DNA of 64,000 nt. Source: Euprymna scolopes. Lineage: Eukaryota. Shown piece after piece: positions 1-64,000 of the stretch. The notes below the pieces were generated by a model. That model searched no databases. It was not told the DNA's origin and was given only the letters and a program-made list of their open reading frames with translations. The DNA lies in NCBI GenBank assembly GCA_053919585.1, contig CM132792.1; one strand, written 5' to 3'. A program made the translations under genes and the position numbers. Every line of letters starts with the position of its first letter. Positions within the stretch are counted from its first letter, which is position 1.

Positions 1-378
1 AGCTACAGGAATGGCATAGAAGGCAAGCAGTAATGTCATCGAAGTACAATGTTGGCTGTGTCTGACCAATGATTCTAGGCATATAAATTTAGCTGAGCTT
101 GATGTGATGCTCAGAGTGAGAGGAGCAACTGAGCCCTCGAATTGGTCAATCATTTGGTGTGTATGCAACGGTGGATTTCTGACACCCTGTCCAGGAAGGC
201 ATGGGTAAATACAAAGGCTGCTTGTGAGATGCTGGTTAGGCAACACTTATGAACCATGCAATCTAGTAAAAGAGTATGAATTGACCATGGTTGAATTGAC
301 CACCGGTGAATTGACCATGGATGTGATGGATGTAAGAAGATCTTTTCACCAGATTACTGTTAAAGGAAGGAGGATCCA
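1..378 (+). mobile_element. Gypsy-type pol remnant, family B (RNase H part; cut by window start and by a deletion at ~378)
   Basis: Paralogous to 13853-14215 (CWLCLTNDSRHINLAELD). Confidence 0.65.
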
Positions 379-545
379 CGTCACTTTAAAGTTTTATGAC
401 CAGCGATGCAATTGCAATCATCATTTGATGATAAAAGCGGATCAGATTCTGAAACAGTGAGCTATCACTTTGGTTTAAGCCAGCTCCATCAGAAAGTGAG
501 TTAGATATTTGCAGCCTCCTGGGACAGTCGGGACTCCCTGCTCGT

Positions 546-548
<3 letters not shown>

Positions 549-605
<57 letters not shown>
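549..605. repeat. (TA)n microsatellite (paralogues ~15079, 27768, 40423, 54496; with a (GATA)n extension in units 2 and 5)
   Basis: Direct reading. Confidence 0.95.
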
Positions 606-607
<2 letters not shown>

Positions 608-851
608 TATCTACCTCCTTGCCAGAAGACTAGACACAAGATCAGTTGTGTTTTTGAGAAGTGCACTAGGATAAGCGTACTCTGGCCTAGAAAAAGTGAA
701 TGAGTTGCCCCATTGCTTAACAATAGAGTAAGCCTTTCTCAAAGAGATGCAAAGCCTGAGAGATTAAACTTTCTAAGACTAAACAGAGCCAGACCTCAGT
801 AAGACAACAACAAGACTGTTGTAACACTGATTTATATCTTAAATCTATTAT

Positions 852-855
<4 letters not shown>

Positions 856-907
<52 letters not shown>
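856..907. repeat. (CA)n microsatellite (paralogues ~15231, 28111, 54831)
   Basis: Direct reading. Confidence 0.95.
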
Positions 908-909
<2 letters not shown>

Positions 910-1577
910 TATACGTGCATGTTTTCTTACCTTATAATACAATGTTGGGAAGAAGAAAGAATTCCAAATAGATGTGTAATTTCTTATTTTTTCTTGAACC
1001 CAGATTCACCTGGGTTAGTTAAACTGGTTCCTTCAAATGCATTTACTGCATCTTACACAAAAGCTGACCAAGGTTGGCAATCCATTGTTGGCAATAATTT
1101 TTTAACACTTTCAACAGCCTGTCACAGTTCCAATGGCGAATACCATAGATTGACAAACTTGGAATCAGTTCAGTATCTTGTTGAACGTTTCTAAGCCACT
1201 TTTTAAGCTGGCTGCTGCATCATTCATCAAACCTTAAGGAGGAACCGGTTGATGGCTTCTCTAATGGAGGCTTCTCTTGCTGAAAGTGGTGGGTGTGACC
1301 AGCTCAATGAAGGTGATTATGTGGCACTACGTTCAGACTGACATCAGTCAGTCAGGACACACACAGGATGCGACACACACAGCAATGACGTGTGATGCAA
1401 GCATCATCACTGCGTACAAGAATAAGTGTTACCATGGTGACTGCAATAACTACTGTGGAATTTTTCTCCTTAATTTTATTGGAAAAATCTTTGGTTGAAT
1501 CGTCCCCCAACAGCCTGCAGTTGTTTACAGAGCATGTATATGTGAGTAACAATATGAGCTTATAACAAGAAGATCAA

Positions 1578-2400
1578 CTGTCGACATTACTTTTCTTTTG
1601 CGTATGAGAATTCCAGGACAAAATGTTACAAACAGAGGCAATTGCTGTACTTCACCTACACATTCAACAAATCAGAGGATGGAGTGTATCTCCATACCAG
1701 AGACAGTGGTAGAATTTTAAACCTTGGCCACATTTTAACTAAGACTAAAATGCATGACGTAAAATTTATGTGAGATGCTTTTTGCTGATGATGCACCACT
1801 GATGAGACACTCTGCAGAATCATTGCAGTGACTCATCCATTGCTTCGTGCATGCATGTAAAAGACTATCTTTGACCAATATGTATGCATCCTTGACCATA
1901 ACCAAAACACCAATATTGAGGCTGTCCAAAAATGTACATACATCGGCTCCAATGTATCCAGGAATATCTCTCTTGATGAAGAAATCACCGAATATATCAG
2001 CAAATTAGCAACAAATATGGCTAGCTTGATTAAGAGTGTCTCAAACAACAATATGCAAATCAACAATACTTAGCAAACAGCTCTAGCAGGACAACATCTC
2101 AAAGAAAATCATCTTTGATCAGGCAAATAACCCATGCATGTTTGCTCTGCTTACCTAAAAACGACTTGGGTAGCTTTGCTGTGCCAGGCAAAAAGATACT
2201 GAGAAGAGCCGAAAGGATCTTCTTTATAGTGAGATCATATTAGATCAGTAGGAAATCATGTCATACGCTACAAGGATGTTTGTAAGCAAGACACAAGGGT
2301 AGTTGGCATCGACCCAGCAGGCTGGGAGTTTGCAGCTGCTGAAGAAGAGCTGTAAAGACACGTTCCAAGAGGAGTGAAAAGAGGAGAGACCAGCAGAGGA
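1578..2400 (+). mobile_element. RTE-clade LINE reverse-transcriptase remnant, internally deleted (unit 1)
   Basis: SEDGVYLHTRDSG and EMLFADDA (gagatgctttttgctgatgatgca ~1772); lacks the FIDLTKAFD-QG segment. Confidence 0.78.
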
Positions 2401-4099
2401 GAGAGAACACATATTGCACAGGTTGCAACTCTTACATCTGTGGCGTCTGTAACTCAGCCTGTCAATCCAAGATAGGCTTGCATGTTTCAGAAGATGCTGC
2501 AATTTACCAACAGACGAATCTGAGGTGCAGAACACCATTGTCTTCTGAAACAGATGGATGCAAACAAAAATGCTCGATGATGTTCTGTCATATCCGTCCA
2601 TCAAGACAAGGTTGGGAATATGGACATGACCTTATCAATTGTGAAAAAAGTGGATGTTACAAATTCAGTTCGATTTAGAGATGAGTCTAAAAAAATGTGA
2701 TTAAAACAAGAAATAACGATGCAGAAGAGCAACAGATTCAACTCATTTATTTACATATTAGATTATATTCCTCACATGTTGAACTTATTAATTCAACTCA
2801 TTAAAGATGTGGAGGGTGTTGAAGTCTTTGCTGACAATTCATATATCTCCCATTTCCAAAACTATGTAATGTGTAATGCTGCTTTGTGGTAGATATTAAT
2901 ATTATGTGGATAGTGCAGCATCAGTAGGATTGAGAAATAGAAAATCTACAAAGCAAAAATCAAAATCTGCAAAAAACAAACAACAAAAAAACGATAATTA
3001 GTTAAACAATGGAATATTTGTCTCTTTGCAATTTTTCGTAGAACAGTTTTTGAAGTTTCAACCTTGGTCCTATCATCGCAATTGTTATGACGTGGGACCA
3101 GATCAACGTTGAGTGTCATCACTGCTACTACAGTGAACATTTAAAACGGCAGTTGTTGCCAGTGTTACGATATAAATGAAATTAGGTTTTTCTAATCCCT
3201 CAACGTAAACAAAATATTAAAAAAGGTATTGAAATCAGCATTAAAATGAAGTCGAATATAAAAATTAACAATATTGGTTTTTATTTAATATAGCAAGGAA
3301 TAATGAATCCTGCTTTTATTGTTGACGTATTTTAATGTGTGTGCCGACGCAACACACAAGCAAGAAAATAATAAATGGATTAAAAGTCCAATGTTGGTGA
3401 AAATGTGGAAATGTTCTTAAAAGGAAGAGTCCTGACAATAAAGTAATGTTTGTAACTGGTCTACATAGTCGCTGGGACTATATATGTATTTTTAAAACAG
3501 CCTGATAAGGTTTAGATTAAAATATGCAGTAAAGAGCAAGAGAGAGAAATCTTTCTCTGACTGAGGCAGAATGTCATTTTTGCAGAATACATGTCTCTTT
3601 CTTTTTTTTTAGGTAAAGGAAAATAAAGTTTGTTATTTTAATCAATTCCATGAATATATCTGATGCAATGCAGAGTTATATATTTTCTTTTGGCAATTAA
3701 TCCAGGTAGACTTACGGGTTCCAGATGTAAGATGCACAAAATCATAATAATGGTTTTAACGTCGGGAGACAGAGCAAGGGTTGTGTGCTTGTTAACACTT
3801 CAACGGAAATCTGACTCGACTGGCTGGGTTTCATGCGCAGTTCCTTTTTCATAGGTGCAGACTGGCTCCAGCGAAAAATGTTAGAAAAATCTTTTTGAAA
3901 TTTGCTTTCTTTGAATGCGGATTCGATGAAAAGTCAACGCCTCTGTCACATAGGGATGTTTTCAACTATGTCGGTGTGAAAAGACAGAATGTTTGTTTTT
4001 ATGCCCACAGAATTGTGTGGGTGTAGAAAACAGATGACCACACAACAAGAACGCTCCTTGTTCAGCCACGTTTAATGTTTGTGGTGAGTCGCTACAGTA

Positions 4100-5200
4100 C
4101 CCCCCTATTAGACAGAATGTCGATAGGAAAGCAAAACCTGTTACGTAGTATAGTTAGTGAATCGGTGAGGACACTTGATATGTCTGCCTGACCTGGTAGA
4201 CTGTGTTGGTGTAGGTGACACGCCGTTGCTGAAATAAACTGTATGCGTAGGCTACGTTGGTTTCTGACTTGTGGTATCGTCGTGGGCTTTGTGTAACGTG
4301 TCTGAAGACTACCGTGCACTCCATCATTCCGGATTAATACATGAGTCCATGTGTTAATATTCTGGGGAACATGAGTAGTGATATTTTTGTGATCTGGCTT
4401 TAATATTCAGAAGTTTCGACATTTATTCCTTCACGCAGGAGGTGTAGCTCATTGGGTATGGCATGTGCTGCGGTGTAGCTGGTGTGTCCATCTCTCTGGG
4501 TAAGGTCAGTGAGGTTCCGTAAACCATTTCGTCGGAAGACAAGCTGATGTCCATTTTAACAATGGATTGAATACCGAGAAGCACAAAAGGCAGGCATTCT
4601 ATCCATCTGATGGGGTCAGAGTATGTTTTAAGAGATGCCTTTAACTGTCGAGGCAACGCGCTCAATCATGCCGTTTGCTGTTGGGTGATAAGACATAGTG
4701 CATATTTGTCTGCATCCAAGCAGGCGGGACAGCTCGAAAAAAAGATGTGAGTCAAATTGTCAGTTGTAATAGTATTAGGTATGCCATAACGGGATATCCA
4801 ATGTATAATGAGTGCTTTGGCGACAGTTTAAGCAGAAATATCTCTAATCGGGAATGGCTTCAGGCCATCTTGAATGCCTGGTGGGAGTGGACCCATTATG
4901 TCTATGTGGATATGCTGAAAACGATCCTTGGGGGTTAAAAACGTGTCAGGAGGACTCTAGATGTGCCGTTGAATCTTGGACTTCTGGCAAGGAAGACAAC
5001 CCCGTGTCCATTCTCATATATCTCTATTGATGGCAGTCCATACAAAATGTGACATCACCAATTTCTGAGTCAAATGGATGCCAGGAAAAACGTTGCAGGA
5101 GGACTCTTGATGTGCCATTGAATCTTGGATTTTCGTATATCTCTATTGAGTGCAGTCCATACAAAACGTAACATCACCAATTACTTCATTGGAGAAACGT
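4100..5200 (-). mobile_element. Decayed Gypsy/Ty3 LTR retrotransposon integrase region, family A (unit 1); boundaries approximate
   Basis: Minus-strand fragment RQLKASLKTYSDPIRWIECLPFVLLGIQSIVKMDISLSSDEMVYGTSLTLP and C-terminal TRSGRHIK. A purine tract followed by TGTAGCG (~4110-4090) resembles a PPT/3'LTR start. Confidence 0.8.
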
Positions 5201-5910
5201 AAAGAAAATTGCTTGAACGTTAGGTTTAGCGATCCTGTTGCAGTTTCAAATCACCACCTCCATTTTTTATTCTTCCCCCCCCTTTTTCATCATCGATTTT
5301 GCTACACATGTCGGAATTCAAATATATCAAACAAAACGCCAATAATTCAGGCAATTGACTTTTTACTTTTTAGACGACTGATGCTACCAGTCATGTTGAC
5401 CGAATCTACCAGCCAAAGGATTTCCAGCAGTGGCAGCCGTCTTAGCAGCAGGTCAAACATCTCTTATGAGGTCTAAACAACCAGCCCTTATCAAGGCTAA
5501 TAAGTTTTTCACTAATGCGATTCACTACTGCTTGCCTTCTGAGACCCACCAGCAGCAAACTTCACTTTCACCTCTGGCTTGCAACCTCGCTCCTCCGATC
5601 TGCAACCTCGCATGCACCTGGTTCCCTACTGACCATCCGTTCCTTAACAGTGACCTCTACGTTCTCAGTGTTGTCCATTCCTTATTACTGACCCCACATC
5701 CTCAGTGTCGTCCATTCCTTAACACTGACCCCACATTCTCAGTGTCCGCTGACCGTTCCAGATCGCCCTGACGGCCAGCCGATTGTCCAGACCTAGCGAG
5801 AAACCCTAAACCACGCTACGTCTAGAGTACCTGTTCCAGCCCTCCAGACTAAGCCTCCGGTAACATGCGACCTTCCGGACAACTAGCATCCAGATCATAC
5901 AATTTTTCGC

Positions 5911-6110
5911 TTTTTTTTTTTTTTTACATAGGCATTACCACTTATATAAACCAAGAGGCCACTCGAGGATAACGGTTAAAAGTGTACAGTAGAAATTGGA
6001 CAATATAGTAATGGTTAGTAAATGGAAATTCGGTAAATTTGTTAACAAGTGAAACGGCTAATCAAGAACTTGTTTATGTTAGACTTGAAGACAATCATAT
6101 TGTAGTCAGC
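5911..6110 (-). mobile_element. ~200-bp 3' fragment of the same CR1-like LINE family, minus strand
   Basis: Poly-T followed by a diverged reverse complement of ~22190-22388; degenerate target duplication ttt(c)ttcgc on both sides. Confidence 0.8.
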
Positions 6111-6294
6111 TTTCTTCGCAAATAAAAGGCGAACCTTCACCTTTAACCAAACAACCTGTGTTGGTCATTCTTCTTTCCTTTTTGCTGTTTACTTTTACCC
6201 GTGTCTACCTTGTTAGTTGTAGGGTCGATTGTCCCAGGATAACCGGCCCCGCAACAATCCAATTCTTTGCATCCTATTAATTTCGCTCGAACTC

Positions 6295-6424
6295 NNNNNN
6301 NNNNNNNNNNNNNNNNNNNNNNNNNNNNNNNNNNNNNNNNNNNNNNNNNNNNNNNNNNNNNNNNNNNNNNNNNNNNNNNNNNNNNNNNNNNNNNNNNNNN
6401 NNNNNNNNNNNNNNNNNNNNNNNN
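6295..6424. other. 130-N gap at the position of a (TA)n tract in other units
   Basis: Flanks match those of ~19915-20031. Confidence 0.9.
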
Positions 6425-8044
6425 TCCAATAATTAACTTTTAGCTTAATTGAGTTTATCTCTATTTTTATCACAAGTATTTTTATATCTTTCAATGAATC
6501 AGTTTTAGTTGAATCGAGTTTATAGATTTGAAAATTGTAAAATTCTTTATTTTTACTTAAATTTTACTTGAATTGTGAATCATTAATTAATTAAAATTTA
6601 ACTCGTTTAATATCTTTTAATATATATAATTTAGCCTTTTCATCGAATTAGTAACTAAAATAATATTTTGAATTATATTATGAATTACTTCCCTTTAACC
6701 GTTTCTTTAAGTTATTTTAAATAAACTCTACACTTTTTATTTATTTTTATTTTTTTTAAATGGCGAAGTCGGTATTTCATGTTTTCAGCGTTAAGTGCTG
6801 ACATAAAATAAAAAGAATAATTTTTTGTCACTTGAAGATGATGTATATATCGGCAGAAGTATGGGTTGAAATCAAATATTAATAATAAATAATATTACAT
6901 TATATATTATATTCACACATAATCGGGCCAGAAAGCTTCAACTTGCATAAGGCCTGGAGGTGGAATCAGCTGAGTTTGAGTGAGGTTTAATCAACAAATT
7001 TATCGAATATGTAATAAATGTTTTAATCGTTTAACCTTAGCTTAAAATCCCAAGAAAAGTTGAGAAACTCGGCACCCGACATAAACATGTATTCTAGCTA
7101 GTATCGATTGATCAATCGATGCCTCCGTTCAGTCTCAAGAGACAATGGACACCCCTATAAGGTAGCTGCGCATGGAATTGGGAGGCAAGGGTTACGCAAT
7201 CTCAAGAGTGACGGGAACAATGGCGAGATAAGCGAAGAACACACACAGCATCTGGAAATGCTAAATGGTCGATCACAATTATGAAACGGATTTGAATCAA
7301 AATTGATATAAGGATTCTAGACGTAAATGTTCAGTTGCATTATATAATCATTTTTTATCTTCGTAAGGGACCATACATAACTTGACTTCACGGAATAAAA
7401 ACAGAGCCGATCCAAGACAGCAGAGCGAGTAAATACACGGGCTCAATATCACTCCAGATAGATTTTTATAAACAAAATTGGATTATCTTAAAACTTTACT
7501 TCAATTTCAAAGTCGAATATCATGGATGAAAAAAGTCACGTTTAAAACATTTTCAATCCACGTAACGTAAAAACCACTCCACGAGCTGACGCCGTGCTAA
7601 ATAAATTGAATAATAATTAAAAAAAAAAAAAAAGCGTTATAATTCAATTCTGGTTTGTTTGAGCTTACATTCAAATGTATACAGACGTGTGGAATGAAAT
7701 ACAAACCTGACGTTCGGATCAACTGTGAAACTGCAGCAAAGCTAAGAAGCATTTAATCTTTAAAAGTATTTTAGCAAATTATTAATTTAAAGCCCAACAT
7801 CTATTCTGTTTTTGTTCTCGGCCAAAGAAGGAAATATTCTTCTAGATTAAGAAATGTAGTCCCTTTTTCTAAGCTGAATTTTTCCCTACAATAAAACACA
7901 TTCCATGTTTAACTGCTTTGATCGCAAGGCAAGTATATACTACTATGCAAGCATTCGATTTTTTCGACGGGTTTTGTTTAATATGTATTGATTGTAAATT
8001 TTGGAAATAAGTTATATTTTTTGATTAATCATGCGTTTTTTAAA

Positions 8045-8088
8045 GCTTTCTTCCCCATTTTTTTTTTAATTTCTTTGTCTCTCTTTAT

Positions 8089-8124
<36 letters not shown>

Positions 8125-8278
8125 ATATTCCTATCTCTAGCTTCTCCTCTCTCCTCCCTCTCTTGCTTTCTGTTCCTTTTCCCTCTTTCTCTTTTTTCGA
8201 CTCGCGCTATTCGTTTTAACTATATTATCTCTAATTCCTTTATCCTCCTCTTCCTCACCACTCTCCTCCTACTCCTCT

Positions 8279-8311
<33 letters not shown>

Positions 8312-8450
8312 TCTCCTTTTTTTCTTTCTCCTCCTCCTCATTCTCATATCATAAAAACCTGTTTCCTCTTCTCAATTTTCTCCTTTCTCCCCCTCCTCCT
8401 ACTTTCTCTCTTCACTTCTCTCTCACTCTCTTGACCACTCTCTTTGTTAA
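8045..8450 (+). repeat. ~400-bp CT-rich polypyrimidine low-complexity tract upstream of the gene (also ~21650-21785 plus 22390-22595, 35630-36000, 48810-49126, 61165-61300 plus 61910-62115)
   Basis: Almost only C/T with (CT)n runs, present before every copy; the LINE in units 2 and 5 is inserted within it. Confidence 0.85.
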
Positions 8451-8683
8451 TCATTTACGGCATTCGCTTCCTCCCACTACTTCTCTTATCATTAGCTGTT
8501 TTTATTCGAGACGCCAAGTCATTTTCTGTTTGAGACGCTACTCAAAAGATACACGCAACCATAACAAGTAAACAAGATCCACAGTGATTAACTTTTATTT
8601 TAATTAATAAGTGAGAAACGACCTTTTTGGGGGCTATTCTTTCGCAAAAAAGTTAAACAAAAAAAAAAAAAAATTCTTTCAAA

Positions 8684-9922
8684 ATGGACGCTCCAAAGAT
8701 CCAGAAAAATAAGGATCAGGTTAGAAAAAAGAAAGATGTTAAAATGAACGCTTCACGCGTCCAGAAAAAAAATGGTCGTGTTAAAAAGCCCCTGGATGCT
8801 TATTTCGTCTGGTGCAAACAGTTCAGAAAACAAATACGTGAACAAAATCCGACCATCACCATTATTGAAGCCAATGCCCTTCTCGGGAAAATATGGAGTG
8901 AAATGTCAGCGGAACAGAAAAAACCTTACTTCAAAGAGGCAGAACTTATCAAGAAACAACACCAATTAGATTATCCCGATTTCGAGTTTAAGTCGAAACC
9001 ACGTGTTAAAAACCCCAACAGGTTCCATGCCTACCCCTATCAACAACATGTGGTGTATTACATACAAACGCTGCCAAGCAAAGATAGAATGCCTCAGGAA
9101 TATTTTCATGAATCCACTTTCTTTGAGGTAACAAACAAAGCGGTAACTCAAGAAAATTCTCCTCACGTGGTCGGTACAGATGAAAGCATCAGATCCACGT
9201 TTTCTGAAATGCCATCCGAGACACGCGAGAATCTTTCCAACAAGAACAGCGTATGTGTTCCGCTACCTGAGACCGAACTCGACAAGGAGTCACGGGCATT
9301 CAGTAATGAACACCTATACAAAAGGCAGTCGAAATACAATCCCGTAATCATGACGGCTGGCCAAGACAACGATAGAGAGGTGATGGAATTTTCGTCTACT
9401 CACTCCAAATCCGAGAGCATTTCTGTAACGCTTCCTCACGCACCTGAGCAAAACGGGGTTTATTTTCATCCTGAATGTTACGGTCATGAATGCAATAATA
9501 GTAAGTCACAAAATTTTACAGCTTTAACTTACTCGCAAGCTAAAAATAAAATAATGGAAAAGTTTCAATTCTTAGACGAGAATTCGCCTATAAATACACC
9601 AATATGCAACGCAAATATTTTTCTTGGTGTTGAGAACGATAAAAATACGACGTTTTCTGAAGAAACTCTTGAAGAAGCCCAACATCTTACTTTTGTTGAA
9701 GATTATATTATCAATGCAACACCAAATAACGAGGAACATATCAACCAATGCACCGAAATGTTCCCAAACTCTAAATCTGATATTTTGAACGATGACGATT
9801 TCGAATCCCTGAATTGCCTGGAAGATTTGGTCTCGACTTTCTGCTTAGGTGAAGATTTCCCATCTACAATGCTTTGGAACGAAGAAGGTATTAATTTGGA
9901 AGACTTTGCAGAACTGTTGTGA
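8684..9922 (+). CDS. Intronless Sox/SRY-like HMG-box transcription factor, copy 1 (412 aa; N38D in HMG box)
   Basis: 1239-nt uninterrupted ORF in caaaATG context. Residues ~31-107 (RVKKPLDAYFVW...NP...LGKIW...EQKKPYFKEAE...H...YPDFEFK) align without gaps to the SRY/Sox HMG box. Acidic C-terminus. Confidence 0.9.
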   Translation: MDAPKIQKNKDQVRKKKDVKMNASRVQKKNGRVKKPLDAYFVWCKQFRKQIREQNPTITIIEANALLGKIWSEMSAEQKKPYFKEAELIKKQHQLDYPDFEFKSKPRVKNPNRFHAYPYQQHVVYYIQTLPSKDRMPQEYFHESTFFEVTNKAVTQENSPHVVGTDESIRSTFSEMPSETRENLSNKNSVCVPLPETELDKESRAFSNEHLYKRQSKYNPVIMTAGQDNDREVMEFSSTHSKSESISVTLPHAPEQNGVYFHPECYGHECNNSKSQNFTALTYSQAKNKIMEKFQFLDENSPINTPICNANIFLGVENDKNTTFSEETLEEAQHLTFVEDYIINATPNNEEHINQCTEMFPNSKSDILNDDDFESLNCLEDLVSTFCLGEDFPSTMLWNEEGINLEDFAELL

Positions 9923-10235
9923 TTTTGTATATCGATTGATAATTCAATCGATTAATTTGATCACATGATGATGATCGATGATATCTTTGATATCATGTGT
10001 ATATATTTTCTATTGTTCAATTTGTTTAATGTTATTTATTGATTTTAATTTTTTTCATTAGTGATTTTAAAAAAGTATGACTGTCAGGAATCTCGGATAA
10101 CGAAAGATAAACAGCTTAGCAAGCATACATCATATGCAAAAATTTTACCAACGATCAAACATAATTTTTAGAGTATTGATTTATTTAACGAGTAGTTTTA
10201 ACAAGTTTTTTGTTACAATAATAATAAACATAATC

Positions 10236-10259
10236 GTGTGTGTGTGTGTGTGTGTGTGT
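10236..10259. repeat. (GT)n microsatellite ~310 bp after the stop codon (paralogues ~24374, 37745, 50715)
   Basis: Direct reading; immediately follows an AATAAA hexamer at ~10222. Confidence 0.9.
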
Positions 10260-11354
10260 TAATTTAAAACGAAACGAAACCACCGACTATACATTAAACG
10301 TACAGAAACAGTAGATACATACGAAAGAAACACTTTATAAATTAGTTTCTCGTTATTTTGTTTATTAATTATTGAATTTCTTTTTTTAATAATTCTGTAA
10401 AATAAATTTTATTGAAATAAAATGTTTCATGTAACGTTAAATTTGTTTGTTTATTTATTGCAAAATGTAAGTTTCATCCGACAAGGCCGGATTAAGCTTA
10501 CAGAGAGACATTTTTTTTGTTTTCTGTCCTCGATGTTTTCACATGCGACAAATGTAAAATTTCCTGTGATTTTGAACTTTCTTGATTGAAGCAATTTCGT
10601 TCCGGTTCATTTAACTTTCCCATTTTTTCGTTTCAACAATGTTAAATTATTTTTATTCTTGATTATTAACTCTTTCGGAACACTTATCTATGGGCAGTTT
10701 TTATCCAACTTCAATTTTATTTATATACACTTTTTCTTATCACTTGAAATTTGGTGCATGTTGCCAGTGTGAGTGAGAAATGTTCAAACATTGCGCTCTA
10801 CAATATAAGCACAAATTTTATAACCTAATTCTAAACCTACCCTGTACCTAACTCTAAATTGCAGTCGCTTCGACTTAGGGTTAGTGGTAAAAGATTTGTT
10901 AACTACCCGAAAATGCAAGAATGGCATTTACATTGAATTCAGACTAAAATGACTCCAGTCAAGAAAGGTCAAAACGGTCAGATTCATTATGTAGCCTGAA
11001 TCAAAATAAGAGGTCATTTAAGGAGACTGTGATATTTTGGTCACAGCTCGTTAAATAAGTCGCTATGATAAATAGAGATAAAACATACCTTTGTAAACAG
11101 TACAATCCCCACGGTGAACCCTAAGTACTGGGTGGGAAAGAGCAACTTCTTATTTAAATAATTTAAGTCATTTAAATAAGCAAGTTGCTCTGCCCCACCC
11201 TGTATAATGTTAACCAAGGTAAACATCAAAACAACCAATGTAATTCATTGTTGGATCAAAATTTGTTATATATATATATAACGTAATAATCAGTAATAAA
11301 TATATAATTTCTCATATTTAATATTGATAATTATGTTTAGATAGGAAAAGGCTG

Positions 11355-12711
11355 TAGGCACCGCCAAAACTGTGGGGGCAGGTCAGTACTTTTTGACGGA
11401 CCGTCTTTTTAAAAATCTACCAAAAATCAGATAATTATCCATTCAATACGAAATTTTCAGCGATTATTAGGAGAAGAATGAACTTTATAACAGTGTACTT
11501 ATTTTTCATAAACGATATTTATATATATTTTTTTTTTGCTTACACCCCCCCCTTGTTTTGAAGTGGGAACAAATATGCTTAAAATAATCATCTGAAACTG
11601 AACACAAGATATTGTGTTGTTGTAAGGGACAGAATTATAGATTTAAAAAAAATGATAATAAATAAACTGTTTGCATACCTTATTTTGATGTCTGAATATC
11701 AGAATGCGATTGTGTTTAATTATCCCGCTTTTTAGTTTTGAAGTGTGAAATTCGGTGAATATGTTAAGTAAAATAATTAATTTAAGTTAAGCAAAACAAA
11801 AAAATTTTTTTTTTAATATTTATACGAAAAAAGGCATTTTAAAATTTTTGATAAATAAATTTACAATTTTTTTTCAGCGAGCCGAATAATGCATGACCAT
11901 TATTAAACAGGGCATGCTTTGAATAATCGATACAAAAAAAAAAATTCGATAAATATTGTGCCCTTTGTGTTAAAAATAGCATCATTTTTTTCGATCCCGT
12001 TTGAAAACGTTTGCTGCCTTTCGACTACGGTGGACCAAACGCGCTGAAATAATTTTTTTTATTCTGCTTTAAATTGCCCCCCCCCCCCCCACCATTTTGG
12101 GGAGCCTGGCCCCCACACACATACACATTAAAAACCAAACTCATACAAATGGTCACCCATCTGGTACTGGCCAGCCTCAGCTTAATAATACATTGAAATT
12201 TTCGTCACTGAAAAATAAGTTTTTTTGGCCTGTTTGGTCTTCCATAGTTTTCGTCTTATCAAACGCAAACGTAAACAGTGTCGATCTAGACTCTAGATCG
12301 ACGCGAAATATCTGGTTACCTATATGAATAAGTGGAATTATTTGAAATTCAGGTACTTATATTATAATATTTTTGCATATTCTCTTAGAAAATCACCCTA
12401 AATCTTAGTTAGACAATAAATAAATGAATTAATTATTTCAAAAACCTTTTTTTTTTAAAAATATTTATGTACGTTTTTTGTGCAAGACAAAAAATGTCAA
12501 TTGTTAACTTTTGGGGAAAATTTAACATTTAAAATTTAATTAAAAATAGTAGAAAAAGTTTTACATTATTCTGTTTTCTATATGATAAAATTCAGGGTTT
12601 TATCTTTCTAGAAAAAAAAAAGTTACTCAGAAATAATGGATTTTAATAAATGTAATTTCGTTTTAAAAAACAACAACAACTTGATTTTGCGGCCATTTTT
12701 GGCGGTGCCTA
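11355..12711. mobile_element. Non-autonomous TIR DNA transposon (1357 bp)
   Basis: Perfect 15-bp terminal inverted repeats taggcaccgccaaaa ... ttttggcggtgccta around AT-rich non-coding DNA. Flanks ggctg/ggcta, TSD ambiguous; superfamily not assigned. Confidence 0.8.
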
Positions 12712-13335
12712 GGCTAATGTATTAAAGGCTAAATAAAATATTTACTTGGAAATGGTTGATGGATAAAAAGATAGATTTTAGAAAAATAAATCTGATTTCA
12801 TGATGTCATCCATTTGCAAGTAAATATATCTACTAAAAAAAGCACTTTAATTAATCATAAATATATAATTTCTCATATTTAAGAGAAAAAATTGTGGAAA
12901 CCATAAAATGGCTTCTGTTCAAGTATATGTGTGTGCATCATGTCAAATCAAGTTGAAAGGAGGAAAGAAAATCAAGATGGCAGTGCCCACAACTTTTATA
13001 ACTAGCGATATCACAAACTGACTCAAAATCCCACTGCTCGACTGCATAAAATTAGGCTTCATAGAGAACGCAGACTGACGGTTGTATGAGAATCCTCGGA
13101 GAATGTTGTTACTGAGTCACTTTGTTTTCTTGCTTTTTTTTTGCTTGTTTTTTTTTTTTTGTACTTTCGTTTTTGTTGTACAAGCTATTTTTGGCAAATT
13201 TTATGGACAAATATGACATGAGTTGATTTCTGAATTCGAAAGATTCCTTGCTGATCCCTCCGCTATTGAATGGTTTGAAAAAGCTAAACGTGTTACCAGG
13301 CTGTTCAACTTATAAGAACCCATACCCAAAAGAGT

Positions 13336-14912
13336 ATGGCTCCATGGAAGCGTTCACTGCCAACGTAGAAGTGTGCGCACAAACGCTAAGACAATGATGG
13401 TGATGAGGAGAGGATGTGTCACTTCTGAATTTTTGAAAGGCTTTTGTCTCTGTTGCGTCTGCACTAACATTTTTTGGACTTCAGTTTAGTATGCAAGGAT
13501 CCGGTGTGACTAAAAGATGGAGCAGGAGTTCTGGGCTTGCAGGTCTGGAAAGAAAACAACATCCTCCAACGGAAACAAGGAAATCAGATTCCGGTAATTC
13601 CCGGTGTGCTGACATGTCGGTGTGTGTTTTCCCTGTGTGGGAAACTTGTTTGTCATTTTTCTGTGTGTGGATGGTCACAGTCAAGCGCCTGACGACTGCA
13701 GCAACCAAGGGATGGGAGGATGACATCAAACACCCCGATTTCTGTCACATATTATTGGAGATGCTGAGCAGGGTACAAGAGCAGGACCCTGTTAAAGGAG
13801 ACTGGAGCAGGAGCGGCAGCAAGATTACAGTCTGGCTAGATGTGAGTTCCATAGCTACAGGAATGGCATAGAAGGCAAGCGGTAATGTCATCGAAGTACA
13901 ATGTTGGCTGTGTCTGACCAATGATTCTAGGCATATAAATTTAGCTGAGCTTGACGTGATGCTCAGAGTGGGAGGAGCAACTGAGCCCTCGAATTGGTCA
14001 ATCATTTGGTGTGTATGCAACGGTGGATTTCTGACACCCTGTCCAGGAAGGCATGGGTAAATACAAAGGCTGCTTGTGAGATGCTGGTTAGGCAACAGTT
14101 ATGAACCATGCAATCTAGTGAAAGAGTATGAATTGACCATGGTTGAATTGACCATGGATGTGATGGATGTAAGAAGACCTTTTCACCAGATTACTGCTAA
14201 AGGAAGGAGGATCCGTGCTTGAAAGATGTTCACTAGTGGAAGGAGGACTACACCAAGACCATGTAGTCAATCTCCATTATCAAAGCGGACATCCGGGTGT
14301 GAATGAACTCTGTACTTTGTCAGTTTAATTGACCCACAAGTGTCCAACGAGAATATGAAATCTGTTGTAAAACCCTGTGAAATCTGTCAGCTAATCGATC
14401 TGGCACCTGATCGCTGAATAACATGGAAAGTAAATGCGAAAAGCAAAACTGAAGCAGACTGGCAGTGGATATAACTCACTACAACAGCAAAACTTTTTTG
14501 ACACTTGCGGTCCATCTAGGTTTGCATCTTACAATAAGAAAGTGTCTTCCTTGAACGAGGCTCACTAATGAAGATACTAATTTACAATTGCATTGCATTT
14601 GCTAGTGAGGAGTTCACGAGATTTGTGGATAGTTGGATTGTGCATCTGTAGTTTTGACATGCCTGTTCGGTGAGTGGGCACAGGATCATCGAACAAAACA
14701 ACCGGCAAGACTGCTGGTATAACTTCACCCAAACGATGACGTTTCACTTTCCACAGCACCAGCCAATGCATTGCACAGGTACCATGTAAGGAATTGTTTG
14801 GGTTAAAAACTTGCATGGCAGGTGTATGACAAGATATGTCATACACCTACAGATATATATGCATCACTGAGATATTCAGCTTGTGATTAGTGTGGGTTGT
14901 TGGTGTGCTCCG
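13336..14912 (+). mobile_element. Decayed Gypsy-type pol remnant, family B (RNase H + integrase)
   Basis: Broken frames give VKR...TKGWEDD...RVQEQDPVKGDW...VWLDVSSIATG, WLCLTNDSRHINLAELD (RNase H-like), GHPGV...TLYFV...VVKPCEICQLID (zinc-binding), RLAVDITHY and AFASEEFTRFVDSW (DDE core). Confidence 0.78.
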
Positions 14913-15075
14913 TCACTTTAAAGTTTTATGACCAGCGATGCAATTGCAATCATCATTTGATGATAAAAGCGAATCAGATTCTGAGACAGTGAGCTATCAC
15001 TTTGGTTTAAGCCAGCTCCATCAGTCAGTGATTTAGATATTAGCAGCCTCCTGGGACAGTCGGGACTCCCTGCTC

Positions 15076-15123
<48 letters not shown>

Positions 15124-15226
15124 TTATATATAGATAGATAGATAGATAGATATATCTCATCTACCTCCTTGCCAGAAGACAACAACAAGACTATTGTAAC
15201 ACTGATTTATATCTTAAATCTATTAT

Positions 15227-15304
<78 letters not shown>

Positions 15305-15971
15305 TATACATGCATGTTTTCTTACCTTATAATACAATGTTGGGAAGAAGAAAGAATTCCAAATAGATGTGTAATTTCTTATTTTTTCTTGAACTCAGAG
15401 TCACCTGGGTTAGTTAAACTGGTTCCTTCAAATGCATTTACTGCATCTTACACAAAAGCTGACCAAGGTTGGCAATCCATTGTTGGCAATAATTTTTTAA
15501 CACTTTCAACAGCCTGTCACAGTTCCAATGGCGAATACCATAGATTGACAAACTTGGAATCAGTTCAGTATCTTGTTGAACGTTTCTAAGCCACTTTTTA
15601 AGCTGGCTGCTGCATCATTCATCAAACCTTAAGGAGGAACCGGTTGATGGCTTCTCTAATGGAGGCTTCTCTTGCTGAAAGTGGTGGGTGTGACCAGCTC
15701 AATGAAGATGATTATGTGGCACTACGTTCAGACTGACATCAGTCAGTCAGGACACACACAGGATGCGACACACACAGCAATGACGTGTGATGCAAGCATC
15801 ATCACTGCGTACAAGAATAAGTGTTACCATGGTGACTGCAATAACTACTGTGGAATTTTTCTCCTTAGTTTTATTGGAAAAATCTTTGGTTGAATCGTCC
15901 CCAACAGCCTGCAGTTGCTTACAGAGCATGTATATGTGAGTAACAATATGAGCTTATAACAAGAAGATCAA

Positions 15972-17000
15972 CTGTCGACATTACTTTTGTTTTGCCTATG
16001 AGAGTTCCAGGACAAAATGTTACAAACATAGGCAATTGCTGTACATCACCTTCATCGACCTGACTAAAGCCTTTGACCTTATCACCATAAAATGACATTT
16101 CATTTGTTCAAGAAAATTGCATGTTACTTCAGACTCCTAAATGTATCACATTTATTCATAAGGACATGCAGTACAATACGATGACTCTTTCAAAAACCCT
16201 TTCCCAATCAAGAGTGAAACAGGGTTGTACAATTGCTTCAACAGTCTTTAGCATCTTCTTTTTTCTGCTGTTTTCCTACACATTCAACAAGTCAGAGGAT
16301 GGAGTGAATCTCCATACCAGAGACAGTGGCAGAATTTTCAACCTTCGTCACGTTTTAACTAAGAACAAAATGCATGACGTGAAATATATGTGAGATGCTC
16401 TTTGCTGATGATGCAGCGCTGATGAGACACTCTGCTGAATCATTGCAGTGACTCATCCATTGCTTTGTGCATGCATGTAAAAGACTAACATCTTTGACCA
16501 ATATGTATGCATTAACCTAAACATCAATATTGAGGCCGTCAAAAAATGTACATACATCGGCTCCAATGTATCCAGGAATATCTCTCTGGACGAAGAAATC
16601 ACCAAACATTTAAGCAAATTAGCAACAAATATGGCTAGCTTGATAAAGAGTGTCTCAAACAACAATATGCAAATCAACAATACTCAGCAAACAGCTCTAG
16701 CAGGACAACATCTCAAAGAAAATCATCTTTGATCAGGCAAATAACCCGTCCATATTTGCTCTGCTTACCTAACAACGACTTTGGCAGCTTTGCTGTGCCA
16801 GGCAAAAAGATACTGAGAAGAGCCGAAAGGATCTTCTTTATAGTGAGATCATATTAGATCAGTAGGAAATCATGTCATACGCTATAAGGATGTTTGTAAG
16901 CAAGACATAAGGGTAGTTGGCATCGACCCAGCAGGCTGGGAGTTTGCAGCTGCTGAAGAAGAGCTGTAAAGACACGTTCCAAGAGGAGTGAAAAGAGGAG
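15972..17000 (+). mobile_element. RTE-clade LINE reverse-transcriptase remnant (unit 2)
   Basis: LYITFIDLTKAFDL (~16040-16080), RVKQGCTIASTVFSIFF...SEDGVNLHTRDSGRIFNL and EMLFADDAAL: RT motifs of RTE/BovB-like elements, broken by stops and frameshifts. Confidence 0.87.
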
Positions 17001-17799
17001 AGACCAGCAGAGGAGAGAGAACACATATTGCACAGATTGCAACTCTTACATCTGTGGCGTCTGTAACTCAGCCTGTCAATCCAAGATAGGCTTGCATGTT
17101 TCAGAAGATGCTGCAATTTACCAACAGACGAATCTGAGGTGCAGAACACCATTGTCTTCTGAAACAGATGGATGCAAACAAAAATGCTCGATGATGTTCT
17201 GTCATATCCGTCCATCAAGACAAGGTTGGGAATATGGACATGACCTTATCAATTGTGAAAAAAGCGGAAGTTACAAATTTAGTTCGATTTAGAGATGAGT
17301 CTAAAAAATGTGATTAAAACAAGAAATAACGATGCAGAAGAGCAACAGATTCAACTCATTTATTTACATATCAAATTATATTCCTCACATGTGTAACTTG
17401 ATGTTAATTACACTCATTAAAGATGTGGAGGGTGTTGAAGTCTTTGCTGAGAATTCATATATCTACCATTTCCAAAACTATGTAATGTGTAATGCTGCTT
17501 TGTGGTAGATATTAATATTATGTGGATAGTGCAGCATCAGTAGGATTGAGAAATAGAAAATCTACAAAGCAAAAAGTCAAAATCTGAATAAGACAACAAA
17601 AAACAAAACAACAACAAAACGATAATTAGTTAAACAATGGAATGTTTTTCTCTTCGCAATTTTTCGTAGAACAGTTTTTGAAGTTTCAACCTTGGTCCTA
17701 TCATCGCACAGAATTTGTTTGGGTGTAGAAAACAGATGACCACACAACAAGAACGCTCCTTGTTCAGCCATGTTTAATGTTTGTGGTGAGTCGCTACAG

Positions 17800-18865
17800 T
17801 ACCCCACTATTAGACAGAATGTCGATAGGAAAGCAAAAACTGTTATGTAGTATAGTTAGTGAATCGGTGAGGACATTGATATGTCTGCCTGACCTGGTAG
17901 ACTGTGTTGGTTTAGGTGAGACGCCGTTGCTGAAATAAACTGTATGCGTAGGCTACGTTGGTTTCTGACTTGTGGTATCGTCGTGGGCTTTGTGTAACGT
18001 GTCTGAAGAATACCGTGCACTCCGTCATTCTGGATAATTACATGAGTCCATGTGTTAATATTCTGGGGAACATGAGTAGTGACATTTTTGTGGTCTGGCT
18101 TTAATATTCAGAAGTTTTGCCATTTATTCCTTCACGCGAGAGGTGTAGCTCATTGGGTATGGCATCTGCTCTGGTGTAGCTGGTGTGTCCATCTCTCTGG
18201 GTAAGGTCAGTGAGGTTCCGTAAACCATTTCGTTGGAAGACAAGCCGATGTCCATTTTAACAATCGATTGAATACCGAGAAGCACAAAAGGCAGGCATTC
18301 TATCCATCTGATGGGGTCAGAGTATGCTTTAAGACATGCTTTTAACTGTCGAGGCAAGGTGCTAAATCATGCCGTTTGCTGTTGGGTGATAAGACATAGT
18401 GCATATGTTTCTGCATCCAAGCAGGCGGTACAGCTCGAAAAAAAGATGTGAGTCAAATTGTCAGTTGTAATGGTATTAGGTATGCCATAACGGGATATCC
18501 AATGTATAATGAGTGCTTTGGTGACAGTTTAAGCAGAAATATCTCTAATCGGGAATGGCTTCAGGCCATCTCGAATACCTGGTGGATGTGGACCCATTAT
18601 GTCTATGTGGATAAGCTGAAAACGAGCCTTGGGGGTTAAAAACGTTGCAGGAGGACTCTAAATGTGACGTTGAATCTTGGACTTCTGGCAAGGAAGACAA
18701 CCCCGTGTCCATTCTCGTATATCTCGATTGATGGCAGTCCATACAAAACGTGACATCACCAATTTCTTAGTCAAATGGACGCCAGGATGTGACAGACTCT
18801 GCAGCTTTGTAAACACAACTCGCTTATGCTTGAGGGGCACATATGGACGCTCGTGACCATATCAC
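17800..18865 (-). mobile_element. Gypsy integrase remnant, family A (unit 2)
   Basis: SLSHPGVHLTKKLVMSRFVWTAINRDIREWTRGCLPCQKSKIQRH (integrase zinc-binding region) plus the RQLKA...LPFVLLG core. Confidence 0.85.
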
Positions 18866-19538
18866 TTCATTGGAGAAACGTAAAGAAAATTGCTTGAACA
18901 TTAGGTTTAGCGATCCTGTTGCAGTTTCAAATCACTACCCTTTTTTTAATTCCCCCCCCTTTTCATCATCGATTTCGCTACACATGTCGGAATTCAAATA
19001 TATCAAACAAAACGCCAATAATTCAGGCAATTGACTTTTTACTTTTTAGACGACTGATGCTACCAGTCACGTTGACCGAATCTTCCAGCCAAAGGATTTC
19101 CAACAGTGGCAGCCGTCTTAGCAGCAGGTCAAACATCTCTTATAAGGTCTAAACAACCAGCCCTTATCAAGGCTAATAAGTTTTTCACTAATGCGATTCA
19201 CTACTGCTTGCCTTCTGAGACCCACCAGCAGAACACTTCACTTTCACCTCTGGCCTGCAACCTCGTTCCTCCGATCTGCAACCTCGCATGCACCTGGTTC
19301 CCTACTGACCATTCGTTCCTTATCACTGACCCCACGTCCTCACTGTCGTCCATTCCTTAACACTGACCCCACATTCTCAGTGTCCACTGACCATTCCAGA
19401 TCGCCCTGACGGCCAGCCGATCGTCCAGACCCAGCGAGAAACCCTAAACCAGAGTACCTGGTCCAGCCCTCCAGACCAAGCCTCCGGTAACATGCGACCT
19501 TCCGGACAACTAGCATCCAGCTCATATAATTTTTCGCA

Positions 19539-19728
19539 TTTTTTTTTTTTTTTTACCACTTATCAAGACTAAGAGGCCACTACAGGATAACGGTTAAAAA
19601 GTGTACAGTAGAAATTGGACAATATAGTAATCGTTAGTAAATGGAAATTCGGTAAATTTGTTAACAAGTGAAACGGCTAATCAGGAACTTGTTTACGTTA
19701 GGCTTGAAGACAATCATATTGTAGTCAG
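19539..19728 (-). mobile_element. CR1-like LINE 3' fragment (unit 2)
   Basis: Paralogous to 5911-6110; flanks atttttcgca / atttcttcgca. Confidence 0.75.
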
Positions 19729-19933
19729 ATTTCTTCGCAAATAAAAGGCGAACCTTCGCCTTTAACCAAACAACCTGTGTCGGTCATTCTCCTTTCCTTT
19801 TTGCTTTTTACTTTTGCCCGTGTCTACATTGTTAGTTGTAGGGTCGATTGTCCCAGTATAACCGGCCCCGCAGCAATCCAATTCTTTGCATCCTATTGAT
19901 TTCGCTCAAACTCCTTAAGCGCCGCGCTATTTG

Positions 19934-19937
<4 letters not shown>

Positions 19938-20013
<76 letters not shown>
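19938..20013. repeat. (TA)n microsatellite (paralogues ~33979, 47100, 59452)
   Basis: Direct reading. Confidence 0.95.
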
Positions 20014-20017
<4 letters not shown>

Positions 20018-21810
20018 CACTAGCATTTTCTTCCAATAATAAACTTTTAGCTTAATTGAGTTTATCTCTATTTTTATCACAAGTATTTTTATATCTTTCA
20101 ATAAATCAGTTTTAGTTGGATCGAGTTTATAGATTTGAAAATTGTAAAATTATTTATTTTTACTTAAATTTTACTTGAATTGTGAATCATTAATTAATTT
20201 AAATTTAAATCGTTTAATATCGTTTAATATATATAATTTAGCCTTTTCATCGAATTAGTAACTAAAATAATATTTTGAATTATGATGCGAGATGAATTAC
20301 TTCCCTTTAACCGTTTCTTTAAGTTATTTTAAATAATTTAACTCGCCTCTTTTTTTTTTTTAATGACGAAGTCGGTATTTCATGTTTTCAGCGTTAAGTG
20401 CTGACATAAAATAAAAAGAATAATTTTTTTGTCACTTGATAATGATGTATATATCGGCAAAAGTATGGGCTGAAATCAAATATTAATAATAAATAATATT
20501 ACATTATATATTATATTCGCACATAATCGGGCCAGAAATCTTCAACTCGCATAAGGCCTGGAGGTGGAATCAGCTGAGTTTGAATGAGGGTTAATCAACA
20601 AATTTATCGAATATGTAATAAATGTTTTAATCGTTTAACCTTAGCTTAAAATGCCAAGAAAAGTTGAGAAACTCGGCACCCGACATAAACATGTATTCTA
20701 GCTAGTATCGATTGATCGATCGATGCCTCCGTTCAGTCTCAAGAGACAATGGACACCCCTATAAGGTAGCTGCACATGGAATTGGGAGGCAAGGCTACGC
20801 AATCTTAAGAGTGACGGGAACAATGGCGAGATAAGCGAAGAACACACACAGCATCTGGAAATGCTAAATGGTCAATCATAATTATGAAACAGATTTGAAT
20901 CAAAATTGATATAAGGATTCTAGACGTAAATGTTCAGTTGCATTATTTAATCATTTTTTATCTTCGTAAGGGACCATACATAACTTGACTTCACGGAATA
21001 AAAACAGAGCCGATCCAAGACAGCAGACCGAGTAAATACACGGGCTCAATATCACGCCAGATAGATTTTTATAAACAAAATTGGATTATCTTAAAACTTT
21101 ACTTCAATTTCAAAGTCGAATATCATGGATGAAAAAAGTCACGTTTAAAACATTTTCAATCCACGTAACGTAAAAACCACTCCACGAGCTGACGCCGTGC
21201 TAAATAAATTGAATAATAATTTAAAAAAAAAAAAAAAGCGTTATAATTCAATTCTGGTTTGTTTGAGCTTACATTCAAATGTATAGAGACGTGTGGAATG
21301 AAATACAAACCTGACGTTCGGATCAACTGTGAAACTGCAGCAAAGCTAAGAAGCATTTAATCTTTAAAAATATTTTAGCAAATTATTAATTTAAAATCAA
21401 ATATCTATTCTGTTTCTATTCTCGGCCAAAGAAGGAAATATTCTTCTAGATTAAGAAATTTAGTCCCTTTTTCTAAGCTGAATTTTTCCCTACAATAAAA
21501 CACATTCCATTTTTAACTGCTTTGATCGCAAGGCAAGTATATACTACTATGTAAGCATTCGATTTTTTCGACGGATTTTGTTTAATATGTATTGATTGTA
21601 AATTTTGGAAATAAGTTATATTTTTTGATTAATCATGCGTTTTTTAAAGCTTTCTTCACCATTTTTAAAAAAATTTCTTCGTCTCTCTTTATCCCCCCTC
21701 TCTCTCTTTCTCATATTCCTATCTCTAGCTTCTCTCTTCTCCCTCTCTTGCTTTCTGTTCCTTTTCCCTCTTTCTCCTTTTTCGACGCGCTATTCGTTTT
21801 AACCACATTA

Positions 21811-22388
21811 CGTCCAAGGATGGAATACTGTTGCCACATCTGGCAGGAGCTGCTAGAAAGGACTTGGCCTGCCTTGATAGAATTCAAAATAGACTTCGTA
21901 GCCTCGTAGGAGATGTCCTTTTCTCTTCCTTGGAACCTCTATCTCACAGAAGAGATGTTGCGAGTTTGTCTCTGATGTATCGTTATTTTCATGGAAAGTG
22001 TTCGACTGAGCTTCAATCTATGGTCCCCCCTCGCCAAACTTTCACAAGAAACACTCGTCTAGCTGTAAACACTATCAATAATTCCCCCCACTCTTTATCT
22101 GTGCCTAAACCTAAACGTAGATTCCATGAACAAAGCTTCTTTCTTAGAACTGCGCGCCTGTGGAATTGTCTTCCGTTTTCCTGCTTTCCGGCTGACTACA
22201 ATATGGTTGTCTTCAAGTCTAACGTAAATAAGTTCTTGATGAGCCGTTCCATATAAGTTATAAAATTTACCAAAATTTCATTACTAATGATTACTATATT
22301 GTCCAATTTCTAATGTACACTCTTTAACCCTTATCCTTGAGTGGCCTCTTGGCCTTGATAATGTGGTGATGCCTATGTAAAAAAAAAA
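21811..22388 (+). mobile_element. 5'-truncated CR1/L2-group LINE insertion (ORF2 C-terminus, 3'UTR, A-tail) ~440 bp upstream of copy 2
   Basis: Encodes RPRMEYCCHIW/AGAARKDLACLDRIQNR...LSHRRDVASLSLMYRYFHG...FFLRTARLWNCLP...FKSNVN, typical of invertebrate CR1-like ORF2 ends (1-nt frameshift after HIW). Ends in an A-tail, flanked by atta/atta. Absent at the equivalent site of copies 1, 3 and 4. Confidence 0.88.
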
Positions 22389-22825
22389 ATTATCTCTAAT
22401 TCCTTCATCCTCCTCTTCCTCACCACTCTCCTCCTACTCCTCTCTCTGTCTTTCTCTTTCGCCTTTTTCTTTCTCCTCCTCCTCATTCTCATATCATAAA
22501 AACCTGTTTCCTCTTCTCAATTTTCTCCTTTCTCCCCCCCCCTCCTCCTACTTTCTCTCTTCACTTCTCTCTCACTCTCTTGACCACTCTCTTTGTTAAT
22601 CATTTACGGCATTCGCTTCCTCCCACTACTTCTCTTATCATTAGCTGTTTTTATTCGAGACGCCAAGTCATTTTCTGTTTGAGACGCTACTCAAAAGATA
22701 CACGCTACCATAACAAGTAAACAAGATCCACAGTGATTAACTTTTATTTTAATTAATAAGTGAGAAAAGACCTTTTGGGCTATTCTTTCGCAAAAAAGTT
22801 TTAAAAAAAAAAAAATTATTTCAAA

Positions 22826-24064
22826 ATGGACGCTCCAAAGATCCAGAAAAATAAGGATCAGGTTAGAAAAAAGAAAGATGTTAAAGTGAACGCTTCACGC
22901 GTCCAGAAAAAAAATGGTCGTGTTAAAAAGCCCCTGAATGCTTATTTCGTCTGGTGCAAACAGTTCAGAAAACAAATACGTGAACAAAATCCGACCATCA
23001 CCATTATTGAAGCCAATGCCCTTCTCGGGAAAATATGGAGTGAAATGTCAGCGGAACAGAAAAAACCTTACTTCAAAGAGGCAGAACTTATCAAGAAACA
23101 ACACCAATTAGATTATCCCGATTTCGAGTTTAAGTCGAAACCACGTGTTAAAAACCCCAACAGGTTCCATGCCTACCCCTATCAACAACATGTGGTGTAT
23201 TACATACAAACGCTGCCAAGCAAAGATAGAATGCCTCAGGAATATTTTCATGAATCCACTTTCTTTGAGGTAACAAACAAAGCGGTAACTCAAGAAAATT
23301 CTCCTCACGTGCTCGGTACAGATGAAAGCATCAGATCCACGTTTTCTGAAATGCCATCCGAGACACGCGAGAATCTTTCCAACAAGAACAGCGTATGTGT
23401 TCCGCTACCAGAGACCGAACTCGACAAGGAGTCACCGGCATTCAGTAATGAACACCTATACAAAAGGCAGTCGAAATACAATCCCGTACTCATGACGGCT
23501 GGTCAAGACAACGATAGAGAGGTGATGGAATTTTCGTCTGCTCACTCCAAATCAGAGAGCATTTCTGTAACGCTTCCTCACGCACCTGAGCAAAACGGGG
23601 TTTATTTTCATCCTGAATGTTACGGTCATGAATGCAATAATAGTAAGTCACAAAATTTTACAGCTTTAACTTACTCGCAAGCTAAAAATAAACTAATGGA
23701 AAAGTTTCAATTCTTAGACGAGAATTCGCCTATAAATACACCAATATGCAACGCAAATATTTTTCTTGGTGTTGAGAACGATAAAAATACGACGTTTTCT
23801 GAAGAAACTCTTGAAGAAGCCCAACATCTCACTTTTGTTGAAGATTATATTATCAATGCAACACTAAATACCGAGGAACATATCAACGAATGCACCGAAA
23901 TGTTCCCCAACACGAAATCTGATATTTTGAACGATGACGATTTCGAATCCCTTAATTGTCTGGAAGATTTGGTCTCGACTTTCTGCTTAGGTGAAGATTT
24001 CCCATCTACAATGTTTTGGAACGAAGAAGGTATTAATTTGGAAGACTTTGCAGAACTGTTGTGA
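22826..24064 (+). CDS. Intronless Sox/SRY-like HMG-box transcription factor, copy 2 (412 aa)
   Basis: Full ORF, 12 aa differences from copy 1; HMG box begins RVKKPLNAYFVW. Confidence 0.92.
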   Translation: MDAPKIQKNKDQVRKKKDVKVNASRVQKKNGRVKKPLNAYFVWCKQFRKQIREQNPTITIIEANALLGKIWSEMSAEQKKPYFKEAELIKKQHQLDYPDFEFKSKPRVKNPNRFHAYPYQQHVVYYIQTLPSKDRMPQEYFHESTFFEVTNKAVTQENSPHVLGTDESIRSTFSEMPSETRENLSNKNSVCVPLPETELDKESPAFSNEHLYKRQSKYNPVLMTAGQDNDREVMEFSSAHSKSESISVTLPHAPEQNGVYFHPECYGHECNNSKSQNFTALTYSQAKNKLMEKFQFLDENSPINTPICNANIFLGVENDKNTTFSEETLEEAQHLTFVEDYIINATLNTEEHINECTEMFPNTKSDILNDDDFESLNCLEDLVSTFCLGEDFPSTMFWNEEGINLEDFAELL

Positions 24065-25470
24065 TTTTGTATATCGATTGATAATTCAATCGATTAATTT
24101 GATCACATGATCGATGATATCTTTGATATCATGTGTATATATTTTCTATTGTTCAATTTGTTTAATGTTATTTATTGATTTTAATTTTTTTCATTAGTGA
24201 TTTTAAAAAAGTATGACTCTCAGGAATCTCGGATAACGAAAGATAAACAGCTAAGCAAGCATACATCATATGCAAAAATTTTACCAACGATCAAACATCA
24301 TTTTTAGAGTATTGATTTATTTAACGAGCAGTTTTAACAAGTTTGTTGTTACAATAATAATAAACATAATCGGGTGTGTGTGTGTGTGTTAATTTAAAAC
24401 GAAACGAAACCACCGACTATACATTAAACGTACAGAAACGGTAGATACATACGAAAGAAACACTTTATAAATTAGTTTCTCGTTATTTTGTTTATTAATT
24501 ATTGAATTTCTTTTTTTAATAATTCTGTAAAATAAATTTTATTTCAATAAAATGTTTCATGTAACGTTAAATTTGTTTGTTTATTTATTGCAAAATGTAA
24601 GTTTCATCCGACAAGGCCGGATTAAGCTTACAGAGAGACATTTTTTTGTTTTCTGTCCTCGATGTTTTCACATGCGACAAATGTAAAATTTCCTGTGATT
24701 TTGAACTTTCTTGATTGAAGCAATTTCGTTCCGGTTCATTTAACTTTCCCATTTTTTCGTTTCAACAATGTTAAATTATTTTTATTCTTGATTATTAACT
24801 CTTTCGGAACACTTATCTATGGGCAGTTTTTATCCAACTTCAATTTTATTTATATACACTTTTTCTTATCACTTGAAATTTGGTGCATGTTGCCAGTGTG
24901 AGTGAGAAATGTTCAAACATTGCGCTCTACAATATAAGCACAAATTTTATAACCTAATTCTAAACCTACCCTGTACCTTACTCTAAATTGCAGTCGTGGT
25001 TAGTGGTAAAAAATTGTTAACTACCCCAAAATGCAAGAATGGCATTTACATTGAATTCAGACTAAAATGACTCCAGTCAAGAAAGTTCAAAACGGTCAGA
25101 TTCATTATGTAGCCTGAATCAAAATAAGAGGTCATTTAAGGAGACTGTGATATTTTGGTCACAGCTCGTTAAATAAGTCGCTATGATAAATAGAGATAAA
25201 AGATACCTTTGTAAACAGTACAATCCCCACGGTGAACCCTAAGTACTGGGTGGGAAAGAGCAACTTCTTATTTAAATAATTTAAGTCATTTAAATAAGCA
25301 AGTTGCTCTGCCCCACCCTGTATAATGTTAACCAAGGTAAACATCAAAACAACCAATGTCATTCATTGTTGGATCAAAATTTGTTATATATATATAACGT
25401 AATAATCAGTAATAAATATATAATTTCTCATATTTAATATTGATAATTATGTTTAGATAGGAAAAGGCTG

Positions 25471-25843
25471 TAGGCACCGCCAAAACTGTGGGGGCAGGTC
25501 AGTACTTTTTGACGGACCGTCTTTTTAAAAATCTACCAAAAATCAGATAATTATCCGATCAATACGAAATTTTCAGCGATTATTAGGAGAAGAATGAACT
25601 TTATAACAGTGTACTTATTTTTCATAAACGATATTTATATATATATTTTTTTTTTTGCTTACAACCCCCCCCCCCCTTGTTTTGAAGTGGGAACAAATAT
25701 GCTTAAAATAATCATCTGAAAATTCAGGGTTTTATCTTTCTAGAAAAAAAAATGTTACTCAGAAATAATGGAGTTTAATAAATGTAATTTCGTTTTAAAA
25801 AACAACAACAACTTGATTTTTCGGCCATTTTTGGCGGTGCCTA
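25471..25843. mobile_element. Internally deleted copy of the TIR element (373 bp)
   Basis: Same TIRs and flanks; ~980 bp removed at atcatctgaa|aattcaggg. Confidence 0.8.
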
Positions 25844-26589
25844 GGCTAATGTATTAAAGGCTAAATAAAATATTTACTTGGAAATGGTTGATGGATAAAA
25901 AAATAGATTTTAGAAAAATAAATCTGATTTCATGATGTCATCCATTTGCAAGTAAATATATCTACTAAAAAAAGCACTTTAATTAATAATAAATATATAA
26001 TTTCTCATATTTAAGAGAAAAAATTGTGGAGACCATAAAATGGCTTCTGTTCAAGTATATGTGTGTGCATCATGTCAAATCAAGTTGAAAGGAGGAAAGA
26101 AAATCAAGATGGCAGCGCCCACAACTTTTATAACTAGCGATATCACAAACTGACTCAAAATCCCACTGCTCGACTGCATAAAATTAGGCTTCATAGAGAA
26201 CGCAGACTGACGGTTGTATGAGAATCCTTGGAGAATGTTGTTACTGAGTCACTTTGTTTTCTTGCTTTTTTTTTGCTTGTTTTTTTTTTTTTTGTACTTT
26301 CGTTTTTGTTGTACAAGCTATTTTTGGCAAATTTTATGGACAAATATGACATGAGTTGATTCCTGAATTCGAAAGATTCCTTGCTGATCCCTCCGCTATT
26401 GAATGGTTTGAAAAAGCTAAACGTGTTACCAGGCTGTTCAACTTATAAGAACCCATACCCAAAAGAGTCTCTCATCCAAATGCAGTTCACAAAAGGAGTC
26501 TACACGATGTACAACCAACTCGGGAATGACATACATTATACAACGGGAGATGTGAAAATTGGTGGAAGAAGTGTGTGGGGTGGGGCTTA

Positions 26590-27598
26590 GGTTGCAGAGT
26601 ATAAGGTGCCTGATAGCATCAGAGAAAAGTATGAGAAAAAAATACTGGGGCCTCCTGATTCCTTTAATGGCGGTTGTCCAGTGCTGGACTACTATGAATT
26701 AAATGGCTCCATGGAAGCGTTCACTGTCAACGTAGAAGTGTGCGCACAAACGCTAAGACAATGATGGTGATAAGGAGAGGATGTGTCACTTCTGAATTTT
26801 TGAAAGGCTTTTGTCTCTGTTGCGTCTGCACTAACATTTTTTGGACTTCAGTTTAGTATGCAAGGATCCGGTGTGACTAAAAGATGGAGCAGGAGTTCTG
26901 GGCTTGCAGGTCTGGAAAGAAAACAACATCCTCCAACAGAAACAAGGAAATCAGATTCCGGAAATTCCCGGTGTGCTGACATGTCGGTGTGTGTTTTCCC
27001 TGTGTGGGAAACTTGTTTGTCATTTTTCTGTGTGTGGATGGTCACAGTCAAGCGCCTGACGACTGCAGCAACCAAGGGATGGGAGGATGACATCAAACAC
27101 CCCGATTTCTGTCACATATTATTGGAGATGCTGAGCAGGGTACAAGAGCAGGACCCTGTTAAAGGAGACTGGAGCAGGAGCGGCAACAAGATTACAGTCT
27201 GGCTACATGTGAGTTCCATAGCTACAGGAATGGCATAGAAGGCAAGTGGTAATGTCATCGAAGTACAAGGTTGGCTGTGTCTGACCAATGATTCTAGGCA
27301 TATAAATTAAGCTGAGCTTGACGTGATGCTCAGAGTGGGAGGAGCAACTGAGCCCTCGAATTGGTCAATCATTTGGTGTGTATGCAACGGTGGATTTCTG
27401 ACACCCTGTCCAGGAAGGCATGGGTAAATACAAAGGCTGCTTGTGAGATGCTGGTTAGGCAACACTTATGAACCATGCAATCTAGTAAAAGAGTATGAAT
27501 TGACCATGGTTGAATTGACCACGTGTGAATTGACCATGGATGTGATGGATGTAAGAAGATCTTTTCACCAGATTACTGCTAAAGGAAGGAGGATCCAC
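26590..27598 (+). mobile_element. Gypsy-type pol remnant, family B, integrase part deleted
   Basis: Paralogous to 13336-14215; same ggatccacgtcac deletion junction as at ~378. Confidence 0.72.
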
Positions 27599-27762
27599 GT
27601 CACTTTAAAATTTTTATGACCAGCGATGCAATTGCAATCATCATTTGATGATAAAAGCGAATCAGATTCTGAGACAGTGAGCTATCACTTTGGTTTAAGC
27701 CAGCTCCATCAGAAAGTGAGTTAGATATTTGCAGCCTCCTGGGACAGTCGGGACTCCCTGCT

Positions 27763-27848
<86 letters not shown>

Positions 27849-28106
27849 TATATCTTATCTACCTCCTTGCCAGAAGACTAGACACAAGATCAGTTGTGTT
27901 TTTGAGAAGTGCACTAGGATAAGCGTACTCTGGCCTACAAAAAGTGAATGAGTTGCCCCATTGCTTAGCAATAGAGTAAGCCTTTCTCAAAGAGATGCAA
28001 AGCCTGAGAGATTAAACTTTCTAAGACTAAACAGAGCCAGACCTCAGTCAGACAACAACAAGACTGTTGTAACACTGATTTATATGTTAAATCTATTATA
28101 CAGCAT

Positions 28107-28164
<58 letters not shown>

Positions 28165-28831
28165 TATACATGCATGTTTTCTTGCCTTATAATACAATGT
28201 TGGGAAGAAGAAAGAATTCCAAATAGATGCGTAATTTCTTATTTTTTCTTGAACCCAGATTCACCTGGGTTAGTTAAACTGGTTCCTTCAAATGCATTTA
28301 CTGCATCTTACACAAAAGCTGACCAAGGTTGGCAATCCATTGTTGGCAATAATTTTTTAACACTTTCAACAGCCTGTCACAGTTCCAATGGCGAATACCA
28401 TAGATTGACAAACTTGGAATCAGTTCAGTATCTTGTTGAACTGTTCTAAGCCACTTTTTAAGCTGGCTGCTGCATCATTCATCAAACCTTAAGGAGGAAC
28501 CGGTTGATGGCTTCTCTAATGGAGGCTTCTCTTGCTGAAAGTGGTGGGTGTGACCAGCTCAATGAAGGTGATTATGTGGCACTACGTTCAGACTGACATC
28601 AGTCAGTCAGGACACACACAGGATGCGACACACACAGCAATGACGTGTGATGCAAGCATCATCACTGCGTACAAGAATAAGTGTTACCATGGTGACTGCA
28701 ATAACTACTGTGGAATTTTTCTCCTTAGTTTTATTGGAAAAATCTTTGGTTGAATCGTCCCCAACAGCCTGCAGTTGCTTACAGAGCATGTATATGTGAG
28801 TAACAATATGAGCTTATAACAAGAAGATCAA

Positions 28832-29640
28832 CTGTCGACATTACTTTTCTTTTGCGCATGAGAATTCCAGGACAAAATGTTACAAACAGAGGCAATTGCT
28901 GTACTTCACCTACACATTCAACAAATCAGAGGATGGAGTGAATCTCCATACCAGAGACAGTGGTAGAATTTTAAACCTTGGCCACATTTTAACTAAGACT
29001 AAAATGCATGACGTAAAATATATGTGAGATGCTTTTTGCTGATGATGCACCACTGATGAGACACTCTGCAGAATCATTGCAGTGACTCATCCATTGCTTC
29101 GTGCATGCATGTAAAAGACTAACATCCTTGACCAATATGTATGCATTAACCAAAACACCAATATTGAGGCTGTCCAAAAATGTACATACATCGGCTCCAA
29201 TGTATCCAGGAATATCTTTCTTGATGAAGAAATCACCAAATATATCAGCAAATTAGCAACAAATATGGCTAGCTTGATTAAGAGTGTCTCAAACAACAAT
29301 ATGCAAATCAACAATACTTAGCAAACAGCTCTAGCAGGACAGCATCTCAAAGAAAATCATCTTTGATCAGGCAAATAACCCGTCCATGTTTGCTCTGCTT
29401 ACCTAACAACGACTTTGGCAGCTTTGCTGTGCCAGGCAAAAAAATACTGAGAAGAGCCGAAAGGATCTTCTTTATAGTGAGATCATATTAGATCAGTAGG
29501 AAATCATGTCATACGCTATAAGGATGTTTGTAAGCAAGACACAAGGGTAGTTGGCATCGACCCAGCAGGCTGGGAGTTTGCAGCTGCTGAAGAAGAGCTG
29601 TAAAGACACGTTCCAAGAGGAGTGAAAAGAGGAGAGACCA
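28832..29640 (+). mobile_element. RTE-clade LINE remnant, internally deleted (unit 3)
   Basis: Same cttcacctacacattc deletion junction as unit 1; LFADD motif. Confidence 0.78.
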
Positions 29641-31799
29641 GCAGAGGAGAGAGAACACATATTGCACAGATTGCAACTCTTACATCTGTGGCGTCTGTTA
29701 CTCAGCCTGTCAATCCAAGATAGGCTTGCACGTTTCAGAAGATGCTGCAATTCACCAATGGACCAATCTGAGGTGCAGAACACCATTGTCTTCTGAAACA
29801 GATGGATGCAAACAAAAATGCTCAATGACGTTCTGTCATATCCGTCCATCAAGACAAGGTTGGGAATATGGACATAACCTAATCAACTGAGAAAAAAGTG
29901 GATGTTACTAATTCAGTTCGATTTAGAGATGAGTCTAAAAAAATGTGATTAAAACAAGAAATAACGATGCAGAAGAGCAACAGATTCAACTCATTTATTT
30001 ACATATTAAATTATATTCCTCACATGTTGAACTTGATATTAATTATACTCATTAAAGATGTGGGGGGTGTTGAAGTCTTTGCTGACAATTCATATATTTC
30101 CCATTTCCAAAACTATATAATGTGTAATGCTGCTTTGTGGTAGATATTAATATTATGTGGATAGTGCAGCATCAGTAGGATTGAGAAATAGAAAATCTAC
30201 AAAGCAAAAAATCAAAATCTGAATAAGACAGCAAAAAACAAAACAACAAAAAAACGATAATTAGTTAAACAATGGAATATATTTGTTTCTTTGTGTTTTT
30301 ACTATGTTCTTTGCCCCATAGATAAATTTATCATTTCTTTAAAAATGGTATTGCCTATGCAAACATGAATGTACTGTACACCCGAAACAATATTATACAT
30401 AGCAAATTTTTTAATATATGCGATTTCTTCTTAAATACAAGCTCACTGATGTGTTTGCTGTTTGTGATATGCAATTTTCGTAGAACAGTTTTTGAAGTTT
30501 CAACCTTGGTCCTATCATCGCATTTGTTATGACGTGGGACCAGATCAACGTTGAGTGTCATCACTGCTACTACAGTGAACATTTAAAACGGCAGTTGTTG
30601 CCAGTGTTACGATATAAATGAAACTAGGTTTTTCTAATTCCTCAACGTAAACAAAATATTAAAAAAGGTATTAAAATCAGCATTAAAATGAAGTCGAATA
30701 TAAAAATTAACAATATTGGTTTTTATTTAATATAGCAAGGAATAATGAATCATGCTTTTATTGTTGACGTATTTTAATGTGTGTGCCGACGCAACACACA
30801 AGCAAGAAAATAATAAATGGATTAAAAGTCCAATGTTCCTGAAAATGTGGAAATGTTCTTAAAAGGAAGAGTCCTGACAATAAAGTAATGTTTGTAACTG
30901 TTGTACATAGTCGCTGGGACTATATATATATTTTTAAAACAGCCTGATAAGGTTTAGATTAAAATATGCAGTAAAGAACAAGAGAGAGAAATCTTTCTCT
31001 GACTGAGGCAGAATGTCATTTTTGCAGAATACATGTTTCTTTCTTTTTTTTTAGTTAAAGGAAGATAAAGTTTATTATTTTAATCAGTTCCATGAATATA
31101 TCTGATACAATGCAGAGTTATATATTTTCTTTTGGTAATTAATCCAGGTAGATTTACGGGTTCCAGGTGTAAGATGCACAAAATCATAATAATGGTTTTA
31201 ACGTCGGGAGACAGAACAAGGGTTGTGTGCTTGTTAACACTTCAACGGAAATCTGACTCGACTGGCTGGGTTTCATGTGCAGTGCCTTTTTTTATAGGTG
31301 CAGACTGGCTCCAGCGAAAAATCTTAGAAAAATCTTTTTGAAATTTGCTTTCTTTGAATGCCGATTGGATGAAAAGCCAACACCTCTGTCACATGGGATG
31401 CTTTCAACTATGTCGGTGTGAAAAGACAATGTTTGTTTTTATGCCCACAGAATTTGTTTGGGTGTAGAAAACAGATGCACACACAAGAATGCTCCTTGTT
31501 CAGCCACGTTTAATGTTTGTGGTGAGTCGCTACAGTACCCTCCTTTTATTGTTGACGTATTTTAATGTGTGTGCCGACGCAACACACAAGCAAGAAAATA
31601 ATAAATGGGTTTCATGTGCAGTGCCTTTTTTTATAGGTGCAGACTGGCTCCAGCGAAAAATGTTAGAAAAATCTTTTGGAAATTTGCTTTCTTTGAATGC
31701 CGATTGGATGAAAAGCCAACGCCTCTGTCACATGGGATGCACACACAAGAACGCTCCTTGTCCAGCCACGTTTAATGTTTGTGGTGAGTCGCTACAGTA

Positions 31800-32860
31800 C
31801 CCCACTATTAGACAGAATGTCGATAGGAAAGCAAAAACTGTTACGTAGTATAGTTAGTGAATCAGTGAGGACACTTGATATGTCTGCCTGACCTGGTAGA
31901 CTGTGTTGGTTTAGGTGAGTCGCCGCTGCTGAAATAAACTGTATGCGTAGGCTATGTTGGTTTCTGACTTGTGGTATCACCATGAGCATGTGTAAGGTGT
32001 CTGAAGACTACCGTGCACTCCGTCATTCCAGATGAATACATGAGTCCATGTGTTAATATTCTGGGGAACATGATTAGTGACATTTTTGTGGGCTGGCTTT
32101 AATATTCAGAAGTTTCGACATTTATTCCTTCATGCGAGAGGTGTAGCTCATTGGGTATGGCATGTGCTGCGGTGTAGCTGGTGTGTCCATCTCTCTGGGT
32201 AAGGTCAGTGAGGTTCCGTAAACCATTTCGTCGGAAGACAAGCTGATGTCCATTTTAACAATGGATTGAATACCGAGAAGCACAAAAGGCAGGCATTCTA
32301 TCCATCTGATGGGGTCAGAGTATGCTTTAAGAGATGCCTTTAACTGTCGAGGCAACGCGCTTAATCATGCCGTTTGCTGTTGGGTGATAAGACATAGTGC
32401 ATATGTGTCTGCATCCAAGCAGGCGGGACAGCTCGAAAAAAAGATGTGAGTCAAATTGTCAGTTGTAATAGTATTAGGTATGCCATAACGGGATATCCAA
32501 TGTATAATGAGTGCTTTGGCGATAGTTTTAGCAGAAATATCTCTAATCGGGAATGGCTTCAGGCCATCTCGAATACCTGGTGGGAGTGGAGCCATTATGT
32601 CTATGTGGATATGCTGAAAACGAGCCTTGGGGGTTAAAAACGCTGCAGGAGGACTCTAGATGTGCCGTTGAATCTTGGACTTCTGGCAAGGAAGACAACC
32701 CCGTGTCCATTCTCATATATCTCTATTGATGGCAGTCCATACAAAACGTGACGTCACCAATTTCTGAGTCAAATGGACGCCAGGATGTGATAGACTCTGC
32801 AGCTTTGTAAACACAACTCGCCTATGCTTGAGGGGCACATATGGACGCTCATGACCATAT
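31800..32860 (-). mobile_element. Gypsy integrase remnant, family A (unit 3)
   Basis: PIRDISAKTIAKALIIHWISRYGIPNTITTD and RQLKASL fragments. Confidence 0.85.
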
Positions 32861-33623
32861 TACTTCATTGGAGAAAAGTAAAGAAAATTGCTTGAACGTA
32901 AGGTTTAGCGATCCTGTTGCAGTTTCAAATCACCACCTCCATTTATAATTCTTTCCCCAACCCCTTTTCATCATCGATTTCGCTACACATGTCGGAATTC
33001 AAATATATCAAACAAAACGCGAATAATTCAGGCAATTGACTTTTTTCTTTTTAGACGACTGATACTACCAGTCACGTCCACCGAATCTACCAGCCAAAGT
33101 ATTTCCAGCAGTGGCAGCCGTCTTAGCAGCAGGTCAAACATCTCTTATGAGGTCTAAACAACCAGCCCTTATCAAGGCTAATAAGTTTTTCACTAATGCG
33201 ATTCACTACTGCTTGCCTTCTGAGACCCACCAGCAGCAAACTTCACTTTCACCTCTGGCCTGCAACCTCGCTCCTCTGATCTGCAACCTCACATGCACCT
33301 TGCTCTTTTGCTCTGCAACCTCGCCTGCACCTGGGTCCCTACTGACCATTCGTTACTTAACACTGACCTCTACATTCTCAGTGTTGTCCGTTCCTTATCA
33401 CTGACCCCACGTCCTCACTGTCGTCCATTCCTTAACACTGACCCAACATTCTCAGTGTCCACTGACCGTTCCAGATCGCCCTGAGGGCCAGCCAATCGTC
33501 CAGACCCAGCGAGAAACACTAAACCACGCTATGTCTAGAGTACCTGCTCCAGCCCTCCAGACTAAGCCTCCGGTAACATGCGACCTTCCGAACAACTAGC
33601 ATCCAGATCATACAATTTTTCGC

Positions 33624-33832
33624 TTTTTCTTTTTTTTCTTTTTTTTACATAGGCATTACCACTTATCAAGACAAAGAGGCCACTCGAGGATAACGGTTAA
33701 AAAGTGTACAGTAGAAATTGGACAATATAGTAATCGTTAGTAAATGGAAATTCGGTAAATTTTTTAACAAGTGAAACGGCTAATCATGAACTTGTTTACG
33801 TTAGACTTGAAGACAATCATATTGTAGTCAGC
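33624..33832 (-). mobile_element. CR1-like LINE 3' fragment (unit 3)
   Basis: Paralogous to 5911-6110. Confidence 0.75.
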
Positions 33833-33976
33833 TTTCTTTGCAAATAAAAGGCGAACCTTCACCTTTAACCAAACAACCTGTGTCGGTCATTCTTCTTGCC
33901 TTTTTGCTGTTTACTTTTGCCCGTGTCTTTGCATCCTATTGATTTCGCTCGAACTCCTTAAGCGCCGAGCTATTTG

Positions 33977-34064
<88 letters not shown>

Positions 34065-36235
34065 CACTAGTATTATCTTCCAATAATTAACTTATAGTTT
34101 AATTGAGTTTATCTCTATTTTTATCACAAGTATTTTTATATCTTTCAATTGGATCGAGTTTATAGATTTGAAAATTGCAAAATTCTTTATTTTTACTTAA
34201 ATTTTACTTGAATTGTGAATCATTAATTAGTTTAAATTTAAATCGTTTAATATCGTTTAATATATATAATTTAGCCTTTTCATCGAATTAGTAACTAAAA
34301 TAATATTTTGAATTATGATGCGCGATGAATTACTTCCCTTTAACCGTTTCTTTAAGTTATTTTAAATAATTTAACTCCACATTTTTTTTTTTTTTAAATG
34401 GCGAAGTCGGTATTTCATGTTTTCAGCGTTAAAGTACTGACATAAAATAAAAAGAATAATTTTTTTGTCACTTGATAATGATGTATATATCGGCAAAATT
34501 ATGGATTGAAATCAAATATTAATAATAAATAATATTACATTATATATTATATTCACACATAATCGGGCCAGAAAGCTTCAACTTGCATAAGGCCTGGAGG
34601 TGGAATCAGCTGAGTTTGAGTGAGGGTTAATCAACAAATTTATCGAATATGTAATACATGTTTTAATCGTTTAACCTTAGCTTAAAATGACAAGAAAAGT
34701 TGATCGATCGATGCCTCCGTTCAGTCTCAAGAGACAATGGACACCCCTATAAGGTAGCTGCACATGGAATTGGGAGGCAAGGGCTACGCAATCTCAAGAG
34801 TGACGGGAACAATGGCGAGATAAGCGAAGAACACACACAGCATCTGGAAATGCTAAATGGTCAATCACAATTATGAAACGGATTTGAATCAAAATTGATA
34901 TAAGGATTCTAGACGTAAATGTTCAGTTGCATTATATAATCATTTTTTATCTTCGTAAGGGACCATACATAACTTGACATCACGGAATAAAAACAGAGCC
35001 GATCCAAGACAGCAGACCGAGTAAATACACGGGCTCAATATCACTCCAGATAGATTTTTATAAACAAAATTGGATTATCTTAAAACTTTACTTCAATTTC
35101 AAAGTCGAATATCATGGATGAAAAAAGTCACGTTTAAAACATTTTCAATCCACGTAACGTAAAAACCACTCCACGAGCTGACGCTAAATAAATTGAATAA
35201 TAATTTTTTTTAAAAAAAGCGTTATAATTCAATTCTGGTTTGTTTGAGCTTACATTTAAATGTATACAGACGTGTGGAATGAAATACAAATCTGACGTTC
35301 GGATCAACTGTGAAACTGCAGCAAAGCTAAGAAGCATTTAATCTTTAAAAATATTTTAGCAAATTATTAATTTAAAGCCCAACATCTATTCTGTTACTGT
35401 TCTCGGCCAAAGAAGGAAATATTCTTCTAGATTAAGAAATTTAGTCCCTTTTTCTAAGTTGAATTTTTCCCTACAATAAAACACATTCTATGTTTAACTG
35501 CTTTGATCGCAAGGCAAGTATATACTACTATGCAAGCATTCGATTTTTTCGACGGATTTTGTTTAATATGTATTGATTGTAAATTTTGGAAATAAGTTAT
35601 ATTTTTTGATTAATCATGCGTTTTTTAAAGCTTTCTTCCCCCCCTTTTTTTTTTTAATTTCTTTGTCTCTCTTTATCCACGCCCTCTCTCTCTCTCTCTC
35701 TCTTTCTCATATTCCTATCTCTACCTTCTCCTCTCTCGTCCCTCTCTTGCTTTCTGTTCCTTTTCCCTCTTTCTCTTTTTTTTGCTCGCGCTATTCGTTT
35801 TAACTCTAATTCCTTCATCCTCCTCTTCCTCACCACTCTCCTTCTACTCCTCTCTCTCTCTTTCTCTTTCTCTTTTTTTTCTTTCTCCTCCTCCTCATTC
35901 TCATATCATAAAACCTGTTTCCTCTTCTCAATTTTCTCCTTTCTCCCCCTCCTCCTACTTTCTCTCTTCACTTCTCTCTCACTCTCTTGACCACTCTCTT
36001 TGTTAATTATTTACGGCATTTGCGTCCTCCCACTATTTCTCTTATCATTAGCTGTTTTTATTCGAGACGCCAAGTCATTTTCTGTTTGAGACGCTACTCA
36101 AAAGATACACGCTACCATAACAAGTAAACAAGATCCACAGTGATTAACTTTTATTTTAATTAATAAGTGAGAAACGACCTTTTTGGGGGCTATTCTTTCG
36201 CAAAAAAGTTTAAAAAAAAAAAAAATTATTTCAAA

Positions 36236-37436
36236 ATGGACGCTCCAAAGATCCAGAAAAATAAGGATCAGTTTAGAAAAAAGAAAGATGTTAAAATGAA
36301 CGCTTCACGCGCCCAGAAAAAAAATTGCCGTGTTAAAAAGCCCCTGAATGCTTATTTCGTCTGGTGCAAACAGTTCAGAAAACAAATACGTGAACAAAAT
36401 CCGACCATCACCATTATTGAAGCCAATGCCCTTCTCGGGAAAATATGGAGTGAAATGTCAGCGGAACAGAAAAAACCTTACTTCAAAGAGGCAGAACTTA
36501 TCAAGAAACAACACCAATTAGATTATCCCGATTTCGAGTTTAAGTCGAAACCACGTGTTAAAAACCCCAACAGGTTCCATGCCTACCCCTATCAACAACA
36601 TGTGGTGTATTACATACAAACGCTGCCAAGCAAAGATAGAATGCCTCAGGAATATTTTCATGAATCCACTTTCTTTGAGGTAACAAACAAAGCGGTAACT
36701 CAAGAAAATTCTCCTCGCGTGGTCGGTACAGATGAAAGCATCAGATCCACGTTTTCTGAAATGCCATCCGAGACACGCGAGAATCTTTCCAACAAGAACA
36801 GCGTATGTGTTCCGCTACCAGAGACCGAACTCGACAAGGAGTCACGGGCATTCAGTAATGAACACCTATACAAAAGGCAGTCGAAATTCAATCCCGTAAT
36901 CATTTTCGTCTACTCACTCCAAATCCGAGAGCATTTCTGAAACGCTTCCTCACGCACCTGAGCAAAACGGGGTTTATTTTGATCCTGAATGTTACGGTCA
37001 TGAATGCAATAATAGTAAGTCACAAAATTTTACAGCTTTACCTTTCTCGCAAGCTAAAAATAAACTAATGGAAAAGTTTCAATTCTTAGACGAGAATTCG
37101 CCTATAAATACACCAATATGCAACGCAAATATTTTTCTTGGTGTTGAGAACGATAAAAATACGACGTTTTCTGAAGAAACTCTTGAAGAAGCCCAACATC
37201 TCACTTTTATTGAAGATGACATTATCAATGCAACACCAAATAACGAGGAACATATCAACCAATGCACCGAAATGTTCCCCAACACGAAATCTGATATTTT
37301 GAACGATGACGATTTCGAATCCCTGAATTGCCTGGAAGATTTGGTCTCGACTTTCTGCTTAGGTGAAGATTTCCCATCTACAATGTTTGGGAACGAAGAA
37401 GGTATTAATTTGGAAGACTTTGCAGAACTGCTATGA
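36236..37436 (+). pseudogene. HMG-box gene copy 3, frameshifted by a 38-bp deletion (truncated 234-aa product possible, stop at 36938-36940)
   Basis: Reads gtaatc|attttcg at ~36901 where intact copies have gtaatc-atgacggctggccaagacaacgatagagaggtgatgga-attttcg. Length 1201 vs 1239 nt. The C-terminal part survives as ORF 37068-37436. Confidence 0.9.
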
Positions 37437-38629
37437 TTTTGTATATCGATTGATAATTCAATCGATTAATATGATCACATGATCGATGATATCGTTTGAT
37501 ATCATGTGTATATATTTTCTATTGTTCAATTTGTTTAATGTTATTTATTGATTTTAATTTTTTTCATTAGTGATTTTAAAAAAGTATGACCGTCAGGAAT
37601 CTCGGATAACGAAAGATAAACAGCTAAGCAAGCATACATCATATGCAAAAATTTTACCAACGATCAAACATCATTTTTAAAGTATTGGTTTATTTAACGA
37701 GTAGTTTTAACAAGTTTCTTGTTACAATAATAATAAACATAATCGTGTGTGTGTGTGTGTGTGTTTGTGTGTGTTAATTTAAAACGAAACGAAACCAACG
37801 ACTATACATTAAACGTATATAAAACGTAGATACATACGAAAGAAACACTTTATAAATTAGTTTCTCGTTATTTTGTTTATTAATTATTGAATTTCTTTTT
37901 TTAATAATTCTGTAAAATAAACTTTATTTCAATAAAATGTTTCATGTAACGTTAAATTTGTTTGTTTATTTATTGCAAAATGTAAGTTTCATCCGACAAG
38001 GCCGGATGAAGCTTACAGAGAGACATTTTTTTCGTTTTCTGTCCTCGATGTTTTCACATGCGACAAATGTAAAATTTCTGGTGATTTTGAACTTTCTTGA
38101 TTGAAACAATATCGTTCCGGTTCATTTAACTTTCCCATTTTTTCGTTTCAACAATGTTAAATTATTTTTATTCTTGATTATTAACTTTTTCGGAACACTT
38201 ATCTATGGGCAGTTTTTATCCAACTTCAATTTTATTTATATACACTTTTTCTTATCACTTGAAATTTGGTGCATGTTGCCAGTGTGAGTGAGAAATGTTC
38301 AAACATTGCGCTCTACAATATAAGCACAAATTTTATAACCTAATTCTAAACCTACCTTGTACCTAACTCTAAATTGCAGTCGTGGTTAGTGGTAAAATAT
38401 TGTTAACTACCCCAAAATGCAAGAATGGCATTTATATTGAATTAAGACTAAAATAACTCCAGTCAAGAAAGTTCAAAACGGTCAGATTCATTATGTAGCC
38501 TGAATCAAAATAAGAGGTCATTTAAGGAGACTGTGATATTTTGGTCACAGCTCGTTACATAAGTCGCTATGATAAATAGAGATAAAACATACCTTTGTAA
38601 ACAGTACAATCCCCACGGTGGTCCCTAAG

Positions 38630-40260
38630 TATTGGTGGAAGAAGTGGGGGTGGGGCTTACATAATAATGGACCCGATTCTGATGAAGGAGTACAGACCGC
38701 CAGGGAAAAATGGACTCAAAAAGACTCACCAGTTCAACTCCACAACAAGGTTGCAGAACACAAGGTGCCTGATAGCATCAGAGAAAAGTACAAGAAAAAA
38801 CTAGGATTTTGGATCACAAATTGCTGTTTGATTCCATAACCTCTGGAGAGACGGGGGCCTCCTGATTCCTTTAATGGCGGTCGTCCAGGAGCAAAGACAG
38901 AAAGTATGTCCAGTGTTGGACTACTATGAATTAAATGGCTCCATGGAAGTGTTCACTGCCAACGTAGAAGTGTGTGAACAAACGCTAAGACAATGATGGT
39001 GATAAGGAGAGGATGTGTCACTTCTGAATTTTTGAAAGGCTTTGGTCTCTGTTGCGTCTGCACCAACATTTTTTGGACTTCAGTTTAGTATGCAAAGATC
39101 CGGTGTGACTAAAAGATGGAGCAGGAGTTCTGGCCTTGCAGGTCTGGAAAGAAAACAACATCCTCCAATGGAGACAAGGAAATCAGATGTGAGTTCCATA
39201 GCTACAGGAATGGAATAAAGGCAAGCAGTAATGTCATCGAAGTACCATGTTGGCTGTGTCTGACCAATGATTCTAGGCATATAAATTTAGCTGAGCTTGA
39301 CGTGATGCTCAAAGGGTGGGGGTAACTGAGCCCTCGAATTGGTCAATCATTTGGTGTGTATGCAACAGTGGATTTCTGACACCCTGTCCAGGAAGGCATG
39401 GGTAAATACAAAGGCTGCTTGTGAGATGATGGTTAGGCAACAGTTATGAACCATGCAATCTAGTAAAAGAGTATGAATTGACCATGGATGTGATGGATGT
39501 AAGAAGATCTTTTAACCAGATAACTGCTAAAGGAAGGAGGATCCGCGCTTGAAAGATATTCAACAATGGAAGGAGGTCTGGACCAAGACCAGGTAGTCAA
39601 TCTCCATTATCAAAGCGGACATCCGGGTGTGAATGAACTCTGTACTTTGCCAGTTTAATTGACCCACAAGTGTCCAACGAGAATATGAAATCTGTTGTAA
39701 AAGCCTGTGAAATCTGTCAGCTAATCGATCTGGCACCTGATTGCTTAATAACATGGAAAGTAAATGCAAAAAGCAAAACTGAAGCAGACTGGCAGTGGAT
39801 ATAACTCACTACAACAGCAAAATTTCTTTGACACTTGCCGTCCATCTAGGTTTGCATCTTACAATAAGAAAGTGTCTTCCTTGAACGAGGCTCACTAATT
39901 AAGATACTAATTACCAATGGCACTGCATTTGCTAGTGAGGAGTTCAAGAGATTTGTGGATAGTTTTGACATGCCTGTTCAGTGAGTGGGCACAGGATTAT
40001 CGAACAAAACAACCAACCAGATTAGGCAGGACTGTACAGAATTTGATGCAGTCTGCTGGTATAACTTCACCCAAAAAGATTACGTTACACTTTCCACAGC
40101 ACCAACCAACACATTGCACAGGTACCATGTCAGGGTGTAGAGCATTGTTTGGGTAAAAAACTTGCATGGCAGGTGTATGACAAGATATGTCATACACCTA
40201 CAGATATATACGCATCACTAAGATATTCAGCTTGCAATTTGTGTGGGTTGTTGGTGTGCT
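38630..40260 (+). mobile_element. Gypsy-type pol remnant, family B, divergent version
   Basis: HINLAELDVMLKG, GHPGV, CEICQLID, RLAVDITHY; contains segments absent from other units. Confidence 0.72.
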
Positions 40261-40418
40261 CCGTCACTTTAAAGTTTTATGGCCAGCGATGCAATTGTAA
40301 TCATCATTTGATGATAAAAGCGAATCAGATTCTGAGACAGTGATCTGGTTTACGCCAGCTCCATCAGTCAGTGATTTAGATATTAGCAGCCTCCTGGGAC
40401 AGTCGGGACTCCCTGCTC

Positions 40419-40482
<64 letters not shown>

Positions 40483-40713
40483 TATCTACCTCCTTGCCAG
40501 AAGACTAGACACAAGATCAGTTGTATTTTTGAGAAGTGCACTAGGATAAGCGTACTCTGGCCTACAAAAAAGTGAATGAGTTGCCCCATTGCTTAACAAT
40601 AGAGTAAGCCTTTCTCAAAGAGATGCAAAGCCTGAGAGATTAAACTTTCTAAGACTAAACAGAGCCAGACCTCAGTAAGACAACAACAAGACTGTTGTAA
40701 CACTGATTTCTAT

Positions 40714-40853
40714 NNNNNNNNNNNNNNNNNNNNNNNNNNNNNNNNNNNNNNNNNNNNNNNNNNNNNNNNNNNNNNNNNNNNNNNNNNNNNNNNNNNNNNN
40801 NNNNNNNNNNNNNNNNNNNNNNNNNNNNNNNNNNNNNNNNNNNNNNNNNNNNN
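40714..40853. other. 140-N gap at the position of a (CA)n tract in other units
   Basis: Flanks match those of ~833-930. Confidence 0.9.
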
Positions 40854-41047
40854 CCTTATAATACAATGTTGGGAAGAAAAAAGAATTCCAAATGTGTAAT
40901 TTCTTAATTTTTTCTTGAACCTGGGTTCACCTGGACCTGGATTAGTTAAACTGGTTCCTTCAAATGAATTTACTGCATCTCACACAAAAGCTGACCAAGG
41001 TTGGCAATACATAACTTTTCTTTTGCCTATGAGAGTTCCAGGACAAT

Positions 41048-42187
41048 ATGTTTTGAGGTGGTACAAATATGCTTAAAATAATCATCTGAAACTGAACACA
41101 ACATATTGTGTTGTTGTAAGGGACAGAAATATAGATTAAAAAAAAAAAGAAAAATTGTTTGCATACCTTATTTTGACGTCTGAATATCAGAACTTCGATT
41201 GTGTTTAATTATCCCGCTTTTGAGTTTTGAAGTGTGAAATTCGGTGAATATGTTAAGTAAAATAATTAATTTAAGTTAAGCAAAACAAAAAAATTTTTTT
41301 TTTAATATTTATACGAAAAAAGCCATTTTAAAATCTTTGATAAATAAATTAACAATATTTTTTTAGCGAGTCGAATAATGCATGACCATTATTAAACAGG
41401 GCATACTTTGAAGAATCGATACAAAAAAAAAAATTAATAAATATTATGCCCTTTGTCTTAAAAATAGCATCATTTTTTCGATCCTGTTTGAAAACGTTTG
41501 CCGCCTTTCGACTACGGTAGACCAAACGCGCTGAAATAATTTTTTTTTATTCTGCTTTAAATTGCCCCTCCCCCATTGTGGGGAGCCCGGCCCCCACACA
41601 CATACACATTAAAAACCAAACTCATACATATGGTCACCCATCTGGTATTGGCCAGCCTCAGCATTAATAATACATTGAAATTTTCGTCACTGAAAAATAA
41701 TTTTTTTTGGCCTGTTTGGTCTTCCATAGTTTGCTTTTTATCGAATACAAACATAAACAGTGTCGATCTAGACTCTAGATCGACGCGAAGTAACTGGTTG
41801 CCTATATGAATAAATGAAATTATTTGAAATCCAGGTACTTATATTATAATATTTTTGCATATTCTCATAGAAAATCATCCTAAATCTTAGTTAGACAACA
41901 AATAAATAAATGAATTATTTCAAAAACCTTTTTTAAAAAATATTTATGTACGTTTTTTGTGCAAGACAAAAAATGTCAATTGTTAACTTTTTGGGAAAAT
42001 TTAACATTTAAAATTTAATTAAAAATAGTAGAAAAAGTTTTACATTATTCTGTTTTCTACATGATAAAATTCAGGGTTTTATCTTTCTGGAAAAAGAAGT
42101 TACTCAGAAATAATGGATTTTAATAAATGTAATTTCGTTTTAAAAAACAACAACAACTTGATTTTTCGGCGATTTTTGGCAGTGCCT
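41048..42187. mobile_element. Left-truncated long form of the TIR element at a different site (inside the RTE remnant)
   Basis: Matches ~11555-12711 and ends exactly at the right TIR (ttttggcagtgccta), directly followed by RTE sequence. Confidence 0.75.
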
Positions 42188-43050
42188 ACATTTATTCATA
42201 AGGACATGCAGTACAATACGATGACTCTTTCAAAAACCCTTTCCCAATCAAGTGTGAGGCGAAACAGGGTTGTACAATTGCATCAACAGTCTTTAGCATC
42301 TTCTTTTTTCTGCTGTTTTCCTACACATTCAACAAGTCAGAGGATGGAGTGAATCTCCATACCAGAGACAGTGGTAGAATTTTCAACCTTGGCCACGTTT
42401 TAACTAAGAACAAAATGCATGACGTAAAATATATGTGAGATGCTCTTTGCCGATGATGCAGCGCTGATGAGACACTCTGCTGAATCATTGCAGTGACTCA
42501 TCCATTGCTTTGTGCACGCATACAAAAGACTAACATCTTTGACCAATATGTATGCATTAACCTAAACATCAATATTGAGGCCGTCAAAAAATGTACATAC
42601 ATCGGCTCCAATATATCCAGGAATATCTCTCTGGACGAAGAAATCACCAAACATATCAGCAAATTAGCAACAAATATGGCTAGCTTGATAAAGAGTGTCT
42701 CAAACAACAATATGCAAATCAACAATACTTAGCAAACAGCTCTAGCAGGACAACATCTCAAAGAAAATCATCTTTGATCAGGCAAATAACCCGTCCATGT
42801 TTGCTCTGCTTACCTAACAACGACTTTGGTAGCTTTGCTGTGCCAGGCAAAAAGATACTGAGAAGAGCCGAAAGGATCTTCTTTATAGTGAGATCATATT
42901 AGATCAGTAGGAAATCATGTCAGACGCTATAAGGATGTTTGTAAGCAAGACATAAGGGTAGTTGACATCGACCCAGCAGGATGGGAGTTTGCAGCTGCTG
43001 AAGAAGAGCTGTAAAGACACGTTCCAAGAGGAGTGAAAAGAGGAGAGACC
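42188..43050 (+). mobile_element. RTE-clade LINE remnant (unit 4), interrupted on the left by a TIR element
   Basis: KQGCTIA and EMLFADDAAL motifs; a short 5' piece of it lies at ~41010-41050. Confidence 0.8.
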
Positions 43051-44947
43051 AGCAGAGGAGAGAGAACACATATTGCACAGATTGCAACTCTTACATCTGT
43101 GGCGTCTGTTACTCAGCCTGTCAATCCAAGATAGGCTTGCATGTTTCAGAAGATGCTGCAATTCACCAATGGACCAATCTGAGGTGCAGAACACCATTGT
43201 CTTCTGAAACAGATGGATGCAAACAAAAATGCTCAATGACGTTCTGTCATATCCGTCCATCAAGACAAGGTTGGGAATATGGACATAACCTAATCAACTG
43301 AGAAAAAAGTGGATGTTACTAATTCAGTTCGATTTAGAGATGAGTCTAAAAAAATGTGATTAAAACAAGAAATAACGATGCAGAAGAGCAACAGATTCAA
43401 CTCATTTATTTACATATTAAATTATATTCCTCACATGTTGAACTTGATATTAATTATACTCATTAAAGATGTGGGGGGTGTTGAAGTCTTTGCTGACAAT
43501 TCATATATTTCCCATTTCCAAAACTATATAATGTGTAATGCTGCTTTGTGGTAGATATTAATATTATGTGGATAGTGCAGCATCAGTAGGATTGAGAAAT
43601 AGAAAATCTACAAAGCAAAAAATCAAAATCTGAATAAGACAGCAAAAAACAAAACAACAAAAAAACGATAATTAGTTAAACAATGGAATATATTTGTTTC
43701 TTTGTGTTTTTACTATGTTCTTTGCCCCATAGATAAATTTATCATTTCTTTAAAAATGGTATTGCCTATGCAAACATGAATGTACTGTACACCCGAAACA
43801 ATATTATACATAGCAAATTTTTTAATATATGCGATTTCTTCTTAAATACAAGCTCACTGATGTGTTTGCTGTTTGTGATATGCAATTTTCGTAGAACAGT
43901 TTTTGAAGTTTCAACCTTGGTCCTATCATCGCATTTGTTATGACGTGGGACCAGATCAACGTTGAGTGTCATCACTGCTACTACAGTGAACATTTAAAAC
44001 GGCAGTTGTTGCCAGTGTTACGATATAAATGAAACTAGGTTTTTCTAATTCCTCAACGTAAACAAAATATTAAAAAAGGTATTAAAATCAGCATTAAAAT
44101 GAAGTCGAATATAAAAATTAACAATATTGGTTTTTATTTAATATAGCAAGGAATAATGAATCATGCTTTTATTGTTGACGTATTTTAATGTGTGTGCCGA
44201 CGCAACACACAAGCAAGAAAATAATAAATGGATTAAAAGTCCAATGTTCCTGAAAATGTGGAAATGTTCTTAAAAGGAAGAGTCCTGACAATAAAGTAAT
44301 GTTTGTAACTGTTGTACATAGTCGCTGGGACTATATATATATTTTTAAAACAGCCTGATAAGGTTTAGATTAAAATATGCAGTAAAGAACAAGAGAGAGA
44401 AATCTTTCTCTGACTGAGGCAGAATGTCATTTTTGCAGAATACATGTTTCTTTCTTTTTTTTTAGTTAAAGGAAGATAAAGTTTATTATTTTAATCAGTT
44501 CCATGAATATATCTGATACAATGCAGAGTTATATATTTTCTTTTGGTAATTAATCCAGGTAGATTTACGGGTTCCAGGTGTAAGATGCACAAAATCATAA
44601 TAATGGTTTTAACGTCGGGAGACAGAACAAGGGTTGTGTGCTTGTTAACACTTCAACGGAAATCTGACTCGACTGGCTGGGTTTCATGTGCAGTGCCTTT
44701 TTTTATAGGTGCAGACTGGCTCCAGCGAAAAATCTTAGAAAAATCTTTTTGAAATTTGCTTTCTTTGAATGCCGATTGGATGAAAAGCCAACACCTCTGT
44801 CACATGGGATGCTTTCAACTATGTCGGTGTGAAAAGACAATGTTTGTTTTTATGCCCACAGAATTTGTTTGGGTGTAGAAAACAGATGCACACACAAGAA
44901 TGCTCCTTGTTCAGCCACGTTTAATGTTTGTGGTGAGTCGCTACAGT

Positions 44948-46010
44948 ACCCCCCTATTAGACAGAATGTCGATAGGAAAGCAAAAACTGTTACGTAGTAT
45001 AGTTAGTGAATCGGTGAGGACACTTGATATGTCTGCCTGACCTGGTAGACTGTGTTGGTTTAGGTGAGTCGCCGTTGCTGAAATAAACTGTATGCATAGG
45101 CTACGTTGGTTTCTGACTTGTGGTATCGCCATGGGCTTTGTGTAAGGTGTCTGAAGACTACTGTGCACTCCGTCATTCCGGATAATTACATGAGTCCATG
45201 TGTTAATATTCTGGGGAACATGAGTAGTGACATTTTTGTGGGCTGGCTTTAATATTCAGAAGTTTTGACATTTATTCCTTCACGCGAGAGGTGTAGCTCA
45301 TTAGGTATGGCATGTGCTGCGGAGTAGCTGGTGTGTCCATCTCTCTGGGTAAGGTCAGTGAGGTTCCGTAAACCATTTCGTCGGAAGACAAGCTGATGTC
45401 CATTTTAACAATGGATTGAATACCGAGAAGCACAAAAGGCAGGAATTCTATCCATCTGATGGGGTCAGAGTATGCTTTAAGAGATGCCTTCAACTGTCGA
45501 TGCAAGGCGCTCAATCATGCCGTTTGCTGTTGGGTGATAAGACATAGTGCATATGTGTCTGCATCCAAGCAGGTTGGACAGCTCGAAAAAAAGATGTGAG
45601 TCAAATTGTCAGTTGTAATGGTATTAGGTATGCCATAACGGGATATCCAATGTATAATGAGTGCTTTGGCGATAGTTTTAGCAGAAATATCTCTAATCGG
45701 GAATGGCTTCAGGCCATCTCGAATACCTTGTGGGAGTGGAGCCATTATGTCTATGTGGATATGCTGAAAACGAGCCTTGGGGGTTAAAAACGCTGCAGGA
45801 GGACTCTAGATGTGCCGTTGAATCTTGGACTTCTGGCAAGGAAGACAACCCCGTGTCCATTCTCATATATCTCTATTGATGGCAGTCCATACAAAACGTG
45901 ACGTCACCAATTTCTGAGTCAAATTGACGCCAGGATGTGATAGACTCTGCAGCTTTGTAAACACAACTCGCCTATGCTTGAGGGGCACATATGGACGCTC
46001 ATGACCATAT
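44948..46010 (-). mobile_element. Gypsy integrase remnant, family A (unit 4)
   Basis: HRQLKASLKAY...WIEFLPFVLLG and WISRYGIPNTITTD fragments. Confidence 0.85.
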
Positions 46011-46736
46011 TACTTCATTGGAGAAAAGAAAATTGCTTGAACGTAAGGTTTAGCGATCCTGTTGCAGTTTCAAATCACCACCTCCATTTATAATTCTTTC
46101 CCCAACCCCTTTTCATCATCGATTTCGCTACACATGTCGGAATTCAAATATATCAAACAAAACGCCAATAATTCAGGCAATTGACTTTTTTCTTTTTAGA
46201 CGACTGATACTACCAGTCACGTCGACCGAATCTACCAGCCAAAGGATTTCCAGCAGTGGCAGCCATCTTAGCAGCAGGTCAAACATCTCTTATAAGGTCT
46301 AAACAACCAGCACTTATCAAAGCTAATAAGTTTTTCACTAATGCGATTCACTACTGCTTGCCTTCTGAGACCCACAAGCAGCAAACTTCACTTTAACCTC
46401 TGGCCTGCAACCTCGCTCCTCCGATCTGCAACCTCGCATGCACCTGGGTCCCTACTGACCATTCGTTACTTAACACTGACCTCTACGTTCTCAGTGTTGT
46501 CCGTTCCTTATCACTGACCCCACGTCCTCAGTGTCGTCCATTCCTTAACACTGACCCAACATTCTCAGTGTCCACTGACCGTTCCAGATCACCCTGACGG
46601 CCAGCCAATCGTCCAGACCCAGCGAGAAACCCTAAACCACGCTATGTCTAGAGTACCTGCTCCAGCCCTCCAGACTAAGCCTCCGGTAACATGCGACCTT
46701 CCGGACAACTAGCATCCAGATCATACAATTTTTTGC

Positions 46737-46948
46737 TTTTTTTTTTTTTTTTAAATTTTTTTACATAGGCATTACCACTTATCAAGACAAAGAGGCCACT
46801 CGAGGATAACGGTTGAAAAGTGTACAGTAGAAATTGGACAATATAGTAATCGTTAGTAAATGGAAATTCGGTAAATTTTTTAACAAGTGAAACGGCTAAT
46901 CATGAACTTGTTTACGTTAGACTTGAAGACAATCATATTGTAGTCAGC
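46737..46948 (-). mobile_element. CR1-like LINE 3' fragment (unit 4)
   Basis: Paralogous to 5911-6110. Confidence 0.75.
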
Positions 46949-47095
46949 TTTCTTCGCAAATAAAAGGCGAATCTTCACCTTTAACCAAACAACCTGTGTC
47001 GGTCATTCTTCTTGCCTTTTTGCTGTTTACTTTTGCCCGTGTCTTTGCATCCTATTGATTTCGCTCAAACTCCTTAAGCGCCGAGCTATTTGAAC

Positions 47096-47182
<87 letters not shown>

Positions 47183-49167
47183 CACTAGTATTATCTTCCA
47201 ATACTTAACTTATAGTTTAATTGAGTTTATCTCTATTTTTATCACAAGTATTTTTATATCTTTCAATTGGATCGAGTTTATAGATTTGAAAATTGCAAAA
47301 TTCTTTATTTTTACTTAAATTTTACTTGAATTGTGAATCATTAATTAGTTTAAATTTAAATCGTTTAATATCGTTTAATATATATAATTTAGCCTTTTCA
47401 TCGAATTAGTAACTAAAATAATATTTTGAATTATGATGCGAGATGAATTACTTCCCTTTAACCGTTTCTTTAAGTTATTTTAAATAATTTAACTCCACAT
47501 TTTTTTTTTTTTTTTTTTAAATGGCGAAGTCGGTATTTCATGTTTTCAGCGTTAAGTACTGACATAAAATAAAAAGAATAATTTTTTTGTCAATTGATAA
47601 TGATGTATATATCGGCAAAATTATGGGTTGAAATCAAATATTAATAATAAATAATATTACATTATATATTATATTCACACATAATCAGGCCAGAAAGCTT
47701 CAACTTGCATAAGGCCTGGAGGTGGAATCAGCTGAGATTGAGTGAGGGTTAATCAACAAATTTATCAAATATGTAATAAATGTTTTAATCGTTTAACCTT
47801 AGCTTAAAATGCCAAGAAAAGTTGAGAAACTCAGCAACCGACATAAACATGTATTCTAGCTAGTATCGATTGATCGATCGATGCCTCCGTTCAGTCTCAA
47901 GAGACAATGGACACCCCTATAAGGTAGCTGCGCATGGAATTGGGAGGCAAGGGCTACGCAATCTCAAGAGTGACGGGAACAATGGCGAGATAAGCGAAGA
48001 ACACACACAGCATCTGGAAATGCTAAATGGTCAATCACAATTATGAAACGGATTTGAATCAAAATTGATATAAGGATTCTAGACGTAAATGTTCAGTTGC
48101 ATTATATAATCATTTTTTATCTTCGTAAGGGACCATACATAACTTGACTTCACGGAATAAAAACAGAGCCGATCCAAGACAGCAGACCGAGTAAATACAC
48201 TGGCTCAATATCACTCCAGATAGATTTTTATAAACAAAATTGGATTATCTTAAAACTTTACTTCAATTTCAAAGTCGAATATCATGGATGAAAAAAGTCA
48301 CGTTTAAAACATTTTCAATCCACGTAACGTAAAAACCACTCCACGAGCTGACGCCGTGCTAAATAAATTGAATAATAATTAAAAAAAAAAAAAAAAGCGT
48401 TATAATTCAATTCTGGTTTGTTTGAGCTTACATTCAAATGTATACAGACGTGTGGAATGAAATACAAACCTGACGTTCGGATCAACTGTGAAACTGCAGC
48501 AAAGCTAAGAAGCATTTAATCTTTAAAAATATTTTAGCAAATTATTAATTTAAAGCCCAACATCTATTCTGTTTATGTTCTCGGCCAAAGAAGGAAATAT
48601 TCTTCTAGATTAAGGAATGTAGTCCCTTTTTCTAAGCTGAATTTTTCCCTACAATAAAACACATTCCATGTTTAACTGCTTTGATCGCAAGGCAAGTATA
48701 TACTACTATGCAAGCATTCGATTTTTTCGACGGATTTTGTTTAATATGTATTGATTGTAAATTTTGGAAATAAGTTATATTTTTTGATTAATCATGCGTT
48801 TTTTTAAAGCTTTCTTCCCCATTATTTTAAAATTTCTTTATCTATCTTTATCCCCCCTCTCTCTCTCTTTCTCATATTCCTATCTCTAGCTTCTCCTCTC
48901 TCCTCCCTCTCTTGCTTTCTGTTCCTTTTCCCTCTTTCTCTTTTTTCGACTCACGCTATTCGTTTTAACTACATTATCTTTAATTCCTTCATCCTCCTCT
49001 TCCTCACCACTCTCCTCCTACTCCTCTCTCTCTCTCTCTCTTTCTCTTTCTCCTTTTTTTCTTTCTCCTCCTCCTCATTCTCATATCATAAAAACCTGTT
49101 TCCTCTTCTCAATTTTCTCCTTTCTCTTTCGCAAAAAAGTTAAACAAAAAAAAAAAATTCTTTCAAA

Positions 49168-50406
49168 ATGGACGCTCCAAAGATCCAGAAAAATAAGGAT
49201 CAGGTTAGAAAAAAGAAAGATGTTAAAATGAACGCTTCACGCGTCCAGAAAAAAAATGGTCGTGTTAAAAAGCCCCTGAATGCTTATTTCGTCTGGTGCA
49301 AACAGTTCAGAAAACAAATACGTGAACAAAATCCGACCATCACCATTATTGAAGCCAATGCCCTTCTCGGGAAAATATGGAGTGAAATGTCAGCGGAACA
49401 GAAAAAACCTTACTTCAAAGAGGCAGAACTTATCAAGAAACAACACCAATTAGATTATCCCGATTTCGAGTTTAAGTCGAAACCACGTGTTAAAAACCCC
49501 AACAGGTTCCATGCCTACCCCTATCAACAACATGTGGTGTATTACATACAAACGCTGCCAAGCAAAGATAGAATGCCTCAGGAATATTTTCATGAATCCA
49601 CTTTCTTTGAGGTAACAAACAAAGCGGTAACTCAAGAAAATTCTCCTCACGTGCTCGGTACAGATGAAAGCATCAGATCCACGTTTTCTGAAATGCCATC
49701 CGAGACACGCGAGAATCTTTCCAACAAGAACAGCGTATGTGTTCCGCTACCAGAGACCGAACTCGACAAGGAGTCACCGGCATTCAGTAATGAACACCTA
49801 TACAAAAGGCAGTCGAAATACAATCCCGTTACCATGATGGCTGTCCAAGACAACGATAGAGAGGTGATGGAATTTTCGTCTGCTCACTCCAAATCCGAGA
49901 GCATTTCTGAAACGCTTCCTCACGCACCTGAGCAAAACGGGGTTTATTTTCATCCTGAATGTTACGGTCATGAATGCAATAATAGTAAGTCACAAAATTT
50001 TACAGCTTTAACTTTCTCGCAAGCTAAAAATAAACTAATGGAAAAGTTTCAATTCTTAGACGAGAATTCGCCTATAAATACACCAATATGCAACGCAAAT
50101 ATTTTTCTTGGTGTTGAGAACGATAAAAATACGACGTTTTCTGAAGAAACTCTTGAAGAAGCCCAACATCTCACTTTTGTTGAAGATGACATTATCAATG
50201 CAACACCAAATAACGAGGAACATATCAACCAATGCACCGAAATGTTCCCCAACACGAAATCTGATATTTTGAACGATGACGATTTCGAATCCCTGAATTG
50301 CCTGGAAGATTTGGTCTCGACTTTCTGCTTAGGTGAAGATTTCCCATCTACAATGCTTTGGAACGAAGAAGGTATTAATTTGGAAGACTTTGCAGAACTG
50401 TTGTGA
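49168..50406 (+). CDS. Intronless Sox/SRY-like HMG-box transcription factor, copy 4 (412 aa; ~250-bp deletion just upstream)
   Basis: Full ORF; HMG box identical to copy 2. Confidence 0.9.
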   Translation: MDAPKIQKNKDQVRKKKDVKMNASRVQKKNGRVKKPLNAYFVWCKQFRKQIREQNPTITIIEANALLGKIWSEMSAEQKKPYFKEAELIKKQHQLDYPDFEFKSKPRVKNPNRFHAYPYQQHVVYYIQTLPSKDRMPQEYFHESTFFEVTNKAVTQENSPHVLGTDESIRSTFSEMPSETRENLSNKNSVCVPLPETELDKESPAFSNEHLYKRQSKYNPVTMMAVQDNDREVMEFSSAHSKSESISETLPHAPEQNGVYFHPECYGHECNNSKSQNFTALTFSQAKNKLMEKFQFLDENSPINTPICNANIFLGVENDKNTTFSEETLEEAQHLTFVEDDIINATPNNEEHINQCTEMFPNTKSDILNDDDFESLNCLEDLVSTFCLGEDFPSTMLWNEEGINLEDFAELL

Positions 50407-51561
50407 TTTTGTATATCGATTGATAATTCAATCGATTAATTTGATCACATGATCGATGATATCTTTGATATCATGTGTATATATTTTCTATTGTTCAATT
50501 TGTTTAATGTTATTTATTGATTTTAATTTTTTTTCATTAGTGATTTTAAAAAAAGTATGACTGTCAGGAATCTCGGATAACGAAAGATAAACAGCTAAGC
50601 AAGCATACATCATATGCAAAAATTTTACCAATGATCAAACATAATTTTTAGAGTATTGATATATTTAACGAGTAGTTTTAACAAGTTTTTTGTTACAATA
50701 ATAATAAACATAATCGTGTGTGTGTGTGTGTGTGTGTGTGTGTTAATTTAAAACGAAACGAAACCACCGACTATACATTAAACGTACATGAAACGTAGAT
50801 ACATACGAAAGAAACACTTTATAAATTAGTTTCTCGTTATTTTGTTTATTAATTATTGAATTATTAATTATTGAATTTCTTTTTTTTAATAATTCTGTAA
50901 AATAAATTTTATTTCAATAAAATGTTTCATGTAACGTTAAATTTGTTTGTTTATTTATTGCAAAATGTAAGTTTCATCCGACAAGGCCGGATTAAGCTTA
51001 CAGAGAGACATTTTTTTTGTTTTCTGTCCTCGATGTTTTCACATGCGACAAATGTAAAATTTCCTGTGATTTTGAACTTTCTTGATTGAAGCAATTTCGT
51101 TCCGGTTCATTTAACTTTCCCATTTTTTCGTTTCAACAATGTTAAATTATTTTTATTCTTGATTATTAACTCTTTCGGAACACTTATCTATGGGCAGTTT
51201 TTATCCAACTTCAATTTTATTTATATACACTTTTTCTTATCACTTGAAATTAAGTGCATGTTGCCAGTGTGAGTGAGAAATGTTCAAACATTGCGCTCTA
51301 CAATATAAGCACAAATTTTATAACCTAATTCTAAACCTACCCTGTACCTTACTCTAAATTGCAGTCGTGGTTAGTGGTAAAAAAATGTTAACTACCCCAA
51401 AATGCAAGAATGGCATTTACATTGAATTCAGACTAAAATGACTCCAGTCAAGAAAGTTCAAAACGATCAGATTCATTATGTAGCCTGAATCAAAATAAGA
51501 GGTCATTTAAGGAGACTGTGATATTTTGGTCACAGCTCGTTAAATAAGTCGCTAAATAAAT

Positions 51562-51870
51562 AAATCTACCAAAAATCAGATAATTATCCGATCAATACGA
51601 AATTTTCAGCGATTATTAGGAGAAGAATGAACTTTATAACAGTGTACTTATTTTTCATAAACGATATTTATATATATATTTTTTTTTGCTTACAACCCCC
51701 CCCTTGTTTTGAAGTGGGAACAAATATGCTTAAAATAATCATCTGAAAATTCAGGGTTTTATCTTTCTAGAAAAAAAAAAGTTACTCAGAAATAATGGAG
51801 TTTAATAAATGTAATTTCGTTTTAAAAAACAACAACAACTTGATTTTTCGGCCATTTTTGGCGGTGCCTA
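51562..51870. mobile_element. Internally deleted TIR element lacking its left TIR
   Basis: Same internal deletion as 25471-25843; left end removed by a flanking deletion at ~51553. Confidence 0.72.
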
Positions 51871-52609
51871 GGCTAATGTATTAAAGGCTAAATAAAATAT
51901 TTACTTGGAAATGGTTGATGGATAAAAAGATAGATTTTAGAAAAATAAATCTGATTTCTTGATGTCATCCATTTGCAAGTAAATATATCTACTTAGAAAA
52001 CACTTTAATCAATAATAAATATATAATTTCTCATATTTAAGAGAAAAAATTGGGGAAACCATAAAATGGCTTCTGTTCAAGTATATGTGTGTGCATCATG
52101 TCAAATCAAGTTGAAAGGAGGAAAGAAAATCAAGATGGCAGCGCCCACAACTTTTATAACTAGCGATATCACAAACTGACTCAAAATCCCACTGCTCGAC
52201 TGCATAAAATTAGGCTTCATAGAGAACGCAGACTGACGGTTGTATGAGAATCCTCGGAGAATGTTGTTACTGAGTCACTTTGTTTTCTTGCTTTTTTTTT
52301 GCTTGTTTTTTTTTTTTTTTGTACTTTCGTTTTTGTTGTACAAGCTATTTTTGGCAAATTTTATGGACAAATATGACATGAGTTGATTCCTGAATTCGAA
52401 AGATTCCTTGCTGATCCCTCCGCTATTGAATGGTTTGAAAAAGCTAAACGTGTTACCAGGCTGTTCAACTTATAAGAACCCATACCCAAAAGAGTCTCTC
52501 ATCCAAATGCAGTTCACAAAAGGAGTCTACACGATGTACAACCAACTCGGGAATGACATACATTATACAACGGGAGATGTGAAAATTGGTGGAAGAAGTG
52601 GGGGGGGGG

Positions 52610-54330
52610 GCTTAGGTTGCAGAGTATAAGGTGCCTGATAGCATCAGAGAAAAGTATGAGAAAAAAATACTGGGGCCTCCTGATTCCTTTAATGGCGGTC
52701 GTCCAGGAGCAAAGACAGAGTTACGTCCAGTGCTGGACTACTATGAATTAAATGGCTCCATGGAAGCGTTCACTGCCAACGTAGAAGTGTGCGCACAAAC
52801 GCTAAGACAATGATGGTGATGAGGAGAGGATGTGTCACTTCTGAATTTTTGAAAGGCTTTTGTCTCTGTTGCGTCTGCACTAACATTTTTTGGACTTCAG
52901 TTTAGTATGCAAGGATCCGGTGTGACTAAAAGATGGAGCAGGAGTTTCTGGGCTTGCAGGTCTGGAAAGAAAACAACATCCTCCAACGGAAACAAGGAAA
53001 TCAGATTCCGGAAATCCCCGGTGTGCTGACATGTCGGTGTGTGTTTTCCCTGTGTGGGAAACTTGTTTGTCATTTTTCTGTGTGTGGATGGTCACAGTCA
53101 AGCGCCTGATGACTGCAGCAACCAAGGGATGGGAGGATGACATCAAACACCCCGATTTCTGTCACATATTATTGGAGATGCTGAGCAGGGTACAAGAGCA
53201 GGACCCTGTTAAAGGAGACTGGAGCAGGAGCAGCAGCAAGATTACAGTCTGGCTAGATGTGAGTTCCATAGCTACAGGAATGGCATAGAAGGCAAGCGGT
53301 AATGTCATCGAAGTACAACGTTGGCTGTGTCTGACCAATGATTCTAGGCATATAAATTTAGCTGAGCTTGACGTGATGCTCAGAGTGGGAGGGGCAACTG
53401 AGCCCTCGAATTGGTCAATCATTTGGTGTGTATGCAACGGTGGATTTCTGACACCCTGTCCAGGAAGGCATGGGTAAATACAAAGGCTGCTTGTGAGATG
53501 CTGGTTAGGCAACAGTTATGAACTATGCAATCTAGTGAAAGAGTATGAATTGACCATGGTTGAATTGACCATGGATGTGATGGATGTAAGAAGACCTTTT
53601 CACCAGATTACTGCTAAAGGAAGGAGGATCCGTGCTTGAAAGATGTTCACTAGTGGAAGGAGGACTACACCAAGACCATGTAGTCAATCTCCATTATCAA
53701 AGCGGACATCCGGGTGTGAATGAACTCTGTACTTTGTCAGTTTAATTGACCCACAAGTGTCCAACGAGAATATGAAATCTGTTGTAAAACCCTGTGAAAT
53801 CTGTCAGCTAATCGATCTGGCACCTGATCGCTGAATAACATGGAAAGTAAATGCGAAAAGCAAAACTGAAGCAGACTGGCAGTGGATATAACTCACTACA
53901 ACAGCAAAACTTTTTTGACACTTGCGGTCCATCTAGGTTTGCATCTTACAATAAGAAAATGTCTTCCTTGAACGAGGCTCACTAATGAAGATACTAATTG
54001 ACAATTGCATTGCATTTGCTAGTGAGGAGTTCACGAGATTTGTGGATAGTTGGATTGTGCATCTGTAGTTTTGACGTGCCTGTTCGGTGAGTGGGCACAG
54101 GATCATCGAACAAAACAACTGGCAAGACTGCTGGTATAACTTCACCCAAACGATTACGTTTCACTTTCCACAGCACCAGCCAATGCATTGCACAGGTACC
54201 ATGTAAGGAATTGTTTGGGTTAAAAACTTGCATGGCAGGTGTATGACAAGATATGTCATACACCTACAGATATATATGCATCACTGAGATATTCAGCTTG
54301 TGATTAGTGTGGGTTGTTGGTGTGCTCCGT
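52610..54330 (+). mobile_element. Gypsy-type pol remnant, family B (RNase H + integrase)
   Basis: Near-identical to 13336-14912. Confidence 0.75.
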
Positions 54331-54492
54331 CACTTTAAAGTTTTATGACCAGCGATGCAATTGCAATCATCATTTGATGATAAAAGCGAATCAGATTCTG
54401 AGACAGTGAGCTATCACTTTGGTTTAAGCCAGCTCCATCAGTCAGTGATTTAGATATTAGCAGCCTCCTGGGACAGTCGGGACTCCCTGCTC

Positions 54493-54536
<44 letters not shown>

Positions 54537-54542
54537 TTATAT

Positions 54543-54577
<35 letters not shown>

Positions 54578-54826
54578 TATCTTATCTACCTCCTTGCCAG
54601 AAGACTAGACACAAGATCAGTTGTGTTTTTGAGAAGTGCACTAGGATAAGCGTACTCTGGCCTACAAAAAGTGAATGAGTTGCCCCATTGCTTAGCAATA
54701 GAGTAAGCCTTTCTCAAAGAGATGTAAAGCCTGAGAGATTAAACTTTCTAAGACTAAACAGAGCCAGACCTCAGTAAGACAACAACAAGACTGTTGTAAC
54801 ACTGATTTATATCTTAAATCTATTAT

Positions 54827-54890
<64 letters not shown>

Positions 54891-55549
54891 CATGTTTTCT
54901 TACCTTATAATACAATGTTGGGAAGAAGAAAGAATTCCAAATAGATGCGTAATTTCTTATTTTTTCTTGAACCCAGATTCACCTGGGTTAGTTAAACTGG
55001 TTCCTTCAAATGCATTTACTGCATCTTACACAAAAGCTGACCAAGGTTGGCAATCCATTGTTGGCAATAATTTTTTAACACTTTCAACAGCCTGTCACAG
55101 TTCCAATGGCGAATACCATAGATTGACAAACTTGGAATCAGTTCAGTATCTTGCTGACCTGTTCTAAGCCACTTTTTAAGTTGGCTGCTGCATCATTCAT
55201 CAAACCTTAAGGAGGAACCGGTTGATGGCTTCTCTAATGGAGGCTTCTCTTGCTGAAAGTGGTGGGTGTGACCAGCTCAATGAAGGTGATTATGTGGCAC
55301 TACGTTCAGACTGACATCAGTCAGTCAGGACACACACAGGATGCGACACACACAGCAATGACGTGTGATGCAAGCATCATCACTGCGTACAAGAATAAGT
55401 GTTACCATGGTGACTGCAATAACTACTGTGGAATTTTTCTCCTTAGTTTTATTGGAAAAATCTTTGGTTGAATCGTCCCCAACAGCCTGCAGTTGCTTAC
55501 AGAGCATGTATATGTTAGTAACAATATGAGCTTATAACAAGAAGATCAA

Positions 55550-56580
55550 CTGTCGACATTACTTTTGTTTTGCCTATGAGAGTTCCAGGACAAAATGTTA
55601 CAAACAGAGGCAATTGCTGTGCATCACCTTCATCGACCTGACTAAAGCCTTTGACCTTATCACCATAAAATGACATTTCATTTGTTCAAGAGAATTGCAT
55701 GTTACTTCAGACTCCTAAATGTATCACATTTATTCATAAGGACATGCAGTACAATACGATGACTCTTTCAAAAACCCTTTCCCAATCAAGAGTGAAACAG
55801 GGTTGTACAATTGCTTCAACAGTCTTTAGCATCTTCTTTTTTCTGCTGTTTTCCTACACATTCAACAAGTCAGAGGATGGAGTGAATCTCCATACCAGAG
55901 ACAGTGGCAGAATTTTCAACCTTGGTCACGTTTTAACTAAGAACAAAATGAATGACGTGAAATATATGTGAGATGCTCTTTGCTGATGATGCAGCGCTGA
56001 TGAGACACTCTGCTGAATCATTGCAGTGACTCATCCATTGCTTTGTGCACGCATACAAAACACTAACATCTTTGACCAATATGTATGCATTAAACTAAAC
56101 ATCAATATTGAGCCCGTCAAAAAATGTACATACATCGGCTCCAATGTATCCAGGAATATCTCTCTTGATGAAGAAATCACCAAACATTTTAGCAAATTAG
56201 CAACAAATATGGCTAGCTTGATTAAGAGTGTCTCAAACAACAATATGCAAATCAACAATTCTTAGCAAACAGCTCTAGCAGGACAACATCTCAAAGAAAA
56301 TCATCTTTGATCAGGCAAATAACCCGTCCATGTTTGCTCTGCTTACCTAACAACGACTTTGGTAGCTTTGCTGTGCCAGGCAAAAAGATACTGAGAAGAG
56401 CCGAAAGGATCTTCTTTATAGTGAGATCATATTAGATCAGTAGGAAATCATGTCAGATGCTATAAGGATGTTTGTAAGCAAGACATAAGGGTAGTTGGCA
56501 TCGACCCAGCAGGCTGGGAGTTTGCAGCTGCTGAAGAAGAGCTGTAAAGACACGTTCCAAGAGGAGTGAAAAGAGGAGAG
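55550..56580 (+). mobile_element. RTE-clade LINE remnant (unit 5)
   Basis: FIDLTKAFDL, RVKQGCTIA, EMLFADDAAL. Confidence 0.85.
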
Positions 56581-57324
56581 ACCAGCCGAGGAGAGAGAAC
56601 ACATATTGCACAGATTGCAACTCTTACATCTGTGGCGTCTGTAACTCAGCCTGTCAATCCAAGATAGGCTTGCATGTTTCAGAAGATGCTGCAATTTACC
56701 AACAGACGAATCTGAGGTGCAGAACACCATTGTCTTCTGAAACAGATGGATGCAAACAAAAATGCTCGATGATGTTCTGTCATATCCGTCCATCAAGACA
56801 AGGTTGGGAATATGGACATGACCTTATCAATTGTGAAAAACGCGGAAGTTACAAATTTAGTTCGATTTAGAGATGAGTCTAAAAAATGTGATTAAAACAA
56901 GAAATAACGATGCAGAAGAGCAACAGATTCAACTCATTTATTTACATATTAAATTATATTCCTCACATGTTGAACTTATTAATTCAACTCATTAAAGATG
57001 TGGAGGGTGTTGAAGTCTTTGCTGACAATTCATATATTTCCCATTTCCAAAACTATGTAATGTGTAATGCTGCTTTGTGGTAGATATTAATATTATGTGG
57101 ATAGTGCAGCATCAGTAGGATTGAGAAATAGAAAATCTACAAAGCAAAAAGTCAAAATCTGAATAAGACAACAAAAAACAAAACAACAAAAAAACGATAA
57201 TTAGTTAAACAATGGAATGTTTTTCTCTTCACAATTTTTCGTAGAACAGTTTTTGAAGTTTCAACCTTGGTCCTATGATCGCACAGAATTTGGGACGCTC
57301 CTTGTTCAACCATGTTTAATGTTT

Positions 57325-58370
57325 GTCGATAGGAAAGCAAAAACTGTTACTGAGTATAGTTAGTGAATCGGTGAGGACATTGATATGTCTGCCTGACCTG
57401 GTAGACTGTGTTGGTTTAGGTGAGACGCCGTTGCTGAAATAAACTGTATGCGTAGGCTACGTTGGTTTCTGACTTGTGGTATCATCGTGGGCTTTGTGTA
57501 ACGTGTCTGAAGAATACCGTGCACTCCGTCATTCTGGATAATTACATGAGTCCATGTGTTAATATTCTGGGGAACATGAGTAGTGACATTTTTGTGGTCT
57601 GGCTTTAATATTCAGAAGTTTTGCCATTTATTCCTTCACGCGAGAGGTGTAGCTCATTAGGTATGGCATCTGCTCTGGTGTAGCTGGTGTGTCCATCTCT
57701 CTGGGTAAGGTCAGTGAGGTTCCGTAAACCATTTCGTTGGAAGACAAGCCGATGTCCATTTTAACAATCGATTGAATACCGAGAAGCACAAAAGGCAGGC
57801 ATTCTATCCATCTGATGGGGTCAGAGTATGCTTTAAGACATGCCTTTAACTGTCGAGGCAAGGTGCTAAATCATGCCGTTTGCTGTTGGGTGATAAGACA
57901 TAGTGCATATGTTTCTGCATCCAAGCAGGCGGTACAGCTCGAAAAAAAGATGTGAGTCAAATTGTCAGTTGTAATGGTATTAGGTATGCCATAACGGGAT
58001 ATCCAATGTATAATGAGTGCTTTGGTGGCAGTTTAAGCAGAAATATCTCTAATCGGGAATGGCTTCAGGCCATCTCGAATACCTGGTGGATGTGGACCCA
58101 TTATGTCTATGTGGATATGCTGAAAACGAGCCTTGGGGGTTAAAAACGTTGCAGGAGGACTCTAAATGTGACGTTGAATCTTGGACTTCTGGCAAGGAAG
58201 ACAACGCCGTGTCCATTCTCGTATATCTCGATTGATGGCAGTCCATACAAAACGTGACATCACCAATTTCTTAGTCAAATGGACGCCAGGATGTGACAGA
58301 CTCTGCAGATTTGTAAACACAACTCGCTTATGCTTGAGGGGCACATATGGACGCTCGTGACCATATCACT
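57325..58370 (-). mobile_element. Gypsy integrase remnant, family A (unit 5)
   Basis: SLSHPG...WTRRCLPCQKSK and core fragments; PPT/LTR-start region deleted here. Confidence 0.85.
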
Positions 58371-59046
58371 TCATTGGAGAAACGTAAAGAAAATTGCTTG
58401 AACATTAGGTTTAGCGATCCTGTTGCAGTTTCAAATCACTACCTCTATTTTTAATTCCCCCCCCCCCTTTTAATCATCGATTTCGCTACACATGTCGGAA
58501 TTCAAATATATCAAACAAAACGCCAATAATTCAGGCAATTGACTTTTTACTTTTTAGACGACTGATGCTACCAGTCACGTTGACCGAATCTTCCAGCCAA
58601 AGGATTTCCAGCAGTGGCAGCCGTCTTAGCAGCAGGTCAAACATCTCTTAGAAGGTCTAAACAACCAGCCCTTATCAAGGCTAATAAGTTTTTCACTAAT
58701 GCGATTCACTACTGCTTGCCTTCTGAGACCCACCAGCAGCAAACTTCACTTTCACCTCTGGCCTGCAACCTCGCTCCTCCGATCTGCAACCTCGCATGCA
58801 CCTGGTTCCCTACTGACCATTCGTTCCTTATCACTGACCCCACGTCCTCACTGTCGTCCATTCCTTAACACTGACCCCACATTCTCAGTGTCCACTGACC
58901 ATTCCAGATCGCCCTGACGGCCAGCCGATCGTCCAGACCCAGCGAGAAACCCTAAACCAGAGTACCTGGTCCAGCCCTCCAGACGAAGCCACCGGTAACA
59001 TGCGACCTTCCGGACAACTAGCATCCAGCTCATACAATTTTTCGCA

Positions 59047-59235
59047 TTTTTTTTTTTTTTTACCACTTATCAAGACTAAGAGGCCACTACAAGATAACGG
59101 TTAAAAAGTGTACAGTAGAAATTGGACAATATAGTAATGGTTAGTAAATGGAAATTCGGTAAATTTGTTAACAAGTGAAACGGCTAATCAGGAACTTGTT
59201 TACGTTAGACTTGAAGACAATCATATTGTAGTCAG
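59047..59235 (-). mobile_element. CR1-like LINE 3' fragment (unit 5)
   Basis: Paralogous to 19539-19728. Confidence 0.75.
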
Positions 59236-59441
59236 ATTTCTTCGCAAATAAAAGGCGAACCTTCGCCTTTAACCAAACAACCTGTGTCGGTCATTCTCCT
59301 TTCCTTTTTGCTGTTTACTTTTGCCCGTGTCTACATTGTTAGTTGTAGGGTCGATTGTCCCAGTATAACCGGCCCCGCAGCAATCCAATTCTTTGCATCC
59401 TATTGATTTCGCTCAAACTCCTTAAGCGCCGCGCTATTTGA

Positions 59442-59527
<86 letters not shown>

Positions 59528-61327
59528 TATCACTAGCATTTTCTTCCAATAATAAACTTTTAGCTTAATTGAGTTTATCTCTATTTTTATCACAAGTATT
59601 TTTATATCTTTCAATAAATCAGTTTTAGTTGGATCGAGTTTATAGATTTGAAAATTGTAAAATTCTTTATTTTTACTTAAATTTTACTTGAATTGTGAAT
59701 CATTAATTAGTTTAAATTTAAATCGTTTAATATCGTTTAATATATATAATTTAGCCTTTTCATCGAATTAGTAACTAAAATAATATTTTGAATTATGATG
59801 CGAGATGAATTACTTCCCTTTAACCCTTTCTTTAAGTTATTTTAAATAATTTAACTCGACTCTTTATTTTTTTAATGACGAAGTCGGTATTTCATGTTTT
59901 CAGCGTTAAGTGCTGACATAAAATAAAAAGAATAATTTTTTTGTCACTTGATAATGATGTATATATCGGCAAAAGTATGGGCTGAAATCAAATATTAATA
60001 ATAAATAATATTACATTATATATTATATTCACACATAATCGGGCCAGAAATCTTCAACTCGCATAAGGCCTGGAGGTGGAATCAGCTGAGTTTGAATGAG
60101 GGTTAATCAACAAATTTATCGAATATGTAATAAATGTTTTAATCGTTTAACCTTAGCTTAAAATGCCAAGAAAAGTTGAGAAACTCGGCACCCGACATAA
60201 ACATGTATTCTAGCTAGTATCGATTGATCGATCGATGCCTCCGTTCAGTCTCAAGAGACAATGGACACCCCTATAAGGTAGCTGCACATAGAATTGGGAG
60301 GCAAGGCTACGCAATCTTAAGAGTGACGGGAACAATGGCGAGATAAGCGAAGAACACACACAGCATCTGGAAATGCTAAATGGTCAATCATAATTATGAA
60401 ACAGATTTGAATCAAAATTGATATAAGGATTCTAGACGTAAATGTTCAGTTGCATTATATAATCATTTTTTATCTTCGTAAGGGACCATACATAACTTGA
60501 CTTCACGGAATAAAAACAGAGCCGATCCAAGACAGCAGACCGAGTAAATACACGGGCTCAATATCACTCCAGATAGATTTTTATAAACAAAATTGGATTA
60601 TCTTAAAACTTTACTTCAATTTCAAAGTCGAATATCATGGATGAAAAAAGTCACGTTTAAAACATTTTCAATCCACGTAACGTAAAAACCACTCCACGAG
60701 CTGACGCCGTGCTAAATAAATTGAATAATAATTAAAAAAAAAAAAAAAAAAAGCGTTATAATTCAATTCTGGTTTGTTTGAGCTTACATTCAAATGTATA
60801 GAGACGTGTGGAATGAAATACAAACCTGACGTTCGGATCAACTGTGAAACTGCAGCAAAGCTAAGAAGCATTTAATCTTTAAAAATATTTTAGCAAATTA
60901 TTAATTTAAAATCAAATATCTATTCTGTTTCTATTCTAGGCCAAAGAAGGAAATATTCTTCTAGATTAAGAAATTTAGTCCCTTTTTCTAAGTTGAATTT
61001 TTCCCTACAATAAAACACATTCCATGTTTAACTGCTTTGATCGCAAGGCAAGTATATACTATTATGCAAGCATTCGATTTTTTCGACGGATTTTGTTTAA
61101 TATGTATTGATTGTAAATTTTGGAAATAAGTTATATTTTTTGATTAATCATGCGTTTTTTAAAGCTTTCTTCACCATTTTTTAAAAAATTTCTTCGTCTC
61201 TCTTTATCCCCCCTCTCTCTCTCTTTCTCATATTCCTATCTCTAGCTTCTCTCTTCTCCCTCTCTTGCTTTCTGTTCCTTTTCCCTCTTTCTCCTTTTTC
61301 GACGCGCTATTCGTTTTAACCACATTA

Positions 61328-61905
61328 CGTCCAAGGATGGAATACTGTTGCCACATCTGGCAGGAGCTGCTAGAAAGGACTTGGCCTGCCTTGATAGAAT
61401 GCAAAATAGACTTCGTAGCCTCGTAGGAGATGTCCTTTTCTCTTCCTTGGAACCTCTATCTCACAGAAGAGATGTTGCGAGTTTGTCTCTGATGTATCGT
61501 TATTTTCATGGAAAGTGTTCGACTGAGCTTCAATCTATGGTCCCCCCTCGCCAAACTTTCACAAGAAACACTCGTCTAGCTGTAAACACTATCAATAATT
61601 CCCCCCACTCTTTATCTGTGCCTAAACCTAAACGTAGATTCCATGAACAAAGCTTCTTTCTTAGAACTGCACCCCTGTGGAATTGTCTTCCGTTTTCCTG
61701 CTTTCCGGCTGACTACAATATGGTTGTCTTCAAGTCTAACGTAAATAAGTTCTTGATGAGCCGTTCCATATAAGTTATAAAATTTACCAAAATTTCATTA
61801 CTAATGATTACTATATTGTCCAATTTCTAATGTACACTCTTTAACCCTTATCCTTGAGTGGCCTCTTGGCCTTGATAATGTGGTGATGCCTATGTAAAAA
61901 AAAAA
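61328..61905 (+). mobile_element. Same 5'-truncated CR1/L2-group LINE insertion upstream of copy 5
   Basis: Same junctions, length (578 bp) and frameshift as 21811-22388. Confidence 0.88.
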
Positions 61906-62342
61906 ATTATCTCTAATTCCTTCATCCTCCTCTTCCTCACCACTCTCCTCCTACTCCTCTCTCTCTCTCTCTTTCTCTTTCGCCTTTTTCTTTCTCCTCC
62001 TCCTCATTCTCATATCATAAAAACCTGTTTCCTCTTCTCAATTTTCTCCTTTCTCCCCCCTCCTCCTACTTTCTCTCTTCACTTCTCTCTCACTCTCTTG
62101 ACCACTCTCTTTGTTAATCATTTACGGCATTCGCTTCCTCCCACTACTTCTCTTATCATTAGCTGTTTTTATTCGAGACGCCAAGTCATTTTCTGTTTGA
62201 GACGCTACTCAAAAGATACACGCTACCATAACAAGTAAACAAGATCCACAGTGATTAACTTTTATTTTAATTAATAAGTGAGAAAAGACCTTTTGGGCTA
62301 TTCTTTCGCAAAAAAGTTTAAAAAAAAAAAAATTATTTCAAA

Positions 62343-63581
62343 ATGGACGCTCCAAAGATCCAGAAAAATAAAGATGAGGTTAGAAAAAAGAAAGATGTTA
62401 AAGTGAACGCTTCACGCGTCCAGAAAAAAAATGGTCGTGTTAAAAAGCCCCTGAATGCTTATTTCGTCTGGTGCAAACAGTTCAGAAAACAAATACGTGA
62501 ACAAAATCCGACCATCACCATTATTGAAGCCAATGCCCTTCTCGGGAAAATATGGGGTGAAATGTCAGCGGAACAGAAAAAACCTTACTTCAAAGAGGCA
62601 GAACTTATCAAGAAACAACACCAATTAGATTATCCCGATTTCGAGTTGAAGTCGAAACCACGTGTTAAAAACCCCAACAGGTTCCATGCCTACCCCTATC
62701 AACAACATGTGGTGTATTACATACAAACGCTGCCAAGCAAAGATAGAATGCCTCAGGAATATTTTCATGAATCCACTTTCTTTGAGGTAACAAACAAAGC
62801 GGTAACTCAAGAAAATTCTCCTCACGTGCTCGGTACAGATGAAAGCATCAGATCCACGTTTTCTGAAATGCCATCCGAGACACGCGAGAATCTTTCCAAC
62901 AAGAACAGCGTATGTGTTCCGCTACCAGAGACCGAACTCGACAAGGAGTCACGGGCATTCAGTAATGAACACCTATACAAAAGGCAGTCGAAATACAATC
63001 CCGTTATCATGACGGCTGGCAAAGACAACGATAGAGAGGTGATGGAATTTTCGTCTACTCACTCCAAATCCAAGAGCATTTCTGAAACGCTTCCTCACGC
63101 ACCTGAGCAAAACGGGGTTTATTTTGATCCTGAATGTTACGGTCATGAATGCAATAATAGTAAGTCACAAAATTTTACAGCTTTACCTTTCTCGCAAGCT
63201 AAAAATAAAATAATGGAAAAGTTTCAATTCTTAGACGAGAATTCGCCTATAAATACACCAATATGCAATGCAAATATTTTTCTTGGTGTTGAGAACGATA
63301 AAAATACGACGTTTTCTGAAGAAACTCTTGAAGAAGCCCAACATCTCACTTTTATTGAAGATGACATTATCAATGCAACACCAAATAACGAGGAACATAT
63401 CAACCAATGCACCGAAATGTTCCCCAACACGAAATCTGATATTTTGAACGATGACGATTTCGAATCCCTGAATTGTCTCGAAGATTTGGTTTCGACTTTC
63501 TGCTTAGGTGAAGATTTCCCATCTACAATGTTTTGGAACGAAGAAGGTATTAATTTGGATGACTTTGCAGAACTGTTGTGA
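62343..63581 (+). CDS. Intronless Sox/SRY-like HMG-box transcription factor, copy 5 (412 aa; S72G and F102L in HMG box; terminal copy)
   Basis: Full ORF with WGEMS and FELK variants; followed after ~200 bp by sequence not seen in other units. Confidence 0.9.
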   Translation: MDAPKIQKNKDEVRKKKDVKVNASRVQKKNGRVKKPLNAYFVWCKQFRKQIREQNPTITIIEANALLGKIWGEMSAEQKKPYFKEAELIKKQHQLDYPDFELKSKPRVKNPNRFHAYPYQQHVVYYIQTLPSKDRMPQEYFHESTFFEVTNKAVTQENSPHVLGTDESIRSTFSEMPSETRENLSNKNSVCVPLPETELDKESRAFSNEHLYKRQSKYNPVIMTAGKDNDREVMEFSSTHSKSKSISETLPHAPEQNGVYFDPECYGHECNNSKSQNFTALPFSQAKNKIMEKFQFLDENSPINTPICNANIFLGVENDKNTTFSEETLEEAQHLTFIEDDIINATPNNEEHINQCTEMFPNTKSDILNDDDFESLNCLEDLVSTFCLGEDFPSTMFWNEEGINLDDFAELL

Positions 63582-64000
63582 TTTTGTATATCGATTGATA
63601 ATTCAATCGATTAATTTGATCACATGATCGATGATATCGTTTGATATCATATGTATATATTTTCCATTGTTCAGTTTGTTTAATGCTATTTATTGATTTT
63701 AATTTGCTTTTATTAGTGATTTTTAAAAAAATATATGACTGCCAGGAATCTCGGATAACGAAACGACATATAAACAGTTATCATAAATCATGTCAATTAG
63801 AAAAATACATGTTTTAGGACAATATATGAGACTTGCGTACATTATTCAATTATATCAATTATAATGTGTTTTCTTTGAGCGCAAAAAATAATACTTCATT
63901 CATTGCTATAAAATTCAATTCATGTCAGATCGAGTTAATATCGTTGGTAATCTTTTGTTTAAAATCACCTTTGATTCGTTCTATTTGTAAGGTTATTTTT

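Follow-up and report, generated by a model that had tools for sequence, protein, structure and literature searches.

DUX4/D4Z4 and mouse Dux are arrays of kilobase-scale head-to-tail units, each with one intronless transcription factor (TF) open reading frame (ORF), and both have a lineage-specific origin. In some rodents, Sry is amplified to multiple Y-linked copies; this Sox-class gene has no introns and evolves fast, its box being conserved and its C-terminal region labile. Sox genes otherwise belong to the most copy-number-stable developmental regulators of animals, and an invertebrate genome usually has clearly fewer than twelve of them. SoxH/Sox30 genes are present in vertebrates, in oyster and scallop (SoxH), and in Octopus sinensis ("Sox-30-like"), and the molluscan genes are testis-biased (PMC11202624, PMC13219418). 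Cephalopods have tandem expansions of their own, for example, of protocadherins, C2H2 zinc fingers, and reflectins (discussed in PMC13218726). In the literature searched, we found no Sox-type family among these expansions and no report of the family or array described here.

The locus analyzed here shares features with each of these systems. The original prediction had called it a macrosatellite. This term fits the head-to-tail units of several kilobases with one intronless TF ORF each, as in D4Z4, and does not fit their degree of homogenization: the units are four times longer than those of D4Z4, far less homogenized (94-98.6% identity), and heterogeneous owing to unit-specific transposable element (TE) insertions throughout. 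In contrast to DUX4, the encoded protein has an HMG box instead of a homeobox, and each array unit contains a candidate poly(A) signal. Like rodent Sry, the gene is of the Sox class, amplified, intronless, and fast-evolving, with a conserved box and a labile C-terminal region, whereas its chromosome is large and probably autosomal and its box is only ~30% identical to that of SRY. A Sox-class HMG box is shared with SoxH/Sox30. However, the box is only 36-37% identical to that of SOX30, the rest of the protein showed no similarity, and the array gene is multi-copy and intronless. The array resembles the known cephalopod expansions in its taxon and in having arisen by local duplication in tandem within a genome rich in repeats.

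As assembled, the array consists of nine head-to-tail units (u1 to u9), although further whole units may hide inside N gaps; it spans ~114 kb (C10:48685740-48799764) of a 162-Mb chromosome. The window, i.e., the whole stretch of 64,000 nucleotides (nt) that was analyzed, covers u5 to u9 and starts with the tail of the u4 spacer. Its features are as follows.

1-8683, plus strand: spacer tail of u4, the ORF of which lies upstream of the window (C10:48726600); holds an N gap at 6295-6424
8684-9922, plus strand: Sox-like ORF copy 1 (u5), 412 aa, intact
11355-12712, no strand assigned: dispersed repeat of 1.36 kb inserted in the u5 spacer; 95-96% identical copies on many chromosomes
21810-22389, plus strand: poly(A)-tailed retroposon fragment of 580 bp, 437 bp upstream of ORF copy 2
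22826-24064, plus strand: Sox-like ORF copy 2 (u6), 412 aa, intact; HMG box (residues 33-100) at 22922-23125
24359-24364, plus strand: AATAAA, candidate poly(A) signal ~295 nt past the stop codon of copy 2
36236-37436, plus strand: Sox-like copy 3 (u7), broken; ATG at 36236
40714-40853, no strand assigned: assembly gap of 140 N in the u7 spacer; flanks colinear with u8 and u6
49168-50406, plus strand: Sox-like ORF copy 4 (u8), 412 aa, intact
61327-61906, plus strand: the 580-bp retroposon fragment again, sharing 99.5% identity with that at 21810-22389
62343-63581, plus strand: Sox-like ORF copy 5 (u9), 412 aa, intact

The predicted series of at least five head-to-tail units of ~13-14 kb is thus present in the window and is part of a larger array. 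According to self-BLAST, the units are 12.9-14.1 kb long and 90-98.7% identical. Their spacers are 93.6-98.6% identical to each other, and u1, u2, u5, and u8 form one group with 98-98.6% identity. A higher-order repeat of three units was considered and rejected, since u3/u6 and u4/u7 did not pair and this group was the sole one. Downstream, the array fades within ~4 kb past the window end, u9 being the last unit. Upstream, two relic copies were found, one intact (C10:48624345, 417 aa, 81% aa identity) and one broken (C10:48644960); both are older than the array units. Dispersed repeats fill the spacers (18,524 first-look candidates). The 1.36-kb repeat in u5 is missing from most other units, whereas the 580-bp retroposon fragment, which is very abundant in RNA libraries, was duplicated along with its unit, as the 99.5% identity of its two copies indicates. 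None of the seven spacer ORFs of ≥90 aa in one unit had a Pfam match. It had been claimed that every transposon ORF around the genes is broken. This was partly checked: beyond the five Sox-like ORFs, the window contains no ORF of ≥250 aa. The locus is best explained as a young tandem gene array.

Each of the nine units contains one Sox-like gene copy without introns, and in eight of them the single-exon ORF is open (412/413 aa). In the window, copies 1, 2, 4, and 5 are intact, with 95-97% protein identity, in line with the original count of four open copies out of five. Copy 3 carries a 38-bp deletion (ORF nt 667-704), which causes a frameshift and a premature stop at 36940; its predicted product has 234 aa and retains the HMG box. 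The order of the protein parts is also as predicted: a basic N terminus (net charge of +11 in residues 1-35), the HMG box, a disordered middle, and an acidic tail (net charge of -17 in residues 341-412).

Membership in the HMG-box superfamily was established by Pfam (HMG_box PF00505, residues 33-100, 65.8 bits versus a gathering cutoff of 25.4, E=4.7e-18) and by an AF2 model with the three helices of the box (37-54, 60-73, and 76-96; pLDDT 74-81), the rest of the protein being disordered. Among solved structures, the best matches were SRY and SOX17/18/11/30/9, which ranked above HMGB, LEF1, and CIC (54-61 bits for SOX17/18/11/30/9/4, ~45 for HMGB1, 33 for CIC, and 26 for LEF1). Classically, a Sox protein is defined by at least 50% identity to the HMG box of SRY. 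By hand count of the alignment, the identity here is ~30%, which is below this threshold; identity to the boxes of SOX30, SOX5, SOX17, Sox7/17, SoxB1, and SOX14 is 35-40%. The helix 1 signature RPMNAFMVW is also changed, reading KPLNAYFVW in the array protein (5/9 identical) and RPLNAFFVW in the Sepia homologues. The Asn of sequence-specific boxes is retained, and Y-F takes the place of the F-M wedge. Judged by the structure ranking and by the tree described below, the box is nearer to Sox than to HMGB, TCF/LEF, or CIC boxes. As a Sox/TCF-class HMG box, it would bind and bend DNA sequence-specifically, and the acidic, hydrophobic-studded tail that follows the long disordered region may serve as a transactivation domain.

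The genome contains at least 20 intronless Sox-like loci in few clusters, including full-length single-exon paralogues of 253-540 aa on C24 and C34. Homologues in Sepia are also single-exon genes (one exon of 1773 nt in S. pharaonis); their C-terminal region is 42% identical, and the best match of the Sepia protein in the present genome reaches 57%. A family profile search of proteins at E≤1e-10 retrieved the Sepia cluster only and no protein of octopus or any other mollusc. Likewise, the window ORF retrieved nothing in a word-indexed search of proteins, and its protein had no exact match in assemblies. DNA runs of sister species (organisms B and C) contain 30-44% of the 31-mers of the ORF. 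The family is thus one of cephalopod (decapodiform) intronless Sox-like genes, restricted to decapodiforms in the data searched. The original prediction, that a Sox-type HMG-box gene without introns was amplified in tandem within one lineage, is borne out by the array, the domain, and the decapodiform-only matches.

We then considered the position of this family among Sox proteins. In a tree with a two-box locus on C29 (L056, identity assumed) as outgroup, the family formed a clade with a support of 98/97 and was placed among the Sox clades, apart from the outgroup. Its position among them was unsettled in the maximum likelihood tree, with no positive support for a grouping with SOX30. AU tests rejected sister positions to SoxB (p=0.039), SoxD (p=0.014), and SoxF (p=0.012), while a topology held sister to SOX30 gave p=0.30 (dlnL 5.6); SoxC and SoxE references were unlabelled in the set used for the tests and the tree. 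Outside cephalopods, the best named match of the Sepia homologue was SOX-30 (E=1.2e-17, versus 1.7e-11 for SOX-5). A sister position to SoxH/Sox30 is allowed and was the sole tested grouping that was not rejected. Of the proposed designation "SRY/SoxH-like," the Sox-class box stands, and a SoxH sister position is compatible with the tests; the resemblance to SRY (~30%) and SOX30 (36-37%) is low, and the suggested HMG-box phylogeny placed the family among the Sox clades without yielding a supported clade with SOX30.

The intact copies are under purifying selection. Substitutions amount to 1.7% in the ORFs and to 4.3-6.1% in the flanks, and gap openings per kb to 0.4-0.7 and 10-14, respectively, although ORF divergence could also be lowered by gene conversion. 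With the old copy included, a codon model gave an omega of 0.54 (p=2e-4) for the ORF, 0.21 (p=0.03) for the HMG box, and 0.56 (p=0.0014) for the C-terminal part. For the eight young copies alone, with 38 nonsynonymous and 13 synonymous variable codons, omega was 0.60 and its difference from 1 was borderline (p=0.054). Pairwise omega values reached 0.83, NG86 values for the HMG box were 0.04-0.14, and the intact relic is still open at a dS of 0.23.

Evidence from one probable RNA library (run X4, 147 Mb of contigs) suggests that the array ORF is transcribed. Depth was 100-330 over positions 22476-24248 and 3-25 in the flanks, a difference that could be inflated by near-identical copies collapsing into shared k-mers. 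Across 24052-24642, depth fell from 215 to 45 and then 20, and this drop coincides with the AATAAA motif at 24359-24364. The contigs of run X4 carry variants of different array copies. In two poly(A) RNA-seq libraries with coded metadata (X23 and X24), coverage of the ORF was ~0-2x, while neighbouring repeats were heavily covered. The ORF is also present in further libraries of coded tissue, the RNA status of which is a guess. Run X2 was rejected as RNA evidence because of loose ends at Tn5 adapters and a flat, DNA-like profile. Six Logan contigs of ~3.44 kb with the Sepia homologue, at first taken as mRNA, turned out to follow the S. pharaonis genome colinearly over their full length. The 36 nt at which they begin occur again nearby, so that they may end at breaks in the assembly graph, and they were not counted as transcripts.

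Together, we propose, with a probability of about 0.62, that the locus is a young array in which each unit carries an intronless, cephalopod-specific Sox-related gene, that several copies are expressed, and that the product is a regulator. The ~13.5-kb unit would have been amplified through repeated segmental duplication or unequal crossing-over. Several copies would be expressed, each from its own short transcription unit (~22.45-24.38 kb in copy 2), so that output would scale with copy number, and expression would be limited to particular tissues or stages.

An unlikely alternative, though one to be taken seriously, is that a recent segmental amplification is now largely in decay, function being limited to a single array copy at most (or to the C24/C34 paralogues alone), with the other copies young and unbroken so far. 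The borderline omega of the young copies, the high pairwise values, the frameshift in copy 3, the broken relic, and the virtual lack of ORF reads in two poly(A) libraries are consistent with decay. However, indels are 15-30 times and substitutions 2.5-3.5 times rarer in the ORF than in equally old flanks, eight of nine ORFs are open despite spacer differences of up to 5-6%, and the relic has stayed open with a strongly constrained HMG box. That the array serves chiefly at the DNA or RNA level, for example, as a cluster that gives rise to small RNAs or heterochromatin, with an incidental ORF, is very unlikely: the ORF alone is constrained, and this in step with its reading frame, omega is lower in the HMG box than in the tail, in-frame integrity is kept, and the window contains no Rfam family and, according to TRF, no short tandem repeats. 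In favour of such a role, runs X2 and X4 cover the spacers at a low and fairly uniform depth, and the spacers are rich in TEs.

We also consider it highly improbable that the assembler wrote haplotypes or mis-joined contigs as tandem copies. There are two N gaps in the window and a third just past it, but nine units exceed what two haplotypes allow, the spacers diverge by 1.4-6% and differ in TE insertions and indels from unit to unit, and the run X4 contigs contain variants of different copies. Both window gaps interrupt spacer DNA at a distance of >2 kb from the nearest ORF, are crossed by no reading frame, and have colinear edges: those of 6295-6424 match 19913/20032 of u5 (118 bp apart), and those of 40714-40853 match 54812/54903 of u8 (~90 bp apart) and 28085/28185 of u6. 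Equally hard to sustain is an origin of the ORF as cargo of a DNA transposon, for example, a Helitron, or as a retroposed gene spreading with a TE, which would account for the lack of introns, the spacers rich in dispersed repeats, and a degraded copy on C2. Every copy with ≥75% identity is confined to 171 kb of C10, the family has ~20 loci in few clusters and not hundreds, and no terminal inverted or long direct repeats surround the ORF. Moreover, the full 13.5-kb unit was duplicated in register, unrelated TE fragments included. Dispersed transposon cargo, named at the outset as an outcome that would overturn the prediction, was thus not what we found.

For the proposed young array of expressed regulator genes, expression in the germline or early embryo would be a plausible guess made by analogy alone. 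A role as sex determiner is weakened by the chromosomal location: C10 is the tenth-largest chromosome, and the coleoid Z is numbered 43-49 in four squid and cuttlefish assemblies (PMC13122204), which we take to mean its rank among the smallest chromosomes. The array is probably autosomal. A look-up of the Z with published sexing primers for Euprymna berryi and Doryteuthis pealeii gave no match at ≤1 mismatch, and at 3 mismatches the E. berryi pair gave scattered chance-level or repeat matches only. Speculatively, a decapodiform intronless family may have been derived from SoxH, and its youngest member, amplified to 9-11 copies, might provide a high activator dose in a brief burst in germ cells or cleavage embryos. 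The array would then be an analogue of Dux/DUX4 or multi-copy Sry, with its length as a heritable dosage dial.

Given the copy-number stability of Sox genes, at least 20 clade-specific intronless Sox-like genes would be a clear exception, especially with one locus present nine-fold and held open by selection. The array gene would also be a candidate for a lineage-specific regulator, in animals in which the genetics of sex determination and early development is only now coming within reach, and it offers a locus for testing whether TF dose may be adjusted through the number of tandem copies outside mammals.

The array begins upstream of the window (C10:48732001-48796000), as found by a six-frame search of the whole 5.9-Gb Euprymna scolopes assembly. 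Self-BLAST of the window aligned its units head-to-tail at offsets of ~13-14 kb with 90-98.7% identity, in agreement with the original prediction of at least five such units. Together with flanking DNA, the genome search extended the count to nine units (u1-u9, 12.9-14.1 kb each), whose ORFs start between positions 48685740 and 48794343 of chromosome C10. The array decays ~4 kb beyond the last ORF, and two older relics of the ORF lie 40-60 kb upstream of the array. As predicted, four of the five window copies are open, and their proteins show 95-97% mutual identity. Copy 3 carries a 38-bp deletion (ORF nt 667-704) that shifts the frame and leaves the HMG box unharmed.

Sox-like ORF copies, upstream relics, and assembly gaps
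8684-9922, + strand, ORF copy 1 (u5), intact, 412 aa
22826-24064, + strand, ORF copy 2 (u6), intact, 412 aa
36236 (start) to 36940 (stop), copy 3 (u7), broken by the frameshift
49168-50406, + strand, ORF copy 4 (u8), intact, 412 aa
62343-63581, + strand, ORF copy 5 (u9), intact, 412 aa
C10:48624345, intact relic, 417-aa ORF, protein 81% identical
C10:48644960, broken relic
6295-6424, N run, edges aligning to u5 positions 19913/20032, 118 bp apart
40714-40853, N run in the u7 spacer

Spacer identity was 97.9-98.6% within the group u1/u2/u5/u8, 96.6% between u6 and u7, and 93.6-95.4% for the remaining unit pairs, values that separate two age classes of unit. The array is a tandem segmental-duplication cluster remodelled by unequal exchange and TE insertion. 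The term macrosatellite holds for the head-to-tail, ORF-bearing units but not for their homogeneity (spacers 93.6-98.6%), and heterogeneous spacers with TE insertions disqualify the array as a homogenised satellite. Two further readings, that the copies are misassembled haplotypes or that the ORF is cargo of a dispersed transposon, were also weighed. Nine units, differences of up to 6%, and private insertions rule out two haplotypes. All copies with at least 75% protein identity were confined to 171 kb of C10 in the whole-genome search, and no inverted or long direct repeats flanking the ORF were found when looked for, which rules out transposon cargo. The edges of the N run at 40714-40853 align to u8 positions 54812/54903 and u6 positions 28085/28185, so both sides are colinear, and ~90-100 bp would be absent if u7 resembles its neighbours. 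The run at 6295-6424 is likewise colinear at its edges. Both runs lie >2 kb from any ORF and no reading frame spans either; whole extra units may be contained in a gap.

Across the nine units, pairwise substitutions in the ORF amounted to 1.7%, with 0.4-0.7 gap openings per kb. The corresponding values for the flanks (430 bp upstream plus 1.2 kb downstream) were 4.3-6.1% and 10-14 per kb. Using the codon model GY+F3X4, with p values against omega=1, we obtained an omega of 0.54 for the eight young copies plus the relic (p=2e-4), 0.21 for the HMG box (p=0.03), and 0.56 for the C-terminal part (p=0.0014). The signal from the eight young copies by themselves is weak (omega 0.60, p=0.054). Nei-Gojobori estimates agreed (omega 0.38 against the relic at dS 0.23; HMG box, 0.04-0.14). 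The DNA-binding domain is conserved, and the tail is fast evolving but still constrained. Gene conversion could contribute to the homogeneity of the ORF; by itself, it would not produce a loss of indels restricted to the ORF.

Pfam detected a single HMG box in the protein (residues 33-100, E=4.7e-18). The best solved-structure matches were SRY and SOX17, 18, 11, 30, 9, and 4, followed by HMGB1/2, CIC, TOX, and LEF1. AlphaFold2, run on a 12-sequence family alignment, folded the three-helix box alone (residues 37-96, pLDDT 74-81); the rest is predicted to be disordered apart from short tail helices (380-387 and 406-409). Net charge is +11 in residues 1-35 and -17 in residues 341-412. Helix 1 reads KPLNAYFVW, compared with RPMNAFMVW of Sox proteins: the Asn is retained, and the F-M pair is Y-F in the window protein and F-F in Sepia. 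On the general pattern of Sox and TCF proteins, we infer a putative factor that binds specific DNA sequences, bends them, and activates transcription through its acidic tail.

Other members of the family are located on chromosomes C24 (89.47-89.62, 101.78-101.80, 100.23, and 87.49 Mb), C34 (22.15 Mb), and C2 (a decayed copy). In several of these paralogues, an unbroken ORF of 253-540 aa begins exactly at the HMG box and has the common C-terminal motifs. Compared with them, the C10 copies have lost ~95 residues downstream of the box and end earlier, and their N-terminus has been extended by 20 residues. The extension, MDAPKIQKNKDQVRKKKDVK (within residues 1-35, 22826-22930), resembles the adjoining segment MNASRVQKKNGRVKKP, which is the start point of all paralogues; the resemblance suggests a small internal duplication. 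The second Met is replaced by Val in four copies. The main paralogue cluster (C24 89470899-89624762; loci L015/L016 and L018/L019) looks like a large inverted duplication: + strand copies at 89.47-89.53 Mb mirror - strand copies at 89.55-89.62 Mb about ~89.561 Mb, with 89-95% identity in reverse complement. Loci L025/L026 (101.79/101.80 Mb) also form an inverted pair, 95% identical.

Outside E. scolopes, only cuttlefish proteins were alike beyond the box: CAE1301939.1 ('SOX15_30', 590 aa, Acanthosepion (Sepia) pharaonis), P0001 (97% identical to it), and P0162. They share 50% identity with the window protein in the box and 42% across 315 tail residues. A search of 5.8 billion proteins with a family profile gave no further match at E<=1e-10. 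The gene consists of one exon of 1773 nt in the assembly of S. pharaonis, where no HMG gene lies within 10 kb of it. Within the E. scolopes genome, the Sepia protein is most similar to a C24 locus (57%), which makes the C10 array a derived offshoot.

In HMG-box trees, the family formed a single clade (support 98/97) containing a clade of 14 E. scolopes loci (100/98), and its sister group was left without support. Reference Sox clades were labelled from cluster annotations, SoxC and SoxE being unlabelled in the set. Topology tests on 79 columns allowed grouping with vertebrate SOX30 (dlnL 5.6, p-AU 0.30); the values were 29.6 and 0.039 for SoxB, 21.4 and 0.014 for SoxD, and 32.0 and 0.012 for SoxF. 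The box tree and AU tests thus indicate that the family is Sox-related. Its box is 35-40% identical to that of every named Sox, and the family fails the classical rule of 50% identity to the SRY box. Of the predicted SRY/SoxH-like character, the Sox relatedness is borne out by the tree and best matches, the likeness to SRY falls short of the 50% rule, and SoxH descent is possible.

Two adjoining, very similar HMG boxes on C8 (101772492-101786364; L052, L053) grouped in their own long-branched clade with P0117, P0061, and P0100, which are metagenome or Logan proteins lacking names; the two boxes may represent another lineage-specific pair of Sox-like genes. Several partial 'SOX-30' models of the catfish Clarias magur (P0081, P0272-P0274) lie on two shared contigs, and gene models of ENA assemblies (P0003, P0004, P0006) contain 2-4 near-identical Sox-type boxes consecutively. 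Tandem Sox-like amplifications may exist in other animals.

In two E. scolopes poly(A) RNA-seq runs of unspecified tissue (X23 and X24, ~12% of reads sampled), ORF depth was 0-1.8; for retroposon fragments near the ORF, it ran into the hundreds to thousands. Run X4, tentatively classed as RNA, comprises only 147 Mb of contigs and is therefore not whole-genome DNA. Its summed word depth was 100-330 over 22476-24248, then 45 and 20, with 3-25 in other flanks, and the fall coincides with AATAAA at 24359-24364. This profile fits a candidate unspliced mRNA of ~1.9 kb per unit, although collapse of near-identical ORF k-mers could inflate the ORF/flank contrast. ORF words were present at 24-66% in several further E. 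scolopes runs and at 5-44% in related-species runs. We consider it likely, at odds approaching three in four, that the array gene is transcribed in some tissue or stage. Tn5/Nextera mosaic-end sequences occur at the ends of reads in run X2, listed as 'RNA?', and its coverage of the locus is even. The run was treated as DNA-like for these reasons; its library was probably made by tagmentation (ATAC-like) or contains DNA.

A poly(A)-tailed retroposon fragment of 580 bp, for which Pfam gave no match, lies 437 bp 5' of ORF copies 2 and 5 (21810-22389 and 61327-61906). The two fragments are 99.5% identical and were therefore duplicated together with the unit. Depth reached ~600-1800 in the poly(A) RNA runs, and summed word depth in contig runs was 10^5-10^6, which points to a family of elements that is transcribed and very abundant. 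A 1.36-kb dispersed repeat (11355-12712), private to u5, has 95-96% identical copies on at least 20 chromosomes in ~1.36-kb full-length and ~1.08-kb forms, and looks to be a non-autonomous element that was active recently. A ~530-bp segment flanked by a direct repeat of 49 nt (84% identity; 25403-26028) has a depth of 20-66 in poly(A) RNA runs and looks like another inserted, transcribed element.

Coleoids have a ZZ/Z0 sex system, and published numbering places the Z at chromosome 43 in both E. scolopes and D. pealeii, at 44 in E. berryi, and at 49 in S. officinalis (PMC10925132, PMC13122204). From these high numbers, we take Z to be among the smallest chromosomes. Since the lengths of the contigs examined drop roughly with number and C10 is large (162 Mb), the array is probably autosomal. 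Published sexing primers for E. berryi and D. pealeii did not locate the Z in the assembly. DUX4/Dux and multi-copy rodent Sry are tandemly amplified, intronless, fast-evolving transcription-factor genes. The array genes share these properties but differ in domain class, big heterogeneous units, probable autosomal setting, and membership of an orphan Sox-like clade. In its mode of origin, the array matches the usual expansion of cephalopod gene families. Neither the family nor the array was described in the literature that was searched.

Overall, the predicted observation stood and was extended beyond the window, and its interpretation was partly supported: the lineage-specific amplification is borne out, and a germline, sex-determination, or early-embryo role would be a candidate. 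An octopus 'Sox-30-like' gene is testis-biased (PMC11202624), and scallop SoxH has a role in spermiogenesis (PMC13219418). By analogy with these genes, a male-germline role would be a reasonable first guess, provided that the SoxH link is true.

What the first reader, a model, noticed from the sequence alone, without database searches (positions are those of the whole stretch)
22916..23146. Hybrid HMG box with rewired DNA-contact residues
Seen: GRVKKPLNAYFVWCKQFRKQIREQNPTITIIEANALLGKIWSEMSAEQKKPYFKEAELIKKQHQLDYPDFEFK aligns gaplessly to SRY. The Sox signature RPMNAF(M/I)VW becomes KPLNAYFVW (KKPLNA as in TCF/LEF; AYF as in HMGB-type boxes). Helix-2 NSEISK becomes IIEANA. Helix 3 resembles Sox30 as I recall it (SEEQKKPYYDEAQKIKEKH). 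Known: sequence-specific boxes have Asn at box position 10 and a polar residue at 32, while non-specific boxes have Ser10 and a hydrophobic second wedge at 32. This protein combines Asn10 with Ile32. Inference: altered or relaxed DNA specificity and bending relative to canonical Sox proteins.
Basis: partly seen in the sequence, partly recalled or inferred. Interest (0 to 1): 0.72.

Follow-up and report, generated by a model that had tools for sequence, protein, structure and literature searches.

The report
Amplified, diverged Sox30-type gene in a cephalopod
The stretch is the DNA-binding domain of an intronless Sox30-type switch gene that this cephalopod genome holds in a tandem row of copies, and several residues that normally read the DNA bases have been replaced, so its target preference has probably shifted, though this is untested.

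Summary
Window 22916-23146(+) encodes a true HMG box (Pfam 3.5e-19) inside an intronless 412-aa ORF (22826-24064). It has Asn10 with Ile32, and also Lys7, Tyr12-Phe13, Asn36, Phe72 and Phe74.

It is not a Sox/TCF/HMGB hybrid. A tree places it with cuttlefish 'SOX15_30' proteins (97/89) inside the SoxH/Sox30 clade (97/83). The cuttlefish box hits human SOX30 best, and the box model overlays DNA-bound SOX2, SOX17 and SOX18 at 0.6-0.9 A.

The cuttlefish orthologues are the only full-length relatives found. They keep Arg7, Phe12, Asn32 and Ser36, so the changes are specific to this lineage. Ser36 is invariant in 63 of 63 compared Sox boxes. Asn10 with a hydrophobic residue at 32 also occurs in fish Sox30-like proteins.

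The gene lies in a tandem array with a unit of about 13.5 kb. The window holds five copies: four intact, one with a 38-bp frameshift deletion, and one intact copy with Asn10 changed to Asp. The absence of indels and dN/dS below 1 argue for selection.

The most likely function is a germline-type Sox activator with relaxed or shifted half-site recognition. Three RNA runs of unknown tissue showed no expression.

The scan had already noted this array on overlapping and adjacent windows.

The parts
22826..24064 (+). Copy c2: intact intronless 412-aa ORF. It has a basic N-terminus, the HMG box, about 250 aa predicted disordered, and an acidic C-terminal 53 aa.
22916..23146 (+). HMG box of copy c2 (the finding): a SoxH-type box with K7, Y12, F13, I32, N36, F72 and F74.
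23903..24061 (+). Acidic, hydrophobic C-terminal tail (residues 360-412; 14 acidic, 1 basic). It is partly conserved with cuttlefish. Inferred transactivation segment.
8684..9922 (+). Copy c1: intact ORF, but box Asn10 is Asp (N38D).
36236..37436 (+). Copy c3: broken by a 38-bp deletion, located after 36901 and matching c2 23492-23529. The frame shifts after residue 222; the HMG box itself is intact.
49168..50406 (+). Copy c4: intact ORF with a box identical to c2. About 250 bp are missing just upstream of the ATG relative to c1.
62343..63581 (+). Copy c5: intact ORF and the last copy of the array. It carries S72G and F102L (protein numbering).
1..63763 (.). Tandem array with units of about 13.2-14.1 kb that are 94-98% identical. 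It runs off the window start, and homology ends near 63763.
21810..22389 (+). Retroposon-like 3' end with a poly(A) tail, inserted about 440 bp upstream of c2. It is also present upstream of c5 and absent from the other units.

Best explanation
The box belongs to a cephalopod-specific, intronless offshoot of SoxH/Sox30, probably an old retrocopy. In this genome the gene has been amplified into a tandem array with a unit of about 13.5 kb.

The protein most likely still works as a Sox-type transcription factor. A basic N-terminus and the box carry it to the nucleus and to DNA. The L-shaped box enters the minor groove and bends DNA using the retained Asn10, Arg20 and an aromatic/hydrophobic wedge (Tyr12-Phe13). 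The disordered C-terminal part, ending in an acidic-hydrophobic tail, activates transcription.

Four of the six base-reading residues are replaced (R7K, N32I, S36N, Y74F), and the tail clamp is changed (Y/W72F, P76S). Recognition of the half-site read by positions 32 and 36 is therefore probably relaxed or shifted, while the core anchoring is kept.

By descent from SoxH, and from the tandem multi-copy layout, expression in the male germline or another narrow stage is the most likely setting.

Shown here: the fold, the family placement, the residue replacements, the array, and the signs of selection. Inferred: DNA binding, activation, changed specificity, and the tissue.
For: - Domain and fold. 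Pfam HMG_box 3.5e-19. Box model pLDDT 90.8. It overlays DNA-bound SOX2, SOX18 and SOX17 with TM 0.88-0.92 and rmsd 0.6-0.9 A.
- Family placement. On a tree of 66 boxes the query plus cuttlefish group at 97/89, inside a clade (97/83) that holds all SOX30-named sequences. The cuttlefish box scores 100.4 bits against human SOX30 and 77.9 against the next family.
- Full-length relatives. The protein is 41% identical to P0001/P0155 over residues 114-411.
- No intron. The ORF is continuous here. The cuttlefish gene ranges equal the CDS length. SoxH has a strictly conserved intron inside the box across bilaterians (PMC13219418).
- Contact residues. SRY reads bases with R7, N10 and Y74 on one side and R20, N32 and S36 on the other. 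Ala at 32, 36 or 74 has only mild effects; Ala at 7, 10 or 20 is severe (PMC11458547). Y72F is near-native in SRY and SOX18 (PMC9771472).
- Rarity of the replacements. See the column counts.
- Selection within the array. The four intact CDSs have 0 indels, against about 1 indel event per 100 bp in the flanks. Pairwise dN/dS is 0.36-0.83.
- Long-term selection. In the C-terminal part, dN is 0.42 and dS 1.39 against cuttlefish.
- Tail. Net charge is about -13 with short predicted helices.
- Family function. SoxH/Sox30 is testis-biased in octopus, and in scallop it acts in spermiogenesis (PMC11202624, PMC13219418).
Against: - Two poly(A) RNA runs and one single-cell RNA run of the same species gave essentially no depth over the gene, at most about 2x in one run. 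Their tissues are not known to me.
- dN/dS between copies reaches 0.83, and the number of differences is small.
- One copy is frameshifted, and one intact copy has lost the critical Asn10.
- The C-terminal basic cluster of the box (RPRRK in most Sox proteins) is weakened to KSKPR.
- No DNA-binding data exist, and I could not model the complex with DNA.
- Retrocopy origin is inferred only from the missing intron. No poly(A) remnant or target-site duplication is left, and I could not show that a canonical SoxH with introns also exists in this genome.
Confidence: 0.6

Rival explanations
1. The array consists of decaying copies. On this view it is a recently amplified, transcriptionally silent retrocopy family under relaxed constraint, and the odd contact residues are the first steps of degeneration and not a new specificity.
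For: RNA depth over the gene is about zero in three RNA runs. dN/dS reaches 0.83. Copy c3 is frameshifted and c1 has Asn10->Asp. Substitution density in the CDS (3.3%) is only slightly below that of the 3' flank (3.9%). Against SoxH outgroups, the query lineage has about 14 unique box changes and cuttlefish about 5.
Against: Four 1239-bp ORFs have no stop and no indel, while the flanks carry about one indel event per 100 bp. All six pairwise dN/dS values are below 1. The unusual residues are shared by all five copies, so they predate the amplification and have been kept. The hydrophobic core (W15, W43, P8, P70, G40) and the critical N10 and R20 are retained, and the model folds at pLDDT 90.8. 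The C-terminal region has evolved at dN/dS of about 0.3 against cuttlefish.
Confidence: 0.2
2. The box has become a non-sequence-specific, HMGB-like architectural binder. On this view Ile32 acts as a second hydrophobic wedge, and the protein recognises bent or distorted DNA and not a Sox motif.
For: Position 32 is hydrophobic, positions 12-13 read Tyr-Phe as in HMGB-type boxes, Ser36 is lost, and the tail is weakened.
Against: Asn10 and Arg20 are kept; in SRY these residues dominate specific binding and bending (PMC11458547). HMGB boxes score about 45 bits against 63 for Sox. The box lies in the SoxH clade. Fish Sox30-like proteins also combine N10 with I or F at position 32. The protein has one box plus an acidic tail, which is a transcription-factor layout.
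Confidence: 0.12
3. The array is a conflict-driven ampliconic gene. On this view copy number and fast box evolution reflect an arms race in the germline, such as sex-chromosome or meiotic-drive conflict, or competition with the canonical SoxH for its sites.
For: The evidence is indirect. Near-identical copies are tandemly amplified. Box evolution is accelerated relative to cuttlefish, where the box is 100% conserved among three species that are 83% identical overall. The family is tied to spermatogenesis (PMC13219418, PMC11202624).
Against: There is no evidence on chromosome, sex linkage or expression. No dN/dS above 1 was measured. The relative-rate test is borderline (p 0.02-0.3).
Confidence: 0.08

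Closest known systems
SoxH / SOX30 (human SOX30 HMG box, PDB 7jjk; mollusc SoxH)
   Same: The box is in the same clade on the tree. Helix 3 and the turn are shared: EQKKPY, IK..H, and YP[DG] followed by an aromatic residue. The cuttlefish orthologue hits SOX30 best. The fold is a Sox-type L shape.
   Different: This gene lacks the box intron that SoxH genes conserve (PMC13219418). It is 412 aa, against about 750-1000 aa. It shares no similarity with other SoxH proteins outside the box. Its residues are K7, Y12, F13, I32, N36 and F72 where SOX30 has R7, F12, M13, N32, S36 and W72. It is present as a tandem array.
Cuttlefish 'SOX15_30' (Acanthosepion pharaonis CAE1301939.1 = P0155; P0001; P0198)
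   Same: These are the only full-length homologues found. They are intronless, have the box at the N-terminus, and share a homologous C-terminal region and acidic end.
   Different: They are 587-592 aa, with about 100 extra residues after the box and an 87-residue C-terminal extension. No second copy was called within 10 kb on either side. Their box keeps R7, F12, N32 and S36 and is identical in three species. Identity to the query box is only 39 of 77.
SRY / canonical Sox boxes (SOX2, SOX17, SOX18)
   Same: The alignment is gapless. The box shares the three-helix fold, Asn10, Arg20, Trp15 and Trp43, and a wedge at positions 12-13.
   Different: Identity is 29-36%. Four of the six base-reading residues are changed. 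The tail reads FEFKSKPR where canonical boxes read YKYRPRRK.
DUX4 / D4Z4-type transcription-factor macrosatellites (from my own knowledge)
   Same: An intronless transcription-factor ORF is carried once per unit of a kilobase-scale tandem repeat.
   Different: The DNA-binding family is unrelated (homeobox). This unit is 13.5 kb, against 3.3 kb for D4Z4. Nothing is known here about chromatin state or stage-specific expression.
TCF/LEF and HMGB boxes
   Same: Short strings are shared: KKPLNA as in TCF/LEF, A-Y-F and a hydrophobic residue at 32 as in HMGB-type boxes.
   Different: Overall scores are low (LEF1 28.5 bits, HMGB about 45, against 63.5 for SOX17). The box is not placed with them on the tree. 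The resemblance is convergent, at single residues.

Membership tests
HMG-box superfamily (Pfam PF00505) | Profile match above the curated cut-off | tested here: met
   69.4 bits against a cut-off of 25.4, E 3.5e-19, residues 33-100
HMG-box superfamily (Pfam PF00505) | Three-helix L-shaped fold | tested here: met
   AlphaFold model at pLDDT 90.8 with helices at box positions 11-26, 32-45 and 48-68. TM 0.88-0.92 to DNA-bound Sox boxes.
Sox family | Signature RPMNAF[MIL]VW at the start of the box | tested here: not met
   The sequence reads KPLNAYFVW, so 4 of 9 signature positions differ. The cuttlefish orthologue reads RPLNAFFVW. This string test is a convention; tree placement is the stronger criterion.
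Sox family | At least about 50% identity to the SRY box (the classical rule, from my own knowledge) | tested here: not met
   About 29-31% identity to SRY and 30-36% to other Sox boxes in structural alignments. About 40% to SOX17 in the sequence alignment.
Sox family | Groups with Sox boxes, not with TCF/LEF, HMGB or CIC | tested here: met
   PDB scores: SOX17 63.5, SOX30 59.3, HMGB about 45, CIC 34.7, LEF1 28.5. On the tree it sits in a clade with SOX30 sequences. The tree held Sox-type boxes only, so exclusion of TCF and HMGB rests on the scores.
SoxH (Sox30) group | Monophyly with SOX30/SoxH boxes | tested here: met
   A 23-row clade at 97/83 holds the query, cuttlefish, four SOX30-named fish sequences, and gastropod and cnidarian boxes. 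The alignment has only 82 columns and the branches are long, so support is moderate.
SoxH (Sox30) group | Conserved intron inside the HMG box (PMC13219418) | tested here: not met
   The ORF is continuous through the box in all five copies. The cuttlefish gene ranges equal the CDS length. This is consistent with a retrocopy of SoxH.
SoxH (Sox30) group | Shared motifs outside the box with other SoxH proteins | tested here: not met
   Only the cuttlefish cluster matches query residues beyond 105.
SoxH (Sox30) group | Testis or spermatid expression and a role in spermiogenesis | tested here: inconclusive
   About zero depth in three RNA runs of unknown tissue.
Sequence-specific HMG boxes | Asn10 plus the base-reading set R7, R20, N32, S36 and Y74 (PMC11458547) | tested here: inconclusive
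   N10 and R20 are kept. K7, I32, N36 and F74 replace the others. Whether specificity survives needs a binding assay.

The most novel reading that the evidence does not exclude
After retrocopying from SoxH, one cephalopod lineage rebuilt the base-reading surface of the box. The changes include Ser36, which was invariant in every compared Sox box. The lineage then amplified the gene to a macrosatellite. This would create a high-dosage transcription factor with a DNA motif of its own that drives a lineage-specific germline or early-embryo programme. It would be an invertebrate, Sox-based counterpart of the DUX4-type array factors.
Probability: 0.15. Interest if true: 0.75.

Novelty: new variant of a known kind. 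Interest (0 to 1): 0.45.

Why it matters
Sox boxes are among the most conserved DNA-binding domains in animals, and their base-reading residues are almost never replaced. This is a natural case in which four of six are replaced while the fold and the two critical anchor residues are kept. The gene also sits in a multi-copy array.

If the protein binds DNA, it shows which contacts set Sox specificity. It would also give cephalopod biology a candidate lineage-specific regulator, possibly of spermatogenesis.

If it is silent, it shows how a transcription-factor retrocopy decays inside an array.

The family (cuttlefish SOX15_30 plus this array) appears not to have been described. The paper searches found nothing on it.

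Tried and rejected
- Word-index protein searches with the whole protein and with the box alone found nothing. The exhaustive HMMER search was needed to find the relatives.
- I considered a TCF/LEF or HMGB affinity and rejected it on scores and tree placement.
- I looked for a folded domain, or any relatives outside cephalopods, for the C-terminal 300 aa. There were none, and the full-length model is disordered there.
- I looked for other genes or RNAs in the repeat unit. Eight ORFs of 89-141 aa have no Pfam match, and there is no Rfam match in the window.
- Expression: three RNA runs showed nothing over the gene. A fourth run labelled as possibly RNA (X2) covers coding and non-coding parts evenly and carries Nextera adaptor ends, so I treat it as DNA.
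- The cuttlefish Logan contigs of about 3.44 kb, with matching ends in six runs, might be transcripts. There is no poly(A) end, so I do not count them as expression.
- dS between the query and cuttlefish is saturated in the box, so no box dN/dS could be given.
- P0065, a 922-aa SoxH-clade protein that might be a canonical cephalopod SoxH, could not be traced to an organism.
It stays as recalled knowledge.
- The species name is coded in the tools.

Full report
**1. Observation**

It lies in a 412-aa ORF at 22826-24064(+), which is not interrupted by a stop or an intron. Pfam HMG_box matches residues 33-100 at E 3.5e-19, with 69.4 bits against a cut-off of 25.4.

Against solved structures the best matches are SOX17 (63.5 bits), SOX18, SOX11, SOX30 (59.3) and SOX9. 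HMGB boxes score about 45, CIC 34.7 and LEF1 28.5. The alignment to SRY is gapless across the box.

In consensus box numbering (protein residue minus 28) the protein has K7, L9, N10, Y12, F13, C16, R20, I32, I33, N36, F72, F74 and S76. The recalled SOX30 helix-3 string is also correct.

**2. Context: a tandem array**

The gene occurs five times in the window:
- c1 at 8684-9922
- c2 at 22826-24064
- c3 at 36236-37436
- c4 at 49168-50406
- c5 at 62343-63581

Protein identity between copies is 95-97%. The copies sit in tandem units of about 13.2-14.1 kb that are 94-98% identical. The array runs off the window start, and homology ends near 63763.

Copy c3 has a 38-bp deletion that shifts the frame after residue 222. 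The other four copies are intact. Copy c1 has Asn10->Asp, and c5 has S72G and F102L in protein numbering.

I found nothing else coding or structured in the unit. The exception is a retroposon-like 3' end with a poly(A) tail at 21810-22389, present only in the c2 and c5 units.

**3. Selection within the array**

- Pairwise dN/dS among intact copies is 0.36-0.83.
- The four intact CDSs have no indel in 1239 bp, while the flanks carry about one indel event per 100 bp. At that rate about 12 events would be expected in the CDS. This is the strongest sign that the reading frame is kept by selection.
- Variable sites are 1.3% in the box, 3.3% in the whole CDS, 3.9% in the 3' flank and 5.9% in the 5' flank.

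**4. Relatives**

Two word-index searches found nothing. The exhaustive search of 1.84 billion representatives gave 5046 HMG-box hits but only one true full-length relative, P0001, at E 1.2e-73.

The P0001 cluster contains CAE1301939.1, 'SOX15_30' of the cuttlefish Acanthosepion pharaonis. A third cuttlefish-type protein, P0198, is 83% identical to P0001.

The query matches these proteins over the box (50% identity) and over residues 114-411 (41%). No other protein matches beyond residue 105.

In two cuttlefish-type genome assemblies the gene range equals the CDS length, so the gene is intronless there too. No second copy was called within 10 kb on either side.

The three cuttlefish proteins have identical boxes.

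**5. Family placement**

I built a maximum-likelihood tree of 66 boxes. Rows left out were multi-box proteins, boxes matched only in part, and P0156.

- The query copies group with cuttlefish at 97/89.
- This pair lies inside a 23-row clade (97/83) that holds all sequences named SOX30, plus gastropod and cnidarian boxes.
- That clade is separate from SoxB, SoxF and the other Sox boxes.

The less derived cuttlefish box hits human SOX30 (7jjk) at 100.4 bits, against 77.9 for the next family.

The family is therefore SoxH-derived. The 'hybrid' with TCF/LEF and HMGB is a set of single-residue convergences.

SoxH genes have a strictly conserved intron inside the box across bilaterians (PMC13219418). 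Its absence here and in cuttlefish suggests an old retrocopy. That origin is an inference.

**6. How unusual the residues are**

I compared the query with 63 related Sox boxes: 20 in the SoxH clade and 43 others.

| Box position | Related Sox boxes | Query |
|---|---|---|
| 36 | Ser in 63 of 63 | Asn |
| 7 | Arg in 60 of 63 | Lys |
| 32 | Asn in 53 of 63 | Ile |
| 72 | Tyr in 43 of 43 other Sox; Trp in 13 of 20 SoxH | Phe |
| 60 | Arg or Lys in 53 of 63 | Leu |
| 76 | Pro in 56 of 63 | Ser |

Asn10 with a hydrophobic residue at position 32 is not unique. Fish Sox30-like proteins have I, F or V there.

The cuttlefish orthologues keep R7, F12, N32 and S36, so the replacements arose on the lineage of this genome.

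Against eight SoxH outgroups, the query lineage has 11-15 unique box changes and cuttlefish 4-9 (p 0.02-0.3). This suggests faster change but does not prove it.

Between the query and cuttlefish, dS is saturated in the box. In the C-terminal part dN is 0.42 and dS 1.39.

**7. Structure and mechanism**

With 57 aligned boxes, the box model reaches pLDDT 90.8 and has three helices. It overlays DNA-bound SOX2, SOX18 and SOX17 at 0.6-0.9 A with TM 0.88-0.92.

The full-length model is ordered only in the box. The remainder is predicted disordered, with short helices at 370-384 and 405-411. The last 53 residues hold 14 acidic and 1 basic residue and many bulky hydrophobic ones. They are partly conserved with cuttlefish, as expected of an activation segment.

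The SRY crystal structure assigns base contacts to R7, N10 and Y74 on one side of the wedge, and to R20, N32 and S36 on the other. Alanine at 32, 36 or 74 changes affinity and bend only slightly. Alanine at 7, 10 or 20 is severe (PMC11458547). Y72F is near-native in SRY and SOX18 (PMC9771472).

In this protein the severe-class residues N10 and R20 are kept, and R7 becomes Lys. The mild-class residues are all replaced.

My reading is a Sox-type minor-groove binder and bender whose core anchoring survives, with relaxed or shifted recognition of the half-site read by positions 32 and 36. Copy c1 (Asp10) is probably impaired.

**8. Expression**

Two poly(A) RNA runs and one single-cell run of the same species label gave depth of about 0 over the gene, at most about 2x in one run. 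The neighbouring retroposon piece reached depths up to about 2000.

The tissues of those runs are unknown to me, and only one laying call was allowed. Run X2 covers coding and non-coding parts evenly and shows Nextera ends, so it is DNA.

SoxH/Sox30 is testis-biased in Octopus sinensis (PMC11202624), and in scallop it acts in spermiogenesis (PMC13219418). A narrow germline expression would therefore fit, but it is not shown.

**9. Verdict**

The contact residues are truly replaced, but the box is a derived SoxH box and not a hybrid, and the functional consequence is untested.
- Novelty: a new variant of a known kind.
- The scan had already noted the same array on overlapping and adjacent windows (s1-288413, s1-288471, s1-244823). 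My results agree with those notes on SoxH descent and on selection.
- My results differ from note s1-288632 on one point: the box is not invariant in the copies of this window.

Noticed in passing
window 21810-22389 (+): Retroposon-like 3' end that finishes in a poly(A) run. It is present only upstream of gene copies c2 and c5. It is very abundant in RNA runs (depth up to about 2000), with many variant letters, so it is a high-copy, transcribed repeat family.
   Followed up: partly
window 49125 (c4) compared with 8390-8637 (c1): Copy c4 lacks about 250 bp of the CT-rich stretch that ends about 45 bp before the ATG in the other units. The copies therefore differ in their putative promoter or 5' UTR.
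   Followed up: no
window 6295-6424 and 40714-40853: Two runs of N (assembly gaps or masked) lie inside array units. Unit lengths and copy order in the array may not be fully reliable. I left them untouched.
   Followed up: no
window 22400-22580: A long CT-rich, low-complexity tract lies 250-430 bp upstream of the ATG. A (GT)n run lies at about 24375 in the 3' flank. AATAAA-type signals lie at about 24531-24550.
   Followed up: no
proteins P0003, P0004, P0006, P0007, P0010: Predicted 'multi-HMG' proteins from other animal genomes consist of 2-4 near-identical Sox- or TCF-like boxes. They look like gene models fused across tandem arrays, so tandem arrays of HMG-box genes seem to recur in other lineages (fish and others).
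   Followed up: partly
proteins P0001, P0155, P0198: The three cuttlefish-type orthologues are as little as 83% identical overall but 100% identical in the HMG box. This contrasts sharply with the 39 of 77 box identity to this genome's gene.
   Followed up: yes
locus L001 (3447 nt): Six public runs hold contigs of 3439-3447 nt with the cuttlefish gene at the same offset. These could be mRNA, with about 410 nt of 5' UTR and about 1270 nt of 3' UTR. There is no poly(A) end, so this is not proven.
   Followed up: partly
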